The position numbers were made by a program, and so were the translations under genes. Source: an uncultured Desulfosarcina sp. (lineage in GTDB: Bacteria > Desulfobacterota > Desulfobacteria > Desulfobacterales > Desulfosarcinaceae). Taken from it: a DNA stretch of 64,000 nt. Below are positions 1-64,000 of the stretch, piece by piece (positions within the stretch are counted from its first letter, which is position 1; the number at the start of each line of letters is the position of its first letter). Location of the stretch: positions 704,001 through 768,000 of the forward strand of contig CAXXWQ010000004.1 in assembly GCA_963674945.2 (NCBI GenBank), in the 5' to 3' direction. The notes under the pieces were generated by a model. The model saw only the letters and a program-made list of their open reading frames with translations, was not told the DNA's origin and searched no databases.

Positions 1-631
1 GGATTTCATTCCCGAGATCAAACGGGCCAAGCAGGAACTCGGCCTGAAAGTCGTTGTTCACACGGGAATCGTCTATCCTGAAATTGCCGAAGCCCTGGCC
101 GATACCGGAATCGATGCGGCGATGTTCGATATCATCGGTGCCAATGAGACCGCCAGACAGGTCTACCATCTCGAATGCGATATCAGTGCATTCGACGAGT
201 CCATATCTCTTCTCGAGGAGAAAAAGATACCGGTTGTCCCCCATATCATCGTCGGACTTCATTATGGCCAATTGAAGGGGGAGAAAGAAGCGTTGGCCAT
301 GCTTTCCAGGCATCGTGCCGCAGCGGTGGTGATCGTTGCGTTTATGCCCCTTGAAGGGACGCCGATGCATGGAACCGAGCCCTCATCGCCGGAAGACATC
401 ACGCGCGTGACCCTTGCCACCAGATTGTTGATGCCCGAGACACCACTTTTGCTTGGTTGTGCCCGACCGGCGGGCATGCATAAAATCGAGACGGACATCT
501 GGTCCATCAAGGCAGGTGTGGATGGCATCGCCTTTCCCAGCGAAGATGCGTGCGAGTTTGCCGAAGATCTCGGGCTCGACATCCGGTTTCACCAGGAGTG
601 CTGCTGTTTGCTATGGCAGGAAGCATCGTAA
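1..631 (+). CDS. Radical SAM protein, C-terminal part (biotin-synthase-related, probably LipS1/LipS2-type lipoyl synthase subunit); 5' truncated by window edge
   Basis: Frame is open from base 2 (DFIPEIKRAKQELGLKVVVHTG...). VPHIIVGLHYG, FMPLEGTPM and LGCARP motifs are typical of this radical SAM group. Directly upstream of a lipoate ligase. The CxxxCxxC motif is outside the window. Confidence 0.7.
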   Translation, partial: DFIPEIKRAKQELGLKVVVHTGIVYPEIAEALADTGIDAAMFDIIGANETARQVYHLECDISAFDESISLLEEKKIPVVPHIIVGLHYGQLKGEKEALAMLSRHRAAAVVIVAFMPLEGTPMHGTEPSSPEDITRVTLATRLLMPETPLLLGCARPAGMHKIETDIWSIKAGVDGIAFPSEDACEFAEDLGLDIRFHQECCCLLWQEAS

Positions 632-654
632 AAGGCAATCATAAGAGGCAATCA

Positions 655-2229
655 ATGGAACAGTGGCGATTTATCGATACGGGTTACCTGAGTGCGGCAG
701 AGAATATGGCCTTGGATGAAGTACTGGTGGAATCCCGTGCCAAAGACCTGATTCCCAATACCATCCGCCTTTTGTGGTTCGATCCTCCCGCCGTGGTGGT
801 GGGCTATCATCAGGACATCGAACAGGAGATTCGCCTGGAATACGTGCAGCCGCGCGAGATCGATATCAACCGTCGAATCACCGGCGGCGGAGCGATTTTC
901 TTCGACAGATACAGCATGGGGTGGGAAGTCATCGCGTCCAAGGCCGCCATCGATTCGGGTAGTCCCGAACAAATGTTCGAGCTCATGTGCAGTGGTGTGG
1001 TGCAAGCTCTCAATACCTTGGGTGTCAATGCGGAATTTCGTCCACAAAACGATATCGAGGTCAACGGCAAGAAGATTTCAGGAACCGGTGGAACGGAGCG
1101 TGGGGCCGCCTTTCTTTTTCAGGGTACCCTGCTGCTCGATTTCGATGTGGACACCATGGTGCGGTCCCTTAAAATACCCATCGAAAAACTGAAAGACAAA
1201 GAACTGGAATCTGCCAAGGACAGAGTCACCTGGGTCAAGCGGGAGTTAGGGCGCCTTCCATCCTACGAAGAGTTAATCGCCGCCCTGATGGCAGGATTTG
1301 AACAAGCCCTTGGTATTCGGCTTTCCCAAGGCAGCTTATCTGCTGTTGAGAAAGAACTTCTCAAAGATAAATTGCCTGAATTTCAATCCGACGACTGGAT
1401 CTATCTCGATCGCCGTCCCCTGGATGAAGCGGTCGTCGTACGTACCCTCGGGAAGACACCCGGCGGTATCGTTCGGATTTCTGCGGCCATCGACCGCAGC
1501 GTGAATATCATCAAAAGTATTCTCATTAACGGCGATTTCTTCGTGTTTCCATCCCGCGGCATACTGGACTTGGAAGCGGCGCTTAAATTTTCATCTTGTA
1601 AAGAGGAATCGATCCGAAAAAGGGTTGCCGATTTTTTCGGAGCCAATCCGGTCGAGATCCCCGGACTGGATCCTGATGATCTGGCGGACCTGATCATCGA
1701 GGCGACGGATAGGGCGACATTTGACAATCTCGATATCAGCTTTACCGAGGCCAACAGCATCTACGCCGTAGGCAAGCGTATTCGGGACCTTCTGAGCTAC
1801 GACTATGATCACCTTCTGTTGCCTTACTGCTCCAAGCTGATCGAATGTGAATTCCGGCGAAAGGAAGGGTGCATCCGATGCGGTGAATGCTCCATCGGAC
1901 AGGCGTATGACGATGCCGAGGCAGCAGGATTGATTCCTTTGACAATTCAGTCCTTCGAGCATCTGATGGATACGTTGCGTGCTATGAAGAAAAAAGGTGC
2001 GAGAGGTTACATCGGCTGCTGCTGTGAGGCATTTTATGCCAAGCATCGGGATGAGATGGAGGAAACCGGCGTTCCGGGACTGATCATCGATATCGATAAT
2101 ACCACCTGCTATGATCTGGGAAAAGAAGATGAAGCATACGTAGGCAGCTTCGAAAGCCAGACGTGTGTCAAGACCGAATTGCTCTCAAAGGTTTTGAACA
2201 TTATTCAAAACCAGAAAACAGCGGCGTAA
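655..2229 (+). CDS. lplA: Lipoate-protein ligase A fused to a C-terminal Cys-rich DUF116-like domain
   Basis: Start placed at MEQWRFIDTG. Has NMALDE, RRITGGGAIF, NDIEVNGKKISG and FQGTLL, then an LplA C-domain (TPGGIV...GDFF), then LPYC...CIRCGECSIG...GCCCEAF. Confidence 0.85.
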   Translation: MEQWRFIDTGYLSAAENMALDEVLVESRAKDLIPNTIRLLWFDPPAVVVGYHQDIEQEIRLEYVQPREIDINRRITGGGAIFFDRYSMGWEVIASKAAIDSGSPEQMFELMCSGVVQALNTLGVNAEFRPQNDIEVNGKKISGTGGTERGAAFLFQGTLLLDFDVDTMVRSLKIPIEKLKDKELESAKDRVTWVKRELGRLPSYEELIAALMAGFEQALGIRLSQGSLSAVEKELLKDKLPEFQSDDWIYLDRRPLDEAVVVRTLGKTPGGIVRISAAIDRSVNIIKSILINGDFFVFPSRGILDLEAALKFSSCKEESIRKRVADFFGANPVEIPGLDPDDLADLIIEATDRATFDNLDISFTEANSIYAVGKRIRDLLSYDYDHLLLPYCSKLIECEFRRKEGCIRCGECSIGQAYDDAEAAGLIPLTIQSFEHLMDTLRAMKKKGARGYIGCCCEAFYAKHRDEMEETGVPGLIIDIDNTTCYDLGKEDEAYVGSFESQTCVKTELLSKVLNIIQNQKTAA

Positions 2230-2230
2230 T

Positions 2231-3304
2231 ATGATGTCCGTCGATGTCATCATCGTAGGCGGCGGCCCGGCCGGTGCATCCTGTGCCATTACCTGCGCCA
2301 GGCAGGGCCAGCGCACCGTACTCTTGGAAAAGGGGAAGCCCGGCCGGCACAAGGTCTGCGGCGGAGTCATGCCGTCTGTCTGCAATCTTATTCTTGAAGA
2401 TGACCTGGAACTCAAAATACCGGACGATGTGCTTTGCTCTCCGTCAACCTTAGGGCTTTACTACGTTCCGCCAAGTGGCAGAACGTCCGGCGCCGCCATG
2501 TCCAACTATCGACTGATCAATGTCAACAGGGATCGATTCGACCGCTGGCTTTGCCAGGAAGCGGAGAAGGCGGGCGCAACTGTATTATATGAAACACGAT
2601 TCTTCGAGTTTACCCAGGATGATTCGATTACGGTTCGTGCAAAAAAACGAGACAACCCCGTCGAAATAAAATCCCGATTTCTCATCGGCGCAGACGGTGT
2701 ATTTTCGAAGGTTCGAAAACAGCTCTATCCCGGCTCCAAACGAAATATCATGACGGCACTGCAGGAGTGCTGGAAGGCAGAGGGTGAGTTCGACGATCAT
2801 TTTTATACCTTTCTGAGACAAGAAGTAACGCCAACCTATGGGTACGTTATTCCCAAAGACGGCCTTTTCTTGATCGGCACAGGAACGATTACAGGCGCCG
2901 CCGTCTCCCTTTCCGAAAACATGCGGCGTTTTAAACAGTGGCTGAATGCGGAATTTCAATTCGCACCTGAATCATTGGTAAGCAGAGAAGGAGGGGTGAT
3001 CCCCTATCATTCTTTGTTTGGCGGTGAACACAATGTGATTCTGGTCGGCGATGCGGCGGGTTTTTGCAATCCCTTTTCCGGAGAAGGGATCCGGCTCGGT
3101 ATGGAAAGTGGAATCATGGCCGCGGAATCGCTACAGCAGGCGATTGACAACGATACCGAACTTTCCCCATTATATCATCGGCAAGTTAAGGGAATCGGCG
3201 ATTTTGTCTCCAGCACCTATCAGTTTGCCGCTTCATTGACGGATGAAGAGATGGAGAAATTCGTCAAGACGGAACTGCAACGCAGGTCATTTGTGCAATC
3301 GTAG
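2231..3304 (+). CDS. Geranylgeranyl-reductase-family FAD/NAD(P) oxidoreductase (LipT-like in this context)
   Basis: GGGPAG, KVCGG, RDRFDRWL, IGADG and GDAAGFCNPFSGEGI motifs. Confidence 0.85.
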   Translation: MMSVDVIIVGGGPAGASCAITCARQGQRTVLLEKGKPGRHKVCGGVMPSVCNLILEDDLELKIPDDVLCSPSTLGLYYVPPSGRTSGAAMSNYRLINVNRDRFDRWLCQEAEKAGATVLYETRFFEFTQDDSITVRAKKRDNPVEIKSRFLIGADGVFSKVRKQLYPGSKRNIMTALQECWKAEGEFDDHFYTFLRQEVTPTYGYVIPKDGLFLIGTGTITGAAVSLSENMRRFKQWLNAEFQFAPESLVSREGGVIPYHSLFGGEHNVILVGDAAGFCNPFSGEGIRLGMESGIMAAESLQQAIDNDTELSPLYHRQVKGIGDFVSSTYQFAASLTDEEMEKFVKTELQRRSFVQS

Positions 3305-3353
3305 GAAGGTTGTATTTCCAGGTGCCAATCGTTTGGAAACATGAAATTTTCAA

Positions 3354-3398
3354 AACAGGACGGTTAATTGGGATCTAACCGTCCTGTTCTGCTTTTTT
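3354..3398 (+). terminator. Intrinsic terminator after the lipoate operon
   Basis: 13-bp stem AACAGGACGGTTA/TAACCGTCCTGTT followed by a T-rich tract. Confidence 0.7.
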
Positions 3399-3583
3399 AC
3401 GCAATCTTTTTTTTAATGTCTCCGGACCGGGAGTGATAAACCATCGAGGATTGGGGCTGTCCGTTTCACCTATTTCGCTTATATTTCGGACAGATGTGAA
3501 TTTCAGGCAATGCAAGCCATATATATAACGTAAGAAAATGATCAACTGATGTCATTTACTACACATCGTCATTTGAAGATATC

Positions 3584-3790
3584 TTACACCGCTTTCACCC
3601 GCTTTGATTCAACTGTTACCGTGTTTCGCCCCATGAATGGCTCTATCAGTTTAACCGTAATATTCTGAGAAGAATCATCAACCGAAGTAACCTTTCCAGA
3701 CAAATGAACACCGTCGCTTACGACAACTCCAGTTGCTTGAAATCCCGACATGTCTACCGATACGCGTTGTCCGACTTTCACCTCTGCCAT
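3584..3790 (-). CDS. Small hypothetical protein (68 aa), beta-rich, SH3/KOW-like pattern
   Basis: Strong SD (AGGAGG) upstream of the ATG. VKVGQRVSV...GKVTSVD...ITVKL...TVTVESKRV pattern. Confidence 0.65.
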   Translation of the reverse strand: MAEVKVGQRVSVDMSGFQATGVVVSDGVHLSGKVTSVDDSSQNITVKLIEPFMGRNTVTVESKRVKAV

Positions 3791-4330
3791 AATAACCTCC
3801 TATTGTGTAAATCATCATTAATATGCCACATGCATTTACTGCTTAGCTGGGAAAAGTAAATATTAAAAAATCGATTTTCATGAGTCAAGTTATTTTTATT
3901 GAAAAAGGAAAAATCAAGCCTCTATAATGTAAATTCTTTACTCATACGGAGAAGGATTCTTCACATGCAGTAGAACGGATTCTATTTTTGTGGCTACATA
4001 TATGGCTACGTACGATCATATCGCAAGGACAAAGATAGGGAATCAGTCAGACGAATTTAGCTACTTTTTGTTCCTGTTTTTTCTTTTGATCTTCCTTATT
4101 CAATCCTACTTGAATTTCAGAACATGGTGCAGATGAAATGAAGTTGGTGTACAGACACACCTTGGATACAAATCCCAGTCGAATCCTTGCCAGTTGGTGA
4201 TTTTAGCAATTTTCACCTAATTTCCGATAGCATAAATCGATGATTCTGTGCACCATGAATTATGTTTATTTATTAAGAAAAAAAGCTTTTCAAATAAGCA
4301 ATACACCGTTATCACAACTAAAATAGTCTC

Positions 4331-4346
4331 AGGCACCTACTTTGCA
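4331..4346 (+). promoter_or_regulatory. Candidate sigma54 -24/-12 promoter
   Basis: AGGCAC-CTACT-TTGCA, with correct GG/GC spacing. Confidence 0.5.
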
Positions 4347-4414
4347 TGTAAATATTCAACCTGCTTCATTTACAGAATCATATTCAATTTAAAATAGGCG
4401 CAATCGTGCTGCCT

Positions 4415-4444
4415 TCGGCAATAGTTTTTGTTGCCGATTTTTTT
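4415..4444 (+). terminator. Terminator-like hairpin about 70 nt downstream of the candidate sigma54 promoter
   Basis: Stem TCGGCAATAG/TTGTTGCCGA (two G-U pairs) followed by T7. Confidence 0.55.
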
Positions 4445-4652
4445 GCTCTTTACCATACGACACATCTCGGTGTATGCTGAAAAAGCAATACAGTTGTCGA
4501 GCTCTTGCTGGGGACACGACTCGACAATCTCTTTCGTTCGAAAATGAAGTCTTATTTATATACATCCGATAATATTCCACTTTATTCAATTCTGTGCGGA
4601 GAAGCCGTACATCTTTTGACTCTATGCTACATTTAAAACGGGAGGAGGAGGA

Positions 4653-4772
4653 ATGAGTATTACGATGGGAAAGGGTCGCGCATTGACCATGGCAGCAATT
4701 GTACCACTATCCGGCAATGCTATTTCAGGATCGGGTACCAGGAGCATTTCGACCAAGAGTACGTATTGGTAA
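4653..4772 (+). CDS. Possible 39-aa small ORF (MSITMGKGRALTMAAIVPLSGNAISGSGTRSISTKSTYW)
   Basis: Preceded by GGAGGAGGAGGA. No recognisable domain. Too short for the ORF track. Confidence 0.3.
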   Translation: MSITMGKGRALTMAAIVPLSGNAISGSGTRSISTKSTYW

Positions 4773-4934
4773 CATTTTTCTCCCCTTTTTATTCACCAGA
4801 CCTCAAGTCTAAAGAGCCGTCCTGGATCCATAACAAAGGGAACGCTGTCTATCGCTATGTTATTCATGCAAAGAATCGACGTATAATTTGTGGGCACTGA
4901 TGTGGACTATCAATCTTTAAAGGAGGAGAGGAAG

Positions 4935-6488
4935 ATGAGGCATTTGAAAAGTCAAAGGAACATTTTGATAACGATGGCATGCATTCTTGGCGTGTTTTCG
5001 TTTCTTGGATCTGCGGATGCGGCGAAATGGTATTTGGGATCCGACACACAACTACTTATGGACGTTTCACTCACCTACGGGACTGGAATAAGGGTGTCTG
5101 ACCGGGACGCCGAATTACTGGCCGATGTCATCAAAGATGACAGCAACCGGAATTTCGACCAGTGGGACTTTTTCAACAACAAGATCACCGCCCTTGCGGA
5201 CATCGAATTCATCTATAAGGACTTTGGCGTATTCGTCCGGCCCAAGGCGTTTTATGACTATGTGTACATGTCAGACAACTCCAATGACGGTTCCAGCAAT
5301 GCCACCAACAGTGCCTATGTCGGCGGCCTCATCGATGAACCGGATCAATGGGCCGATGAGATCGAGGATATCCACGGCATGAACGCCGAAATCCTGGATC
5401 TTTTCGCATATTACGGATTCCGGCTGGGCGAAGTGCCCTTTGACCTCCGTGTGGGAAAACAGGTCATCGCCTGGGGCGAGAGCAGCTACATTCCGGGCAT
5501 GAATTCGGCCCAGGCCCCCATTGATGCTGCCGCCGCGGTCGCAGTGGGAACAGAGGTAAAAGAGATCTTTCTGCCCACGGGAGCGGTTTATCTTCAGACA
5601 GGCTTCTGGGATTTCGGACTGCGCGGTTACTATCAGTGGGAGTGGGAAAAAAACAGACTGATGGAAGGCGGGACCTTTCTTTCGTCTGCGGACATGCTCG
5701 ATGAAATCAAGGCGCCCCTTATAGCAGAATTAGGACCAGGGGCCTATATAAACTTGCCTCGGATAAAGGATGATGAACCCAGAGACGACGGACAGTTCGG
5801 TGTCGCGCTGTCATATATGCTGCCGTGGGCCGCAACGGAGATCGCGGGGTATTATCTCAACTATCACGAGAAGAGCCAGGCAATTATAGATGCCGGTGCT
5901 ACCGGGTATAAGATTATCTTTCCGGAAGACATCAAGCTGTATGGCTTCACCGTCAGTTCTGTGATCGGAGACACCCAGGTAGGCTTCGAAGTCACCTATC
6001 GAGACGACATCGTCTTCCAGGACGCCGAAGCACGGACGATTAATGAGGGTGGCTTCTGGCAGACACAGGCAAGTTTTACCTACCTCAAAAGCCCGGGATG
6101 GTTCAATGTGGCGGATCGAATTATCGTGTCCGGTGAAGCCGCGTACTGCGCCCAAGTCGACCTCAAGGGGATAGAGGGACGGCCGGAAGAAGGTATCGAT
6201 GGGAGAGAGGAGGAAGGTTTCAAGTATGTCGCCGTACTCAATTTTGATTGGTTCCAGGTGCTGCAAAGAACGGATTTCGGCTTCAACGTGAAATATTCCG
6301 AAATCCCCAAAGGGGACGATTATCTCAAACCGGTAGATTTTCAGGAAAATAAAAATGCCGTCTCCGTCGGTGTGGATATGGTTTTCAATGATGTCTGGGA
6401 AGCCGATCTTACCTATGAAAACCGATTGCACAACAATGATCTATCGGATCGCGATACGATTTCCTTTAAACTGTCATACGCATTCTAA
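4935..6488 (+). CDS. DUF1302-family outer-membrane protein
   Basis: SD AGGAGGAG before MRHLK. Signal peptide, DDSNRNF, RVGKQVIAWGES, YYQWEW, and DRDTISFKLSYAF with terminal Phe. Confidence 0.85.
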   Translation: MRHLKSQRNILITMACILGVFSFLGSADAAKWYLGSDTQLLMDVSLTYGTGIRVSDRDAELLADVIKDDSNRNFDQWDFFNNKITALADIEFIYKDFGVFVRPKAFYDYVYMSDNSNDGSSNATNSAYVGGLIDEPDQWADEIEDIHGMNAEILDLFAYYGFRLGEVPFDLRVGKQVIAWGESSYIPGMNSAQAPIDAAAAVAVGTEVKEIFLPTGAVYLQTGFWDFGLRGYYQWEWEKNRLMEGGTFLSSADMLDEIKAPLIAELGPGAYINLPRIKDDEPRDDGQFGVALSYMLPWAATEIAGYYLNYHEKSQAIIDAGATGYKIIFPEDIKLYGFTVSSVIGDTQVGFEVTYRDDIVFQDAEARTINEGGFWQTQASFTYLKSPGWFNVADRIIVSGEAAYCAQVDLKGIEGRPEEGIDGREEEGFKYVAVLNFDWFQVLQRTDFGFNVKYSEIPKGDDYLKPVDFQENKNAVSVGVDMVFNDVWEADLTYENRLHNNDLSDRDTISFKLSYAF

Positions 6489-6543
6489 ACTAGACATGAA
6501 GACATTCATTTTACATCAAGCATGAAAATGGGAGGAGAACTTC

Positions 6544-7917
6544 ATGAACAGTACCACGTGTAGAACTATATTGTCCGTGATGTTGGCGACCCTGCTGGTG
6601 TGTATGACAATGCCTGCTCTTGCGAAGGTAACTGCTGAAGAGGCAGCGAAACTGAAAACAGAATTAACTCCCGTTGGCGCCGAACGGGCGGGAAACAAAG
6701 AGGGGACCATCCCCGAATGGACCGGCGGACTTACCCAGATTCCCGAAGGCATCGATTATGTAGCCAAATCCGGGAATATCCACCCGGATCCGTTTGCCGG
6801 CGACAAGGTCCTGTTTACCATTACGGCACAGAATGTCGATCAATACAAAGACAAACTATCTGCGGGTATCGTGAAAATGTTCGAACTATACCCGGAGACC
6901 TTCAAGATCCATGTCTACCCCACCAGAAGATCTGCCGCATTTTCCCAAAAACATTATGAGAGTACCTATAACAACGCCCTGACGGCAGAAGTTGTCGATG
7001 AATACGGAAGCGTGACCAATTTCGGTATGGGGTTTCCGTTTCCCATTCCCAAGAGCGGCATGGAGGTCATGTTAAATTTCGTTTTCATACCCCATGGATC
7101 CAAAAATATAAAACAGACGTTTGGCGGCGGAATCATACAGGCAAGCGGCAAATTCAATGAGCAACATGCAACGAATTATCTTCTCTATAAAATTGAAAGC
7201 GGAGAACCATTTGATCCACAGGACTATGTCTTTGGAAAAATCGTTGAAATGACGATGCCCGGCCGCGTGGGCGAATTGTATCTCATGATGGACCCGGCAG
7301 ACTATACGAAAAATGACGCTGTGGGCTGGTCATATGTACCGGGTATGCGTCGTGTGCGCCGGAATCCCAACATGTTTTACGATGGCCTTGATTCTTCCGC
7401 CGGCGGGATTGGGGTCAGCGATGGATCGTGGATGTGGAAGGGAAAACTCGACCGGTTCGATTGGAAATTGGTCGGAAAAAAAGAGATGTACATCCCCTAC
7501 AACACGTATCAGACCGACCTGCCTCCCTCACAGGAGGTGATATTTACCCCCCATCATCCCAATCCGGAATATATCCGCTGGGAGCTTCACCGGGTATGGG
7601 TCGTCTCCCACACCCTCAAGGAAGGTTCGCGGCATGTTTACGGCGAACGGCATTATTATTTCGATGAAGACTCCTGGAATTGCGCTGCCATCGACAAATA
7701 CGACAAACGCGGAAGCCTGTGGCGAATGTCATTTGCACAAGGAAAACAATTTTATGACTTCCCTGTGTTCCGTCAGACGCAATACTATCATTTCGATTTC
7801 CAGGTGGACTTCTATGCTGCATTTAAGACAATGAATGGTTTCCCACCCGAATCTTACGATGATATACCAAACGACTTCTTCTCAGTTCAAAATTTACGAA
7901 AATTGGGCAAACGGTAA
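6544..7917 (+). CDS. DUF1329-family periplasmic protein
   Basis: Signal peptide. LTPVGAERAGNKEGTIPEWTGG, YPTRR, PFPIPKSG, GMRRVRR, RWELHRVWVV and DEDSW motifs. Confidence 0.9.
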   Translation: MNSTTCRTILSVMLATLLVCMTMPALAKVTAEEAAKLKTELTPVGAERAGNKEGTIPEWTGGLTQIPEGIDYVAKSGNIHPDPFAGDKVLFTITAQNVDQYKDKLSAGIVKMFELYPETFKIHVYPTRRSAAFSQKHYESTYNNALTAEVVDEYGSVTNFGMGFPFPIPKSGMEVMLNFVFIPHGSKNIKQTFGGGIIQASGKFNEQHATNYLLYKIESGEPFDPQDYVFGKIVEMTMPGRVGELYLMMDPADYTKNDAVGWSYVPGMRRVRRNPNMFYDGLDSSAGGIGVSDGSWMWKGKLDRFDWKLVGKKEMYIPYNTYQTDLPPSQEVIFTPHHPNPEYIRWELHRVWVVSHTLKEGSRHVYGERHYYFDEDSWNCAAIDKYDKRGSLWRMSFAQGKQFYDFPVFRQTQYYHFDFQVDFYAAFKTMNGFPPESYDDIPNDFFSVQNLRKLGKR

Positions 7918-7965
7918 TCGCAAGGTGATAGTCGGACGAAAGAACGCATGGGAAACACCAAAATG

Positions 7966-8000
7966 AGTGAGAAGGTCGGTATCCCGCCGACCTTCTCACT
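7966..8000 (+). terminator. Intercistronic stem-loop after DUF1329 (partial terminator or mRNA stabiliser)
   Basis: 14-bp perfect stem AGTGAGAAGGTCGG/CCGACCTTCTCACT with only a short T run. Confidence 0.55.
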
Positions 8001-8123
8001 TTACGAATCCGCTTGCACTTTCTCTACGAACGAACCTGAAAATCAATTAAATGAAAAAAGGTATAAAATTTCGTAACAGTTCTATGCCTTTTCTAACGAA
8101 ACGAAAAAGGTGAAATTGAAAAA

Positions 8124-9296
8124 ATGGAAAATCGATTCAGCGAGCATAAAAAAAACCAAAGAAAATACTTGGTTGTAATCGGTTGCATTCTGCTTTTCCT
8201 ATGCTCCGCAATGCCAACCTTTGGCGAGACCTTAGACATGCTGAAAGTGCCGGCGGAAAAAGCCGACTGGGCGCCATATTCAATGCTTATGGATGCAACG
8301 AAGGTGGATAACCGGCTGGTGGCAGTAGGTGAATGGGGGTACATCCTGTATTCGGATAACGAATGCGACGGTTGGAACCAGGCAGAAGTGCCGGTGAGCG
8401 TTACCCTGACAGCAGTCTATTTTCCGACCTATGATCAAGGATGGGTTGTCGGTCACGACGGTGTGGTGCTTCATACCGAAGACGGTGGTGAAACCTGGAA
8501 AAAGCAACTGGACGGCACGCAGATCGGCCAGATGGTATATGACCAGGTAAAGCATATGGTGAAAACCAACAGCGATCTTCTTTCCGACCAGGAATCCGGG
8601 CTGACTGAAGAAGAACGGGAGGAAATGGAAATAACGGCAGAGGACCTGGATTTTTTCCTGAAGGATGTGGAATTCTTTATGGAACAAGGTCCCGCTCAGC
8701 CGTTGATGGATGTTTGGTTCAAAAATGAGAAGGAGGGTATCATTATCGGCGCCTTCGGCTTCATCCTTTCCACGAAAGACGGCGGAAAGACATGGCAGCC
8801 CATTTTGGACCGCATCGATAATTTGGGAAACACCTTATACGCCATCACCCGCTCCGGCGACGACCTGTTCATTTCCGGGGAGGCTGGAATATTATACCGG
8901 TCAGAAGATTTCGGCCAGAGCTGGCAGCGTTTAGAATCTCCCTACGACGGGACCTTTTTCGGCATTGTCGGAGATCCATCCGGGGGTTTTGTATCGGCTT
9001 TCGGGATGGCGGGTCATATCTTTAATTCAACGGACCGGGGAGAAACCTGGACACCCTCGGAGACCAACCAAGGAGAACTTCTTTTCGGCGGTGCCTTCTT
9101 ATCGGATGGCTCCTTTTGCGTTGTGGGCCGTAACGGTGTCATTTTGAGGAGCATAGACCGGGGAAAAACCTTCACCCCCCTTGCCAATCGTTACCGCGGG
9201 CCTGGTATGGCCATTGTTGAGCTGCAAAAAGACGTTCTGGCGGTGGTGGGGCTCACAGGGGCTTCCCGGATTGAAATCAACAAACCAAGCAACTAA
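8124..9296 (+). CDS. YCF48-like / BNR-repeat beta-propeller protein
   Basis: Repeated S/TxDxGxTW motifs and GWVVGHDGVVL. Canonical position between DUF1329 and the RND gene. Confidence 0.85.
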   Translation: MENRFSEHKKNQRKYLVVIGCILLFLCSAMPTFGETLDMLKVPAEKADWAPYSMLMDATKVDNRLVAVGEWGYILYSDNECDGWNQAEVPVSVTLTAVYFPTYDQGWVVGHDGVVLHTEDGGETWKKQLDGTQIGQMVYDQVKHMVKTNSDLLSDQESGLTEEEREEMEITAEDLDFFLKDVEFFMEQGPAQPLMDVWFKNEKEGIIIGAFGFILSTKDGGKTWQPILDRIDNLGNTLYAITRSGDDLFISGEAGILYRSEDFGQSWQRLESPYDGTFFGIVGDPSGGFVSAFGMAGHIFNSTDRGETWTPSETNQGELLFGGAFLSDGSFCVVGRNGVILRSIDRGKTFTPLANRYRGPGMAIVELQKDVLAVVGLTGASRIEINKPSN

Positions 9297-9314
9297 AAAT
9301 AGAGGAAAATCAAG

Positions 9315-11666
9315 ATGACCCAGAAGAACGTATCTGCTGAAGTTGACGACTCATATCTAAATGACGCGTCGTTTTTGGAAAAATTTCTCTTTTCCAAACG
9401 TCCACTGGTAATGGCGGTCTATATCATCTTTACGATCTTTTTCGGCTATCAGACATTTCAGATGAGGCCCCAGGCCAGCTTCCTAAGAATGATTCCCACC
9501 TATCATCCTTTCATCAAAAATTATCTCGAATACCAGGATGAACTCAAGGAGATGGGCAACGTTGTCCGTATTTGCGTCGAAACGACCGAGGGGACGATTG
9601 TTTCCCAGGAATATCTCGAAGTGTTGAGAAAAATAACCGACGAAGTCTTTTATATTTCCGGTGTAAACCGGGCGGGATTGAAATCCCTGTGGACATCGAA
9701 TACCCGATGGCAAGAGGTGACCGAGCAGGGGTTTAAAGGGGATGTCGTCATCCCCGTCACCTTCTCCGGGACACCGGAAGACTTGCAACAGGTCCAGAGG
9801 AATATCTTAAAGGCCAATATTGTGGGAAGTCTGGTGGCAAACGATTTTAAGTCCAGTATTGTCCTGGTGCCTCTTCATGATATTGATCCGGAAACGAGAA
9901 AACCACTCGACTATCGTAATTTCTCGGAAAAAATAGAGGAAATTAGAACCAAGTTTCAGAATGACCATATCAAGATCCACATCACCGGATTTGCCAAAAT
10001 CGTGGGAGACCTCATCGATGGTTCCGCTCGAATTCTGCTGTTTTTTTTCATCGCCTTTGTGATTCTGCTGCTTTTGCTGTGGTGGAGTTCTCGGTGCCCG
10101 AAAAACACGGCCGTTAGGGCGATCTCCTCACTTACGGCGGTACTCTGGCAGTTGGGGATCATGAGGCTCTGCGGATACGGGTTGAATCCATATTCGATGC
10201 TGGTGCCTTTTCTCATGTTCGCTTTAGTCGTCAGCCACGGCATGCAGATGTTCAACGCCATGGGTTTGGAAATGATCGCCGGTTCGGACAAAGTGAAGGC
10301 GGCACGGTTGGGCTTTCGCCAGATTTTCACGCCAGGTCTGGCCGCGCTGTTTACCGACTTTATCGGTTTTGCCACCCTGTTGGTGATTCAGATCGGCGTA
10401 ATTCAGGACATTGCCGTCGGGGCAAGCATCGGCGTGGCCGTGGTGGCCATTACCAATCTGATATTTCTGCCTGTGTTGATGTCGTATTCCGGCATCAGTG
10501 ATAGAACCATAAAAAGGATGGAAAAAGCGAACGCCTCGACAGACCACCCCGTATGGACTTTTTTGACCCGATTCAGCGAGACGAAATGGGCCTATGGTAC
10601 GGTGGTGACGGCCGTCATCTTTCTGGTGGTCGGCATTTACCTCATGCAGGGTTTGAAAGTCGGTGACCTGGACCCCGGGGCCCCTGAATTGCGGCCGGAT
10701 TCCCGCTACAACAAGGACAACGCCTATATGAACGACCATTACTCATCCAGCAGTGATGTGTTCGTGGTGTTGCTCAAAGCCCCCGAAAGAGGTGTCAGCA
10801 GCTATCGGGCGATCGTGCTCACCGATATGCTGGACAAGAAGCTGACCCATGATGTTAAGGGCGTACAAGACGTTGTAAGCTTCACGGATGCGATGAAGGG
10901 CATGAATGCCGGTTTTATGGAAGGATTCCCGAAATGGATCGCTATCCCCAGAAGCGAGGTGCAACGTAACTTTTTACCTCATTTCATGCCGGAAATGTTT
11001 TACCAGCGTGAAGGTGCCTTTTCTCCCATTCTTGTCTTTTTGCATGACCATGAGGCTGACACCCTGGAACGGGTGGTGAATGCCATTGATGAATTTGCCG
11101 AAGAGTACAATACGGAGACCGTTCAGTTTCTCATGGGCGCCGGTAACGGAGGTATCGAGGCGGCCACCAATGTTGAGGTGGAAAAGGCGCTCATGAAATT
11201 GACCATTTTGGTATATTCAGTGGTGTTTTTCGTATGCCTTCTTACCTACCGAAATTTCAAGGCGGCCATATGCGTTGTTACGCCTCTGGCACTCACCTCG
11301 GTTCTATGCGAAGCTCTCATGGCCCAAATGGGTATCGGGATCAAGGTCGCCACGTTGCCCGTCGTTGCCGTGGGGGTTGGTATCGGTGTGGACTATGGTA
11401 TCTATATCTATAACAAGCTTGTTTATTACCGGGAAGAGCGTGGGCATAAATTGACACCGGCTTTCTACCGGACCCTGAACACAACAGGAAGAGCCGTCTC
11501 TTTTACCGGTATTACACTGTCCATCGGCGTCGCCACATGGGCCTTTTCACCCATCAAATTCCAGGCAGATATGGGATTTTTGTTGACCTTCATGTTTCTG
11601 TGGAACATGGTTGGTGCCATGGTGCTTTTGCCTGCCATTGCAAGAATTCTATGGAAGAAAAGGTAG
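9315..11666 (+). CDS. RND/MMPL-family inner-membrane transporter
   Basis: Two TM clusters separated by periplasmic loops. GVGIGVDYGIY, TGRAV and FSPIKFQADMG motifs. Confidence 0.9.
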   Translation: MTQKNVSAEVDDSYLNDASFLEKFLFSKRPLVMAVYIIFTIFFGYQTFQMRPQASFLRMIPTYHPFIKNYLEYQDELKEMGNVVRICVETTEGTIVSQEYLEVLRKITDEVFYISGVNRAGLKSLWTSNTRWQEVTEQGFKGDVVIPVTFSGTPEDLQQVQRNILKANIVGSLVANDFKSSIVLVPLHDIDPETRKPLDYRNFSEKIEEIRTKFQNDHIKIHITGFAKIVGDLIDGSARILLFFFIAFVILLLLLWWSSRCPKNTAVRAISSLTAVLWQLGIMRLCGYGLNPYSMLVPFLMFALVVSHGMQMFNAMGLEMIAGSDKVKAARLGFRQIFTPGLAALFTDFIGFATLLVIQIGVIQDIAVGASIGVAVVAITNLIFLPVLMSYSGISDRTIKRMEKANASTDHPVWTFLTRFSETKWAYGTVVTAVIFLVVGIYLMQGLKVGDLDPGAPELRPDSRYNKDNAYMNDHYSSSSDVFVVLLKAPERGVSSYRAIVLTDMLDKKLTHDVKGVQDVVSFTDAMKGMNAGFMEGFPKWIAIPRSEVQRNFLPHFMPEMFYQREGAFSPILVFLHDHEADTLERVVNAIDEFAEEYNTETVQFLMGAGNGGIEAATNVEVEKALMKLTILVYSVVFFVCLLTYRNFKAAICVVTPLALTSVLCEALMAQMGIGIKVATLPVVAVGVGIGVDYGIYIYNKLVYYREERGHKLTPAFYRTLNTTGRAVSFTGITLSIGVATWAFSPIKFQADMGFLLTFMFLWNMVGAMVLLPAIARILWKKR

Positions 11667-11762
11667 TTTCTTGGTATGGTTGGGATGTTCAACTACAATA
11701 TCGCCACTATAGTTGCTTGGCATCTTAAAAGCAAAATGCAATAAGGCAGAAGGAGGCTTGAC

Positions 11763-12254
11763 ATGTTGGGTTTCAAAAAAATCCTATTCCCTACCGATCT
11801 TACCGGAATAGGAACTACAATTATTCCCCATTTGAAAACAATCGCCGATCAATTTGGAGCCGAAGTCCGGCTGATGTACATTGCCAAAGTGAATGAATAT
11901 CATGTGGAGGGTGAGGAACCGGGAGATAGCATCAAGAAGAAAGTTGAAGAATTCAAAAACGAACACTTCAAAGATATTTCCAATATTCAGGTTGTTGTTG
12001 CGGACGGAGATCCTGCGGATGAAATTCTAAGCTATGTCGAAGCCGAAGACATGGACTTGGTTATCATTCCCACACGGGGACGTTCAGCCCTGGACAAGGC
12101 CCTTTTCGGATCCGTGGCCGCTAAAATTGCAAGGATCGCACCGGCCCCGGTGCTTCTTGTCAATCCCTTTAATGATAAATTTATTCGTCCGGAAATGCGT
12201 GATTTCTGTCTTCAGAGCGATGAAAAAAAATGCCGGGACTTGGAAAAGAAGTAA
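11763..12254 (+). CDS. Universal stress protein (UspA family)
   Basis: KKILFPTD, GDPADEI and DLVIIPTRGRS...LFGSVA motifs. Confidence 0.9.
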   Translation: MLGFKKILFPTDLTGIGTTIIPHLKTIADQFGAEVRLMYIAKVNEYHVEGEEPGDSIKKKVEEFKNEHFKDISNIQVVVADGDPADEILSYVEAEDMDLVIIPTRGRSALDKALFGSVAAKIARIAPAPVLLVNPFNDKFIRPEMRDFCLQSDEKKCRDLEKK

Positions 12255-12429
12255 TCTTGGCGCCAGTTCCCGGAATTTATGGACAATTGGCCAAAGCCCC
12301 ATTGTTCGAACGGATCTGGCCGCTGGATTGATCGGCAGAGGACCAAACATTGCTCTTTAGACGACTGCCAGCTTCGTTTTCAACATCGTTGGGAAACTGG
12401 CGGTGATTGCCAGGATGACATAACCATGG

Positions 12430-12540
12430 AGGTGCTCTTCAAAAATGGAGAGCACCTTTTCATTGGCAGGTAGGCTTCCGCCTTGCATGACGAGTGGGTC
12501 GATCTGCGCGTATACCCGCCTGCTCAAATCGCCGGGATGA
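12430..12540 (-). pseudogene. Short degraded transposase remnant (ISNCY/IS5-like)
   Basis: Minus strand reads LSRRVYAQIDPLVMQGGSLPANEKVLSIFEEH, which resembles the 'GE.vP..EK..SIFE.H' transposase block. No intact ORF. Confidence 0.5.
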
Positions 12541-12642
12541 TTGATTGGATGTGTTCAAACAGGGTGCTTCGCGCCCGGTTTGAACCGTAACGATGGAAAC
12601 ACCGAATACAAAGGAAAACGCCGTTTTATTGTCCTCGCATTT

Positions 12643-13971
12643 TTACTCTTGCGTTCTCCCCACCGCTCTTTCCAGATCGGCAATGGCGATCATATACCCA
12701 TACAACGCCTGTAAATAATTTGAATCGGCCTGTGAATGAAAGGTTCTGGCATCCAACACGTCCGTTGAAGTTGCCACCTGCTGTTGAAATTGTAGCTTTG
12801 TCATTCGCCAGTTTTCACGGGCTTGCGCCAATGCACTTTTCGCCGTTGCAATGTTCCGCTCCGCGACCTTTGCTTGCAGGTAGGCGTTCTCCACTTCAAG
12901 GGTGATCCCGTCTTCTGCCAATTTCAGCTGCTCTTGAACGGCAGACTTCTGGCTTGCGTTCTTTTTTACGCTGTAAACATTTCGTCCCCATTGGAACAAG
13001 TTCCATTTCGCCTGTACCGAAACCAAGGAATTATATTGATTATTGTAATCATTTTCGTTTGCCAATAAGTCCTCACCCCTTTGTTGATACTGGCCAATAA
13101 GCGCTATCTGAGGAAAATACTCGCTTTTTGCAATTTTCACCTGACGATCCAGGATTTTTAAATGTACCCGCACCGCCAACAACTCGGGACGGTTTTCGAG
13201 TGCTTCCAAAATAAGCTCGTTCTTGAACAGATTAAGCGGGGTTACCGTATCGATGTCCTGTAATCGTAGCTCTCTATCCAACTCATAATTCAGCAATAGG
13301 TTCAACTGCGATGCGGCCAGTTTGCGATGCCCCAGGGCGCTGGTTTTCTGCTGTTCTGCATTTGCCAGCGCCACTTGGGCCCGCAGGAGGTCGTTTTGCG
13401 GAATCAGTCCCTGGTCATAATATTTTTGTGCATCTTCTTTATGGGCGGTAAGAGCCTCGACCGCCTCTTCGGCCACAGTCGATATCTTTTTTGCCAAAAG
13501 GACATTGTAATACGCCTTTTTCGTATCACGTGTTATATCCTGAATGGTAATTTCCTTGGCTAATTCCTTTGCTTCGATCCCGATTTTTGCGGTTTTATAC
13601 CCGTGATAGATGCCGAGATGAAACAAGGGTTGGGTCACTGTGACATCCCATTGAATATCTTGCTTTCCGTAAACGTTAACCGTTTGTCCATCGAAAGATT
13701 GATATGGGGTCTCACTCATCGCTGTCGCACCGTAGCTAGCCGAAACCTGTGGCAACATATAGGTCCGAGCGCTCTTCATTTCGTAATCCGCCCCCTTTAC
13801 TTCGTCTTCCGCGGCTTTAATACGATAGCTTTGTTCCCTTGCAATTTTTATCGCTTCGGATAGTGTCAATGGTATTGTATCCTTGTTTTCTTTCGCAGTT
13901 GATGGATGTGGCATGCCGCCGAGGATAAGAACAAAAAGTAAAATTAGTGTATAAAAACATTTCTTTCTCAT
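12643..13971 (-). CDS. TolC-family outer-membrane efflux protein
   Basis: Signal peptide. LTLSEAI, TQPLF, AYYNVL, DLLRAQ, NRPEL and TDVLDA repeats. Confidence 0.9.
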   Translation of the reverse strand: MRKKCFYTLILLFVLILGGMPHPSTAKENKDTIPLTLSEAIKIAREQSYRIKAAEDEVKGADYEMKSARTYMLPQVSASYGATAMSETPYQSFDGQTVNVYGKQDIQWDVTVTQPLFHLGIYHGYKTAKIGIEAKELAKEITIQDITRDTKKAYYNVLLAKKISTVAEEAVEALTAHKEDAQKYYDQGLIPQNDLLRAQVALANAEQQKTSALGHRKLAASQLNLLLNYELDRELRLQDIDTVTPLNLFKNELILEALENRPELLAVRVHLKILDRQVKIAKSEYFPQIALIGQYQQRGEDLLANENDYNNQYNSLVSVQAKWNLFQWGRNVYSVKKNASQKSAVQEQLKLAEDGITLEVENAYLQAKVAERNIATAKSALAQARENWRMTKLQFQQQVATSTDVLDARTFHSQADSNYLQALYGYMIAIADLERAVGRTQE

Positions 13972-14024
13972 GGAAATAAACCCTTATTGAAATGATATGG
14001 ATTGTGACCGCTCACGACAGATAT

Positions 14025-17000
14025 CTATTCGCTTTTAACTTTAAAAAGTATTGAATACAAAACAGGTGCAATGATCAGCGTCAGGACCGTTCCGAATGCA
14101 AGCCCGGACATGATGGTAATGCTCATCCCCACATAAAACGGGTCCTTGAGAAGAGGTATCATTCCCAGAATCGTTGTTAACGATGCCATGAGAACCGGTC
14201 TGAAACGACTTACCGATGCGTCTAAAATAGCCGTATATCTGCGTTTTCCGGATTGTATGTCGATATCGATCTGGTCAAGAAGCACAACGACGTTTTTGAT
14301 CAGCATGCCTGACAATCCAAGAAAACCCAGAATACACATAAATCCGAAGGGCTCTCCTGTAGCAAGTAGTCCGGCGGTTACGCCAATTGTTGCCAGCGGA
14401 AGGCACAGGAACACGATTATCGTCTGTCTGAGTGCATTGAAGAGCATTATGACAACAAAGACCATTGCCATGCCGAATATGGGTACCATTCTAAAAAGCG
14501 ACGCCTGCGCATTTGTAGAGTTTTCATATTCTCCGCCCCATTCAATCGTGTATCCTGCCGGCAGCTCCATAGATTCAATTTTCGGTCTCAACCGGTTGAA
14601 GAGCGCACTCGCATTGCCGGTGAGTTGATCACATTTAACGGTAATCGTCCGCATGCGGTTCCTTCTTCTGACAATGGGATCCTCCCAAGTGGATTCTATT
14701 GATGAAACAACCTGTTTTAGCGGAACGACACCACCTGCAACAGGACTGATAAGCTGAACATCGTGAAGTGTCTCAACGGATTTTCTCTCCTCTTCCGGAA
14801 GTCGCATGATAATGGGCATAAGGGTGTTTTCCTCACGATACAGCCCGATGGTCTTGCCCGAAAAAGATGCGGACAGGGAGTCTGCAACCATTGGTCTCGA
14901 AATGCCGAGGCGTCTTGCAGCAGCATCATTCACGATCGGCCGAAGAACCAGTACTCTCTGTCTCCAGTCATCGTGTAGATTAATGGCGTTCTTATCCAAC
15001 GCCATAATCTGTTTTGCCTGCTCTGACAGTCCCCTTAAAACATCAGGATCATCTCCTTTAAACCGCACTTCAATATTCGCGCCCCCTCCCGGCCCGTAAA
15101 CAAGTCTCTGGAATTTTGTTTCTGCTTCCGGAAAATTACTTGCCATATAGGGTCTCAATCGATCGATCAAGCCATCGATCATCTCAAAATTTTTTACATT
15201 CACCACCAATTGGCCGTAGCTTGTGGACGGCATTTCAGGCTCGTATGTATGAAGGAATCGCAAAGCGCCCTGCCCCACAAAGGTTGCGACGGATTCCACC
15301 TCATCAAATGTCGCAAGATACTTTTCAATTTCTTTCAAGTCGTCTGAAGTCGTCTGGATGTGTGTACCTTCTGTTTTCCAGTAGTCAATTAAAAACATGG
15401 GGGTTTTCGAATTGGGGAAAAAACTGTTTTCAATGCGGGTAAACCCATAAAAGGAAACAATCAGCACGATCAACAGGGCAGCGCACGTAATGATCCTGTT
15501 GCGAAGACAGATGTCGAGGAATCTTCTATAGGACGTGAAAAAAAAGCCATCATACGCATCTTTTGTATTGGATTTTGGTTTGGGTAAATATCGGATGCAA
15601 AACAACGGTGTAATCGTGATCGCCAGAATCCAGCTTAATCCGAGCGAAACAGCCGGTACGGTAAAAAGACTGTTTAAGATTTCTCCGATTTCATCTTTTG
15701 AAGTCCCGATGGCGGCAAACGCCAGTATGGCCACGAGAGTTGCGCCCAAAAGGGGCCATGCCGTCTGTGAAACCGTTTCCATGGCTGCCTTTTTTTTGGG
15801 AACCCCTTTTTGAACCTGCACCAGGATACCTTCCGTGACGACGATCGCGTTATCCACCAGCATCCCCAATGACAGGATCAACGCCCCCAGAGAGATGAGC
15901 TGGAAACTGACACCCATTACATTCATGGCCATGAAGGTCCCCAGGATCGTAACGAGCAGGATCCCTCCCATTATCGCCCCACTGTAAAACCCCATGGAGA
16001 TGAAAAGAACAACATTGACAATAACGATCGCCTGGATCAAATTCATGATGAATGTCTTAATGGATTTCGTAACGACCTCCGACTGGTAGTAGATGTTACC
16101 AATCTCCATTCCAGGAGGTGTTTTTGATTCCAGAGATGTAATCTTTTTCTTTACTGCCTTGCCCATCTCCACCACGTTGCCATTGGCTGTTGTGGAAATC
16201 CCCAGTCCCAGCGAAGGCTTGCCATTGTAACGCATCAACCATCTCGGTGGATCTGCATACGCCTTTTTTATCTGCATAACATCTTTAAGATAGATGAGAT
16301 TTCCCGATCGACTGCTGCGGATGACGAGTTCTTCCATATCTTTCACGGATGCAAAAGTGCCGGTGGGATTCAGGCGCACATAGTCGTCTCCCACTTTGAC
16401 ACTGCCGGATGGTGTCACCTGCCCCTGCAGATTAATCGTCTGCAGGATATCCTGAATGGAGAAACCCAGTGCTTTCATTCTCGACTTTGAAACTTCAGCA
16501 TAGACAACCTCCTGCTGGTCTCCCCATATCTCGACACTGGCCACGTTTTTGACAAGCAGCAGCTCCTTTTTGAGCATATCCGCATAGTCTTTTATCTCTT
16601 CATAGGTATACCCTTCGCCTGTAATACCAAAAAAAACGCCATATACGTCACCATGGTCATCATTTACAATGGATGGTCCGGATCTAGGAGGAAGCCGAAC
16701 CTGTGCATCCGAGACCTTTCGCCTCAGTTCATCCCATATTTGCGGGACCTGTGCATTAAGATAATCGTCCTTGATTTCGACGAATATATGGGAAATGCCG
16801 GCTTTTGAGATGGACCAGACATTATCTATCTGTGCAAGTTTTTGGATGGCGGTTTCCAATGGATCGGTAATTTCCTGCTCCACCTCCAGCGGTGAGGCGC
16901 CGGGATATGTCGTGGAAACGACGGCCAGTCGAATCACGAATTCGGGAAATTCCAACTTCCCCAATTTCTGATACGAAATGAATCCCCCTACAATCAACAC

Positions 17001-17057
17001 CAAGACAAAGATGTAAGAAATCGTCTTTTTCTCTAACACCCATTCAGTAAGCTTCAT
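14025..17057 (-). CDS. AcrB/AcrD/AcrF-family RND efflux transporter
   Basis: YPGASPLEVEQEIT, GMLVDNAIVV and SRFRPVLMASLTTILGMIPL motifs; 1010 aa. Confidence 0.95.
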   Translation of the reverse strand: MKLTEWVLEKKTISYIFVLVLIVGGFISYQKLGKLEFPEFVIRLAVVSTTYPGASPLEVEQEITDPLETAIQKLAQIDNVWSISKAGISHIFVEIKDDYLNAQVPQIWDELRRKVSDAQVRLPPRSGPSIVNDDHGDVYGVFFGITGEGYTYEEIKDYADMLKKELLLVKNVASVEIWGDQQEVVYAEVSKSRMKALGFSIQDILQTINLQGQVTPSGSVKVGDDYVRLNPTGTFASVKDMEELVIRSSRSGNLIYLKDVMQIKKAYADPPRWLMRYNGKPSLGLGISTTANGNVVEMGKAVKKKITSLESKTPPGMEIGNIYYQSEVVTKSIKTFIMNLIQAIVIVNVVLFISMGFYSGAIMGGILLVTILGTFMAMNVMGVSFQLISLGALILSLGMLVDNAIVVTEGILVQVQKGVPKKKAAMETVSQTAWPLLGATLVAILAFAAIGTSKDEIGEILNSLFTVPAVSLGLSWILAITITPLFCIRYLPKPKSNTKDAYDGFFFTSYRRFLDICLRNRIITCAALLIVLIVSFYGFTRIENSFFPNSKTPMFLIDYWKTEGTHIQTTSDDLKEIEKYLATFDEVESVATFVGQGALRFLHTYEPEMPSTSYGQLVVNVKNFEMIDGLIDRLRPYMASNFPEAETKFQRLVYGPGGGANIEVRFKGDDPDVLRGLSEQAKQIMALDKNAINLHDDWRQRVLVLRPIVNDAAARRLGISRPMVADSLSASFSGKTIGLYREENTLMPIIMRLPEEERKSVETLHDVQLISPVAGGVVPLKQVVSSIESTWEDPIVRRRNRMRTITVKCDQLTGNASALFNRLRPKIESMELPAGYTIEWGGEYENSTNAQASLFRMVPIFGMAMVFVVIMLFNALRQTIIVFLCLPLATIGVTAGLLATGEPFGFMCILGFLGLSGMLIKNVVVLLDQIDIDIQSGKRRYTAILDASVSRFRPVLMASLTTILGMIPLLKDPFYVGMSITIMSGLAFGTVLTLIIAPVLYSILFKVKSE

Positions 17058-17077
17058 TGCGACTCCTTTGATTTGCC

Positions 17078-18364
17078 CTATTTCATCAGCCGGACGTGCT
17101 GGCCTTCCCGCAAGAATCTGGCGCCGGCGGTTACAATCATGTCTCCTTCATCCAACTCGGATTCAATTCGAATCAAGTCGCCATAAAGCTCTCCTTGCTT
17201 CACAGAGGTTTTATGTATCGTCATTTTCTCCGGATCGATTTTCCAAACACTCGGCGTTCCGGCTGGATCTGAAAAAACGGCCGCAAGGGGTATGAGAAAT
17301 CCTTGGCTTTCACGATCACTGGTTTTCACATCAACAAATACATCGGCCGCCATGCCGGGACGAACTGTCATATCATCCGGGATATTCATGACAACCGTCA
17401 GAGGATAGCTCTGCGTTGAATCGGTGGTGTTCAGGCCAATCTCTTTAAATTGTGCATCAAAGACGCGATCGGGCAACGAAGGCAGTTTGCAGTAATATCT
17501 GACAACGGCGTCCTTATGGATAAGCAGCTCTTCCGGAATAGAGATGGTAATTTCCACTTGCCGGAAATCAAGAATCGAAACGATGGGCTGACCCGGGCCC
17601 ACTGTTTCAAAATTTTCAACAAACTTTTTATTCACGACACCATCGAAAGGGGCTTTAAGTTTTGTATCTTCAAGCATATTTTTTGCAGACCGCAGTTCAA
17701 CATGAAGACCTTTGATTTTTGCCTCCATGGCCTCTATTTCTTCTGGTCTCGCTCCGGTTCTTGCCTTCTCCAAGGACTTCTCGGCGGCCGCCACGCCTGC
17801 TTTTGCAAGTTCATAGCCTGTTTTCGCACGGTCAAACGCAGATCCAGCCGCGGCTTTTTGTTCATGTAATGCTTCAAACCGCTTATAATTCGCCGCTGCT
17901 TCCGCAAGCTGGGCTTGAGCCGCTGCAAGTTGCGACTCGAGAAGTGCGATATCCTCTTTTCTTGCACCTTTACGCATGGCTTTAAGTCCGATCTTCGCTT
18001 CGGATAGTCCGGCCTCAATGCGCGCGATGGCGATTTCATAATCTCTGGGATCGATTTGCGCCAGTATATCCCCTTCTTTGACCTTTTGACCGATATTCAC
18101 ATCAAAGGAAATCAGGGGGCCACCTACTCTGAACGCCAGTTTGGATTCTTTGGCAGCCTTCACGACACCGGGAAAAGATCGGGTTTTATAAGATGGCAGA
18201 CTTGAGAGCTTTTTTGCTTTTACGGGTCTTACAGAAATCCTTTCTATACTTTCTTTATGATTTTGAGGATTTGTCAATCCCATGATCCCGAATCCGCTCA
18301 GTAACACAATCCCCACTATTGCGACGGTGATAAGGATGCTTTTAATGCCAAGCTTTATCTTCAT
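17078..18364 (-). CDS. RND efflux periplasmic adaptor (MFP)
   Basis: N-terminal TM helix, LAFRVGG, GQKVKEGDILAQID, long coiled coil, LKAPFDG and PGM motifs. Confidence 0.92.
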   Translation of the reverse strand: MKIKLGIKSILITVAIVGIVLLSGFGIMGLTNPQNHKESIERISVRPVKAKKLSSLPSYKTRSFPGVVKAAKESKLAFRVGGPLISFDVNIGQKVKEGDILAQIDPRDYEIAIARIEAGLSEAKIGLKAMRKGARKEDIALLESQLAAAQAQLAEAAANYKRFEALHEQKAAAGSAFDRAKTGYELAKAGVAAAEKSLEKARTGARPEEIEAMEAKIKGLHVELRSAKNMLEDTKLKAPFDGVVNKKFVENFETVGPGQPIVSILDFRQVEITISIPEELLIHKDAVVRYYCKLPSLPDRVFDAQFKEIGLNTTDSTQSYPLTVVMNIPDDMTVRPGMAADVFVDVKTSDRESQGFLIPLAAVFSDPAGTPSVWKIDPEKMTIHKTSVKQGELYGDLIRIESELDEGDMIVTAGARFLREGQHVRLMK

Positions 18365-18495
18365 TTATTTTTCTCCTCGTAATAACTTTTCACACAACGA
18401 TACTGCAAGTTGCGATAATGAGAAATGTTTTAACCAATCGGCACCGTTTTATATGAATCCGTTTTTTGACATATGATTTGATGTGCTGTCATGAT

Positions 18496-18786
18496 TTACT
18501 CCTTTTTCTCTACTGAGAGTTCTTTGCATACAATGTGATGAATTCGCCCGAACCTTTCCAGCAAGGCAACCAGATGCAATCCAAAGATACTTTTTGCATT
18601 TTCATCGCCTTTTTGCCACTGGATAAGGATTCTAAGGTCATTATCCAGAAAAATATCCTGCAAAAGTTTTACTGCTTTGATCCCTTTATTGAATTTCGGA
18701 AAATTGAGTTGGGAGAATACGCTCATCGCTTCCTCCCTATCTTTCCGATTGAACAAGCGGATATGGATAATTTCATACCATTCCAT
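18496..18786 (-). CDS. Small hypothetical protein (96 aa), first gene of the efflux unit
   Basis: SD GAAGGAGG before MEWYEII. Lies just downstream of a sigma54 promoter. Confidence 0.7.
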   Translation of the reverse strand: MEWYEIIHIRLFNRKDREEAMSVFSQLNFPKFNKGIKAVKLLQDIFLDNDLRILIQWQKGDENAKSIFGLHLVALLERFGRIHHIVCKELSVEKKE

Positions 18787-18836
18787 CTGGTCCTCCTTCG
18801 AAATACGATCAAAAGTATACGGCACGATTTTTACTC

Positions 18837-18852
18837 AGCAAACCTCATGCCA
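18837..18852 (-). promoter_or_regulatory. Sigma54 promoter of the hypothetical-MFP-RND-TolC unit
   Basis: Minus strand TGGCAT-GAGGT-TTGCT. The adjacent divergent gene is a sigma54 activator. Confidence 0.8.
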
Positions 18853-18901
18853 CATTAATATCCTTTTATTTCAATTTGTTAAAAATGGACACCATTGAAT
18901 T

Positions 18902-18917
18902 CTGTTAATTTTAACAG
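18902..18917. promoter_or_regulatory. Palindrome, candidate activator binding site
   Basis: CTGTTAA-TT-TTAACAG, 50 bp upstream of the -24 box. Confidence 0.4.
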
Positions 18918-19011
18918 TTTTAGCTGTTATACTTGACGGATAAGGATAGGGGCTGTTATATATGATAGAATAAAAAGGATAACGGATTGCACATAGGAAA
19001 AAACAAATCAC

Positions 19012-20565
19012 ATGATAGATGAAAATGAATTTTTCAACAAAGCGACGTTGCTCATATGCAGCAGCTTGAACGTGGACACCGCGTTGGAGCGTTTCATGAC
19101 CTATGTTAAGAGCATCATGCCGATATCAGGCATTATCATGGGTGTATATGATCCGACAATGAATCTTGGATATTTGCTATCTGCAATTTGGCCGCCGAAA
19201 TGGAAAAAACCACCCGAGATCATATCCTTTTCAAAGGATATGGGTGAGTATATGAGAACGATCTGGGATAGAAATGAAAAAATATTAATCATCAATGATA
19301 TTGAAAATGAGATGCCTGCGAGCCGCACAATCTTGAGCGCCTTTTTTCCGGACGATTCCTCACAGATAAGTTTGAAACTCGAACTCGATGATGAACATCT
19401 TGGCGCGGTTAATTTTCTATCCGAGGGCAAACACTGCTTTACTGAAAATCACGGGAGACTGCTTACACTGCTTCATGATCCACTTGCCGTAGCGATATCC
19501 AACGTTCTGCAGTATCGTGAAATATCAAGGCTCAGAGATTTGCTAGCGGAAGACAACCGCGATCTGCGGCGCAAACTCCGCTCTGTTTCCTATGACCAGA
19601 TCATCGGATCCGAGTTCGGATTGAAAGATGTGATGCAAATGGTCCAGCAGGTTTCGCGCTTGAACAGCCCGGTATTGATTTTGGGAGAAACCGGTGTCGG
19701 AAAAGAAGTGATTGCCAATGCCATCCATGAAAACTCGGAGCGGAGAGACAAGCCTTTTGTCAAGGTAAATTGCGGCGCCATTCCAGAGAATCTGATTGAC
19801 AGCGAACTTTTCGGCCATGAAAAGGGTGCATTTACAGGTGCCATCTCACAGAGACTGGGCTTTTTCGAGAGAGCCCACACGGGTACAATATTTCTGGATG
19901 AGATCGGCGAACTCCCCGTGGCCGCTCAAGTGAGGCTGCTACGTGTTCTGCAGCATCAGGAGCTCGAACGTATCGGCGGATCAAGAACGATTCATGTGGA
20001 CGTCCGAATTATCAGTGCCACCCATCAGAACATAGCCCTTTTGGCCCAAAAAGGGCAGTTTAGAGAAGACCTTTGGTTTCGTTTGAATGTCTTCCCGATC
20101 AATATCCCACCGCTTCGCGCTCGCCCGGAAGATATCCCGGCGTTGTTCCACTACTTCGTCGAAAAAAAATGTCAGGAATTGAATATACGCAATTTACCAT
20201 CGCTTGATATGGGAACCATGGATCAACTCCAGAGTTACAGTTGGCCGGGGAATATCAGGGAACTTGAGAACCTGGTGGAAAGATTTTTGATCCGCAGCCA
20301 GACATCGGTTGGAAATCGTATATTAAAAATTGACGAACTGATAGTGGCGCACGACAGCACAACGAACCAATCCACCCAAGGGGGAATACATGGTATCCGC
20401 CCTTTGGATGAAGTCATGTCCGAGCATATCAAAATGGCCCTCAACGTAACGAATGGAAAAGTGGAAGGAGAAGATGGCGCCGCGAAAGCATTGGGCATCC
20501 ATCCGAGCACCCTGCGCGCACGTATGCGCAAATTGGGTATTGCATATGGGAAAAGGTCAAGATAA
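19012..20565 (+). CDS. Sigma54-dependent transcriptional activator (GAF-AAA+-HTH; FhlA/NifA type)
   Basis: GETGVGKE, ELFGHEKGAFTGA, FLDEIGE, WPGNIREL and a C-terminal HTH. Confidence 0.95.
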   Translation: MIDENEFFNKATLLICSSLNVDTALERFMTYVKSIMPISGIIMGVYDPTMNLGYLLSAIWPPKWKKPPEIISFSKDMGEYMRTIWDRNEKILIINDIENEMPASRTILSAFFPDDSSQISLKLELDDEHLGAVNFLSEGKHCFTENHGRLLTLLHDPLAVAISNVLQYREISRLRDLLAEDNRDLRRKLRSVSYDQIIGSEFGLKDVMQMVQQVSRLNSPVLILGETGVGKEVIANAIHENSERRDKPFVKVNCGAIPENLIDSELFGHEKGAFTGAISQRLGFFERAHTGTIFLDEIGELPVAAQVRLLRVLQHQELERIGGSRTIHVDVRIISATHQNIALLAQKGQFREDLWFRLNVFPINIPPLRARPEDIPALFHYFVEKKCQELNIRNLPSLDMGTMDQLQSYSWPGNIRELENLVERFLIRSQTSVGNRILKIDELIVAHDSTTNQSTQGGIHGIRPLDEVMSEHIKMALNVTNGKVEGEDGAAKALGIHPSTLRARMRKLGIAYGKRSR

Positions 20566-20644
20566 GCTTTATCTGGCGTAGCGTCCGGGAAGTTTTTACG
20601 CCCATTGCAGCGGGCCGTGTGTGTGTTAAATCGCAGAAAGGAGG

Positions 20645-21703
20645 ATGCCAATGAGCCAGAAGAATTCCCTTCCGTCCAAAAATTACCGGGTTGTGCAATG
20701 GACCACGGGAAATGTCGGTGCACATGCGCTGCGCGCGATTATCAAACATCCGAAAATGACGCTTGCCGGGGTTTTCGCTTACTCCGAAGAGAAGACGGGG
20801 CTTGATGCGGGAGAACTTTGCGGGATCGATCCCGTCGGTATAAAAGCCATCGGAAACATCGACGAGATCATCGACCTCAAACCCGATTGCGTGGTGTACA
20901 TGCAGCAGGGGTGCAACGTAGACGACGTATGCAAACTGCTGGCATCGGGAGCGAACATCGTGACCACTTGCCTGAAATTTCATCACCCGGATCATCTCGA
21001 TCCGGTAGAGCGACAGCGAGTCGAAGAGGCATGCCGCCGCGGCAACACCTCGATTTACTGCAGTGGCAGCAGCCCCGGCTTCATTACGGAAGTCATCCCG
21101 CTGGCACTGCTATTCGTCATGCGAGGACTCGACTGCCTCACGATCAACGAATACGCCGACATGTCCCAATATCCGCACCCTGTCATGCTTTTTGACATAA
21201 TGGGGTATGGGCTCCCCCCCGACAATTATGTGGAATTCAAGGATCATGTACTCGATAATTTCAGCCCTTCGCTTTCTCTCGTAGCCGACGCCATTTCGAA
21301 GCCGATAGACGCATTCGAAGTAAACGAAGAGGTGGCGACCGTACGCAAAAAGACCCGTATCGTCGCCGGTATTCTGGAGGCGGGCACGATCGCCGCGCGT
21401 CGAATCACCATCACGGGCATCCGAGACGGCCGCCCGATGATTCGTTTTTGCCCAACCTGGTACGTCAGCACCGACATCGATGCATCCTGGGAACTTCGAG
21501 AATCCGGCTGGCATGTGCTGGCCGAAGGAGATCCGCCGTTTGATGTAAGCATTCGCTTTCCCATACCCGCCGAACAATACGAAGATGTATCACCCGGCTA
21601 CACCGCATATGGCCCGATCAATGCCATTCCCTACGTTTGCGCCGCACCTTCGGGGATTCGCACGACCATCGACCTTCCGCACATCGTTCCTTATCTCGGA
21701 TGA
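20645..21703 (+). CDS. DapB-like NAD(P)-dependent oxidoreductase (2,4-diaminopentanoate / amine dehydrogenase superfamily)
   Basis: VVQWTTGNVG, GLDAGELCG, LLASGANIV, GSSPGF and NAIPYVCAAPSGI motifs. Start may be 20651. Confidence 0.75.
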   Translation: MPMSQKNSLPSKNYRVVQWTTGNVGAHALRAIIKHPKMTLAGVFAYSEEKTGLDAGELCGIDPVGIKAIGNIDEIIDLKPDCVVYMQQGCNVDDVCKLLASGANIVTTCLKFHHPDHLDPVERQRVEEACRRGNTSIYCSGSSPGFITEVIPLALLFVMRGLDCLTINEYADMSQYPHPVMLFDIMGYGLPPDNYVEFKDHVLDNFSPSLSLVADAISKPIDAFEVNEEVATVRKKTRIVAGILEAGTIAARRITITGIRDGRPMIRFCPTWYVSTDIDASWELRESGWHVLAEGDPPFDVSIRFPIPAEQYEDVSPGYTAYGPINAIPYVCAAPSGIRTTIDLPHIVPYLG

Positions 21704-21780
21704 GCGTGCGAGGGTGCATCCAATGCAACGTATTCGTTTCGATGAATAAAGTGCCTACAGATCGGTAATTGGAGGAAATA

Positions 21781-21812
21781 AAAAAAGGAGATATGACAGC
21801 ATATCTCCTTTT
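21781..21812. terminator. Bidirectional terminator between convergent genes
   Basis: AAAAGGAGATATG-ACAG-CATATCTCCTTTT. A second hairpin lies at about 21825-21848. Confidence 0.75.
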
Positions 21813-21870
21813 GTATGTTATTCCAATCCTCCCATAATTGGGGGGATTCTTTATTTACAGTAAAAAATTC

Positions 21871-23094
21871 TTAGAAATACATTTTTACACCCATTACATT
21901 GCCAAGCAACGTCTTTTGGTATGTGTTGCCAACCGGATCGGTCTCTTTCTCTGAATGGTAATAATAGGTGTTGAAAACGGCCTCGATCTTTTCCGTAATC
22001 TTATAACCAAAGCCTATGGCAAAATTATAATAGCTCAAATCCGTACCGCCCGAAGCAACCGTTTTATCTTTGGATTCTACTGCGTGGGTGGTATAGGAGA
22101 TGCCCCCACTAGTGTACAACTTCGGGGAAAGCTCATATTTTATACCGAGTCCGAGCGTCCAACTGTCTACCCAATTTGTCGGGGACGCACTCTTTTGTGG
22201 ACCATTAAACATTTCAACTTCAGACTCCTTGAATTCCACATCACCCCACCATCGGTACGCATATTCAGCGGTGATGAGCATCTTCGGTGTTACTTGATAA
22301 CTGACACCGGTTAACAAATACCAGGGTATATCGACGGTGTAGGTAGCCGATCCGTCGTCTGCAAGTACAAAACCGGGAGGAAGCGGTCCATCAACCACGG
22401 TCATTTTCACATCACCTTCATATTTCAATGACGTCGGGCTTTTTGCGGTAACGCCGATTCGTACATCGGTGACAGGCTTGTACATGATGCCGAACACGGC
22501 CCTATACCCGGTATTTATCGCTAAGTATTCTTGTTCCATGTCGATGATGACACCACGATCTTCGTATCTCGAACCCTTTACTTCCAGCATGCCCAGAGCC
22601 GTCTCTCCGGTGAACCCAAGGTACAGTTTCGGCGATACCTCGTAGGCGATGCTTAGACCCAAGGAAAAACCGCCCCCCGCAGTAGTAAAATCTCCAAGAC
22701 CCGGAACATTATCCAAAACTGCCGACCCAGCGCCGTATGACGCGTAGAAGCCCGCTCCGTATGCCAGCTTTCCCCTTCTCGTGGCACCAAACATGCTTGG
22801 CGCACCAAACGGATCCGTGCTGCTGTAATCCTGCCCGGTGGTTGCATCGTGATAGGTGTAGTCCGGAAGGATTCCGGTATAAAATTCAAAGTTGCAGTCG
22901 ATCACACCTTCGGGAATCTGGACGAGGCCTGCGGGATTCCAGAAAACCGCCGATGAGTCATCGGCGACACCGGTATAAATATTTGAAAGCCCCGCCGCCC
23001 GAAGCCCCACGTAATCGCTGTTCCAGCCTACTGCATAAACATTTCCGACCGATAGAAAAAATACAAACAGCACACTCACGATTCTACTTCTCAT
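21871..23094 (-). CDS. OmpP1/FadL/TodX-family outer-membrane channel
   Basis: Signal peptide, ADDSSAVFWNPAGL hatch motif, beta-strand pattern and terminal Phe. Confidence 0.88.
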   Translation of the reverse strand: MRSRIVSVLFVFFLSVGNVYAVGWNSDYVGLRAAGLSNIYTGVADDSSAVFWNPAGLVQIPEGVIDCNFEFYTGILPDYTYHDATTGQDYSSTDPFGAPSMFGATRRGKLAYGAGFYASYGAGSAVLDNVPGLGDFTTAGGGFSLGLSIAYEVSPKLYLGFTGETALGMLEVKGSRYEDRGVIIDMEQEYLAINTGYRAVFGIMYKPVTDVRIGVTAKSPTSLKYEGDVKMTVVDGPLPPGFVLADDGSATYTVDIPWYLLTGVSYQVTPKMLITAEYAYRWWGDVEFKESEVEMFNGPQKSASPTNWVDSWTLGLGIKYELSPKLYTSGGISYTTHAVESKDKTVASGGTDLSYYNFAIGFGYKITEKIEAVFNTYYYHSEKETDPVGNTYQKTLLGNVMGVKMYF

Positions 23095-23115
23095 TTAGAA
23101 CTCTCCTTCATGAAC

Positions 23116-23237
23116 CAATTTGGCGACCTCGTAAAAAGTCGAAGTTCTCATCCTCTGGCTCTGTGATCGATTGAAGATACATCTTGGCAAATTGCAGAAA
23201 TAGCATATAAACGACTTTTTACGAGTTCACCAAATTG
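23116..23237. repeat. 122-bp element with 26-bp terminal inverted repeats (MITE/REP-like)
   Basis: CAATTTGGCGACCTCGTAAAAAGTCG ... CGACTTTTTACGAGTTCACCAAATTG, 24/26 complementary. Confidence 0.7.
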
Positions 23238-23479
23238 TCAAAAAATAGCACCGGGTTCTGCGAAATTGCTTTCTTCAACGCTGATAATGAAAGAAAAATT
23301 AAGCTTTTCTTGTCCACAGCAAGCCTTTTGTCCAGTGGGCCTAAGTATACAAACCGGAACAGTCTGTCAACCATAAATGCATCCATCTCCGCCATGTTGA
23401 TATCCATATCCAAACGAAAGAAAACGCAATAAAAATTGCCAGCGTCAGGCAAATCCCCCCCCCCCGATCTGGTTGATCC

Positions 23480-23576
23480 TTTTATTGATAAACATATCTT
23501 CACATTACATTCAACGGCAACAAAGGTAAAGTTAATTTCATTTTTTATTTACATATATTGCCTCATCTGATAGATT
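23480..23576 (+). promoter_or_regulatory. GRE1 promoter: 21-bp conserved box plus TTTACA-N17-TAGATT
   Basis: The box TTTTATTGATAAACATATCTT (23480-23500) and the -35/-10 (23548-23576) recur with identical spacing upstream of GRE2. Confidence 0.7.
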
Positions 23577-23655
23577 TATAGAGCCCATTTTATTAATCTC
23601 GATTTATTAATCGATGTTTACATTTGACAACCCGTCAAACAAAGGGAGGACGAAA

Positions 23656-26211
23656 ATGACAGCCACGGCAAAACAAGTTAAAACAAAGGAACCTCCGGTC
23701 ATAAAGGGTAAAATCAACATCGAGGCGATCAACAAAACAAACCCGTTACCCACCAGAATCAAGGCGATGCGGGATCGGTACCTGAAGGAAATTTCCAAGG
23801 TGTCCAGCGACAGGCCGTGGTACATGTATCAGTCATATCTGAAGACCGAGGGCGAGCATCCCGCAGTTCGCAGGGCCAAGGCGCTGGCCAATGTCTGGGA
23901 GAACAAGGCCATTGCGGTTCATGATCTCGATCTGATCATGGGCAACTTTACCGATGCCATCCGCGGTGCCCATCCGCCGCTGGAGTATTATCCTGAACAG
24001 ATGCGGCGTTTGCTGGAAGCAAACGAGGCGAACTGGACCAACTCCCAGCAGTGTCAGGCGGATCTCTCCAAAGAAGACTTCGAAAAAATCATGGAGGCCG
24101 CCAAGTACTGGGAGAACCACTGGCCCACCCCGGAGATGCGAGAGCGCTGGGACAAACTGATCGCCGTGATCGATCCGAATGACTATCAGAGAGACTTGCA
24201 GTACACCGGGGTCAACTGGGCCCCCGAGTACCTCCCAAGAGAGAAGCGAGTCAAAAAGACGCCTCTGGTACCGCGCCCGCAGGCCACCGGCGCAGATTTC
24301 GAGAAGGCACTGAAGGTCGGTTACAAGACCTTGATCAAAAATGCCAACGATCATATCGACAGGATACAGGGAATCGCCAGAGGACGGGATTTCACCGATG
24401 ATGAAAAAGAAAAGCTGGCGGTCCTGGAGGCGATGGTCATTGCTCTGAAGGCGGTGATTCGCTATGCGAATCGCTATGCTGCCATGGCGGAGGAGAAGGC
24501 AGCAACAGAGAAGGATCCGCAGAGAAAGGCGGAACTTCTGAAGGCGGCGGAGGCTTGCCGTTGGGTGCCGGAAAATCCCCCCAGGACCTTCTTTGAAGCA
24601 GTGCACTCCTTCTGGTTCACGGCAATGGGTGTTTATATGGACAAGTGCCAGCCCAACGTATTTGCAGGTCGATTCGACCAGTACATGTATCCGTACTATG
24701 AGGCCGACATCAACGAAGGCCGCATGACCCGCCAGGAGGCCGTGGAGCTTTTCGGTTGCCTGATCATGAAGCTATGTGCACTCGAACCCTATATGACCCC
24801 GGAGCACCGGGCCGTCTCCCAGGGCACCAATTATGAAAACATCACCATCGGTGGCTGCGATATCCATGGCAAAGATGCCTCCAATGAGCTGTCTTGCATC
24901 GTTCTGCATGTAGCCGCAGAAACCAAGACGCATCAGCCCTATATTTCGCTGCGCTACGATCGTCAGATAGCTCCCGAGTTAATGGAGAAGGCACTCGAGT
25001 GCAACCGTAAGCACGGGGCAGGGATTCCCGCCTTTTTCGGCGATCGTGTGAACATCGAGTATATGCTGAGCCGGGGCCATACCCTGGAACATGCCCGGGA
25101 TCATGCCATTGCCGGATGTGTGAACTGCGTGTACCCGAAGTGCTTCGCCTGGATACGCATGCCCATCACCACAAACAACGAAGCCAAGATGCTGGAGGTA
25201 TTCCTTCACAGAGGCCTCGATCCCCGCACGGGTATCCAGATCGGAAATGACTATGGCGATCCGGGGGACATGACGTTTGATGAACTGGTGGAAAATTATA
25301 AAAAAGAGGTTGCCTACTTCATCAATTGGCAGATTACCCAGTCAGATGCCTGGGACAGGGCCGTGAATTTCACTACGCACGATGCATGGTTCTTTCCCTT
25401 CGTATCTGCCAATATGGAAGGTTGCATCGAAAGCGGCAAGGATATCAGCAGACTGGGTGGCGTGACGGCCATAGACGATGCCAATTACGGCCTCGACCGT
25501 TTCATCCAGGATGCGGCGGATTCGCTCATGGCCATTAAAAAGCTTGTCTATGAGCAGAAAAAGTACACCATGGACGACTTTCTTAAGGCGATGGATGCCA
25601 ACTGGGAAGGATACGATCAAATGCGCGCCGACGCCTTGACGCAACCGAAATACGGAAATGATGACGACGAGGCGGATGCATTGGTAGCCGACCTCTGGTC
25701 CTTTATCACCGATGTCAATATGGCGAGGAAGGATATGTTCGGCAGGCATTACACCGTCTACCGTCAGGGTTCATCCGTGGCAGCGTCCGCCGGCAAATGG
25801 ACAGGGGCACTTCCCAACGGCCGCAAGGCAGGCGAATGGCTCTCGGACGCTTCGCTGTCCCCGGTGCAGCAGGCGGATCAGAAGGGGCCCACGGCCGTCA
25901 TCAACTCGGTGACCAAGCTCGATTTCAGGCATATGGATGGCACGCTCTTGAACATGAAGCTCTGCCCGAGCCTGGTGGACAAACCCGGTGGAATGTTGAA
26001 ATTCAGACAGCTGGTGGAAACATACTTCGACAAGGGCGGCCAGGAAATTCAGTTCAATATCCTGGATAAGGATACGCTGCTGGATGCCCAGAAAAAGCCC
26101 GAGAATTATCGCGATCTGGTGGTACGGGTTGCCGGTTACAGTGCATTCTGGGTGGATCTGGAAACCCAGGTGCAAGATGAGATCATCAGACGAACCGAGC
26201 ACGCAATGTAA
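23656..26211 (+). CDS. Glycyl radical enzyme GRE1 (851 aa), unassigned class
   Basis: SD GGGAGG. GRFDQYMYPYY, Cys loop AIAGCVNCVYP, KYGNDD, QFNI and Gly loop LVVRVAGYSAFW. Confidence 0.95.
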   Translation: MTATAKQVKTKEPPVIKGKINIEAINKTNPLPTRIKAMRDRYLKEISKVSSDRPWYMYQSYLKTEGEHPAVRRAKALANVWENKAIAVHDLDLIMGNFTDAIRGAHPPLEYYPEQMRRLLEANEANWTNSQQCQADLSKEDFEKIMEAAKYWENHWPTPEMRERWDKLIAVIDPNDYQRDLQYTGVNWAPEYLPREKRVKKTPLVPRPQATGADFEKALKVGYKTLIKNANDHIDRIQGIARGRDFTDDEKEKLAVLEAMVIALKAVIRYANRYAAMAEEKAATEKDPQRKAELLKAAEACRWVPENPPRTFFEAVHSFWFTAMGVYMDKCQPNVFAGRFDQYMYPYYEADINEGRMTRQEAVELFGCLIMKLCALEPYMTPEHRAVSQGTNYENITIGGCDIHGKDASNELSCIVLHVAAETKTHQPYISLRYDRQIAPELMEKALECNRKHGAGIPAFFGDRVNIEYMLSRGHTLEHARDHAIAGCVNCVYPKCFAWIRMPITTNNEAKMLEVFLHRGLDPRTGIQIGNDYGDPGDMTFDELVENYKKEVAYFINWQITQSDAWDRAVNFTTHDAWFFPFVSANMEGCIESGKDISRLGGVTAIDDANYGLDRFIQDAADSLMAIKKLVYEQKKYTMDDFLKAMDANWEGYDQMRADALTQPKYGNDDDEADALVADLWSFITDVNMARKDMFGRHYTVYRQGSSVAASAGKWTGALPNGRKAGEWLSDASLSPVQQADQKGPTAVINSVTKLDFRHMDGTLLNMKLCPSLVDKPGGMLKFRQLVETYFDKGGQEIQFNILDKDTLLDAQKKPENYRDLVVRVAGYSAFWVDLETQVQDEIIRRTEHAM

Positions 26212-26267
26212 AAAGGTATATCAGTGTTACCGGTGACCTTCACAATAACCGATCCGTTATCGTCTCT

Positions 26268-26302
26268 GCGGGCCGCCGCAATGTCTTTTGGGTGCGGCCC
26301 GC
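26268..26302 (+). other. GC-rich intercistronic stem-loop after GRE1
   Basis: GCGGGCCGC...GCGGCCCGC with no U tract. Conserved after GRE2. Confidence 0.6.
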
Positions 26303-26397
26303 CATTGTTAAGGCAACGACAACATCAAACAGAAGAAGAACGAGTAACAAGGAGAAAAAACGATTGTTGCGAATAAAAATATAAAAGGAGAAATGCG

Positions 26398-27060
26398 TTG
26401 AAAGTAATGGCATTTAACGGCAGTCCACGCATGAAAGGATGGAATACGGTCACACTCTTGGAAAAGGCTTTGGAGGGAGCTGCGTCCACAGGTGCAAAGA
26501 CTGAACTTGTTCAGCTTTATGATCTGAATTTTTCTGGCTGTATCAGCTGCTTTTCATGCAAAAAAAGCGACCGGAAGGAGGACGGGGTTTGTGCAGTAAA
26601 GGACGATCTGACGCCCGTACTCCAACGGATCAAAGATGCCGATGCGCTGATTATCGGCACACCTTTGTATTACCTCACCGAATCAGCCGGAACGCGAGCG
26701 TTTTTTGAACGTCTCTGTTTCCCTTATTTACAATATACAAAAGACATGCGGTCTCTTTTTCCAAAACGCATCAATACAGCCTTGATTTACACAATGAACA
26801 TGAGTGAAGAAATGATCGAGGTGGTTGGGCTTAACCAGCGGCTATCCATGAACCAGACCCTCCTTTCCATGCATTTCGGAACATGCGAGTTGCTTCTCTC
26901 CACAGATACGCTTCAATTCAGCGACTATGACAAATACGAATCGGAAATGTTTGACAAAGAGGCCAAAACCAGACGCCATGAGGAAGTCTTCCCAGATGAC
27001 TGCCAGCGTGCTTTTGAATTGGGTGTCCGCATGGTCACCAATAAGGGTGGGGAGTCGTAG
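26398..27060 (+). CDS. Iron-sulfur flavoprotein / NADPH-dependent FMN reductase (flavodoxin-like fold)
   Basis: TTG start with SD AAGGAG. NGSPR..WNT, CISCFSC...C.VKDD and GTPLY motifs. Confidence 0.88.
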   Translation: MKVMAFNGSPRMKGWNTVTLLEKALEGAASTGAKTELVQLYDLNFSGCISCFSCKKSDRKEDGVCAVKDDLTPVLQRIKDADALIIGTPLYYLTESAGTRAFFERLCFPYLQYTKDMRSLFPKRINTALIYTMNMSEEMIEVVGLNQRLSMNQTLLSMHFGTCELLLSTDTLQFSDYDKYESEMFDKEAKTRRHEEVFPDDCQRAFELGVRMVTNKGGES

Positions 27061-27098
27061 GCCATGGCACCTCGACCAGTTAACCAATATGTGGTGTA

Positions 27099-28034
27099 AT
27101 GATGAGCAATGAAGAAGATAGTGGCAATTTGAGGGGACGAATTTTCAACATCCAGCGCTACAGCACCGAGGACGGACCCGGCATCCGCTCGACCGTCTTT
27201 TTGAAGGGATGCCCGCTGACCTGTCTCTGGTGCGCCAACCCGGAATCGCAAAAGAGTTATCCCCAAGTCGGACACCGCGACGCGCTTTGCAAACAGTGCG
27301 GCAATTGTATGGCGGCCTGCACAGAAAAGGCGATTTCCTTTAACCCCGATGGAAAGGGAATCGTCATCGATCGAAATCTTTGCAATAACTGCGGCGAATG
27401 CACCAGAGTCTGCACCGAAGGCGCGTTGACCATGCATGGCAAGGATTATACACTGGAAGAGGTCTTCGAGGAGGTGAAACGGGATGAAATGTTCTACCGC
27501 AATACCGGCGGGGGGGTCACCTGTTCCGGCGGAGAGCCTCTGGCGCAACCCGCTTTCGTGGCGGCGCTTTTCGAAAGATGCCGGCAGGTTGGAATCCCCA
27601 CGGCACTGGATACGACCGGTCACGCATCCCGTTCGGCACTGGAGCAGGTCCTGGCCTATACGGATTTGTTTTTATTCGATTTGAAGTGCATGGACAGCGC
27701 CGACAGCCTTGCGTCCGTAGGGCAGTCCAACGAGCTCATGCTTGAAAATGCCGAACATGTGATGCAAAGCGGTGTTCCCATCATCATTCGGGTCCCGCTG
27801 ATCCCCGGAATCACGGAAAAAACGGAAAATCTTCAGAAAATCGCCGCGTTCGTCAAGCGGGTGAATCCGGAAACGCCCATCAACGTGCTGCCCTATCATC
27901 GTCTTGGCGTAAGCAAGTTCCGCATGATGGACATGACGTATAAACTGGACGACCTGGGGCCGATTCCACAAGAACGTCTGGATCAGATTGCCGAGATATT
28001 CGACTCCCATGGTCTGGTGTGCGAAATCGTATAG
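27099..28034 (+). CDS. Glycyl-radical activating enzyme AE1 (radical SAM with 2x[4Fe-4S] ferredoxin insert)
   Basis: DGPGIRSTVFLKGCPLTCLWCANPES, CKQCGNCMAAC, CNNCGECTRVC, SGGEPL and LPYH motifs. Confidence 0.95.
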   Translation: MMSNEEDSGNLRGRIFNIQRYSTEDGPGIRSTVFLKGCPLTCLWCANPESQKSYPQVGHRDALCKQCGNCMAACTEKAISFNPDGKGIVIDRNLCNNCGECTRVCTEGALTMHGKDYTLEEVFEEVKRDEMFYRNTGGGVTCSGGEPLAQPAFVAALFERCRQVGIPTALDTTGHASRSALEQVLAYTDLFLFDLKCMDSADSLASVGQSNELMLENAEHVMQSGVPIIIRVPLIPGITEKTENLQKIAAFVKRVNPETPINVLPYHRLGVSKFRMMDMTYKLDDLGPIPQERLDQIAEIFDSHGLVCEIV

Positions 28035-28079
28035 TATGGTAAAGGATTAGAAAAACACAGAAAAAACAGGAGACAGCTG

Positions 28080-28772
28080 ATGCCCGAGAGAGTATTTACA
28101 GATCAGGAACTGAAGGAGATGGGAACCTTGACCCTCGACCTCCTGAAACAGGCCATTGAATCCGGAGACAAGGAAAAAGCCAAGGCCCTGGCAGACCGAA
28201 TGTATCAGGAGAGCCTCCAGATGCATGATATGTATGTGGACTGGGCGGCCGGATTCATGGATTGGATCTACCGAAACTGCGGGGACGACGCCCTTCTCGA
28301 AGCGGAAAAGAGGGTTTTCGGCGATTTTATGGGCCTTGCGAGCCTGCCCGATATGCGTGATATCGACTTTAAACTCAGAGCGTTGGGAACGGTTAATTCG
28401 CTCAGAGGCCACCAACAACCCTTAAGGATCGAAGAAGATGACGAGAAGCTGAGCATTACCATGGTGCCCTGCGGCAGCGGCGAACGATTATACCAGAAAG
28501 GTCGTTTCGGGCCGCCGTGCAACCTGTCTCTGATTAACAAGGCGCAGCCCTTGACCGGCGGCAAGACGGACTATCCGGTGTATTGCACCCATGAGCCGGT
28601 TCTCGAACTGATCGCCATTGAGAACCTTGGCTACCCCATCACCGTCTGTTTTCCTTGTGAGAACGTGGCCAGAGAAGAGGGAGGCTGCACCTTCTGCGTC
28701 TATAAGGACTTCAAGAATATTCCCGAAAAAGTGTGGACCAGAGTGGGGAAAGAAAAGCCCAAAGATCTCTAA
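28080..28772 (+). CDS. Cys-rich hypothetical protein (230 aa)
   Basis: SD CAGGAG. PCGSG, YCTHE, CFPC and GCTFCVYK segments. Follows AE1 in the same direction. Confidence 0.8.
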   Translation: MPERVFTDQELKEMGTLTLDLLKQAIESGDKEKAKALADRMYQESLQMHDMYVDWAAGFMDWIYRNCGDDALLEAEKRVFGDFMGLASLPDMRDIDFKLRALGTVNSLRGHQQPLRIEEDDEKLSITMVPCGSGERLYQKGRFGPPCNLSLINKAQPLTGGKTDYPVYCTHEPVLELIAIENLGYPITVCFPCENVAREEGGCTFCVYKDFKNIPEKVWTRVGKEKPKDL

Positions 28773-28984
28773 GACTCTTAAAAAGCCGAGCATCAGTACC
28801 CGGGAAATTGTATTGTTGGCAAAAATGCCCTTGGAAACGAAATCGTTTCCATAAAAGTATCGGCTGCGCCGATGCTCGGCCTCCTTTAAAAAAATTCGCA
28901 AGGCGTCATCGAATTGTTCTGTTTGCAGAAAAACGAATCCCGGAAGTTGCCTATGGATGAACAGTTTTCTTAGAAGGGAAAAAA

Positions 28985-29197
28985 ATGTCGCATATTGAAA
29001 AAAGCATCACGGAAGACATGATTCAAAGAGTGCAAAAAGCGCGAAATGTGAGTCGCGGGCAAGCAAAATGGATCATCGAATCACATGTGGAAACCCCGGA
29101 TGGGGTGCAATGTTGCAGCATACCGTACCAAGTCCAGAATCACGAATCAGTATCACTCGATGAAATCGTCGACCAAATTTGCAAAGAAGCAAAATAA
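28985..29197 (+). CDS. Small hypothetical protein (70 aa)
   Basis: Purine-rich SD-like stretch. Natural-looking composition with a QCCS motif. Fills an intergenic gap. Confidence 0.5.
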   Translation: MSHIEKSITEDMIQRVQKARNVSRGQAKWIIESHVETPDGVQCCSIPYQVQNHESVSLDEIVDQICKEAK

Positions 29198-29258
29198 AAA
29201 TCATCTCTGTGAAAATCGAATCGCAGCTCTTTTGTTTGTGGAAGAGAGACGGTAACGA

Positions 29259-30245
29259 TCAATAAATTTCGCTGGGTGAGTTACCGTCCCACGGACTCCT
29301 GATAACTTCGAGGTAAATCATCGTCTCAGTCTTGACGATACCCGGTATATTTCCAAGACCATCCCTAAGAAAATCCGAAAGCGCCAGAATTTCTGAAAAG
29401 TGTACACCGAGAAGAATGTCATAGTGCCCCAGGATTATGGTAACGAAATGCACGGAATTGAATGACGCCAGTTTATTCGCTACATCGTCAACCGCACCGG
29501 GAACGACCTTGATGCCGATCATTGCCGTCATTTCATACCCGAGGGATCCGGGTTCGGTAACGGCGATGATCTCTGTAATTCCTTCGGAAAGAAGCCGCTG
29601 TAATCTCTTTGCGGCGCTTACCCTGCTGACACCCAGTTTTTTTGCCAGTTCTACCACCGGCATCCTGCCGTCCTTCTGAAGTTCTTCAATAATTGTCATA
29701 TCCAGCTCATCCGGAACGTATCTCTTCATTGCTGATTTCTTTTGATGCGCTGGTTTGTATTTTTGCGGGGTGGCCGCGCTTATGGGATATGACAATACGT
29801 TCTTAATCGTCTCCATGTGAATCAAGGTTTCATTGCCGGTGATTCCGGGAATTTTTCCGATTTCATGCCGAAGAAAGGCGGAGAGTGCGTCAAGGCCTCT
29901 AAAAAAAGCCCAGGTCACGATATCATAAGGGCCGGTGGCAAGAGCCACCGAACGGAAATTGGGAAATGATGCAAGTTTCTCAGCGACTTTATGGATATCG
30001 TGCTCTGAATTCACGGTAAAACCAACCGTCACGCTGAGGTTTTGCTTTGAAAGCGGCAGGGCCGGCACGGCGACGACTTTAATGATGCGCTCGTCGATGA
30101 TTCTTTTCAGTCTGGCGCTGGCCGCACGCTGACTGATGCCGGTCTTGGTTGCCAGATGAACAACAGGCATTCGGCCGTCTCTGGCCAGTTCCTGAATCAT
30201 CGTCAGATCGATCTTATCAAGCTCAAAATTTGCGTGTTGCCGCAT
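29259..30245 (-). CDS. Lrp/AsnC-family regulator with two tandem HTH-RAM units (Lrp1)
   Basis: Two LD..D..II.EL..DGR HTH units, each followed by a G.YD RAM domain. SD CAGGAG before MRQH. Confidence 0.9.
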   Translation of the reverse strand: MRQHANFELDKIDLTMIQELARDGRMPVVHLATKTGISQRAASARLKRIIDERIIKVVAVPALPLSKQNLSVTVGFTVNSEHDIHKVAEKLASFPNFRSVALATGPYDIVTWAFFRGLDALSAFLRHEIGKIPGITGNETLIHMETIKNVLSYPISAATPQKYKPAHQKKSAMKRYVPDELDMTIIEELQKDGRMPVVELAKKLGVSRVSAAKRLQRLLSEGITEIIAVTEPGSLGYEMTAMIGIKVVPGAVDDVANKLASFNSVHFVTIILGHYDILLGVHFSEILALSDFLRDGLGNIPGIVKTETMIYLEVIRSPWDGNSPSEIY

Positions 30246-30611
30246 AGTCAGTCTCCTGTGCGATCCTGCTGAATCGGAACCAGCCATTTTCACGATTGAT
30301 GCTGCCCTGACCATCCTTTCACAACAGTTCTTGAACGGATGCCGAGATAAATTATAATATCAGTATATTAAAATAATTCAAATTTTTTCCTCCCAATCGA
30401 TTCAGAATTAATTGACAAATATGTTTATCTAATATACCTATTGGCATATTAAGTAAACACTCTACAAGGATATAATGAACATTTAGGATCATTAACCATA
30501 ATAAAATACAAATTTTATCAGTAACGACAGCGCCAAAAAAAAGATTTGCCGGATATATCAATGATTCAAAGATGATTTCTTACCATCATTACCAGCAAAG
30601 GAGTATACACA

Positions 30612-31376
30612 ATGTCACTGAAACTATTTGATTTGACGGGTAAGGTAGCGATGGTCACCGGCAGCACGCGGGGCTTGGGAGAGACCGCTGCCATGGCTTT
30701 GGCCAAAGCCGGCGCCGACGTGGCCGTATGCGGACGGAGTGTGGCGGATCTGAAAAGGGTTTCTTCCGCCATAAAGGCCTTGGGAAAGGATTCCGAAGGT
30801 TTTGTGCTGGATGTGACCGATAGTGAGAAAACCCGTGAAGGCGTGGAAAAAATCGTAGAACGGTTCGGGAAAGTGGATATTCTTTTCAACAATGCAGGCG
30901 TCAACCATCGCGTGCCCGTCCTCGAATATCCGGAAGAAGAGTGGGATCGCGTCATCAATACCAATTTAAAGGGGTATTACCTGGTTGCCCAGGCCGTGGT
31001 TCCCCAGATGATCGACCGCGGTTACGGAAAGGTCATCAACATGAGCTCGATTTTGGGGACGGTGGCGCTGCCCAACCAGCTTGCCTATGCCGCTTCCAAA
31101 GGCGGTGTAAATCAGATGACCAAGGTGATGGCGCTGGAATGGGCGCAAAAAGGAGTGTGTGTCAATGCCATCGGCCCCACTTATTTCGAGACGGAACTGG
31201 TGGCACAGCTGCGCAACGACCCGGAAAGGTTCAATTTCATCAACGAACGCACACCTGCAGGTCGCTGGGGGTATCCTCCCGAACTGGAGGGGATCGTTAT
31301 TTTCCTGGCATCAAAGGCCTCGGATTTCATTACCGGCCAGACAATCTATATCGACGGGGGATGGACGGCCTGGTAA
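30612..31376 (+). CDS. Classical SDR (gluconate-5-dehydrogenase/KduD-like)
   Basis: TGSTRGLG, NNAG, YAASK and DGGWTAW motifs. Confidence 0.92.
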   Translation: MSLKLFDLTGKVAMVTGSTRGLGETAAMALAKAGADVAVCGRSVADLKRVSSAIKALGKDSEGFVLDVTDSEKTREGVEKIVERFGKVDILFNNAGVNHRVPVLEYPEEEWDRVINTNLKGYYLVAQAVVPQMIDRGYGKVINMSSILGTVALPNQLAYAASKGGVNQMTKVMALEWAQKGVCVNAIGPTYFETELVAQLRNDPERFNFINERTPAGRWGYPPELEGIVIFLASKASDFITGQTIYIDGGWTAW

Positions 31377-31420
31377 TTTTACTCGACGTACTACCTTATT
31401 CCCCAACCAAGAGGAGAAAA

Positions 31421-33112
31421 ATGGAATCCATATACGAAAAAAGACCGTGGCTGAAAAATTATCCGCAAGATGTGCCACATGATATCGAGATACCTTCTTG
31501 CACCGCATTGGATGATTTTATGACATCTGCTTCTCGCAAGCCGGATGCGCCTGCGGTCTATTACTTTGATCACACGATTTCCTACGGCGCCATCGACCGG
31601 GCTTCGGACTGCCTTGCGGCTGCCTTTTCGGATTTCGGTCTCACCAGGGGAGACCGAATCTTGCTGATCATGCAAAACGTTCCCCAGTTTCTCGTGGCCA
31701 CCTATGCCGCCTGGAAGCTCGGGGCCATCGTGGTGCCGGTCAATCCCATGTACAAGGAAAAAGAACTGGATTACCTGGTACGCGATTCCGGGGCAAAAAT
31801 CGTGGTCACTCTCGATGAAATCGCAGCCAAACTTGACCTTTCCTTTACCAAAGACTCACCGGTTCAAAAGATTCTGACCACCTCGGCGACAAGCATGCTT
31901 CCCGCCGATGCCGAAATTCCTCCCGTGCTCGAAAATCTCAAAAAGTCCGGGTCGACCATGACGGTCGACATGGATGCGCTCATCGAAAGCAATGAGGGAC
32001 GAAAGGTAGACCGTGCGACCGTGTCCCCCGACGATGTCGCCTATTTGACATATACTTCGGGAACCACCGGCCCGCCCAAAGGGGCCATGAACACCCATGC
32101 CAATATCACCTTCAACGCCCGTGTGTACCAGGCCATGCAGCGCATCGACGACAAGGATGTCGTTCTCGGCGTTGCCCCCTTGTTTCATGTGACCGGAGAG
32201 GTGGCCCATCTGGCCATCGCTGCACTCGCTGGGATCCCGGTGGTTCTTTATTACCGATTCGATCCGGCGGAGACCCTCCGGTTGATCGAGCGCTGGAAGG
32301 TCACCATGACTGTTGCCTCCATCACCGTATTTATCTCGCTGATGAATCATCCGGATATCAAAAAGAGAGACCTCTCTTCTCTTGTGAAAGCTTACAGCGG
32401 CGGTGCCCCGGTTTCCGAAGCCACGGTGAACCAGTTCAAGGACCTGACCGGACTTTACATCCACAATGTCTATGGCATGACCGAGACCAATTCCCCCTCC
32501 CATATCGTCCCGCTGGGACAAAAAGCTCCCGTGGATCCGCAAAGCGGCGCCCTTTCCGTGGGCATTCCCGTGCCCGGTTGCGTCACCAGGATTATGGATG
32601 TGGATAATGGGATCGAGGAGATGCCCGTGGGAGAGGCGGGAGAGATCGTGGACACCGGGCCCAACATCACGCCGGGGTACTGGCAAAAACCCAAAGAGAC
32701 GGAGCATGCCATCCGCAACGGCTGGCTCTATACCGGTGATGTCGGCGTAATGGACGAAAACGGCTGGTTTTACGTCGTCGATCGCAAGAAAGACATGATC
32801 GTGGCTTCCGGTTACAAGGTGTGGCCGCGGGATGTCGAAGACGTCATCTTCCAGCACCCGGCGGTGAAGGAGACGGCGGTGGTGGGCGTACCGGACCAGT
32901 ACCGGGGCGAAACCGTGAAGGCTTTCGTGGCGCTCAAGGACGACATGGAAGGAAGGGTCACGCCGGAAGAGATCATCGCTTTCTGTAAAGAGCGCATGGC
33001 CGCCTACAAGTATCCCCGCCAGGTCGAGTTCGTGCCGGAAATCCCCAAAACCCTTACCGGCAAGTTTCTGCGGCGCAGTCTGCGGGATCAAGATAAACCG
33101 GAAAAAAAATAG
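31421..33112 (+). CDS. Acyl-CoA synthetase (long-chain fatty acid-CoA ligase family)
   Basis: SD GAGGAG before MESIYEK. YTSGTTGPPKG, YGMTE, TGD, DRKKD and PKTLTGK motifs. Confidence 0.92.
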   Translation: MESIYEKRPWLKNYPQDVPHDIEIPSCTALDDFMTSASRKPDAPAVYYFDHTISYGAIDRASDCLAAAFSDFGLTRGDRILLIMQNVPQFLVATYAAWKLGAIVVPVNPMYKEKELDYLVRDSGAKIVVTLDEIAAKLDLSFTKDSPVQKILTTSATSMLPADAEIPPVLENLKKSGSTMTVDMDALIESNEGRKVDRATVSPDDVAYLTYTSGTTGPPKGAMNTHANITFNARVYQAMQRIDDKDVVLGVAPLFHVTGEVAHLAIAALAGIPVVLYYRFDPAETLRLIERWKVTMTVASITVFISLMNHPDIKKRDLSSLVKAYSGGAPVSEATVNQFKDLTGLYIHNVYGMTETNSPSHIVPLGQKAPVDPQSGALSVGIPVPGCVTRIMDVDNGIEEMPVGEAGEIVDTGPNITPGYWQKPKETEHAIRNGWLYTGDVGVMDENGWFYVVDRKKDMIVASGYKVWPRDVEDVIFQHPAVKETAVVGVPDQYRGETVKAFVALKDDMEGRVTPEEIIAFCKERMAAYKYPRQVEFVPEIPKTLTGKFLRRSLRDQDKPEKK

Positions 33113-33122
33113 TGAGAACACC

Positions 33123-34571
33123 ATGAAACTGAAAACCGCCGAAGATTACATAGATAGCCTGCGTGCGCTTCACACAAAGATCTACTACAGAGGCAAGCGC
33201 ATCGAGGATGTCACCCGACATCCCGCAACCGCCCCCCACGTTCGTGCGGCCGCCATGACATACGCCGTTGCCAACAACGAAGAGCATCGCGATCTGGCCA
33301 CGGCCACATCGCATCTTTCGGGAAAACCCATCAGCCGGTTTTCCCACGTGCATCAAAACGTCGAGGATCTGATCAAGAAGGTCAAACTGCTTCGCGTTCT
33401 CGGCCAGATGACCGGAACCTGCTTTCAAAGATGCGTCGGCCTTGACGGCATCAACGCAACCTATTCCGTCGCCTTTGAAATCGACCAGAAGCATGGTACC
33501 GACTATCTAGAACGTTTTAAAAAGTGGCTGACATATATCCAGGATGAGAATCTGATGGTGGTTGGCGCCATGACCGATCCCAAGGGAGATCGTTCCAAAA
33601 GCCCGGTGGATCAGCCTGATCCGGACCAGTATGTTCGTGTGGTAAGGCGGGAAAAAGACGGCGTCGTCATCCGCGGAGCGAAAATTCACATGACCGGCGC
33701 GGTCAACTCCCACGAAATCTTGGTGATGCCGACGACCGCCATGAATGAGAAGTCCAAGGATTATGCCATCACTTGTGCCGTTCCCATCGACGACCCGAAC
33801 ATCACGATGATCTTCGGTCGCCAGGCCAACGACGATCGGCGGGACCATAAGGAGCGCATCGATTTTGGCAACCTCTCCTTCGGTGCCGTGGGGGGAGAAG
33901 CGATGATCGTTTTCGACGATGTCTTCGTGCCCACGGAAAGGATCTTCATGGATGGGGAGACGGAATTCGCAGGACTCCTGGTTTATAGGTTCGCGGCGCA
34001 CCATCGTGCCAATTACGGTGCCTGCAAGACCGGGCTGATGGACGTGCTCACCGGCGCGGTGAGTTATCTGACGCTGATGCAGGGTACGAACAAGGCCTCT
34101 CACGTCAAAGACAAGATTACGGAGATGATCCATCTGAGCGAGACATTGTACAGTTCGTCCGTTGCCTGTTCGGCCGAAGGATCTCCCACCCCATCGGGCG
34201 CGTATATGGTCGATACCATGCTGGCCAATGTCTGCAAGCAAAATGTCACGCGGTTCCACTTTGAGGTCGCACGTCTCGCCCTGGACCTGGCCGGCGGATT
34301 CATCGCCACCTTGCCCAGCCAGTATGACCTGGAAAGTGAAGATGTCGGCCACCTGGTAAGAAAGTACTTTTCCGGTGTGGAAGGTATTCCCGTGGAACAT
34401 CGGATCAAGGCCGCCAGACTCATCGAATCCATGACCGGCGGCACGGCCCTGGTGGAGTCCATGCATGGCGCCGGATCACCCCAGGCGCAAAGAGTGATGA
34501 TCCTTCGGGAAGGCGATCTGGAGAAAAAGATCAAGCTGGCGAAAGCCATAATGGCGGTTCCCGGTGAGTAG
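33123..34571 (+). CDS. abfD: 4-hydroxybutyryl-CoA dehydratase / vinylacetyl-CoA isomerase family
   Basis: Fe-S ligand motifs TCFQRCVG and HHRANYGACK. AMTDPKGDRS, GAKIHMTG and ESMHGAGSPQAQ. Confidence 0.88.
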   Translation: MKLKTAEDYIDSLRALHTKIYYRGKRIEDVTRHPATAPHVRAAAMTYAVANNEEHRDLATATSHLSGKPISRFSHVHQNVEDLIKKVKLLRVLGQMTGTCFQRCVGLDGINATYSVAFEIDQKHGTDYLERFKKWLTYIQDENLMVVGAMTDPKGDRSKSPVDQPDPDQYVRVVRREKDGVVIRGAKIHMTGAVNSHEILVMPTTAMNEKSKDYAITCAVPIDDPNITMIFGRQANDDRRDHKERIDFGNLSFGAVGGEAMIVFDDVFVPTERIFMDGETEFAGLLVYRFAAHHRANYGACKTGLMDVLTGAVSYLTLMQGTNKASHVKDKITEMIHLSETLYSSSVACSAEGSPTPSGAYMVDTMLANVCKQNVTRFHFEVARLALDLAGGFIATLPSQYDLESEDVGHLVRKYFSGVEGIPVEHRIKAARLIESMTGGTALVESMHGAGSPQAQRVMILREGDLEKKIKLAKAIMAVPGE

Positions 34572-34672
34572 ATGTTCTGAGAATTTACGCGGCATTCACT
34601 GCAAATACGGATGCGCTGCAAGATATCAACCGTCTGTACAATCAAACAAGGGTAAAGGATTATACAAAGATC

Positions 34673-36340
34673 ATGACGAACAACTGGCATTCAACCTATG
34701 ATGTTGTTGTAGTGGGAACGGGTGCAAGCGCTCTTTCCGGTGCGATCACCGCTGAATACAACGGTATGAAAACATTGGTAATCGAGAAGCTGGACAAATG
34801 GGGCGGTTCAAGCGCCTATTCCGGAGGAGGACTATGGATACCGAATAATTTCCTCATGCAGGAAAACGGGTATCTGGATTCGACCGAAGAAGCCTTGCAA
34901 TACATGGAGGCGGTTATCGAAGATGTCGGACCGGCCAGTTCAAGGGTAAGAAAAGAAGCCTACCTCAAATACGCGCCGGAGATGGCATTGTTTCTGAAAG
35001 ACCTGGGCTTTCAATGGGTACAGGCGCCATTTTACGCAGATTATTATCCGCTTGTTCCTGGCGCCAAGAACGGCAGGTGCATAGAGGGGGATTTTTTTAA
35101 TGGGAAAAAACTGGGAAAACTGAGAAAATCCCTAACGAGTATCCCGGGAATGCCGGATGTTGCAATCCACTGCGGTGATGCGTATCTGTTGCCTCTTGTG
35201 ACACAAACCTGGAAAGGTTTCAAGCGTACAATAAAAATATTTGGAAAAACGATTGCGTGGACGCTAACCGGAAGGCAACCGCTCGCCATCGGAAAAAGTC
35301 TCGTGGGCCAGCTCATGTATATTTTGCAAACAAAATATAGCACTCCGGTATGGCTGGAAAGTCCTTTAAAAGAAATCATCATGGAAGATGGTCGCGCCGT
35401 CGGCATTGTCGTGGAAAAAGAAGGAACATCAGTAAAGGTTCAGGCCAAAAAGGGTGTCCTGCTGGGAGCCGGCGGTTTCGCTCAGGGTGGTGAATACAGA
35501 CGCAAATACCAGCCCATCGGATCGGACTGGACTTCCGCCTCCCCCGGAAATACCGGTGATGCCATTCAGGCCGGTGAAAGAGTCGGGGGAGCGTTGGCGA
35601 TGATGGAAGAAGCCTGGTGGGGGGGGGCTTACATCTTGGATGGCAAAATAACCTTTTCCGTGCATGAACGCTCATTTCCCGGCTGTATGCTCGTGGACCA
35701 TTCCGGTTTTCGATATGTGAACGAATCCTGCTCTTATGTTGATTTTGGCCGCGCAATGCTGGATCGGGAAGCAGAAGTGGGCGGCGCCATCCCCTCATGG
35801 CTGATTATGGATGGGAAATACCGAAAAAAATATTTATTCGGTATGTTGCCGCCGGGCATGACCCCGAAAAAATATCTCAAAGACGGTACAATAATAAAGG
35901 CGAAATCCATTGAAGAACTTGCCGAAAAATGCGGGATTCACAAAGAAAATCTGCAAAACACGGTGAAACGATTCAATAGTTTCGCATACCAAGGCATTGA
36001 TGACGATTTTGGCAGGGGCACGAGTATTTATGACCGGTATTATGGCGACCCCGGGGTTTTCCCCAACAACAATTTAGCGCCAATTCAAAACGCCCCCTTT
36101 TACGCAATTAAATTCTATCCCGGAGATTTGGGAACCAAGGGGGGGCTGCTGACCGATGAATATGGCAGGGTATTGCGTGAAGACGGCTCCGTAATTAAAG
36201 GATTGTATGCATCGGGTAATAATACGGCTTCCGTAATGGGAAAGACGTACCCGGGCGCAGGATCCACACTTGGGCCGGCCTGCACCTTTTCATATATTGG
36301 AATGAATCATCTTGCCGAAGAAAATAATGAAATTAAATGA
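34673..36340 (+). CDS. FAD-dependent 3-ketosteroid-delta1-dehydrogenase-like (cyclic ketone alpha,beta-desaturase) enzyme
   Basis: GGSSAYSGGGLWIPNN, DYYP, NESCSY, GDLGTKGGL and YPGAGSTLG motifs. Confidence 0.85.
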   Translation: MTNNWHSTYDVVVVGTGASALSGAITAEYNGMKTLVIEKLDKWGGSSAYSGGGLWIPNNFLMQENGYLDSTEEALQYMEAVIEDVGPASSRVRKEAYLKYAPEMALFLKDLGFQWVQAPFYADYYPLVPGAKNGRCIEGDFFNGKKLGKLRKSLTSIPGMPDVAIHCGDAYLLPLVTQTWKGFKRTIKIFGKTIAWTLTGRQPLAIGKSLVGQLMYILQTKYSTPVWLESPLKEIIMEDGRAVGIVVEKEGTSVKVQAKKGVLLGAGGFAQGGEYRRKYQPIGSDWTSASPGNTGDAIQAGERVGGALAMMEEAWWGGAYILDGKITFSVHERSFPGCMLVDHSGFRYVNESCSYVDFGRAMLDREAEVGGAIPSWLIMDGKYRKKYLFGMLPPGMTPKKYLKDGTIIKAKSIEELAEKCGIHKENLQNTVKRFNSFAYQGIDDDFGRGTSIYDRYYGDPGVFPNNNLAPIQNAPFYAIKFYPGDLGTKGGLLTDEYGRVLREDGSVIKGLYASGNNTASVMGKTYPGAGSTLGPACTFSYIGMNHLAEENNEIK

Positions 36341-37493
36341 ACCCATCACGATCCGCAACATGCGGCTCAATCGTCGTGTGATTATGCCTGCCATGGGCAA
36401 TTTTGCCCATTTTCTCGGACTTGAAGGCCCGACGGAGGCGATCATCGACTTCTATGCAAAACGCGCCGAAGGTGGCGTCGGTGCCATCATTGTGGGTGCC
36501 TTGCCACCTTCCGCTTTCATTGCTGATGAGGATTTGAATCAAACGATCCCTCCTCTTTCACGCATGGAGGCGCTGGGAAACCTTGCCACGAAACTGCATG
36601 CATATGGGACCAGAGTCGGTGTACAGCTGTTTCACACAAACATGTATCCCTCGGGCACGACCCATTCGCCGGTTCCTCAAGAGTGGGTGGCCCCATCACC
36701 ACGAGTGGAAGATCATATTCCCTATCAGCCCATGGGGCAAAAAATGCGTCAGCTGACCATCGCGGAGATTCAGGCAATCATCGGCAGGTTTGCCTCGGCG
36801 GCGCGCCAGATTAAAAATTCCGGGGTCGATTTCGTGGAATTTCATCAGTCCCACGGCCACCTTCCATATCAGTTCTTCACTCCCCTTGAAAATCGACGGG
36901 ATGATCGTTACGGCAGCGGATCGGCCGGCAGGATGGCATTTGGCCTGGAATGCGTCGCGGCCATGAGAAATGCCGTGGGAAATGATTATCCCATCTTTGT
37001 CAGATTGGGTGCCTTCGATGAAGCCCCTCGGGGAATCACCCCGGCGGATGCAGCGGATTATGCCGCTGCGCTGGAAAAGATCTCGACGGATTGTATCAAT
37101 GTCTCGGTCGGGATCGGGAGCGCGACAGACTATGCCAGTTATGCCTCTCCGGTAAAAAAGTCTCCCATGGGTACGTATGCGCATCTGGCAGAGGCGATAA
37201 AGCGCAAGGTCACTATACCGGTTGTGGCAGTGGGACGTATCAACACGCCGGAGATCGCCGAAGACCTGCTGAACAAAAAACAGGCTGATTTGGTTGCCAT
37301 TGCCCGGCAACTCATCTGCGATCCTTCGTGGGTGAACAAAGCCATCGAGAACCGATCCGATGAAATTATTCCCTGTAATTCCTGCAATACGTACTGTTGG
37401 TGCCGAGGCAGTCAGAAGAAACCCGCTACGCACTGTTGCGTCGTGACGAAACGATCCGGAGAGGAATGGGAAAGATTCTTTTCCCATTCATAA
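36327..37493 (+). CDS. NADH:flavin oxidoreductase (Old Yellow Enzyme family)
   Basis: NRRVIMPAM, RAEGGVG, EFHQSHGHL, NRRDDRYG, VGRI, AIARQLICDP and PCNSCNTYC motifs. Overlaps the upstream stop. Confidence 0.9.
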   Translation: MKLNEPITIRNMRLNRRVIMPAMGNFAHFLGLEGPTEAIIDFYAKRAEGGVGAIIVGALPPSAFIADEDLNQTIPPLSRMEALGNLATKLHAYGTRVGVQLFHTNMYPSGTTHSPVPQEWVAPSPRVEDHIPYQPMGQKMRQLTIAEIQAIIGRFASAARQIKNSGVDFVEFHQSHGHLPYQFFTPLENRRDDRYGSGSAGRMAFGLECVAAMRNAVGNDYPIFVRLGAFDEAPRGITPADAADYAAALEKISTDCINVSVGIGSATDYASYASPVKKSPMGTYAHLAEAIKRKVTIPVVAVGRINTPEIAEDLLNKKQADLVAIARQLICDPSWVNKAIENRSDEIIPCNSCNTYCWCRGSQKKPATHCCVVTKRSGEEWERFFSHS

Positions 37494-37847
37494 ATAGTTG
37501 GCTGAGGAGTCGGGGATTTTTCTTTTCAATGATTCGCCATAGCCGACCGAGTGTTTTCAGTATCAACGCTGACCGTTCCCTGGCACACCCATTTCATTTA
37601 AGGTAAGCTTTTCCGACCTCCTCGAACAAAGCCGGCGAATCAGTCGGCATCGTCTTCAAAATCGTCAGAATCGAGCAAATCCCTCCTCATAACGGTGACA
37701 CTTTTGTCACAGTGGCCTGGGCCTGGCACAGCTTCATGGACGGCTTGCAGATCCTAATAGTGACCATAACGCAACTTTCGTAATTCATCCCAAACGGAGC
37801 CGGCAGGAATCCCGAAAGTCGGGTTATAAGTAAAGGATTCCAAGTCT

Positions 37848-37944
37848 TTTTATTGATAAACATATCTTATTTTACCTAAATAGGCATTTATTGTAAATTT
37901 TTTGTTCCTTTTTGCTTTACATTTCTTGCTTACTGCATTAGATT
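37848..37944 (+). promoter_or_regulatory. GRE2 promoter: same 21-bp box plus TTTACA-N17-TAGATT
   Basis: Box at 37848-37868, -35 at 37916-37921, -10 at 37939-37944. Confidence 0.7.
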
Positions 37945-37991
37945 GTAATCGTAAACATAAAATGACAAACCGTAAAATAAGGGAGAAAAAA

Positions 37992-40547
37992 ATGACAGCC
38001 ACGGCAAAACAAGCAAAAACCCAGGAACCCCCGGTCATAAAGGGAAAAATCAACATCGAGGCGATCAACAAGACCAACCCGTTACCCGATAGAATCAAGG
38101 CGATGCGGGATCGGTACCTGAAGGAAATATCCAAGGTATCCAGCGACAGACCGTGGTACATGATGCAGTCCTGGAAGAAGACGGAAGGTGAACACCCCGC
38201 AGTCCGGAGGGCAAAGGCGCTGGCCAATTTCTGGGATAAAAAGGCCATAGCGGTTCACGATCTTGATCTCATCATGGGCAATTATACCGACGCCGTCCGT
38301 GGCGCCCATCCACCGATGGAGTATTACCCGGAAATGATGAGGCGTCTGTTGGAGACGAACGAGGCGAACTGGACCAACTCCCAGCAGTGCCGGGCGGATC
38401 TGTCCAAGGAAGACTTCGACAAACTGTTGGAGTGCGCCAAATTCTGGGAGGTCAACTGGCCCACGCCGGAAATGCGGGAACGCTGGGATAAGGTGATTGC
38501 CGAAAATGATCCCAACGACTATCACCGCGACTTGATGTACACCGGGATAAACTGGGCGCCCGAGTATATGCCCAGGGAAAAACGAACCAAGAAAACGCCG
38601 TGGGTGTCCCGCCCCCAAGCCACCGGCGCGGATTTCGAGAAGGCACTGAAGGTGGGTTACAGGAGCTTGATCAATAATGCCCAAAACCATATCGACAGAA
38701 TCCAGGAGATCGCCAGAGGTCGGAATCTCACCGAAGAAGAGAAAGAGAAGCTGGCGGTCTTAGAGTCGATCGTCATTGCCCTCGAGGGGATGATACGCTA
38801 CGCCAGGCGGTATGCCGCCATGGCCGAAGAGAAAGCGGCAAAAGAGAAGGATCCCCAGAGAAAGGCGGAGCTGTTGAAGGCGGCGGAGGCCTGCAGGTAC
38901 GTACCGGAAAATCCGGCCAGGACCTTCTTTGAAGCCATTCACACGTTCTGGTTCACGGCGCTGGGCGTTTATATGGACAAAGCCCAACCCAATGTGTTCG
39001 CAGGCCGATTCGACCAGTACATGTATCCGTACTATGAAGCCGATATCAATGAAGGGCGCATGACCCGGCAGGAGGCCGTGGAGCTTTTCGGCTGCCTGAT
39101 CATGAAACTGTGTGCGCTGGAACCCTACATGACACCGGAACACCGGGCGGTATCACAGGGCACCAACTACGAGAACATCACCATCGGCGGATGCGATAAA
39201 TATGGTAAGGATGCATCCAATGAGCTGGCGTGCATCGTTCTGCATGTGGCCGCAGAAACCAAGACCCACCAGCCCTATATCTCCCTGCGCTACGATCGAA
39301 AAATAGCCCCCGAGCTGTTGGACAAGGCACTCGAATGCAACCGTAAGCACGGGGCCGGAATTCCCGCCTTTTTCAGCGATCGTGTGAACATCGAGTATAT
39401 GTTGAGCCGGGGCCATACGTTGGAGCACGCCCGGGAGCATGCCATTGCCGGATGTGTGAACTGCGTGTACCCGAAGAGCTTCGCCTGGATGCGAATGCCC
39501 ATTACCACCAACAACGAGGCAAAGATGCTGGAGGTATTTTTGCACAGGGGCGTCGATACCCGTACCGGTCTCACGGTCGGAAACGACTACGGGGACATGA
39601 AGGATTTCAAGACATTCGACGAACTCAAGGAAGCCTATAAAAAAGAGGTGGCCTATTTTATCAATGTTCAGACCGATATGACGGAAGTCTGGGACAGAGA
39701 GACCAACTATACGCACGATGCCTGGTTCTGGCCGTTTATATCGGCGAATATGGAGGGCTGTATCGAAAGTGGCAAGGATATCGGCAGGCTGGGCGGCGTG
39801 ACGGCCATAGACGATGCCAACTACGGCCTCGATCGCTTCGTTCAGGATGCGGGCGATTCGCTCATGGCCATCAAGAAGCTTGTCTATGAGCAGAAAAAGT
39901 ACACCATGGACGACTTTCTTACGGCGATGGATGCCAACTGGGAAGGATACGATCAAATGCGCGCCGACGCACTGGCGCAGCCGAAATATGGAAATGATAT
40001 TGACGAGATCGACGATTTGGTCGCTGAGCTGTGGGGCCATATCACCGATGTTTACATGGCCAGAGAGGATATTTTCGGCAGGAAATATATCATCTACCGT
40101 CAGGGTTCATCCGTGGCCGCCTCCGCCGGCAAATGGACCGGAGCGCTCCCCAATGGCCGCAAGGCAGGCGAATGGCTCTCGGACGCGTCGCTGTCCCCGG
40201 TGCAGCAGGCAGACCAGAAGGGGCCCACGGCCGTCATCAACTCGGTGACCAAGCTCGATTTCAGGCACATGGACGGCACGCTTTTGAACATGAAGCTCTG
40301 CCCGAGCCTGGTGGACAAGCCCGGCGGAATGATGAAGTTCCGGCAATTGGTGGAAACTTACTTCGACAAGGGCGGTCAGGAGGTTCAGTTCAATATCCTG
40401 GACAAGGAAAAGCTGCTGGATGCTCAGAAAAGACCGGAGAATTACCGTGATCTGGTGGTTCGGGTTGCCGGCTACAGCGCATTCTGGGTGGACCTGGAAA
40501 CCCAGGTGCAAGATGAGATCATCCGGCGAACCGAGCACGCCATGTAA
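37992..40547 (+). CDS. Glycyl radical enzyme GRE2 (851 aa), close paralogue of GRE1
   Basis: Same MTATAKQ start, AIAGCVNCVYP and RVAGYSAFW. SD AGGGAG. Confidence 0.95.
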   Translation: MTATAKQAKTQEPPVIKGKINIEAINKTNPLPDRIKAMRDRYLKEISKVSSDRPWYMMQSWKKTEGEHPAVRRAKALANFWDKKAIAVHDLDLIMGNYTDAVRGAHPPMEYYPEMMRRLLETNEANWTNSQQCRADLSKEDFDKLLECAKFWEVNWPTPEMRERWDKVIAENDPNDYHRDLMYTGINWAPEYMPREKRTKKTPWVSRPQATGADFEKALKVGYRSLINNAQNHIDRIQEIARGRNLTEEEKEKLAVLESIVIALEGMIRYARRYAAMAEEKAAKEKDPQRKAELLKAAEACRYVPENPARTFFEAIHTFWFTALGVYMDKAQPNVFAGRFDQYMYPYYEADINEGRMTRQEAVELFGCLIMKLCALEPYMTPEHRAVSQGTNYENITIGGCDKYGKDASNELACIVLHVAAETKTHQPYISLRYDRKIAPELLDKALECNRKHGAGIPAFFSDRVNIEYMLSRGHTLEHAREHAIAGCVNCVYPKSFAWMRMPITTNNEAKMLEVFLHRGVDTRTGLTVGNDYGDMKDFKTFDELKEAYKKEVAYFINVQTDMTEVWDRETNYTHDAWFWPFISANMEGCIESGKDIGRLGGVTAIDDANYGLDRFVQDAGDSLMAIKKLVYEQKKYTMDDFLTAMDANWEGYDQMRADALAQPKYGNDIDEIDDLVAELWGHITDVYMAREDIFGRKYIIYRQGSSVAASAGKWTGALPNGRKAGEWLSDASLSPVQQADQKGPTAVINSVTKLDFRHMDGTLLNMKLCPSLVDKPGGMMKFRQLVETYFDKGGQEVQFNILDKEKLLDAQKRPENYRDLVVRVAGYSAFWVDLETQVQDEIIRRTEHAM

Positions 40548-40604
40548 TGCGAGAGGTCGGTTTTTACCGGTGACCTTCACAAGAACCAATCCACGTTAGT
40601 ATCC

Positions 40605-40636
40605 GCGGGCCGTGCTCTATTCGGAGTGCGGCCCGC
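40605..40636 (+). other. GC-rich intercistronic stem-loop after GRE2
   Basis: GCGGGCCGTGCTCT...GGAGTGCGGCCCGC. Confidence 0.6.
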
Positions 40637-40666
40637 ATTATATGTATCATTAGAGGATAAGACAAA

Positions 40667-41599
40667 ATGAACAATACAGGCGAAGGTAATGGACTCACGG
40701 GACGAATTTTCAACATCCAGCGCTACAGCACCGAGGACGGACCCGGCATCCGCTCGACCGTCTTTTTGAAGGGATGCCCGCTGACCTGTCTCTGGTGCGC
40801 CAACCCGGAATCGCAAAAGAGTTATCCCCAAGTCGGACACCGCGACGCGCTTTGCAAACAGTGCGGCAATTGTATGGCGGCCTGCACAGAAAAGGCGATT
40901 TCCTTTAACCCCGATGGAAAGGGAATCGTCATCGATCGAAATCTTTGCAATAACTGCGGCGAATGCACCAGAGTCTGCACCGAAGGCGCGTTGACCATGC
41001 ATGGCAAGGATTATACACTGGAAGAGGTCTTCGAGGAGGTGAAACGGGATGAAATGTTCTACCGCAATACCGGCGGGGGGGTCACCTGTTCCGGCGGAGA
41101 GCCTCTGGCGCAACCCGCTTTCGTGGCGGCGCTTTTCGAAAGATGCCGGCAGGTTGGAATCCCCACGGCACTGGATACGACCGGTCACGCATCCCGTTCG
41201 GCACTGGAGCAGGTCCTGGCCTATACGGATTTGTTTTTATTCGATTTGAAGTGCATGGACAGCGCCGACAGCCTTGCGTCCGTAGGGCAGTCCAACGAGC
41301 TCATGCTTGAAAATGCCGAACATGTGATGCAAAGCGGTGTTCCCATCATCATTCGGGTCCCGCTGATCCCCGGAATCACGGAAAAAACGGAAAATCTTCA
41401 GAAAATCGCCGCGTTCGTCAAGCGGGTGAATCCGGAAACGCCCATCAACGTGCTGCCCTATCATCGTCTTGGCGTAAGCAAGTTCCGCATGATGGACATG
41501 ACGTATAAACTGGACGACCTGGGGCCGATTCCACAAGAACGTCTGGATCAGATTGCCGAGATATTTAAATCTTTCAATCTACAATGTGAAGTCGTGTAA
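40667..41599 (+). CDS. Glycyl-radical activating enzyme AE2
   Basis: Identical to AE1 except for about 10 residues at each terminus. Confidence 0.95.
   Translation: MNNTGEGNGLTGRIFNIQRYSTEDGPGIRSTVFLKGCPLTCLWCANPESQKSYPQVGHRDALCKQCGNCMAACTEKAISFNPDGKGIVIDRNLCNNCGECTRVCTEGALTMHGKDYTLEEVFEEVKRDEMFYRNTGGGVTCSGGEPLAQPAFVAALFERCRQVGIPTALDTTGHASRSALEQVLAYTDLFLFDLKCMDSADSLASVGQSNELMLENAEHVMQSGVPIIIRVPLIPGITEKTENLQKIAAFVKRVNPETPINVLPYHRLGVSKFRMMDMTYKLDDLGPIPQERLDQIAEIFKSFNLQCEVV
40699..41565 (+). repeat. 867-bp direct repeat of 27134-28000 (activase core)
   Basis: Constant offset of 13565. Translations in other frames are also identical, and I saw no mismatch by eye. Confidence 0.85.
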
Positions 41600-41620
41600 C
41601 CGGCAGTTGGCAGCTTACAA

Positions 41621-42490
41621 TCAGTACTTTTGCGCCAGTGTGTTCATGAATTTGTCGAGTTCTGCCTCATCCATGCCCCAGCCGTGCTCCTTCTGCGGAT
41701 ATCCGCCGGAACGCACGTCATCGGCGAAAGATTTGTATGCGCCGACGCAGAAGTCGAACAGCTTTCCATACACCTTTGCGTGTTTTCCCATTTTGTCCGG
41801 CGGCATCAAGCCAAAAAGGTCGTAATGTACCAATTCACAGCCATCTGCAGCACCACCGGCCGCAACCGAAATAACGGGAATGTGCAGTTTTTCTGCGATG
41901 GCGTCCGTCACTTCCCGCGGCGTCATTTCGATCGTCATGCCCACCATTCCATTTTCCTGATATTCATATGCCTGCCGGAAAATCGCCATCGCATCTTCCG
42001 CGGTTTTGCCCACACGCCTGTATCCACCATATTGGCCTGTCTGCCATCCGGATAGAATGCCTGCATGACCCCAAACAGGAACATGATTGTCTGATAGGAA
42101 TTTCAGCATGTCATTTTGGATCCCCATTATGAGCACGGAATCGGCCCCGTCTTCAAACAGGGTGACTGCATTTTTATAAGCGGTGTGCTTATCTGGATGC
42201 TGATGGGACATCAAAACGGCGTTAAGGTTAATGTTGGGCGCCAGCTTTCGGATCTCCCTGGTCCACCAGAATATGTTTGCGCCACGCATTCGGGTGTTTT
42301 CCCCTGGTGCGATGTACCGGATTACATCGACGCCTGCGTATTCGCAAAACATGCTGAACAATGGGTCATTGTGAACCGGGCAGATCTGTACGATCTTCTC
42401 ACCTCTTTCCTTCATCTTCTGAAGATGCCATATCGTTTTCCTTCTTGTGTCAAACAACGATCCTTTGATTTCGGTTTCATTTTGTGTCAT
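41621..42490 (-). CDS. PanB-fold (ketopantoate hydroxymethyltransferase-like) protein A with non-canonical active site
   Basis: VWGHAG, GGYRRVGKTAEDA, TIE, IPVISVAAG..ADG and DVRSGGYP match PanB. LVGDS, DMPF and VKLEG are absent. Confidence 0.8.
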   Translation of the reverse strand: MTQNETEIKGSLFDTRRKTIWHLQKMKERGEKIVQICPVHNDPLFSMFCEYAGVDVIRYIAPGENTRMRGANIFWWTREIRKLAPNINLNAVLMSHQHPDKHTAYKNAVTLFEDGADSVLIMGIQNDMLKFLSDNHVPVWGHAGILSGWQTGQYGGYRRVGKTAEDAMAIFRQAYEYQENGMVGMTIEMTPREVTDAIAEKLHIPVISVAAGGAADGCELVHYDLFGLMPPDKMGKHAKVYGKLFDFCVGAYKSFADDVRSGGYPQKEHGWGMDEAELDKFMNTLAQKY

Positions 42491-42764
42491 TGCGAATCAC
42501 TCCTTTCATATTTAATGACTGCGGTTCATCACCAGGTCATAGCAGATAACCAGAGCATAGACGATATTGCTCTGTTTTTTTGGCCATGTAAAACTTTTAT
42601 CTTGTATCAGGAAGAAATCTCATGAACCAGCGATGAGTGTAGTAATCAAAGATACTTGATTTCTCTAAAGATGGAGACAGTTTGTTTTACAATTTTTTTT
42701 GCAAAGAGAGGGAAGTGAATTATTTGTGGGACCAGCAGCAGCACACGGACGGCAGTATGGCCCA

Positions 42765-43277
42765 TTATTTGATTACAGCGTTGGTATAGATAAAATCAAT
42801 TGCCTTCCTTACCAGCAAATCATTTTTCAGCGCCTCCAGATCCTCACCGAGAAAATTCTTTACCATCTCAACAGGAATGTGCTGCCGAACAGATATGGCC
42901 TTCGCCTCTTCCTCCAGATCTTCTTTGGTTATTTTAAAGTTCTCTGCTTCTATAATTCCCTTGAGTACCATTCTTGTCTTCACCAGCTTGAATGCCTCTT
43001 CTCTGAACTCTTCCATACGATCGGTCATGTCATCCGGCAGGCAGTCGAAATACCCGCTGGACGCCATGCTCTCATATTTCATCTTATGTTTCAGATCCAT
43101 TACTATCATTGTGACTTCATTGTCGATCAGATCCTGGGGAACCTCGATATTGTTGGCTTCCAGGACCTGATCGATGATCGCTTCCTTCATCTGCATCTCT
43201 GCGTTCTCAGCGGACGAAGCGTTTTTAACGCGCGCCACTTCAACGCCCTTGTAGTTTTTCACTGCTGTATTCGACAT
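42765..43277 (-). CDS. Stand-alone trigger-factor C-terminal-domain protein
   Basis: IEVPQDLIDNE, REEAFKLVKTRMVL..IIEAENF.IT.EDL and LLVRKAIDFI. No ribosome-binding or FKBP domain. SD AGGGAG before MSNT. Confidence 0.8.
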   Translation of the reverse strand: MSNTAVKNYKGVEVARVKNASSAENAEMQMKEAIIDQVLEANNIEVPQDLIDNEVTMIVMDLKHKMKYESMASSGYFDCLPDDMTDRMEEFREEAFKLVKTRMVLKGIIEAENFKITKEDLEEEAKAISVRQHIPVEMVKNFLGEDLEALKNDLLVRKAIDFIYTNAVIK

Positions 43278-43433
43278 CCGTTCTTTTCTCCCTACAGTTA
43301 ACGTCCTTTCTGTCTGAATCACACCAGTGAAACATCGCAGCCATAATTCAAAAGGTGGATGTGATATGCGATGAAAAAGATAGTTATAATATCCTGTTAC
43401 AGGTAACTTTTTTGATTATCCGGGAAACATTAA

Positions 43434-44321
43434 TCAGAATTTCTCGATCGTATTGAGAAACTTGTCAAGCTCCTTCTCTTCCATATGAAAGCCATGCTTA
43501 TCCTCGGGATATCCGCCGGTACGGACATCGTTGGCCCATGCACCATATGCGCCAGCGGCCCACTTAAAAAAATCACCATAGACCTTCGCGTGAGAGGCCA
43601 GATGGGGCATCATGTTGAAGGTGTCGAAGTCAACCATCTCGCAGCCATCGGCTGCACCGCCTGCGGCGATAGAAATCACGGGTACGCGCAGCTTCTTTGC
43701 GATAGCGTTGGTGACTTCGATGGGAGTCAGCTCGATGGTCATAGCCATCATGCCGTTCTCCTGATACTCATACGCCATACGGAAGACCTTCATGGCCTCC
43801 TCAGCTGTCTGGCCCAAACGCTTGTAGCCGCCATGTCTGCTTGTCTGCCAGCCGGACAGCGCGCCCACGTGACCGAAGACCACCAGATGGTTATCCGCCA
43901 TATACTTCAGGGTTTCGTTATTGACACCCATTGGGAGCAGGGAGTCGGCACCTTCGGCCATGTACATGGAGCCATACTCCAAAGCTTTTTCCTTGGAGGA
44001 GAAGGTCGGTGTCTGCATATAGAAGTTGATGTGGATAATCTTCGCTGCGTTGCGGACGGTACGGATCCACCAGGGTGCGTTTGCGATGGACATTGCGGTG
44101 TTCTCGGCGGGAACAGTCAGACGGCAGATATCGCAACCGGCCATTTCAGCGGCCATGGTAAAAAACTGGTCTCTGTTGGCGGGGCACATCTGAACGATGG
44201 GAGTACCCTCGTCCTTGAGTTTCTGCAAATAAGCAATGGACTTTCGACCTTTCTGCATCTTGGACGCCTTAACATTTTTGTCCTCCGATTTGACCTCAAC
44301 TTCTTTCTTTTCTTCTGTCAT
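43434..44321 (-). CDS. PanB-fold protein B with non-canonical active site
   Basis: Paralogue of 41621-42490 (VFGHVG, TIE, VPVISIAAGGAADG, DVRTGGYP). SD AAGGAG. Confidence 0.8.
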   Translation of the reverse strand: MTEEKKEVEVKSEDKNVKASKMQKGRKSIAYLQKLKDEGTPIVQMCPANRDQFFTMAAEMAGCDICRLTVPAENTAMSIANAPWWIRTVRNAAKIIHINFYMQTPTFSSKEKALEYGSMYMAEGADSLLPMGVNNETLKYMADNHLVVFGHVGALSGWQTSRHGGYKRLGQTAEEAMKVFRMAYEYQENGMMAMTIELTPIEVTNAIAKKLRVPVISIAAGGAADGCEMVDFDTFNMMPHLASHAKVYGDFFKWAAGAYGAWANDVRTGGYPEDKHGFHMEEKELDKFLNTIEKF

Positions 44322-44400
44322 TATTATTTCTCCTTCCATATTTTATGGTTTGATTTCATTTTCATTACAACTGGAAAAGCATTTTAATAATCGATAAAAT

Positions 44401-45213
44401 CTACCCCACCAAGGATTGGCGCAGGCCGGTTTCGACATCGCTCCAATACCCGAAGTCCACAGTAAGGTTCTGACCGCTTACGAACCGTGCCAGATTACTA
44501 TTAAGAAAAACCAGGGGCTCGGCAACTTCTTCGGGTGTGGCAAACCGGTCACACGGCGCCCGGAAATAATCCCAAAGAAATTCTTTGCTGTTTGACTCCT
44601 CGAAATGCTTATACATGGGTGTCATCGTGGTTATGGGGCTGAGGCAGTTAATACGGATTTCCCTCTTCGCCAACTGACTGGCGTGCTGGTAGGTATAATA
44701 AATGAGACATTGTTTCGAGAATAAGTAGCCCAGATTTCGATCTTCATTGGCCAGAAGCCATCCTTTGGCCTCGTCAAAATTGCGCGTCGAGACCATCTCC
44801 TTGACCGCTTCCAGGTTGCTTCGCCACCCCATCCCTGCGAGGGAAGCGACATTGGCAACGGCACTTCCCTTACCCATTTTCGGTAACAGGTTTTCAGTAA
44901 GGTGCCGATGACCTGCGAAATTGACCAGAGTGGTGTCGAAATTGGAAAAAGGTGGACCGGGAAGTCCGGCACAGTTGAACAACGAATGAACATCATCCGG
45001 AATTTGTGCAATTGCTGCATCAATGGACGCCTTGTCTTTAAGGTCAACCTGAATGAACTTCGACCCTGGAACTGAAATTCCTCTTGTTCCCAAAGAGTAG
45101 ACTTCAGCACCCAAATCGACGATAATTTGTGCTGCAGCTTTTCCAATACCGGAGGAAGCCCCTGTGAAAATTACACGTCTGCCTTTATATTCCAGCAAAT
45201 CCTTATTTTTCAT
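44401..45213 (-). CDS. SDR, 3alpha-hydroxysteroid / coniferyl-alcohol dehydrogenase-like
   Basis: TGASSGIG, NCAGLP, VNF.G, ASLAG and YLFSK motifs. Confidence 0.85.
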   Translation of the reverse strand: MKNKDLLEYKGRRVIFTGASSGIGKAAAQIIVDLGAEVYSLGTRGISVPGSKFIQVDLKDKASIDAAIAQIPDDVHSLFNCAGLPGPPFSNFDTTLVNFAGHRHLTENLLPKMGKGSAVANVASLAGMGWRSNLEAVKEMVSTRNFDEAKGWLLANEDRNLGYLFSKQCLIYYTYQHASQLAKREIRINCLSPITTMTPMYKHFEESNSKEFLWDYFRAPCDRFATPEEVAEPLVFLNSNLARFVSGQNLTVDFGYWSDVETGLRQSLVG

Positions 45214-45219
45214 AATACC

Positions 45220-45771
45220 TTATTCCCCTGTTTCGGCATTGATTATGCCAAGTTTTGCAGAATAGGTGTTGGGAAACGACTGCGTATGTAATGCTATCTG
45301 GGCAAGCGCCTCCTTATGCAGTTTGTTAAGACAATGTTGGAGAACGTCTCGCTCTTCATGCGTCAAGCAGGTCATAATTTCGCCACTGGCCTCATCAAGC
45401 GCAATGATTTGATCGAGTAATGCTTCTCCCTTATTTGTGAGAGAAACTGTGATTACATTCCTGTTGCTGTCACTTTTATTTCTCTTCACCAGGCCGTCAT
45501 TCTCCATTCTTTTGAGAAGCTGGGCTGTCGCCTGACGATCACGATCGAGTATCTGTGACATTTCGGTAATGGTTGCCGGCCGATCCATCGCCTTAATTCC
45601 CCATAATGCCCACGCCCTTGAAAAATGGATTCCCGCCGGTTCCGATATCACCTTCTTTTTAACATTCAACAGGGCAACATAGGTCACACCGAATAGTCTC
45701 CACAGCTGTCGTGCTTCAAGGAGTGAAGCAATATCTTTTTCATTTTTCATACGGATATGCACCCCATCCAT
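45220..45771 (-). CDS. MarR-family transcriptional regulator
   Basis: TITEMSQILDRDRQATAQLLKRMENDGLV...VSLTNKGE winged helix. Start may be 45750. Confidence 0.85.
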   Translation of the reverse strand: MDGVHIRMKNEKDIASLLEARQLWRLFGVTYVALLNVKKKVISEPAGIHFSRAWALWGIKAMDRPATITEMSQILDRDRQATAQLLKRMENDGLVKRNKSDSNRNVITVSLTNKGEALLDQIIALDEASGEIMTCLTHEERDVLQHCLNKLHKEALAQIALHTQSFPNTYSAKLGIINAETGE

Positions 45772-45845
45772 AGTTCAATGCTGGGACAAAAAGTCGCTTA
45801 CACCATGCTTTTTGATATGTATATTGACCATTTTGCTACATACAC

Positions 45846-45859
45846 TGGTGCATGCACCA
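45846..45859. promoter_or_regulatory. Perfect 14-bp palindrome, candidate MarR operator
   Basis: TGGTGCATGCACCA, immediately after a minus-strand TTGACA in the marR/SDR divergent region. Confidence 0.6.
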
Positions 45860-45896
45860 TGTCAAGCCATTTTTGTATTACTTTATCATGTTTATA

Positions 45897-45925
45897 TTGA
45901 CTTTCATATCTAATAATTATATGAT
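45897..45925 (+). promoter_or_regulatory. Sigma70-type promoter of the SDR at 46066
   Basis: TTGACT-N17-TATGAT. Confidence 0.65.
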
Positions 45926-46065
45926 TTGCACTTAAAGTAAAGTTTCAATTCATTTATACTTTTCCTTTATCACATTGAACGAAACAAAATTGGCCGATGG
46001 ATAGAGGGAAGCGCACTGCGCAAAAAACAAATCCTTATTACCAGGAAAGAAAGCGGGAGGAAATT

Positions 46066-46806
46066 ATGAAATTCAAAGGCAAAAACGCAGTAATTGTAGG
46101 CGCTGCACAGAATTCAATCGGACGAGCCGTCGCATTGGAACTGGCAAAAGCAGGCGTCGACATTTGCATCTGGGACATCAATACCGAGGGGGCCGAAAAA
46201 ACCGCCAAGGAGATACAAGATGCCGGTGGCAAGGCTGCAGTGAAAAAAGCCAATGCAATGGATTATGGCAATATAAAGAGCGTTACCGAGGAAACCATCA
46301 AAGATATGGGTTCCATCGACTATTTGGTCGATACCGTCGGCGGCGGCGTATTCAAGGGGTTGCCGGATTACGATTTTGATTTCTTCAAGCAGCAAGTGGA
46401 ATTCAACGGTTACACCATGTTCAATTGCGCCCACAACATCATGGGACATTTTTCGGAACGCAATACAGGCAAGATGCTCTTTTTCATTTCGACGACGGGC
46501 GGCCAGGCAGGGCTTGCAGGATATGGGGCCGGCAAAGCCGTTATGAAGAGCATCATGGAAACCATGGTCGCCGAACTGAATGGGAAATTGATCAACATCA
46601 ATTGCCTTCTGCCAGGAGTCTGCCCCACCGAACTCACACTGGGCGCTTTCAGAGCCATGGGAATGGATGAGCAGGCGGTGCATGACACGATGGGGCCGAG
46701 AAATCCACGCGGCTTGAATTCTCCGGAAGAAGTCGCAAAAGTTGCAGCGTTCCTCCTTGCAGATGAATCCGATCGGATCACCGGCCATGTTGTCACAATG
46801 GACTAA
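46066..46806 (+). CDS. SDR-family oxidoreductase (divergent)
   Basis: SD GGGAGG. GAAQNSIG, YGAGK, NCLLPG and PEEVAKVAAFL motifs. Confidence 0.88.
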   Translation: MKFKGKNAVIVGAAQNSIGRAVALELAKAGVDICIWDINTEGAEKTAKEIQDAGGKAAVKKANAMDYGNIKSVTEETIKDMGSIDYLVDTVGGGVFKGLPDYDFDFFKQQVEFNGYTMFNCAHNIMGHFSERNTGKMLFFISTTGGQAGLAGYGAGKAVMKSIMETMVAELNGKLININCLLPGVCPTELTLGAFRAMGMDEQAVHDTMGPRNPRGLNSPEEVAKVAAFLLADESDRITGHVVTMD

Positions 46807-46870
46807 TGAAGTTTAGATACTATTTTCCTGTGTAGCAGTCTCTCTCTGGAAATTGCAGCGAAAGAGAGCT

Positions 46871-46920
46871 CGCCCCTCCGGTTGAAAGTTCTATCCCCCC
46901 ATCAACCGAGGGGCGTTTTT
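46871..46920 (+). terminator. Intrinsic terminator
   Basis: CGCCCCTC-CGGTTGA...TCAACCG-AGGGGCG followed by T5. Confidence 0.65.
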
Positions 46921-47021
46921 ATGAATGAGACATCCTTTCCGTACGCCTGGCAGATAAAACAGCGCACGGAGGAAACGGCATTGTTTTTGGATTACCATGT
47001 TATGGCAAGAACCGAGAAACA

Positions 47022-48008
47022 TCAAAGATAATCACTCGGAGAGCTAGCGTGCCAAGGGCTTCTGATAATATCGAGGTAAATCATATTCTCGGTCTTGGCA
47101 ATACCCGGTATCTTTCCGAGACCGTTCCTGATGAAGCCTGAAAGTGCCGGGATTTCCGAAAAGTGTACACCGAGAAGCATGTCATAGTGTCCCAATGTGA
47201 TGGCAACGAAATGCACGGAATTGAATGACGCCAGCTTGTATGCCACCTCATCGACCATACCGGGGAACACCTTGATGCCGATCATTGCCGTCATCTCATA
47301 CCCGAGGGACCCGGGTTCGGTAACGGCGATCACCTCTGTAAAACCTTCGGAAAGAAGCCGTTGCAGTCTCTTTGCGGCGCTCACCCTGCTGACACCCAGT
47401 TTTTTCGCCAGCTCTACCACCGGAATTCTGCCATCTTTCTGAAGCTCTTCAATAATCGACATGTCCAGCTTATCCGGAGCGTATCTCTTCTTTGCCGCTG
47501 TCTTTTGATGTACCGGTTCGTATTTGTACGGACTGGCCTCGCTAATGGGATACGACAACACATTTTTAACTGTCTCCATGTGAATCAGAGTTTCATTGCC
47601 CGTTATTCCGGAGATTTTGCCGATTTCATACCGGAGAAAAGTGGAGAGCGCTTCGAGGCTTTTGAAGAAGGCCCAGGTCACGATATCATAAGGACCGGTG
47701 GCAAGGGCCACCGAACGAAAATTCGGATATGATGCGAGTTTTTCCGTGACGCTAAGGATATCATGCCCCGATTTTACGGTAAACCCGACTGTAACACGGA
47801 TATTTTTCTTGGAAAATGGCAGGGCCGGCACTGCGACGACTTTAATGATGCGCTCGTCAATGATTCTTTTCAGTCTGGCGCTGGCCGCGCGCTGACTGAT
47901 GCCGGTCTTGTTTGCCAGGTGAATAATAGGAATTCTGCCGTCTCTTGCCAGTTCCTGAATCATCATCAAATCGATCTTATCAAGCTCACGTTTTGCGCGT
48001 TGCCGCAT
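47022..48008 (-). CDS. Tandem-domain Lrp/AsnC regulator (Lrp2), paralogue of Lrp1
   Basis: Highly similar to 29259-30245. Divergent from GRE3. Confidence 0.9.
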   Translation of the reverse strand: MRQRAKRELDKIDLMMIQELARDGRIPIIHLANKTGISQRAASARLKRIIDERIIKVVAVPALPFSKKNIRVTVGFTVKSGHDILSVTEKLASYPNFRSVALATGPYDIVTWAFFKSLEALSTFLRYEIGKISGITGNETLIHMETVKNVLSYPISEASPYKYEPVHQKTAAKKRYAPDKLDMSIIEELQKDGRIPVVELAKKLGVSRVSAAKRLQRLLSEGFTEVIAVTEPGSLGYEMTAMIGIKVFPGMVDEVAYKLASFNSVHFVAITLGHYDMLLGVHFSEIPALSGFIRNGLGKIPGIAKTENMIYLDIIRSPWHASSPSDYL

Positions 48009-48333
48009 AGTGCCATCTCCAACGAATTGTAAAAATAAGAGAAAATGATTTTCCAAAACCAAGCCTTGTCACCCATGAAAAGGCCTTTGTACATAAAATT
48101 GTAGCATGTTTCATCTATGGGAAAAACACAAGAATCATGAAAGTCTAAAAATGATACAATTGATACGAATCAATTAATATTTAGCATCAAAAAATAAACT
48201 TACATATCAAAATATCAAAAGTAAGGAGTTTTTTATTGACAGTTTGATACCCTGTTGGTAGGAAGTGGTAAGATAGACGAATTCCATTCGAATTGTTGGC
48301 ACTGTTCAACAAACACAAAATAGGAGGAGTAAA

Positions 48334-50853
48334 ATGGCTGCGTCAAAAAGCAAAGAACCAAAGGTCGATCCACGCGTGATCCAACTGGAGGCGGTCTACA
48401 AGACCAATGGCTTCACCGACCGGATCAAGATGCTCAAGGACAGGGTAAGGGAAGACGGCGTTCACATCGCCGGCGAAAGGGCCAGATACTGGCTTGAGTC
48501 TTACAAGGAGACCGAGGGCGAGCATCCGGCGATCCGGAAGGCCAAGGCGGAAGCCAATCTCATGGCCAAGATGCCCATCGTCATCCGGGAGGGCGAGCTG
48601 ATCGTGGGCAAGCCCACGCCGCACAATCGCGGCGCCTATCCGGGTCACACCTTCGGACCGGAAATGATATTGATGATCCTGGCCCACCGGGACCAGATGG
48701 CCAGCGCCGGCAGCGAGGAACAGGACGCCGAGCTCACCGACGAAACCATCGAGGATATCCGCGCCGCGGCCACCTACTGGGATGCCATGGGGCTGGGCAA
48801 GAAACGCCATGCGGCGGATATGGCCTTTGGCGGCGAAAAGAGAAATCAGATGGGCCAGGCCAAGCTCAACATGGGCGGCGTCCTGCAGATGGGTGAACAC
48901 ACCCCGCTGGTCGTGGGCTGCGACTTCGAGAAGTACCTGAGAATCGGCATCAACGGCATCATCGCCGAAATCGAAGACCGGATTGCCGAGATCAAACGCA
49001 AAGGGGACAAGCTCACGCTGGAGGATACCCACAAAATCAAAGTCCTGGAATCGTTCATCATCGGCCAGAAGGGCTTTTCGGTATTTATCAAGCGCCACGC
49101 CGAAGCGGCGCGCGAGCTGGCCAAGAAGGAAAAGAACGCCACCAGAAAGAAGGAACTGAAAGAGATCGGCGATGTCTGCGAGTGGGTGTCCGAAAATCCG
49201 CCGCGCACCTTCAGAGAAGCGCTGCAGGCCTACTGGTTCATACCGGTGGTGCACGACATGGAAAAGGCCATCTCCAACCATTACGCCGGCCGTTTCGATC
49301 AGTATCTGTTCCCGTTTTACATGAAAGACATCAACGAAGGCCGCATGACCCGCCAGGAAGCGGCGGAACTGATGGGGAACATCTTCGTATTCTGGGATTC
49401 GCTGGAGCCTTTCCTCTTCACGGGTCTTGCGGGCAGGCGGGACCATCAGGCGGTGGCCCAGGCCAACTACATCGTCAACGTCACCTTGGGCGGAATCGAC
49501 CGGAGGGGCAGAGACAACTCCAATGAGTGGGGCTGTATGGTACTGCACGTGGCCGGACAGCTCAGAACGCACCAGCCGCACATCTCCATTCGTTATCATC
49601 ACGCCATGAAACCCGAGTTTCTGGATGCGGCCATCGAGTGCAACAAGAATCACGGCGCGGGCATCCCTGCATGGTTCAACGACCGCAACAACATGGAGTA
49701 CCTGATGAGCCGCGGCGTTCCCCATGAAGAGGCGCGGGACTGGTCCATGGCCGGCTGCGTGAATACCGGCATCTGCAAGACCTTCAACTGGGGAATGGGA
49801 CATGGGCCCGGATTCGTGCATCACGGCAAACTGCTCCAGATGGCGCTCAATCGCGGCGTGGATCCGGATACCGGATTCAAGCTGGGAACGGACACCGGGG
49901 ATCCGCGGGAATTTTCGACCTTCGATGAGGTGCTGGAAGCCTACAAGACGCAGGTGAAGCACCATTACGCCTTCCATATGAATCTGGGCTTAAACGGCGC
50001 AAAGCATTGCGACGGCACCGGCGAAGCCTATATGCCGATCGCCTCGGCCTGGCTGGAGGGATGTATCGAAAGCGGCACCGACTGCAACCATCATGGGTGC
50101 ACGACGGCTTTTCAGCTGGAGGGCGGCTCCTTCGTGGACCGTGCCTTCCCGGACACCACCGACTCGTTGATCGCCATCAAGCATGCGGTGTTCGAAGACA
50201 AGATCTGCACCATGGACGAACTTCTCGCGGCACTCAAGGCGGATTTCGAGGGGTATGAAGAGCTGCGCAAGAAGCTGATGGATTATCCCAAGTACGGCAA
50301 CGACCTGGAAGAACCCGACGAGCTGATGGCGCATATCTGGTCCTGGACCCGGGACGAGGCGCTCTCCTATCGGGATGAACTGGGCCGTAAGCCCAGACTC
50401 TTCCGTCAGGGCGCCGCGTGGGCCCAGTGGGTTGCCGCAGAAACCGGAGCGCTGCCCAACGGGAAGAAGAAGGGGGAACCCCTGGCCGACGGGTCGTTGT
50501 CACCCGTTCGCGGCTGCGACAAGAACGGTCCCACGGCCGTGATGAATTCATCGGCGAAATGTGACATGATGGGCATGGAGAGCTCACTGATGAACATGAA
50601 GTTTTCCGCCGGCGTTCTTGGAAGCAATGAGGGCAAGCAGAAGTTTGCCGCCTTGCTTAGCACTTTTTTTGCCAAGGGCGGATCCCAGTTGCAGCTGAAT
50701 ATTTTGAACAGAAAAACCCTTCTGGATGCCAAAGCCCATCCGGAGAATTACCAGGACCTGGTGGTACGGGTTGCGGGATACAGTGCTTACTGGATCGAGC
50801 TGACGCCGGAAGTACGGGACGAAATCATCACCCGGACGGAACACGCCATGTAG
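48334..50853 (+). CDS. Glycyl radical enzyme GRE3 (839 aa), distant paralogue, no adjacent activase
   Basis: SD AGGAGGAG. GRFDQYLFPFY, Cys loop SMAGCVNTGIC and Gly loop LVVRVAGYSAYW. Confidence 0.95.
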   Translation: MAASKSKEPKVDPRVIQLEAVYKTNGFTDRIKMLKDRVREDGVHIAGERARYWLESYKETEGEHPAIRKAKAEANLMAKMPIVIREGELIVGKPTPHNRGAYPGHTFGPEMILMILAHRDQMASAGSEEQDAELTDETIEDIRAAATYWDAMGLGKKRHAADMAFGGEKRNQMGQAKLNMGGVLQMGEHTPLVVGCDFEKYLRIGINGIIAEIEDRIAEIKRKGDKLTLEDTHKIKVLESFIIGQKGFSVFIKRHAEAARELAKKEKNATRKKELKEIGDVCEWVSENPPRTFREALQAYWFIPVVHDMEKAISNHYAGRFDQYLFPFYMKDINEGRMTRQEAAELMGNIFVFWDSLEPFLFTGLAGRRDHQAVAQANYIVNVTLGGIDRRGRDNSNEWGCMVLHVAGQLRTHQPHISIRYHHAMKPEFLDAAIECNKNHGAGIPAWFNDRNNMEYLMSRGVPHEEARDWSMAGCVNTGICKTFNWGMGHGPGFVHHGKLLQMALNRGVDPDTGFKLGTDTGDPREFSTFDEVLEAYKTQVKHHYAFHMNLGLNGAKHCDGTGEAYMPIASAWLEGCIESGTDCNHHGCTTAFQLEGGSFVDRAFPDTTDSLIAIKHAVFEDKICTMDELLAALKADFEGYEELRKKLMDYPKYGNDLEEPDELMAHIWSWTRDEALSYRDELGRKPRLFRQGAAWAQWVAAETGALPNGKKKGEPLADGSLSPVRGCDKNGPTAVMNSSAKCDMMGMESSLMNMKFSAGVLGSNEGKQKFAALLSTFFAKGGSQLQLNILNRKTLLDAKAHPENYQDLVVRVAGYSAYWIELTPEVRDEIITRTEHAM

Positions 50854-50890
50854 TCCATGGGAAACAGATTCTGATCCAAAGTCAAAGAGA

Positions 50891-50930
50891 AGCCGCCACT
50901 GCCGAAAGGCCGTGGCGGCTAACTTTTTAT
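50891..50930 (+). terminator. Intrinsic terminator after GRE3
   Basis: AGCCGCCAC-TGCC-GAAA-GGCC-GTGGCGGCT followed by AACTTTTTAT. Confidence 0.75.
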
Positions 50931-51088
50931 GAACAATCAATCAACAAGTCCGGTACCGTATCCGGATGATCTGGATCATGGGATTGGGTATTGAAAGCGA
51001 TCAGAAGGCTGTCTCTCTTTCCGGTGTTTTGGATGGCATGGGAAACCAAGGAAGGAATCAGCAGATACCATGTCATGGGCAAAATCTT

Positions 51089-51421
51089 TTACTCACCTAA
51101 CAGCAACAGCAACCATGGCATGCTCCGCCCGCCGGTGCCGTTCGACGCCGTAACGATTTCGGCGGCGATGGCGGCACGCGTATCATACAAATCGGTGGGT
51201 ATCCGGCTAAAAAGGGTGCGGGATGCAATGAATTCTCGGGCCAACGCATCGGCCCTGTTGTCTTCATCGATCTTCGGATACCCTCCATTGAGAAGCCAGA
51301 GATATTCATAGTCCTCCATTCCCTCCCGCAACAATTCCCACCGGATCGACGAAACCAGCCGATTGCTCTGGGCAAGACAGGGATCAAAGGCGATGGTGGC
51401 ATCTCTGGGTGGATAGAACAT
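51089..51421 (-). pseudogene. 3' fragment of the IS-interrupted DUF4091 gene
   Basis: MFYPP...SSIRWELLREGMEDYEYL is the DUF4091 signature and continues in frame from GDGFMF at 53878. Confidence 0.88.
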
Positions 51422-53877
51422 CAGGAAACTTGATTTCCTAATTGTTGCATATGGCAAGCAAAACATAATGTAAGTGGTTGAAAAACAGAAAGATAGGAGT
51501 CTGAATCCAGCAGGCCGGTAAGGTATTGCAACCGGAAAATGAACATGGCACCTTTAACCTTATTATCTTGGCGGATAAATGAAAGGAAAAGGATGCCATG
51601 CCTCAACAGATACTACCACTTATTCCTCGCGGTGCAAGACAAATCAACGGGCTTGTCAGTGTATTTCGTGACGATACGACCTGGACCTATTTTCTATCGA
51701 CCGTTCCGATTTATTCTCACAGACAAGGCGATCAACGAATGTTTCGGATGATAACAGCCCAACTGGTTGAATCCGGAGCTTGCCGCCAGATCGATATCCA
51801 AAACACATTCGGCGTATCCAAGAGCAATGTCATCCGATCCGTGAACAAACTCAGGTCCGGCGGCGCCGAGGCATTTTTCGTTCAGCGGCGGGGACGACGC
51901 GGCGGCAAGGTTTTCAAACCTGAGGTGCTTGAACAAGCCCAACGTTTACTGGATCAAGGGTGCTCGAAAAAAGATGCCGCCCTGGAACTTGGCATTAAAT
52001 ACGATACGTTTCGCAAAGCTATAGATGATGGTCGGTTAATCGAATCAAGGATTGGTGAACCGTGTCTAACCAAATCAGATCGGGACATGGTCGACATGGC
52101 TGCTGCCGATGGTATGGGGACGGCTTGCAACCGAGTCGGGGAACGCATATTGGCATCATTGGGCAAAATGGTTGGTGCGCCGGTTCGTTTTGACAGATGC
52201 CTGGACGTTCCCAAAGCAGGCGTTCTTTGTGCGATACCGTCATTGGTGGCAAACGGGTTGTTTACCGGCGCAAAACAGTTCCTCGGCCAAGTCAAAGGCT
52301 ATTACACGATCTTTCATGTCTTGTTGCTGCTTTCGTTTATGGCCTTATGCAGGATCAAGACGACAGAAAAAATACGAGGCCATGCTCCGGGAGAATTTGG
52401 TAAGTTATTGGGCTTGGATCGTGCACCGGAGGTTCGCTGTTTGCGTTACAAGATGGATGCGTTGAGCGCAGACCACGGCGCGGAAAAGTGGGCCGCATAC
52501 CTCGGTAAATACTGGATGGAACAGGCGCCCGAATCGGTTGGCGCGCTTTATGTTGACGGGCATGTACGTGTTTATCATGGAAAATTGACCCGACTACCGC
52601 GCCGCTACGTGTCCCGGGAACGATTGTGCATGAGGGGCATTACCGACTATTGGGTTAACGATGCGATTGGCCGACCTTTTTTTGTCGTCGAAAAGCAGAT
52701 CGATCCTGGATTATTGGCGGTTTTAAGAGACGATATCGTTCCCCGGTTGTTGCAAGACGTTCCGAATCAACCCGGTTTGCAGCAACTACAAGAGAACCCA
52801 TGTTTATGCCGGTTCGTTCTTGTTTTCGACAGGGAAGGATATAGTCCCGCATTCTTCAAGGAAATGTGGGATCGCCATCGAATCGGCTGCATGACGTATC
52901 ATAAGCATCCTGGTGAATCATGGCCGGAGCATTGGTTCACCGAGTATGAAGTTGCGATGCCAAACAAAGAGGTGGTGAAGATGCGGCTTTGCGAAATGGG
53001 TAGTTTGGTGGGATCTGGTAAGGGTGCAACATGGATGCGACAAGTGCGAAAACTGACCGATTCCGGACACCAGACCAGCGTAATCAGCACCGCTTTCGAT
53101 TTGCCGCATACTCAATTGGCAGCACGCATGTTCAGCCGGTGGTGTCAGGAAAACTTTTTCAACTATATGATGCAACATTTTGATATCGATGTGCTTTTAG
53201 ATTATGGTGTCGTTGAATTTCCTGATACCGAACGGGTAATCAACCCCGTTTGGCGGCAATTGAATCAATCCCGTAATTCGTTGCAGAACAAGCTACGATA
53301 TCGTCGTGCCTGTTTTGCCGAGATGACCATTCACCCTGAAAATGAAGACAAACCGGTAAAGTTTAAGAAGTGGATAGAGAAAAAGGCCGAGCTGTTAGAA
53401 GAAATCGAAAAGATGGAGTATCAACTCAGCGAGTTGAAAGAAAAACGAAAACAGACAAGTAAACACATCACGTGGGGAGAACTTGAAGCAAAAGATAAAT
53501 TTTTACGTTTACAACCGGGCAGAAAACGCCTGATGGACACGGTTCGTATGATTGCATATCGTGCAGAGACGGCAATGGTTGGGTTGCTCACGGGTCCGAC
53601 GGTAAACTCGTCGGATGCACGGAGTCTTCTCCAGACACTGTTCCAGACCGAAGGCGATGTACTGCCCGATATTGAAAATCAGCAATTGAATATACGATTG
53701 CACGGCGCTTCGTTCCCAGCGGCCAATCGGGCTCTTTGCCAACTGTTTGCGCATCTGAACAGTGCGCAGGTAAAATACCCCGGTACCGAGCTGCAAATGA
53801 TATTCGAACTAAATGGCTGCAGCACCTCAAATCATGCCGGAGGTGTCACATAGTTTTCCCGGAGATGCAGTGTTCTG
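51422..53877 (+). mobile_element. Insertion sequence, 2456 bp, imperfect 17-bp IRs, 5-bp target duplication AACAT
   Basis: Left end CAGGAAACTTGATTTCC versus reverse complement of right end CAGAACACTGCATCTCC (12/17). AACAT at 51417-51421 and 53878-53882. Confidence 0.88.
51598..53853 (+). CDS. Large putative DDE transposase (751 aa)
   Basis: Two N-terminal HTH-like segments. YVDGH, VFDREGYS and RWCQENFF give the D-D-E pattern. Fills the IS. Confidence 0.85.
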   Translation: MPQQILPLIPRGARQINGLVSVFRDDTTWTYFLSTVPIYSHRQGDQRMFRMITAQLVESGACRQIDIQNTFGVSKSNVIRSVNKLRSGGAEAFFVQRRGRRGGKVFKPEVLEQAQRLLDQGCSKKDAALELGIKYDTFRKAIDDGRLIESRIGEPCLTKSDRDMVDMAAADGMGTACNRVGERILASLGKMVGAPVRFDRCLDVPKAGVLCAIPSLVANGLFTGAKQFLGQVKGYYTIFHVLLLLSFMALCRIKTTEKIRGHAPGEFGKLLGLDRAPEVRCLRYKMDALSADHGAEKWAAYLGKYWMEQAPESVGALYVDGHVRVYHGKLTRLPRRYVSRERLCMRGITDYWVNDAIGRPFFVVEKQIDPGLLAVLRDDIVPRLLQDVPNQPGLQQLQENPCLCRFVLVFDREGYSPAFFKEMWDRHRIGCMTYHKHPGESWPEHWFTEYEVAMPNKEVVKMRLCEMGSLVGSGKGATWMRQVRKLTDSGHQTSVISTAFDLPHTQLAARMFSRWCQENFFNYMMQHFDIDVLLDYGVVEFPDTERVINPVWRQLNQSRNSLQNKLRYRRACFAEMTIHPENEDKPVKFKKWIEKKAELLEEIEKMEYQLSELKEKRKQTSKHITWGELEAKDKFLRLQPGRKRLMDTVRMIAYRAETAMVGLLTGPTVNSSDARSLLQTLFQTEGDVLPDIENQQLNIRLHGASFPAANRALCQLFAHLNSAQVKYPGTELQMIFELNGCSTSNHAGGVT

Positions 53878-56315
53878 AACATGAAGCCGTCGCCGTTGCC
53901 ATTGTTCATCCAAGGATCTGCCCAGGGGTTGGGATCCCAGTCTGTGGTGGAATAATAACAAAGCCCGTCAACTCTCTCGAGCCAGGCCAGCCAAGGAACG
54001 ATCCGCGCCTCGAGCCCCGGCCGGTCCATTATTGTCGGGTTGGGCAGCGGCGGTCTGTCCCCATACAAAAAATACCACCACACTTCTTCCCCGTGATTGC
54101 GCTGTCGGTCATGGGCCCTTTCCACCTGATAATTGCTGATGGTCGGCATCCAGATATCGATCTTGGCGCCGGGATAAGTAGGGTTGTCGTAGATATCCGG
54201 CTCCACCTGCTCGCTGACCATGATCCGAACATGCGGAGCTGACAGTTTGGTCTGCTGGGATAGATATGCAACAATATCGTAGTCGTTGCCTGCACCTGCT
54301 TCCAGTCCTGTTTGCGGTTCGTTGACAATGTGATAATAGCCCTTGGCGGCATAATCGGAAGAACTGCCCACATAATCATCGACGGCGGTCCAGTACTGGA
54401 ACCATTTGGCATTGTATGGATCACTACCGGGTGGTTCTTCCCCCCTGCTTTGCCCGCAGAAAGAATAGGGCCTGCTATCCGGCGGCCAATTGCTGCTGGG
54501 TCCTTTCATCAAAAAACTCGGAAATCCGGTACCATTATCCAGGGCACCGCCGCTCAGATACTTTGCCGCCAGCGTATGAAAATCCCAATCCCCCCATGCA
54601 TCCGGGTCGAGGCCGCCGTTACAATCGTATTCCACGCCACCCGGATAGTTTACTCCCGCGGGCCATCCAACCCCTTTTGGCGTTAACCGGTGGTCGGCAA
54701 AATCCTCGTAAAGGGCATCCACCAGATCCCAATAACATTCATGAACGCCGCCTTCGGTTCCCTTGTATTCTTCCACCACGTTGCTCCACCCAAACCCCCA
54801 CTCGCCTGCCAGGTTGATCTGTGAAGGCAAATCAAAATCCCACACCTCCAGCTGCACGGGCACTGTCGTCGCACCGATGGTGACGGTGGCCGTGTACACG
54901 CCCGGCGCACTGCCTTTTGGGATATGAACGGTGAACCAAAGGGGCTGGTTCGTATTGGCGGGAAACAGGATGCTCTCCCCCAAAACGACTGGATAGAGCG
55001 GATCGGGCCAGTCGCCGATACGCCCGAAATGGTCGCTTATCTGCGACACGGGGACATAATCCACCCGATACAAGGCGACATTGGCGGCGGTGATGGTCTT
55101 ACTTTGGCTGACGAAATCGGAAATGGTCACCGACTCACTTCGCGTTGTTTCTGCTCGCACCACAAGCTGAAAGGGTTCGAATTCACCCCCTGCCCCCCGT
55201 ATTCGCAGGATGGACGAATGCACCGGCGGTTGATTGGTCTTGAGGACTTTTTCCACGGGTGGCGCGGCCCAGACATCCATTCCCTGATCGTTTGTCGCAT
55301 CGATCTTATGAAAATACCCTCCCGCCTCGGGTGCACCTGAAACACCGCTTATGGTCGGCTTTCCCAAAATGACCAATTCCGGTGCCGGGTGCCATGCTTT
55401 TTCCAACACATCGAAATAGATGTAGTACGTATTCGTGTGTCCGTCGACATTCCATTTGATAACACCGCCACCATCTTGGTCCACAAGCCGCAGGTTGTCG
55501 AACCAGAGGATCAGTCGGTCTCCATCGTCCCATAGCCCACTGTTCCCGCTTACCGTCTCGTTGTCCCGGGTGTGAAATTCCATGCGCGTGATGCTGGCGA
55601 AATCGGGTGTCGTGCAGGTATGAAAGGGTTTTAGCGGCACGCTGGCAAAATTCCACATATCGAGTGCCAGCGGCGGCCCCCCCTGGGTGATATTGCTCTG
55701 TCCGCAGCCCTGGGTATTGTAGAGTTTGAAATAATACAGATCGGGAGCCTGATCCAGTGCAGACCCGTTGACTTCGGGCCACACATCATAAGCAAACACC
55801 TCATAGTCGCGCCAGTCGGTGAGACCATCGGCGATGTGCAATTCGACGCCGGGATAACCGTAGCCGCCAGAAAGATTTTCGACGGTCGCCTTCAAGGAAC
55901 CCGAGCCCTGGGAAAAGCGGGTATTGTCCGGCTGCGCGCTGCCGTCGTTAACCGACCAGTAAACACCCGAAGAACGCCATCCGATCTGGGGATCATCGGC
56001 GTTTTCGAGTATGACGCTGTAAGTCTCTTGATAGGCAACGGCATCTTCGGGAAAAGAGCCGTTGTAGGGCAGGACTCTGATGGAACGAATGTCCAGCAAG
56101 CCGCCGTTTAGACCCAGCGCCTCGAATACCTTGGTGAAATTGATGGAGACCTGTCCCACCCCGTTGCCCGTTACATTGACGGGAATACGATAGGGCCATG
56201 CCTCATTCCACCATTGATCGGCTTCATTGGCATGGGAAAAAGTGGCCATTTGTGGAACAACGACCAACAGGAGCGTGGACACAATTGAAAAAAGTATGTG
56301 ATTAAAATGTTTCAC
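53878..56315 (-). pseudogene. 5' part of secreted DUF4091 / GH123-like glycoside-hydrolase-domain protein, interrupted by IS
   Basis: Signal peptide, WWNEAWPYRIP, GEFEPFQL, WPDPL, QPLWFTVHIP, VNEP, VWWY and GNGDG motifs. The restored ORF is 921 aa. Confidence 0.85.
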
Positions 56316-56323
56316 CGAAAAAA

Positions 56324-57082
56324 TCAGTACGTTGAAGAATAAAAGTGTTTCTTTCGTGGCTTGATGGGCTTTTTCCAGCGATTTTTCCCTCCTTCATAAA
56401 GCCATTTGTCGGGGAACCCCCGTTGCTGGATGAAAGTTGGCCGTTTGGCCCATTGGGTCAGCTTTTCATATGCGTCATGGATCTTTACAAAGGTGTCCCG
56501 GCTGCCACCCAGGTCCGGGTGATGCTTCATGGCCTGGCGCCGAAATGCACTTTTTATTTTCGACTCCAAGTTGGCCAAGGTAAGATCCTCGACGTCCAAT
56601 TTCAGTTGAACCAGGTTGCTGGCTTTCACCGATGGGATCGTGAGCACCGCCGGCATGACGGAATTCAACGGTGCCTTGCTTTTGCACGCCTGATGCAAAA
56701 CCTGCTCGGAGGCAAGATAGCGTTTGCTGGTACGCTGTTTTTCCTCCCACCAGAGACTACCCAACATATTGGACAGAAGACGAAAATCCTCCACTGGCTT
56801 TCCACCCGGCGAACGGGGCAGCATATAGCTATGGATCCGCTCCATGCCGTAAAGCAGGACATCCATCATAATGGCGAAATCCGAAAAATAGAAGGTAGCA
56901 TACCGGGTCCCCAGGGCTTTCAACAATCCCGTGCGTCGATTCAAGGACGCAAGCAGGTACTGCTGGCATTCCATGGAGCAATAGCGGTGGCGACGGGTCG
57001 GAAGCGTTTCACCGCACGCCAGACAACGCCTGTTGCTTTTGGATGTGGCGATCGGCACCATTTTTCTTGCGTTATCTTGCAT
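56324..57082 (-). CDS. J-domain protein with N-terminal Cys4 zinc-ribbon and C-terminal J domain
   Basis: CLACG...YCSMEC and KSAFRRQAMKHHPDLGG...IHDAYEKL. Confidence 0.8.
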   Translation of the reverse strand: MQDNARKMVPIATSKSNRRCLACGETLPTRRHRYCSMECQQYLLASLNRRTGLLKALGTRYATFYFSDFAIMMDVLLYGMERIHSYMLPRSPGGKPVEDFRLLSNMLGSLWWEEKQRTSKRYLASEQVLHQACKSKAPLNSVMPAVLTIPSVKASNLVQLKLDVEDLTLANLESKIKSAFRRQAMKHHPDLGGSRDTFVKIHDAYEKLTQWAKRPTFIQQRGFPDKWLYEGGKNRWKKPIKPRKKHFYSSTY

Positions 57083-57213
57083 GGTCCGTCCACCATACCG
57101 GTTATTTCCAAAAAATTAAAGCCCGCTTTATTGCAAAGTGGGCGTTTTGCTCTATGACGAATGATATCAAAACGATACCTGAATTTCCAACGGAATCCCG
57201 AACGATGTGCCGC

Positions 57214-57633
57214 CTACGGTCCCGTTTGCTGGATCGAGGCTCTCCTTTCCATTGCATTTGCTTCATGAACAATCGACGCGCTGGAGGCTACGGAATGAGG
57301 CAAATATCCGCATCGAAATTTCGTGCTCTCATCGAGCCCTGCCTCCACTGCCTGCATGAAACGCTTCATACCCACCGAATCCATGCATTCAAACGTAAAC
57401 ACCATCACGGCACAACGTGGAAAAATACCTTTGATTTGATTGAAAACATCCCACCCCGAGTAATTGTCAAATGCGTGTCTGATCAGAATCAAATCCGGCT
57501 CACGACCACGAGGCGGATTGATCACTGTTTCAAGCCGGTCGGTTCGATCAACATCATGACGATTTCGGATCAACGTGAGTTTGAGAAGTGCGGATCCAGA
57601 TCTGCCGTCGTCAAGGATCAATATTCTCGCCAT
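57214..57633 (-). CDS. Single-domain receiver-like protein (atypical)
   Basis: RILILDD, PDLILI and SGWDV segments. SD AAGGA. The phospho-acceptor Asp is absent. Confidence 0.65.
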   Translation of the reverse strand: MARILILDDGRSGSALLKLTLIRNRHDVDRTDRLETVINPPRGREPDLILIRHAFDNYSGWDVFNQIKGIFPRCAVMVFTFECMDSVGMKRFMQAVEAGLDESTKFRCGYLPHSVASSASIVHEANAMERRASIQQTGP

Positions 57634-57690
57634 TTGTATTCCTTTGTTTGACGTTTTCTCTTCTGTCGTCTCTCATCCATCACTCAAATT

Positions 57691-57706
57691 TGCAATACGC
57701 CTGCCA
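57691..57706 (-). promoter_or_regulatory. Sigma54 promoter
   Basis: Minus strand TGGCAG-GCGTA-TTGCA, 57 bp upstream of the ATG at 57633. Confidence 0.75.
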
Positions 57707-58171
57707 AAACTGTATTCGTATTTATCGAACTGATATTGCACCTCTTCCGGTAATTCCCGGAAAACGCGGTCATCCCACCATTGTCGAAATCCTTTACACT
57801 TTGGAAAGATTTGGATACGATCACGATACCGGTCTCGTTTCGCGGCTGAGTTTCAAATCGGTGCATTAGAAACAAATTTTCCGAAGATGGAATAGTTGCG
57901 CAAGGGTAAAACGGCAGCGATCGTACATAGAGTCGTAATCGATTGTATTTGATGAAAAATAATCGGGAGTGACTGGAACGATCATCATTGGTTAAAAAAT
58001 ATAAAAGCATCTGGCATATGTCAAATGAAAAGCGATAGGATGGCTACCTCTTCATTGGTTTGAGACGACGAACCGTGAAATATGGTCTATATTTTGCTGC
58101 CTGGGATGGTATTCGTCCAGAATCAGGAAAATTTGGATGATCCGTTATCCACCGTCGCCAGAAGGTTCCCT

Positions 58172-59041
58172 ATGAATGGCTCTTTCGAACGACCAAATCC
58201 TTTATACAAACTGACCGAACTGATTCTGGTTGTTTCTATTGTTTTCGGCATCGGATGGATTCGTTTTCTCACAGGCCCTGAATTTGCATTCTCTTTATTC
58301 TATTTGTTTCCCATCATCGTATTCACCTGGAGGAAAGGTTTATTCGGCGGCATACTGATTTCTCTATTGAGTGCCATATCGTGGCTTATCGGAGATCTTT
58401 ACATGGTTGATCGATTCTCACGGCCCCACGTACCATTCTTCAATGTCTCCTTCCGGCTCGCGGTATTTCTGTTCATCGTGTTTTTGATCGTGAGATACAA
58501 ACGGATCATGGAATCACTAAAAACACAGGCGATGATGGATCCATTGACAGGGATCACCAATCGGCGTGCCTTCTTCCAGCTGGCAAAAACCGAAATCGAT
58601 CGTTCCCGAAGGTACGACAACCCGTTCTCGGTCCTAGTCCTCGACATTGACGATTTCAAACAGATAAACGACCAATTTGGGCATCATACGGGCGATGATC
58701 TCCTGATAACGGTAGGGGAAACCATAAAACAGCACGTTCGCGCCATCGATATCGTTTCCCGCTTTGGCGGGGACGAATTCGTTATTTTGCTGATCAAGAC
58801 AAACAGGGATGCGGCTTTCCGGATTGCACAAAAAATTCGGCAGCAATTGCTGTACACGATGCAAAAGCACCATTGGCCGGTAACCTTCAGCATGGGGCTG
58901 GTTACCTTTCTCTTCGCTCCCGAAACTGTGGATGAAACCATCAAGGTTGCCGACGAATTGATGTACCAAGTCAAAAATAATGGCAAGGATGACGTAAAAC
59001 ATATGGTCATGCAGACAAAGTCGGCGATGTCAGGTACATGA
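58172..59041 (+). CDS. Membrane-anchored diguanylate cyclase
   Basis: About 4 TM helices, DPLTG, DIDDFKQIND, RAID (I-site) and RFGGDEF. Alternative start at 58082. Confidence 0.92.
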   Translation: MNGSFERPNPLYKLTELILVVSIVFGIGWIRFLTGPEFAFSLFYLFPIIVFTWRKGLFGGILISLLSAISWLIGDLYMVDRFSRPHVPFFNVSFRLAVFLFIVFLIVRYKRIMESLKTQAMMDPLTGITNRRAFFQLAKTEIDRSRRYDNPFSVLVLDIDDFKQINDQFGHHTGDDLLITVGETIKQHVRAIDIVSRFGGDEFVILLIKTNRDAAFRIAQKIRQQLLYTMQKHHWPVTFSMGLVTFLFAPETVDETIKVADELMYQVKNNGKDDVKHMVMQTKSAMSGT

Positions 59042-62000
59042 AACGAATGGGCAAGGATATTTTCAACTGGGTGTTGGGGATTGGCCTTTCTGGGATGATC
59101 ATTCTCACCAATGTGCTGTTTCCAGCCCAAGCACGATCCGATGGAACGCCGGTAAAAATTGGTGTCCTGGCCATTCGAGGGGTAGAGCAATGCCTGGAAG
59201 ACTGGCTCCCAACGGCAGACTATCTCTCCGAAAAAATACCCGGTCACCGGTTTATCATCGTGCCATTGGAACACGATCGGGTTTACCCCAGTGTGGAAGC
59301 GGGAGAAGTGGATTTCATCCTGGCCAACCCGGCATACTATGTGGGGTTGGAACGCTGGTACAAGGCCAATCGGATTGCAACACGCAAGACGATCTACAAT
59401 GGTCGCGTCCATACCCAATACGGCGGCGTGATTTTCTGCCGTCGGGATCGCAAAAACATTCGCAATCTCGACGACCTTAAGGGAAAATCCTTCATGGCCG
59501 TGTCCGAGACGTCCCTGGGCGGATGGCTCATGGCCTGGCGGGAACTCAAAGAAAATGGGATTGATCCATATCATGACTTCTCGTCCCTGCATTTTGTTCA
59601 AAACCAGGACGAGGTCGTCTATATGGTTCGCGATGGTCAGGCAGACGCGGGAACGGTAAGGACCGGTATTCTCGAGAAACTTTCCTCCATGGGAAAAATC
59701 GATCTATCCCAATTTTATGTGCTGCCCAAAACCCAGAAATCGAACGATCCGACACCGTACCTGTGCACCACACGTCAATATCCGGATTGGCCCATGGCCA
59801 AGGTTCTCCATACTTCAGACGAACTGGCCGAGAAGGTGGCCGTGGCCCTTGTGCAATTGCCCGCCGAATCGAAAGCGGCAATGGCAGCCGGATATGCCGG
59901 ATGGACCATTCCGTTGAATTACCAGTCGGTACACGAATGTATGATCGTCTTGAAGGTGGGACCGTACGCGAATATTGACAAAATTGCCCTGATCGGCGTT
60001 TTGCGAAAATACGGCCATTGGATCATTCTTGCCTGTTCTGCCTTTTGTATTTTGTTTGTTTTCACCGTCATCGTCTCGAAACTCAACCGTAAAATCAAGG
60101 CATCTAACGCATTGTTGAAGATCGAGATGGATCTTCACAAACAAAAAGACCGGGAACTCCAACAGGCAAAGGAAGAAGCGGAATCCGCTACCCGTGCCAA
60201 AAGCGAATTTCTGGCGAACATGAGCCATGAAATCCGAACACCGATGAACGGCGTCATCGTGGCAACGGATTTGGCGCTTGGTGAAACGGTATCACCGAAA
60301 GTCGAAAACTACCTGAAGATCATTCAAAGCTCCGCCTTCTCCCTACTCGGCATCATCAACGACATTCTCGATTTTTCCAAGATCGAAGCCGGCAAGATCA
60401 CTTTGAAGGAACGGATCTTTCGCCTGAGTGAGGTCTTCGATCGGGTGATGGAGGTCTTCGTCAACAAGGCCGCCGACAAAGGGATCGAACTCTTGGTGGA
60501 TATCGCCCCGGACACGTGCAAATTGGTTCTGGGTGATCCCCTGCGGCTGCAGCAGGTGCTGACCAACCTCATCAGCAACGCCATTAAATTCACGGAAACA
60601 GGCTCCATTCTTCTCAGCGTCGAGGAAAAGGACGACGAAACCGAAAAAACGGACGCAAACGAGATCAATTTGGAATTTCACGTGAAGGACACGGGTACGG
60701 GGATCGCTCCGGAGTATATGGAAATGCTCTTCGAACCGTTCAGCCAGGCGGACACCTCATCCACAAGGCAGTACGAAGGCACCGGTTTGGGGCTGACCAT
60801 CTGTAAGCAGTTGGTGACGCTCATGGGCGGGGACATCGGCGTGGAGTCTACCCTGAACGAAGGTAGTACCTTCTCCTTTACCGTTCGTATGCGCCGTCCC
60901 ATGGACGAACCCACGCCCGCCAAGTTTCTTGTCCCACCGGACATTCAAGGGCTCAACGTCCTCGTGGTGGACGATCTGTCCGACAGCCGGATTATCATGC
61001 GGAGAATGTTGTCTTCTTTGGGTTTTACGGTGCAGGCCCTGGCTTCGGGACCCGAGGCACTGAACCGGTTGAAGGACAATCAGCTACGCAGTAACCCCAT
61101 TGAGTTGATCCTGATGGACTGGAAAATGCCGGAGATGGACGGCATCGAGGTGTCAAGAAAGATCCGGCAGGAACTGAAGCTAACCATGCCCATCATCATG
61201 ATGACCGCCTTCGGCAAGGAGGAGCAACGCATTCAGGCGGAAAAGGCGGGGATCAACGGATTCTTGACCAAACCCATCTATCCGTCCACACTGTTCGACG
61301 CCATCATGGACGGCTTCGGCAAACAGGGTCGAAAGGGCACCGCCGTTCCAAAACATTTCACGACCCGGGCGTCCATGTATCGCAAGCCATTAAAAGGATT
61401 AAAGGTCCTGGTTGCCGAAGACAACCCAACGAACCAGCAGGTGGCGCAGGCCATGTTGGAAAAGGCCGGCATTTCGGTCACCATCGTTAAAAACGGAGAG
61501 GAGGCGGTTTCGGCCGTCCGTCAAAAACGATTCGATGCCATTTTAATGGATGTTCAGATGCCCAGGATGAACGGTTACGAGGCCACCCGGCTGATCCGAA
61601 AAGATCCCCAAAATGCGTCGCTTCCCATCGTTGCCATGACGGCCCACGCCATGAAAGGGGACGAGGAAAAATGTCTCGAGGCGGGAATGGACGGATACAT
61701 CTCCAAACCCGTTAACCAGGATCGGCTTTTTCTCACCCTTTGGCGCCTGTTGCGGTCCCGTTCGGACTTGCCGGAATCCATGGATACGGGCACCCTCCCC
61801 CAACCCCCGGAAAACCCATTGGACGACATCGAGGATAAAGAGAAGCAACCTTTTTCTGATATTGAAAAAACATCCAGGGAGTCGGCACAGCTTCCGGAAG
61901 AACTTCCCGGCATTCAGATTGCCCGGGCATTGGATGCTCTCAAGATCGACGAGACGACCTACATCCGAATCGTCATCGGATTTCATTCCGATAACCAGCA

Positions 62001-62514
62001 AACCGGCACAATGCTGCGACAGGCCTTTGAACAGGACGATACGGAACAACTTCTACAACTGGCCCATGGGCTCAAGGGAAGCGCCGCCAACATCGGTGCC
62101 GTGGCGTTGGAGGAAGCTGCAAAAGCCCTGGAAAAAGCCTGCCGGAAAAAATCTCTGTCAAATTCCGAAGGAACCGACCTGAAAGAAGCCATCGAAACGG
62201 TGGTGTCGGCTATGGAACAGGTCTTCGCGTCCATCGGATGGATTTCTGAGCAAGGCATATACGATGGCGAAATCTCGACACCAGGGCCGACCAGCCTGCC
62301 CTATGATGAGCTTTTGGATCGACTCATGCAGGCCCTGGAATCGGCCGATCCGGAACAGATCGCTGCAATCCTGCCGGACTTTACGAAGGCGGCCGCCCAA
62401 GGGAATTACTTGCCCCCCCATCGACGTAAGGTGGTGGAGAAGCAAATCAACAGCTACGATTACGATCAGGCATTGAAAACACTACGACAAACTGTTGACC
62501 AGGAAAAATCATGA
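59038..62514 (+). CDS. Hybrid sensor histidine kinase (PhnD-like periplasmic binding domain, HisKA, HATPase, 2 REC, Hpt)
   Basis: FLANMSHEIRTPMN, NAIKFT, GTGLGL, LMDWKMP, LMDVQMP and AHGLKGSA motifs. Confidence 0.95.
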   Translation: MKRMGKDIFNWVLGIGLSGMIILTNVLFPAQARSDGTPVKIGVLAIRGVEQCLEDWLPTADYLSEKIPGHRFIIVPLEHDRVYPSVEAGEVDFILANPAYYVGLERWYKANRIATRKTIYNGRVHTQYGGVIFCRRDRKNIRNLDDLKGKSFMAVSETSLGGWLMAWRELKENGIDPYHDFSSLHFVQNQDEVVYMVRDGQADAGTVRTGILEKLSSMGKIDLSQFYVLPKTQKSNDPTPYLCTTRQYPDWPMAKVLHTSDELAEKVAVALVQLPAESKAAMAAGYAGWTIPLNYQSVHECMIVLKVGPYANIDKIALIGVLRKYGHWIILACSAFCILFVFTVIVSKLNRKIKASNALLKIEMDLHKQKDRELQQAKEEAESATRAKSEFLANMSHEIRTPMNGVIVATDLALGETVSPKVENYLKIIQSSAFSLLGIINDILDFSKIEAGKITLKERIFRLSEVFDRVMEVFVNKAADKGIELLVDIAPDTCKLVLGDPLRLQQVLTNLISNAIKFTETGSILLSVEEKDDETEKTDANEINLEFHVKDTGTGIAPEYMEMLFEPFSQADTSSTRQYEGTGLGLTICKQLVTLMGGDIGVESTLNEGSTFSFTVRMRRPMDEPTPAKFLVPPDIQGLNVLVVDDLSDSRIIMRRMLSSLGFTVQALASGPEALNRLKDNQLRSNPIELILMDWKMPEMDGIEVSRKIRQELKLTMPIIMMTAFGKEEQRIQAEKAGINGFLTKPIYPSTLFDAIMDGFGKQGRKGTAVPKHFTTRASMYRKPLKGLKVLVAEDNPTNQQVAQAMLEKAGISVTIVKNGEEAVSAVRQKRFDAILMDVQMPRMNGYEATRLIRKDPQNASLPIVAMTAHAMKGDEEKCLEAGMDGYISKPVNQDRLFLTLWRLLRSRSDLPESMDTGTLPQPPENPLDDIEDKEKQPFSDIEKTSRESAQLPEELPGIQIARALDALKIDETTYIRIVIGFHSDNQQTGTMLRQAFEQDDTEQLLQLAHGLKGSAANIGAVALEEAAKALEKACRKKSLSNSEGTDLKEAIETVVSAMEQVFASIGWISEQGIYDGEISTPGPTSLPYDELLDRLMQALESADPEQIAAILPDFTKAAAQGNYLPPHRRKVVEKQINSYDYDQALKTLRQTVDQEKS

Positions 62515-63542
62515 CCCCATCTCGCCCCTTGCTGCTCATCGTGGATGACAACACCACCAATATCGACCTTCTGGTGGGAACGCTGAAATCGGAGTACCGA
62601 CTGGGAATCGCAAAAAATGGTGCGAGTGCCCTGGCATATGTGGAGAAGCAAACGCCGGACCTGATATTATTGGACATCATGATGCCGCAAATGGACGGCT
62701 ACGAGGTATGCCGACGACTGCAGGCCGATCCGGTAGCCGCCCCCATCCCCGTCATCTTCATTACGGCCATGGACGATACCCAAAGCAAAACCAAGGGATT
62801 TGAATTGGGCGCGGTGGACTTTATCACCAAGCCCTTTCACGCCTCGGAGGTAAAAGCACGGATAAAAACCCACCTGTCCATTGCACAGATGCGCCTTGCG
62901 CTCAAATCACAAAACAAGATTCTGGCAGATAAGGTTGCACGCCAGACCGCCGAAATTCAACAGATGTTGGACGCCGCCATCCGCAGCATGTCTCGCATGG
63001 TCGAAATTCGAGATCCGTATACCGCCGGCCACCAGCAGCGCGTGGCCAGGCTGGCCTGTGCCATCGCAGAGAAGATGGGACTATCATCCGATTTTATCGC
63101 GGGGCTACGGATCGCGGGGTGTTTGCATGACGTGGGAAAAATCCGTATCCCCGTTTCCATTCTCAGCCGTGCCGGCGAGTTGGAGGCGGCAGAGCTGGAG
63201 ATGATCAAGATTCATCCCCAGATCAGTTTCGAAATTTTACATGACATTCCTTTCCCGTGGCCTGTGGCCCAGGCGGTCTACCAGCACCATGAACGGTTGG
63301 ATGGATCGGGCTATCCTCGCGGCCTGTCCGGCGATGATATTTTGCTGGAGGCAAAAATTTTGGCCGTTGCCGACACCACAGAGGCGACCAGTTCCTTTCG
63401 GCCCTACCGGCCGGCCAACGGAATCGAAGCGGCGCTTTTGAAAATCGAACAGGGAAAAGGCAAACTTTTCGATGCCGACGTGGTTGAGGCATGTCAGGCG
63501 CTTTTTACCGAGGGCGCGTTTACTTTTGACGAAGAAAGGTGA
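62511..63542 (+). CDS. Response regulator with HD-GYP phosphodiesterase domain
   Basis: LLDIMMP, HDVGK and HHERLDGSGYP motifs. Confidence 0.93.
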   Translation: MTPSRPLLLIVDDNTTNIDLLVGTLKSEYRLGIAKNGASALAYVEKQTPDLILLDIMMPQMDGYEVCRRLQADPVAAPIPVIFITAMDDTQSKTKGFELGAVDFITKPFHASEVKARIKTHLSIAQMRLALKSQNKILADKVARQTAEIQQMLDAAIRSMSRMVEIRDPYTAGHQQRVARLACAIAEKMGLSSDFIAGLRIAGCLHDVGKIRIPVSILSRAGELEAAELEMIKIHPQISFEILHDIPFPWPVAQAVYQHHERLDGSGYPRGLSGDDILLEAKILAVADTTEATSSFRPYRPANGIEAALLKIEQGKGKLFDADVVEACQALFTEGAFTFDEER

Positions 63543-63544
63543 TC

Positions 63545-64000
63545 ATGACAAATAAATACGATGCCCTTGTAATCGGTTCCGGCACCGCCGGCCAGACCGC
63601 TGCCTATGATATGAATGACAACGGTCTGAAAGTCGGATTGGTGGAACACAGCTTACAACCCGGAGGTGTTTGTGCCCTGAAGGGTTGCCAGGCCAAGAAA
63701 TGGTTTTACGAGGCAGCGGAAACCGTGGCACGATCCCGCCACCTTTCCGGCATCGGCATCACCGCAACCGCATCTGCCAGGTGGTCCGATCTGCGCGACG
63801 CCAAAAACCGTTTCACGGAACGGGTGCCCGAAAGCACAATAACAGGGTTGAAAAAGGCAGGCATTGACTTTATCCGGGGACGCGCCCGATTGCATGATCA
63901 CCATTCCATTGTCGTCGACGACAGGGAAATATCGGCCCGCTATATTGTCCTGGCCACCGGCGCCGTTCCCATGCCCCTTCCCATGGATGGTGCCGATCTG
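63545..64000 (+). CDS. Class I pyridine nucleotide-disulfide oxidoreductase (glutathione reductase / dihydrolipoamide dehydrogenase family), 3' truncated
   Basis: Own translation: MTNKYDALVIGSGTAG...GGVCALKGCQAKK...LATGA. Confidence 0.85.
   Translation, partial: MTNKYDALVIGSGTAGQTAAYDMNDNGLKVGLVEHSLQPGGVCALKGCQAKKWFYEAAETVARSRHLSGIGITATASARWSDLRDAKNRFTERVPESTITGLKKAGIDFIRGRARLHDHHSIVVDDREISARYIVLATGAVPMPLPMDGADL

Follow-up and report, generated by a model that had tools for sequence, protein, structure and literature searches.

The question raised by this locus is what three glycyl radical enzymes (GREs) encoded within 29 kb do in a sulfate reducer, and whether they and their neighbours belong to one pathway. 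To our knowledge every new GRE active-site type so far has meant a new anaerobic reaction. The window, by which we mean the whole stretch of 64,000 nucleotides analysed, comes from the near-complete genome of a dsrA-positive sulfate reducer. A first-pass annotation had read positions 21871 to 50853 as one system, and all of the genes that it listed are present as stop-free ORFs (Table 1): three intact GREs, two activases, a FadL porin, a run of SDR, CoA ligase, AbfD, KstD-like and OYE genes (30612-37493), two more SDRs, two PanB-fold genes, and Lrp and MarR regulators. Its list did not include the FMN reductase, the Cys/His-rich protein, the trigger-factor C-terminal domain that separates the two PanB-like genes, or an IS immediately 3' of GRE3 of which there are 27 further copies.

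Table 1. Features of the 29-kb region (positions in the window)
Feature	Position	Strand	Remarks
FadL/TodX-family outer-membrane porin	21871..23094	-	PF03349; divergent from GRE1
Candidate GRE1 control region	23481..23576	+	20-bp motif TTTATTGATAAACATATCTT, then 67 bp, then promoter-like TTTACA-17-TAGATT
GRE1, clade type A	23656..26211	+	GCVNC, Arg at C+13, RQG, RVAGYSA
Flavodoxin-like FMN reductase	26398..27060	+	PF03358/PF02525
Activase AE1, radical SAM with two-cluster ferredoxin insert	27099..28034	+	TIGR02494 340 bits, cut-off 174
Cys/His-rich 230-aa protein	28080..28772	+	no Pfam match
Lrp1, tandem Lrp/AsnC regulator	29259..30314	-	
SDR1, acyl-CoA ligase (start 31421) and AbfD-type 4-hydroxybutyryl-CoA dehydratase	30612..34571	+	
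KstD-like flavoprotein desaturase	34673..36340	+	
Single-domain OYE/FMN oxidoreductase	36312..37493	+	PF00724; Cys cluster at C-terminus
Candidate GRE2 control region	37849..37944	+	second copy of 20-bp motif and promoter-like site
GRE2	37992..40547	+	duplicate of GRE1, 87% identical; dN/dS 0.11
Activase AE2	40667..41599	+	
PanB-like 1, stand-alone trigger-factor C-terminal domain (42765-43322) and PanB-like 2	41621..44339	-	
SDR2 and MarR	44401..45771	-	
SDR3	46066..46806	+	
Lrp2, tandem Lrp	47022..48062	-	divergent from GRE3; shares 82% identity with Lrp1
GRE3, clade type B	48334..50853	+	GCVNT, Met at C+13, RQGAAW

The three proteins are clearly GREs, with the RVxG[FWY] loop, the Cys loop, PF02901 and PF01228 domains and a radical SAM activase, the superfamily fingerprint of PMC13598205. 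The expectation that they fall outside the characterised classes was borne out. Their best NCBIfam scores (490-500 bits) are under every curated cut-off, with 329-473 bits against cut-offs of 1000-1150 for the CutC, HypD, HpsG, HpfG, IAD and HPAD equivalogs, and 80-100 of 994 bits for PFL, whose adjacent Cys-Cys they lack. Identity to proxies of known GRE classes is about 30-33%, and they fall in a clade of their own both in a tree with 51 clade sequences (support 0.98-0.99) and in a second tree with 14 representatives (SH-aLRT 100). The residue at C+2 is Asn in 49 of the 51, the others having CxD and CxE, and 37 have Arg at C+13. No conserved acid was found across the 51 sequences at the pocket positions, as taken from alignments at about 32% identity. 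The GREs thus form a distinct, rare and apparently uncharacterised subfamily, in which Asn stands where other GREs have their catalytic Glu.

All three window GREs have GCVN and RVAGYSA as had been claimed, but they are of two types only, as GRE3 is just 42% identical to GRE1 and GRE2. GRE1 has 851 aa from its likely start at 23656, and residue numbers here follow the 865-aa ORF from 23614. The host has eight clade GREs including these three, all stop-free, with dN/dS of 0.08-0.17 and dS up to 1.1, which indicates purifying selection, and with pocket positions that vary among the eight. None was found in 150 genomes of the order or in 400 of the phylum. A Chloroflexota genome has types A and B with accessions 15 apart, the contig being of 30,316 bp for each.

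With regard to known systems, the eliminases and isomerases (CutC, GD, PD, HypD, IslA, HpsG, YbiW, PflD) resemble the clade in fold family, in the Gly loop and in having activases with a ferredoxin insert, but 50 of the 51 clade members lack the CXE that those enzymes retain according to a review (PMC13450708), and the window GREs score 350-475 against cut-offs of 1000-1109. All three window GREs are CVN and so do not belong with them. Nor do they belong with the microcompartment-associated GREs, as the Pfam scan of 43 window proteins gave no shell or aldehyde dehydrogenase. It gave no P5C reductase either, in agreement with the first-pass annotation. HPAD and IAD have the CXE Glu, and HPAD also has the small subunit HpdC (PMC7079210); the Glu is lacking in the window GREs and no HpdC-like subunit was seen after GRE1. 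The claim that BssBC- and HpdC-like partners are absent holds there, with no small Cys-rich ORF evident by eye among those of at least 35 aa from 26100 to 31500; around GRE2 and GRE3 the ORFs covered are those of at least 90 aa.

In the case of PhdB there is a likeness, in that an amide replaces Glu at C+2, Gln in PhdB and Asn in the clade, and a small subunit was not seen. However the clade has Arg/Met and Gln at the positions of Trp495 and Tyr691, both essential in PhdB, as aligned at about 32% identity to a proxy labelled by motif only, so that the PhdB set of CXQ, Trp at C+13 and Tyr on beta-8 is not found. That proxy falls near the clade in the smaller tree and not in the larger. AAD (7E7L) also lacks CXE, and is the best near-full-length PDB match to GRE1 (395 bits) and the top match for GRE1 residues 474-739, although CutC and the glycerol and diol dehydratases score above it in a clade-profile search. 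AAD differs in its Cys loop (GCVLH) and beta-8 (APHSI), identity to AAD-like proteins is about 32%, and in both trees these are on separate branches from the clade.

Which neighbours accompany the clade can be judged from the rest of the genome, 2.6% of which falls within 15 kb of a clade GRE. The KstD-like protein aligns with solved KstDs 7P18 (394 bits) and 4C3X over DYY, SYVDFG and TYPGAG, the Tyr/Tyr/Tyr/Gly motifs that we take to be catalytic, and scores below two equivalog cut-offs (660 of 789 and 585 of 788 bits). There are four paralogues in the host and none in the 150 order genomes, matching the clade GREs, which are likewise multi-copy here and were not found there. Outside the window one of three KstD-like paralogues adjoins a clade GRE at 107 bp, and two of three SDR3 paralogues are near one, at 10.8 kb and at 76 bp, the latter being 86% identical and downstream of another type-B GRE. 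The GRE links that recur in the host are thus with the KstD-like desaturase, SDR3, tandem Lrp regulators (21 in the genome, Lrp1 among them) and hydrophobic importers. The linkage of KstD and SDR3 is not independent, as it was seen in one genome and among paralogues. The sole outside clade locus read (7.4 kb) has a CoA-transferase, an amidohydrolase, a LysR and a SnoaL protein, and no KstD or SDR3 match within the 7.4 kb, and a GRE1-type gene in the host (C3:341795) has CoA-transferase, enoyl-CoA hydratase and AtuA genes beside it rather than KstD-like or SDR3 genes. The first-pass suggestion of a hydrophobic oxygenated substrate fits with the recurrent partners and the retained Tyr motifs.

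Our best reading, which we hold tentatively, is that the clade GREs act on a bulky, oxygen-bearing alicyclic or steroid-like compound and cut one of its C-C bonds, by decarboxylation or by ring or side-chain scission, and that the genes lie in a patchwork island. SDR3 would convert an alcohol to a ketone and the KstD-like enzyme the ketone to an enone, both ahead of the GRE step. The activase would install the glycyl radical, the FMN reductase being a candidate electron donor to it, and Cys502 would then take an H atom from the substrate. H-abstraction with no Cys-loop base has been proposed for PhdB (PMC7079210), and we adopt that model for the clade: Asn504, Asn348, Gln718 and His398 would merely hold oxygen functions, there being no general base, and the substrate radical would then break down through beta-scission, in line with the PhdB proposal. 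The conjugated enone may stabilise the radical as the aromatic ring does for PhdB, IAD and HPAD. PhdB requires Trp495 at C+13 with its CXQ (PMC7079210), a position with which Arg515 of GRE1 aligns in the motif-labelled proxy; type A (GRE1 and GRE2) could bind a carboxylate through this Arg, and type B (GRE3, Met) a neutral congener. GRE3 is 96% identical to C3:983062, whose neighbouring activase is a different one, and may depend on the activase at C3:981838, acting in trans. It is possible, if somewhat unlikely, that the clade represents a catalytic class new among GREs, namely radical C-C lyases that need no base and that trim steroid- or terpenoid-like molecules, or open their rings, where these are non-aromatic and activated by an enone.

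The clade might instead be a further arylacetate-type decarboxylase of the PhdB/AAD kind, acting on phenolic acids after corrinoid-dependent O-demethylation of lignin-derived aromatics. We think this rather unlikely, although CxN resembles the CxQ of PhdB (PMC7079210), the AAD match to residues 474-739 would suit it, Arg at C+13 could anchor the carboxylate, SDR2 is barely above a coniferyl-alcohol dehydrogenase subfamily cut-off, and corrinoid methyltransferase blocks common to C3:970-986 kb and to the island upstream of the window accompany a type-B GRE in each. However identity to AAD and PhdB-like proxies is no better than to other GREs, the PhdB Tyr691 and Trp495 positions have Gln and Arg/Met, and the adjacency of the KstD-like gene is left unexplained. 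No sink is evident for a cresol-type product, as neither the ring-cleaving hydrolase Oah (positive in two of five relatives by an equal search) nor a benzoate-CoA ligase over its cut-off was found in the host.

Cleavage of cyclic or beta-aryl ether C-O bonds, in which H-abstraction at a carbinol gives a ketyl-type radical that expels the leaving group, seems improbable. A good leaving group would make the Glu base unnecessary, so that its loss may be compatible with one of phenolate type; a 4-hydroxyacyl product could enter AbfD and the CoA ligase, and the genome is rich in methyltransferases and hydrophobic importers. Nevertheless CXE is kept by all solved C-O cleaving GREs (PMC13450708), AbfD has no link to the clade, and no positive sequence marker was found.

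More doubtful still is the first-pass proposal that 21871-50853 is one co-regulated pathway, with aldol-type or C1 removal by the PanB-like proteins and a 4-hydroxyacyl-CoA funnel. The genes are indeed clustered, a close relative appears to have PanB1 together with GRE2 on a single contig of 79,775 bp, and in another genome (G994) a PanB-like gene adjoins an SDR 49% identical to the host SDR beside another KstD-like paralogue. However strands are opposed, regulators are separate, and a PanB-like gene is near none of the five clade GREs outside the window. Bacillota genes match the PanB-like/trigger-factor cassette at 89-96% identity, PanB2 being 89% and 96% identical to genes arranged SDR-TF-PanB, and a clade GRE was found in none of the four Bacillota genomes carrying it; it is a mobile, recently imported cassette shared with Bacillota. 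Its PanB-like proteins are of the PanB fold family (PF02548) and retain His136 and Glu181 (E. coli numbering), but score 107 and 78 bits against the cut-off of 272 and have GDS, DLPF and KxEG replaced, thus losing the Asp/Asp/Glu motifs that presumably bind Mg. The canonical panB is elsewhere (C4:2237278). AbfD is convincing as such (535 bits to 1U8V, full-length, Fe-S ligand Cys/His motifs aligned), but it is in 19 of the 150 order genomes, in which no clade GRE was found, and the SDR1/CoA ligase/AbfD block is an order-wide module with no tie to the clade. Much else is duplicated from other places in the host genome, namely GRE1/GRE2 and their activases, the Lrp1/Lrp2 pair, SDR3 and GRE3. The region is thus likely a patchwork of separately copied blocks rather than one pathway, the PanB-like and AbfD blocks being likely separate modules of one scavenging lifestyle. 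The first-pass annotation would have given up its reading for neighbours that never co-occur with the clade, and owing to import without a clade GRE and the 19/150 distribution this is the situation of PanB-like and AbfD; KstD-like, SDR3 and Lrp do co-occur with it, in one genome. Recognising PanB-like and AbfD as non-core removes two false leads.

GRE1 and GRE2 may be controlled together. TTTATTGATAAACATATCTT has only two matches in the genome at up to three mismatches, both upstream of these genes and at equal spacing from the promoter-like site, and the two elements are a candidate shared control region.

It is very improbable that the clade consists of radical C-C forming synthases of fumarate-addition type working with no small subunits. 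As in BSS and MASS Glu is absent at C+2 and the context is one of hydrophobic substrates, with importers adjoining, and the Arg that lies towards the end of the Cys loop resembles what we take to be the carboxylate-binding Arg of BSS. It also recalls Arg435 of PFL (PMC13450708). On the other hand BSS and MASS rank with the weakest PDB matches (242-298 bits), the activases reach 213 of the 496 bits for BssD, type B has no such Arg, and the small ORFs after GRE1, where these were checked, showed no Cys-rich subunit. It is hardly credible that these genes are mere duplicates with no distinct function, whether recent, redundant or decaying, since the IS after GRE3 and the 867 bp identical in AE1 and AE2 (27134-28000 and 40699-41565) are outweighed by the selection, divergence and differing pockets of the eight intact paralogues.

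Under any of these rivals an undescribed substrate or chemistry is likely, because the eliminase/isomerase Glu is absent and the decarboxylase and synthase signatures are unmatched. If our best reading is right, alicyclic organic matter would be open to attack by sulfate reducers and sediment Chloroflexota along a route that needs neither oxygen nor fumarate addition. Expansions of catabolic paralogues and SDRs in SAR202 have been proposed to serve recalcitrant alicyclic matter (PMC5395668); the SAR202 flavin monooxygenases depend on oxygen, whereas the host would use radical enzymes as a sulfate reducer, and a new lyase class would be an oxygen-free counterpart, with eight forms of it in this sulfate reducer alone and others in sediment Chloroflexota and Binatia. 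The comparison with SAR202 is by analogy and does not test the reading. The eight selected paralogues fall into two pocket types and come with activases to match and with redox partners that recur, and are a tractable set for expression and assay.

Some further observations may be noted. The single Glu and single Asp at C+2 speak against a C-C reading. The 15 URO-D-type methyltransferases of the host and the label of SDR2 (244 bits, cut-off 242, PRK12428 subfamily) are counter-pointers towards methoxylated aromatics, and the PDB matches of SDR2 include 3-alpha-HSD. The OYE gene has two paralogues at 63-67%. The 230-aa protein has 203 homologues, and thiazoline-carboxylate-hydrolase-like clusters (scores 0.83-0.84) offer a weak lead to what it may be.

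All genes named in the first-pass annotation were found without stops in the 29-kb region, and its three GCVN-type glycyl radical enzymes (GREs) are present, each with the Cys loop GCVN and the Gly loop RVAGYSA. GRE1 and GRE2 are 87% identical and GRE3 is 42% identical to either, which gives two types, A (GRE1 and GRE2) and B (GRE3). The proposal that they lie outside the characterised classes is also upheld: the best NCBIfam match, to the broad PFL2/GD subfamily, reaches 490-500 bits where 678 is the cut-off, and scores against HypD, HpsG, HpfG, CutC, IAD and HPAD are 329-473 bits with cut-offs of 1000-1150. PDB matches form a flat band, with the arylacetate decarboxylase AAD (7E7L, 395 bits) the top near-full-length match for GRE1, and CutC and glycerol dehydratase the top matches for GRE3 and for the profile of the clade.

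The clade has 51 sequences. A search of 5.8 billion proteins (7,999 candidates scored) gave about 50 relatives of at least 39% identity among the 120 matches listed, and just two more high scorers came from 1.84 billion representatives searched by profile. Named relatives are from Chloroflexota, Binatia and Deltaproteobacteria. Clade support was 0.99 (51 of 114 sequences), 0.98 (51 of 319) and SH-aLRT 100 (14 of 40) in three trees, and in the ESM Atlas generic GRE clusters alone were matched. The open literature searched lists nothing on the clade, and no paper in it joins "PanB-like" with "glycyl radical". The clade is thus a real GRE subfamily, apparently undescribed, and expanded eightfold in one genome. 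It sits inside a wider group of unstudied GREs bearing R-x-G on strand beta-8. P0168, whose PhdB-like label comes solely from CVQ, SAYSV and Trp at C+13, falls within this wider group in the small tree (support 100) and outside it in the large one. The wider group (P0048-P0266) often has DR on beta-7, and its Cys loops are non-CXE and very diverse, some with Thr or Ala preceding the Cys; unstudied GRE clades are numerous, many with non-CXE loops.

With regard to the active site (GRE1 numbering, 51 clade sequences), Cys502, Asp628-Arg629 and Arg717 are present in all 51, Asn504 in 49 (Asp and Glu once each), Gln718 in 49, His398 in 45 and Arg515 in 37, and Lys344 and Asn348 are kept in all 50 sequences that cover them. 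In the five type B paralogues position 515 is Met, His or Pro and position 722 is Trp. The CXE glutamate, kept in eliminases and isomerases, binds or deprotonates the substrate hydroxyl, according to a 2026 review (PMC13450708). PhdB is CXQ, with Trp495 (C+13) and Tyr691 essential (PMC7079210). In our alignment Arg515 of the clade appears to take the place of the PhdB-like Trp and Gln718 that of the Tyr. Arg717 is out of the pocket-facing register by one residue and possibly forms a structural pair with Asp628: an anchored count gave both residues in 45 sequences, neither in 149 and discordance in 13, with 107 not scorable, a hint of such a pair, the plain column count being muddied by gaps.

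The host has ten PFL-like loci, of which eight are clade members (three of type A and five of type B), one is an unrelated intact GRE and one has an internal stop. The clade copies are of sufficient age and evolve under selection, as dN/dS is 0.08-0.17 and dS up to 1.1 for five clade GRE pairs. There are four activases, AE1 and AE2 beside type A genes, one beside the unrelated GRE, and a fourth (43% identity) adjoining a 96% paralogue of GRE3. Sharing of activases in trans among the clade GREs is plausible, since all eight have the RVAGYSA loop, given the section on activase specificity in PMC13450708. Clade members were found in none of 150 genomes of the order (up to six candidates scored per genome) and none of 400 of the phylum (up to two). 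Elsewhere in the host, a GRE with PhdB-like motifs (CLQ, QAYSN) and one in-frame TGA is likely to be a pseudogene, and another with a GCSD loop, its own activase and a tandem Lrp is below all cut-offs.

Co-occurrence of neighbouring genes with the clade, as first suggested, stands in part: KstD-like, SDR3 and tandem Lrp genes recur, within one genome, and PanB-like, AbfD and OYE genes do not. In the KstD-like protein the catalytic motifs seen in 7P18 and 4C3X are conserved, and there are four copies in the host and none in the 150 order genomes; one of the three copies outside the window sits 107 bp downstream of a type B GRE. Two of three SDR3 paralogues outside the window are near a type B GRE, at 76 bp and 10.8 kb. 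Within 15 kb of a clade GRE outside the window, which 2.6% of the genome is, are 3 of 19 tandem Lrp genes and 2 of 7 DUF1302 importers, with OYE (0/2) and AbfD (0/1) not recurring. These links are between paralogues in one genome, hence not independent. Two host regions, each with a type B GRE, have blocks of corrinoid methyltransferase, GcvH and DUF1302/DUF1329 genes in common. Outside the host, a single contig of Chloroflexota appears to carry both type A and type B, and one locus has a clade GRE beside CoA-transferase, amidohydrolase, LysR and SnoaL genes. A scan with the clade alignment gave at least one clade locus among the 79 kept of the matches listed, a metagenome scan with GRE3 confirmed none of 31 matches, and a genome scan for clade neighbourhoods gave one locus, non-clade. 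Steroid ring-A hydrolase belongs to the amidohydrolase-2 proteins (PMC11780191), and amidohydrolase genes near clade GREs resemble it at the family level.

The PanB-like pair has lost the GDS, DLPF and KxEG motifs and kept the His and Glu positions. The family (576 matches) includes many Clostridia and Moorella, and PanB2 has a counterpart in each of the Bacillota genomes G775 (88.7% identity) and G994 (95.7%, 277 aa), both with the order SDR, trigger-factor C-domain, PanB and DNA identity of 87-91%. Four Bacillota genomes carry the gene (3/400 and 2/112, G775 in both sets). These genomes, which may be incomplete, gave no clade GRE, with best GRE scores of 562 and 416 bits against at least 1377 for clade members; the 562-bit protein is a CutC on a different contig from the PanB-like gene. 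The high identity of these genes in genomes that gave no clade GRE, and the lack of a PanB-like neighbour beside the other five clade GREs of the host, indicate that the cassette is a recent import and not a core partner. The family, which travels across phyla with a stand-alone trigger-factor C-domain and SDRs, may have its own chaperone and act as a hydroxymethyl or retro-aldol enzyme on a substrate that is not a keto acid. AbfD aligns full length to 1U8V. Its block is a general module, as AbfD is found, at 76-82% identity, in 19 of those 150 genomes of the order; in the 1.5-kb flanks an SDR1-like gene of at least 70% is present in 3/19, a CoA ligase in 3/19 and a KstD-like gene in 0/19.

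The 29 kb are a mosaic of duplicated and imported blocks. GRE1 and GRE2 DNA is 84% identical, as is that of Lrp1 and Lrp2, yet an 867-base stretch is identical between the activases, pointing to either gene conversion or an assembly effect. Contigs of X1, which may be the source, match long pieces without differences, none among the pieces listed bridging either activase copy, and matching mangrove metagenome pieces are too short for linkage. Two other host loci match SDR3 at 83-86% identity. GRE2 likely has its own promoter and is not the last gene of the SDR1-OYE operon, as a 20-bp motif, with no other host match at up to three mismatches, lies upstream of both GRE1 and GRE2, in each 67 bp ahead of a promoter-like TTTACA-17-TAGATT site. 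Promoter and terminator counts are not above those of shuffles (21 vs 19.2; 28 vs 23.1), and the sequencing runs listed include no RNA data.

Coordinates of features in the window (no prefix) and at other loci
Feature	Position	Context
Lipoate-assembly-like set	122-3304; L149:14447-19582	
Importer cluster DUF1302/DUF1329/BNR/MMPL	4890-12254	8 DUF1302 and 14 DUF1329 paralogues in genome
2,4-diaminopentanoate-dehydrogenase-like (amine dehydrogenase-like) gene	20645-21703	behind sigma-54 activator, converges on FadL
Region studied	21871-50853	
Identical activase stretch	27134-28000 = 40699-41565	
230-aa Cys/His protein	28080-28772	no Pfam family
PanB-like pseudo-enzymes	41621-44339; L108:14675-17054; L155:1227-5072	
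IS element, PF21804 transposase	51417-53883	directly after GRE3; 27 further near-identical copies genome-wide
GH123-like ORF	53832-56315	3' end overlapped by IS element
Match to GRE3 and upstream region	C3:982992-985708	92% identical
Regions with common blocks	C3:970-986 kb; C4:683-755 kb	
GRE with PhdB-like motifs	L009:8432-10843 (G000:C3:2604431-2606842)	
GRE with GCSD loop	L008:9026-11497	
Methyltransferase/corrinoid regions	C4:600-704 kb; C3:255-275 kb; C3:970-973 kb	

The clade GREs thus have an activatable architecture with two pocket types and without the Cys-loop glutamate, are under selection and have recurrent neighbours for import and for ketone/alcohol redox; they are well suited as a target in the search for new radical chemistry. 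The reading we favour, tentatively, is base-free H-abstraction and C-C beta-scission on enone-activated scaffolds. The first step would be formation, through SDR3 and the KstD-like enzyme, of an enone able to delocalise the radical; the thiyl radical of Cys502 would abstract a substrate hydrogen, Asn, Gln and His would hydrogen-bond the substrate with no acid-base catalysis, and the C-C bond would break by beta-scission. Decarboxylation of the arylacetate type is the less likely course: Oah was not detected in the host by a search positive in two of five relatives, and no benzoate-CoA ligase was above cut-off, so that scaffold trimming is favoured over aromatic ring mineralisation. Base-free ether cleavage is improbable. 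A single pathway over the 29 kb, as originally proposed, is not borne out and is rather more doubtful, as the region is a mosaic in which the PanB cassette is imported, the AbfD block is general and neither is clade-linked. Fumarate addition is very unlikely, and mere redundancy of the copies is hardly credible given the low dN/dS between paralogues.

The host (four contigs, 7.08 Mb, completeness 98.7%, contamination 5.7%) is likely a sulfate reducer with a Wood-Ljungdahl pathway, as dsrA and acetyl-CoA synthase both score above their cut-offs. It has 21 tandem Lrp/AsnC regulators, mostly adjoining catabolic genes; one also adjoins a paralogue (57% identity) of the amine dehydrogenase-like gene. 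Fifteen URO-D-type methyltransferases and 13 corrinoid proteins, some in 99.7% identical repeats, are in regions that also hold MtrH/MtgA-like, GcvH and FAD/CCG oxidoreductase genes, and from PMC8630106 these methyltransferases could not be classed as O-demethylases. The set with a GcvH-like carrier, LipS2-like radical SAM protein, lipoate ligase with a DUF116 tail and geranylgeranyl-reductase-like gene resembles dedicated lipoate assembly, the reductase alone not being below cut-off. The 230-aa protein, a possible metal hydrolase, has 203 homologues, including proteins of Chloroflexota and Binatota; its pairing with a type A GRE (P0002/P0437), perhaps on one 5,836-bp contig, is only a hint, as the two genes of the like-paired P0005/P0531 do not both fit complete on 2,875 bp.

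Follow-up and report, generated by a model that had tools for sequence, protein, structure and literature searches.

Our analysis places three glycyl radical enzymes (GREs) of an uncultured Desulfosarcina sp., on sequence grounds, in an uncharacterised clade with a conserved Cys-x-Asn loop. The enzymes, GRE1-3, are encoded in the window that we analysed, the 64,000 nt at positions 704,001 to 768,000 of the forward strand of contig CAXXWQ010000004.1 (assembly GCA_963674945.2). We give a probability of about 85% to the reading that they use a single catalytic Cys and are not CXE eliminases, the second Cys found in the loop being incidental. With Asn in place of Glu two residues after the catalytic Cys (Cys+2), the enzymes likely perform carbon-carbon radical chemistry, with an organic acid as substrate.

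Results

GRE1 (Table 1) lies in an open reading frame at 23614-26211, and the start proposed for it in the original prediction is backed by a GGAGG ribosome site ahead of the ATG, giving a product of 851 aa with the key residues Cys488, Asn490, Cys491 and Gly827. A Pfam search of GRE1 matched PF02901 at E 3e-141 in addition to PF01228, and the features of the superfamily are all present: PFL-like and Gly-radical domains, the central Cys and a cognate radical-SAM activase. The radical Gly is in place, which excludes an aminoacyl radical enzyme (AARE), where Ala, Ser or Thr replaces it. The RVxG[FWY] fingerprint expression matches GRE1 and GRE2; in GRE3 the later Gln is replaced by Arg. In a profile search GRE1 fell under all NCBIfam equivalog cut-offs, each score being under half of its cut-off (HypD 473 vs 1100, CutC 442 vs 1050).

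Table 1. Features of the window, with residue numbers of GRE1
Feature	Position	Strand	Basis or detail
GRE1, PFL-like glycyl radical enzyme, Cys-x-Asn clade	23656..26211	+	PF02901 and PF01228
Lys330 and Asn334, clade-invariant, near the end of barrel strand 2	24643..24657	+	alignment; putative pocket role
Cys loop (G-C-V-N-C) with catalytic Cys488, Asn490 conserved in the clade and Cys491 not conserved	25114..25128	+	motif, alignment
Arg501	25156..25158	+	aligned to fumarate-binding Arg492 of MASS (Arg508 of BSS)
Asp614-Arg615, invariant, strand ahead of beta8	25495..25500	+	77/77 each
R-Q-G on strand beta8	25762..25770	+	Arg and Gly 77/77 each, Gln 73/77
Gly loop RVAGYSAFW: radical Gly827, Trp832	26125..26151	+	motif; Trp in 76/77
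Flavodoxin-like FMN protein	26398..27060	+	PF03358
GRE activating enzyme, CxxxCxxC and two ferredoxin-type motifs	27099..28034	+	TIGR02494, 340 bits (cut-off 174)
Conserved hypothetical protein, last gene of the GRE1 operon	28080..28772	+	no Pfam or NCBIfam match
KstD-like FAD oxidoreductase, upstream of GRE2	34673..36340	+	PRK12844, 660 bits (cut-off 789)
GRE2, paralogue of GRE1	37992..40547	+	87% identity to GRE1; GCVNC at 39450-39464
Second activating enzyme	40667..41599	+	96% identity to the first activase, with 867 bp of identical DNA
GRE3, Cys-x-Asn clade	48334..50853	+	42% identity to GRE1; GCVNT at 49753-49767; without Arg501

The loop motifs first read from the DNA, GCVNC in GRE1 and GRE2 and GCVNT in GRE3 (SMAGCVNTGIC), are real. 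The GRE1 loop reads AIAGCVNCVYP, with TGT GTG AAC TGC encoding C-V-N-C, and sequencing error is excluded because GRE1 and GRE2 use the same codons, which seven independent homologues share. In alignments with CutC, AAD and glycerol dehydratase the Cys of GCVN falls on the catalytic Cys, and this is therefore a true Cys loop. The Gly loops, described as ending in Trp, are intact in all three enzymes (RVAGYSAFW in GRE1 and GRE2, RVAGYSAYW in GRE3).

We counted residues in 77 clade rows and compared them with 198 other GRE hits or with the 56 nearest non-clade rows (the non-clade counts at positions 344, 348, 504 and 505 are motif-anchored). Asn occupies Cys+2 in 72 of the 77 clade rows, the others having Asp (3), Glu (1) or Thr (1), and in 4/198 other hits. 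Trp at Gly+5 is found in 76/77 against 16/198; these Asn and Trp counts exclude a chance occurrence of the motif. Gly precedes the Cys in every clade row. The proposal that the Glu found in the CXE loop of eliminases and HPAD is missing here is borne out; isomerases and IAD also have this Glu, and Asn is conserved clade-wide. As a novelty, the loss of Glu had been overstated: 114/198 non-clade hits also lack it, making such loops common among unstudied GREs, and there are precedents in PAD (Gln), AAD (Leu) and BSS (Ser). The original prediction gave Gln to both PAD and IAD, which is correct for PAD; IAD has Glu502 in a CXE loop. No characterised GRE with GCVN appeared in the PDB alignments viewed or the literature searched, and among the papers listed none described a GCVN/GCIN GRE or linked a GRE to steroid degradation.

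The clade comprises 74 full-length rows with an SH-aLRT of 98; both of our trees are quick searches, with SH-aLRT as the only support. AAD-like rows (CVLH/CTLH) and BSS-like rows (P0198, P0210, P0262) fall in other branches. The Desulfosarcina genome has eight clade members, seven with Asn at Cys+2 and one with Asp; eight such diverged paralogues suggest a series of related substrates. Other hosts include Steroidobacteraceae, Binatia and Chloroflexota. Among the genomes of the 40 closest relatives, in which all candidates were scored, there was no clade-level match. None was found either in draws of 300 genomes from the order, 400 from the phylum and 400 from the class, a result that counts as not found instead of absent because just 2-3 candidates per genome were scored. 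A genome scan with GRE1 for neighbourhoods elsewhere returned one locus, outside the clade, and a metagenome scan with generic patterns returned 73 loci, two of which (L022 and L030) were recognised as clade members.

The original prediction also read Cys488 and Cys491 as a CxxC pair that could relay a radical or support disulfide-coupled redox, an idea that fails on conservation and that we now consider very improbable. Cys at the third position after the catalytic Cys (Cys+3) is indeed shared by GRE1, GRE2 and seven homologues, at identities down to 76%, and is found in just one of 198 other GREs. Yet it is missing from 68 of the 77 clade rows, which have Thr (44), Ile (13), Ala (8), Phe (2) or Val (1) there against Cys in 9, and from six of the eight paralogues of this genome. 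All nine Cys-bearing rows belong to one young subclade (identity at least 74%), and Cys+3 needs two changes on the tree, with an Ala-bearing relative (P0007, 74% identical) nested among these rows. Outside the Cys loop, other Cys are comparably private to this subclade, those at columns 147, 388 and 415 fully and that at 784 for the most part; residues at +3 are small or hydrophobic within the clade, and Pro in 64/198 other GREs. The partner Cys of PFL is also elsewhere, at -1: C419 receives the radical and hands it to C418. We therefore reject the relay on three counts, the poor conservation of Cys+3, its place in the tree and the control provided by the private Cys. What stands of the original reading is the Glu-less loop with its clade-wide Asn; the relay or disulfide does not. 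We infer that Cys491 is an ordinary packing substitution and probably incidental. It may have a local role inside its own subclade, since 9/10 rows there retain it.

Further residues are conserved in the clade. Lys330 is found in 75/77 and Asn334, aligned to GD Ser282, in 74/77 clade rows, two rows being fragments without that part; His384 is found in 65/77. Arg501 matches MASS Arg492 in a direct gapless local alignment (fragment E 0.063). It is present in 59/77 rows and missing from 18/77, and its absence in GRE3-7 means that the substrate anchor varies inside the clade. Gln704 maps to BSS Gln707 through a transitive alignment (via P0198). Arg615 maps near BSS Ile617, with the register uncertain by one; we take Ile617 to be a residue of the hydrocarbon pocket. 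Asp614 and Arg615 also occur in 26/56 and 29/56 of the nearest non-clade rows and Arg703 in 45/56, and these three residues, common in neighbouring clades with other loops, may be structural.

Activases adjoin GRE1 and GRE2, and none adjoins GRE3. The first scored 213 on the BssD model (cut-off 496), and the flavodoxin-like FMN protein is a possible electron donor for the activase. For the hypothetical protein of the GRE1 operon, the Atlas gave look-alikes scoring 0.92-0.93 that belong to clusters of Binatota and Chloroflexota. The clade GREs are set among CoA and beta-oxidation genes. Near GRE4, which lies elsewhere in the genome directly before a 74% paralogue of the KstD-like gene, there are CoA-transferase III, enoyl-CoA hydratases, an SDR and a thiolase/OB-fold pair, and around the loci there are KstD-like, OYE, SDR and lipid-uptake-type genes (DUF1302/DUF1329, FadL-like). 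The zone within 12 kb of clade GREs (2.3% of the genome) holds five of eight enoyl-CoA hydratase paralogues, two of four KstD-like genes and the thiolase/OB-fold pair; these counts come from one genome, with non-independent tandem copies and queries chosen from the same neighbourhoods, and the KstD-like excess is not significant with the query excluded (p 0.066). The thiolase reached 210 vs 750 on the BbsB model, and no other Bbs model matched at E 1e-45. No convincing ORF for a small Cys-rich subunit was found within 3 kb of any of the eight paralogues, and scans for sigma-54, sigma-70 and terminators gave chance-level results.

Discussion

Comparison with characterised GREs finds no class that shares the pocket signature of the clade, which has parallels in two enzymes without the CXE Glu. 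PAD (PhdB) has a CXQ loop and thus, like the clade, a neutral amide at Cys+2; Gln484 is reported as essential and Q484E as inactive (PMC7079210). Gln484 is the sole characterised amide at this position, whereas the clade has Asn. The essential Trp495 of PAD is at Cys+13, a position mostly occupied by Arg in the clade, which has its own Trp at +11 (positions compared by their distance from the catalytic Cys). AAD (7E7L) resembles GRE1 in its Glu-less GCVL loop, in the Trp ending its Gly loop and in having no accessory subunit. Searched with the whole protein or with the Cys-loop region, the PDB gives AAD as top or second match (second for the protein, E 9e-117; best for the Cys-loop fragment). 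However, it lacks Arg501, Asp-Arg and R-Q-G, and AAD-like rows form a separate branch, which led us to reject a grouping with AAD-like sequences as well as common pocket residues. The Glu-less loop without accessory subunit, a trait of both enzymes that the GRE1-3 clade shares, is not diagnostic because it is common to many unstudied GREs.

Other memberships were rejected as well. HPAD and IAD, in which the substrate carboxylate faces the catalytic Cys, both carry Glu, and GRE1 scored 372 vs 1150 and 444 vs 1100 on their models. The PFL model gave 98 bits against a cut-off of 994; PFL/TdcE, like GRE1 and GRE2, have two Cys near the tip of the loop, but these are the adjacent and essential C418-C419 of PFL, a pair lacking here, instead of a non-conserved Cys at +3. 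HypD, CutC and HpsG/HpfG identities were discarded at 405-473 bits against cut-offs of 1000-1100.

Fumarate addition is the first of several reactions to be weighed against base-free decarboxylation. Here a relative of the fumarate-adding enzymes without small subunits would use its thiyl to abstract hydrogen from a lipophilic substrate, which adds to fumarate or a comparable unsaturated diacid. Arg501, Gln704 and the backbone of the Cys loop would hold the diacid, and the succinyl adduct would go to beta-oxidation. BSS (4PKC/5BWE) and MASS (9O8U) share with the clade a Cys+2 without Glu, Arg501 (59/77 rows) and Gln704 (73/77) may correspond to their fumarate-binding Arg and to Gln707 of BSS, and both the genes near GRE4 and the hosts are consistent with this reaction. 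Yet the clade has neither their CMSP loop nor their small Fe-S subunits, BssD-type activase or Bbs pathway genes, and does not group with BSS/MASS-like rows, so that X-succinate synthase membership was rejected; Arg501 is missing in GRE3-7, and Arg615 sits near the Ile617 position. We regard this reaction as unlikely. A similarly unlikely candidate is a radical C-C cleavage or carbon-skeleton rearrangement new to GREs, with a substrate acid whose cyclic or branched form blocks beta-oxidation. The pocket signature, which fits no characterised class, the genes around the loci and the paralogue series agree with it, but nothing points positively to one specific reaction, and such neighbourhoods are generic among lipid and aromatic degraders.

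That the enzymes are eliminases or isomerases with the acid/base role moved to Asp614, His384 and Lys330, Asn490 merely orienting a hydroxyl, seems to us quite unlikely. The clade shares family, length and ferredoxin-type activase with these enzymes (GD 1R8W, PD, CutC, HypD, IslA, HpsG, YbiW, PflD), the top PDB matches to GRE1 include CutC and GD, the invariant Asp614 and frequent His384 could provide the role, and four members have an acidic residue at +2. In HypD, moreover, the CXE Glu does not serve as the base that forms the ketyl, and Asp278 has been proposed as the acid. On the other side, His164, His281 and Asp447 of GD, presumably pocket residues, correspond to Ala, Pro and Arg in GRE1. 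C-O eliminases and isomerases retain CXE according to a review, and Glu-to-Gln changes are reported to abolish HypD and CutC activity. Formal membership of these classes was rejected on the CVN of GRE1-3 and the single Glu among the clade rows.

Base-free decarboxylation of a lipophilic carboxylic acid, in the manner of phenylacetate decarboxylase, is our leading but tentative proposal, with chances somewhat below even. The essential amide of PAD, the PDB matches to AAD, the orientation of the substrate carboxylate in HPAD and IAD, the lack of small-subunit genes and the CoA-pathway neighbours all speak for it. The activase would install the radical on Gly827, from which it would move to Cys488 as a single thiyl. 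Basic residues (Lys330/Arg501/Arg615/Arg703) may grip the substrate carboxylate(s), and Asn490 would position the substrate by hydrogen bonding, as proposed for Gln484 of PAD, and not as acid or base. The product would then feed CoA-dependent degradation. A phylogenetic tie to decarboxylases is lacking because AAD-like rows are on a different branch. Known decarboxylases give volatile end products; the neighbourhood here suggests an entry reaction.

A broader and still speculative reading, which we hold to be improbable, is that the clade represents a new class of single-subunit GREs for the oxygen-free activation of steroid-, terpenoid- or alicyclic-type acids. Activation in such a class would take place at a blocked carbon, through C-C addition or cleavage or through decarboxylation, and its hosts would be Steroidobacteraceae, Binatia, Chloroflexota and a sulfate reducer expanded to eight substrate variants.

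Two points limit the interest of the clade: most unstudied GRE hits have Glu-less loops, and the CxxC idea fails. Still, a 2026 review names unannotated clades as a gap in the GRE field, and GRE clades with a distinct pocket have tended to bring new reactions. The Cys-x-Asn clade is clearly delimited, and its residue signature is distinct. A single genome offers eight natural variants with activases, in groups with and without Arg501, and so a ready panel on which substrates can be screened. Provided that the neighbourhood is informative, these enzymes could explain the anaerobic opening of recalcitrant lipophilic acids.

A glycyl radical enzyme clade with asparagine in the cysteine loop

The cysteine and glycine loops of GRE1, GRE2 and GRE3, the three glycyl radical enzymes (GREs) of the window, read in the sequence exactly as originally predicted (GCVNC in GRE1 and GRE2, GCVNT in GRE3). 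Residues are numbered on the 851-aa GRE1 starting at 23656, whose ATG has an upstream GGAGG ribosome site; counting from 23614 adds 14 (Cys488 becomes 502, Arg501 becomes 515). GRE1 matched both PF02901 and PF01228 in a Pfam search, scored under every cut-off of the NCBIfam equivalog models, and stayed below that of the PFL2-3 subfamily model (500, cut-off 678). In alignments with PDB sequences, the catalytic Cys of CutC, AAD and glycerol dehydratase falls on the Cys of GCVN.

A homologue search with GRE1 gave 7554 matches, of which the best 120 were used. The clade comprises 77 rows: the top 72 and the fragment P0075, which joined the set after its identity and motif were seen, minus four own-genome proteins and plus the eight paralogues of this genome (GRE1 to GRE7 among them). 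Its 74 full-length rows form one branch (SH-aLRT 98) in a quick-search tree built from 172 rows no shorter than 600 aa. The second position after the catalytic Cys (Cys+2) is Asn in 72 of the 77 rows, with Asp in 3, Glu in 1 and Thr in 1. In 198 GREs outside the clade (47 from the best 120, 144 cluster representatives and 7 from genomes), which come from nearest-match lists and are no random sample, it is Glu in 84, Asn in 4 and another residue in 110. The clade is small: five of its members are among the six best representatives at 50% clustering. Source names for 10 clusters were Chloroflexota, Binatia, Deltaproteobacteria, Steroidobacteraceae, Halieaceae and Gammaproteobacteria MAGs. The GCVN feature is genuine and marks an unstudied GRE clade.

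Expansion in the genome and gene context

The clade is strikingly expanded in this genome, whose eight members, 41-96% identical to one another, are spread over two large contigs. With 5.7% estimated contamination in the assembly, some near-identical pairs, GRE3/GRE5 for example, could represent strain variants. Two non-clade GREs are also encoded; one of them, interrupted by a single in-frame TGA, has a Cys-Leu-Gln loop (CXQ, like PAD). Among 40 relatives, of which 24 belong to the same genus, there was no clade-level match (best 38% identity, E 4e-114), and many of their GRE matches carry loops that we take to be of the HypD type. In larger draws, with only 2-3 candidates scored per genome, no match reached clade level: one genome of the order gave 36% identity, four of the phylum gave 38-42%, and none of 400 genomes of the class gave any. 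The clade GREs were likely acquired and then locally expanded. A QmoC gene scoring above cut-off is consistent with a sulfate reducer.

Downstream of GRE1, on the same strand, lie a flavodoxin-like gene, an activase (TIGR02494 score 340, cut-off 174) and a hypothetical gene. Behind GRE2 comes an activase 96% identical to that of GRE1, and GRE3 has no adjacent activase gene. A stretch of 867 bp is 100% identical in the two activase genes, despite only 84% DNA identity between GRE1 and GRE2, which points to recent gene conversion or duplication, or to assembly collapse. The hypothetical protein (230 aa, single copy in the genome) closes the GRE1 operon. In the Atlas it resembles unnamed clusters in which Binatota and Chloroflexota abound, and a weak lead points to ATC-hydrolase-like proteins.

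Features with coordinates (window positions unless a contig or locus is named)
Feature	Position	Strand
DUF1302-DUF1329-YCF48-like gene set, then large membrane protein	4890-11666	
GRE1	23656-26211	+
Identical activase DNA, GRE1 side	about 27134-28000	
Hypothetical protein	28080-28772	+
Double-domain Lrp/AsnC regulator	29259-30314	-
GRE2	37992-40547	+
Identical activase DNA, GRE2 side	about 40699-41565	
PanB-like protein	41621-42490	-
PanB-like protein	43434-44339	-
Double-domain Lrp/AsnC regulator	47022-48062	-
GRE3	48334-50853	+
Glycoside-hydrolase-123-like part	51089-51466	-
Transposase_29	51598-53853	+
Glycoside-hydrolase-123-like part	53832-56315	-
DUF1302 copy beside GRE5	G000:C3:975367-977001	
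TGA-interrupted non-clade GRE (L108)	G000:C3:2604431-2606842	
Phage_ABA_S-like	L097:11997-12326	-
Phage_ABA_S-like	L096:8657-9425	-
Phage_ABA_S-like	L030:2915-3256	+

The zone within 12 kb of the eight clade genes (2.3% of the genome) holds 5 of 8 enoyl-CoA hydratase homologues, the only thiolase/OB-fold pair of this type in the genome, 1 of 2 family III CoA-transferases, 2 of 4 KstD-like flavoproteins, 2 of 8 DUF1302 genes and 2 of 10 genes of the OYE type. Once the query is left out, numbers above chance remain for the hydratases and two regulator families only, and the copies are not independent. No equivalog cut-off of the Bbs models was reached. Within 3 kb of the eight paralogues, no ORF made a convincing small Cys-rich subunit. 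The double-domain Lrp/AsnC regulators, which flank GRE loci, have 21 genome copies, 4 of them in this zone, where sigma-54 activators are likewise enriched. On the two outside metagenome contigs, the clade GRE of L022 is accompanied by a divergent LysR gene and by CoA-transferase III, SnoaL-like and amidohydrolase genes, and that of the other contig by hot-dog dehydratase, amidohydrolase, DUF4125 and small Phage_ABA_S-like genes (L030). The Phage_ABA_S-like protein (108-113 aa) immediately follows GRE7, lies at two places near GRE4 and is found by the clade GRE of the unrelated contig L030, with DUF4125 recurring at L096 and L030; it is a candidate Cys-poor accessory protein. The two PanB-like proteins, which share 52% identity and come next after the activase of GRE2, have none of the LVGDS, GDLP and VKLEG motifs of the genome's own PanB but retain the later Glu, so they are probably not metal-dependent hydroxymethyltransferases. 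A 98.9% identical copy of the DUF1302 gene in the window's gene set lies next to GRE5, which in turn shares 95-96% identity with GRE3; this suggests duplicated catabolic modules. Transposase_29, 0.7 kb past GRE3, apparently splits a glycoside-hydrolase-123-like gene.

Discussion

A cysteine loop without Glu has precedents in PAD (Gln), PflB and BssA (Ser) and AAD (Leu). AAD resembles the clade in its Glu-less loop (GCVL) and in a Gly loop that ends in Trp. The original prediction gave Gln for both PAD and IAD; published work confirms Gln484 in PAD (PMC7079210) but has Glu502 in IAD (PMC13450708, PMC13232127), for which the prediction was wrong. According to PMC7079210, Q484E abolishes PAD activity, Q484A and Q484L leave it negligible, the authors think that Gln484 does not act as acid/base, and PflB and BssA have Ser at Cys+2. 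Asn at this position had no precedent among the PDB structures aligned or in the open-access literature consulted.

We tentatively favor decarboxylation by GRE1-3, at a probability of roughly 35%. The mechanism would most likely rely on one thiyl radical, that of Cys488, and on a lipophilic substrate anchored by its carboxylate, with Asn490 as a neutral residue that positions this substrate. An anionic substrate is suggested by the pocket signature, read from alignments: Lys330 (75/77) and Asn334 (74/77) are nearly clade-specific, Asp614, Arg615, Asp619, Arg703 and Gly705 are invariant, and Arg501 and Gln704 (below) also belong to it. Since the Asp-Arg pair and Arg703 are shared by roughly half to four-fifths of the 56 closest rows outside the clade, they may be structural. 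Fumarate-type addition is unlikely, with observations on either side. Arg501 (59/77) aligns without gaps (fragment search, E 0.063) with MASS Arg492 (chain offset 12, checked against the catalytic Cys), which salt-bridges fumarate, as does BSS Arg508, according to PMC12358834. Gln704 (73/77) corresponds to BSS Gln707 by transitive alignment through homologue P0198, and Arg501 is missing in GRE3-7 and their relatives. C-C cleavage or rearrangement of a hitherto unknown kind seems equally improbable. Elimination or isomerisation would need a relocated acid/base and is a shade more doubtful, C-O eliminases and isomerases retaining Glu at Cys+2 (CXE) according to PMC13450708.

The original prediction also proposed a CxxC relay by Cys488 and Cys491, which now looks very improbable. 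Cys+3 is Cys in only 9 of the 77 rows (Thr 44, Ile 13, Ala 8, Phe 2, Val 1) and is missing in six of this genome's eight paralogues. These nine are the rows nearest to GRE1 (76-100% identity), and P0007 (74%), with Ala, is nested among them in a ten-row subclade (support 99), a distribution that requires two changes. A private Cys is unremarkable here, because the same nine rows hold Cys at three further positions of the alignment that have it in no more than one other row, and at a fourth, shared with 8 of 68 others; extra Cys are scattered at +4, +6, +8, +9 and +10 in other members. In PFL, by contrast, the partner lies at -1, the radical forming on C419 and moving to C418 (PMC13450708), whereas the clade has Gly there in 77/77.

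Among the 144 cluster representatives near the clade (P0121-P0264), 81 have no Glu at Cys+2; 16 different residues take its place. The Glu-less Cys loop is common among unstudied GREs, and the cysteine loops of environmental GREs are far more varied than those of the characterised set.
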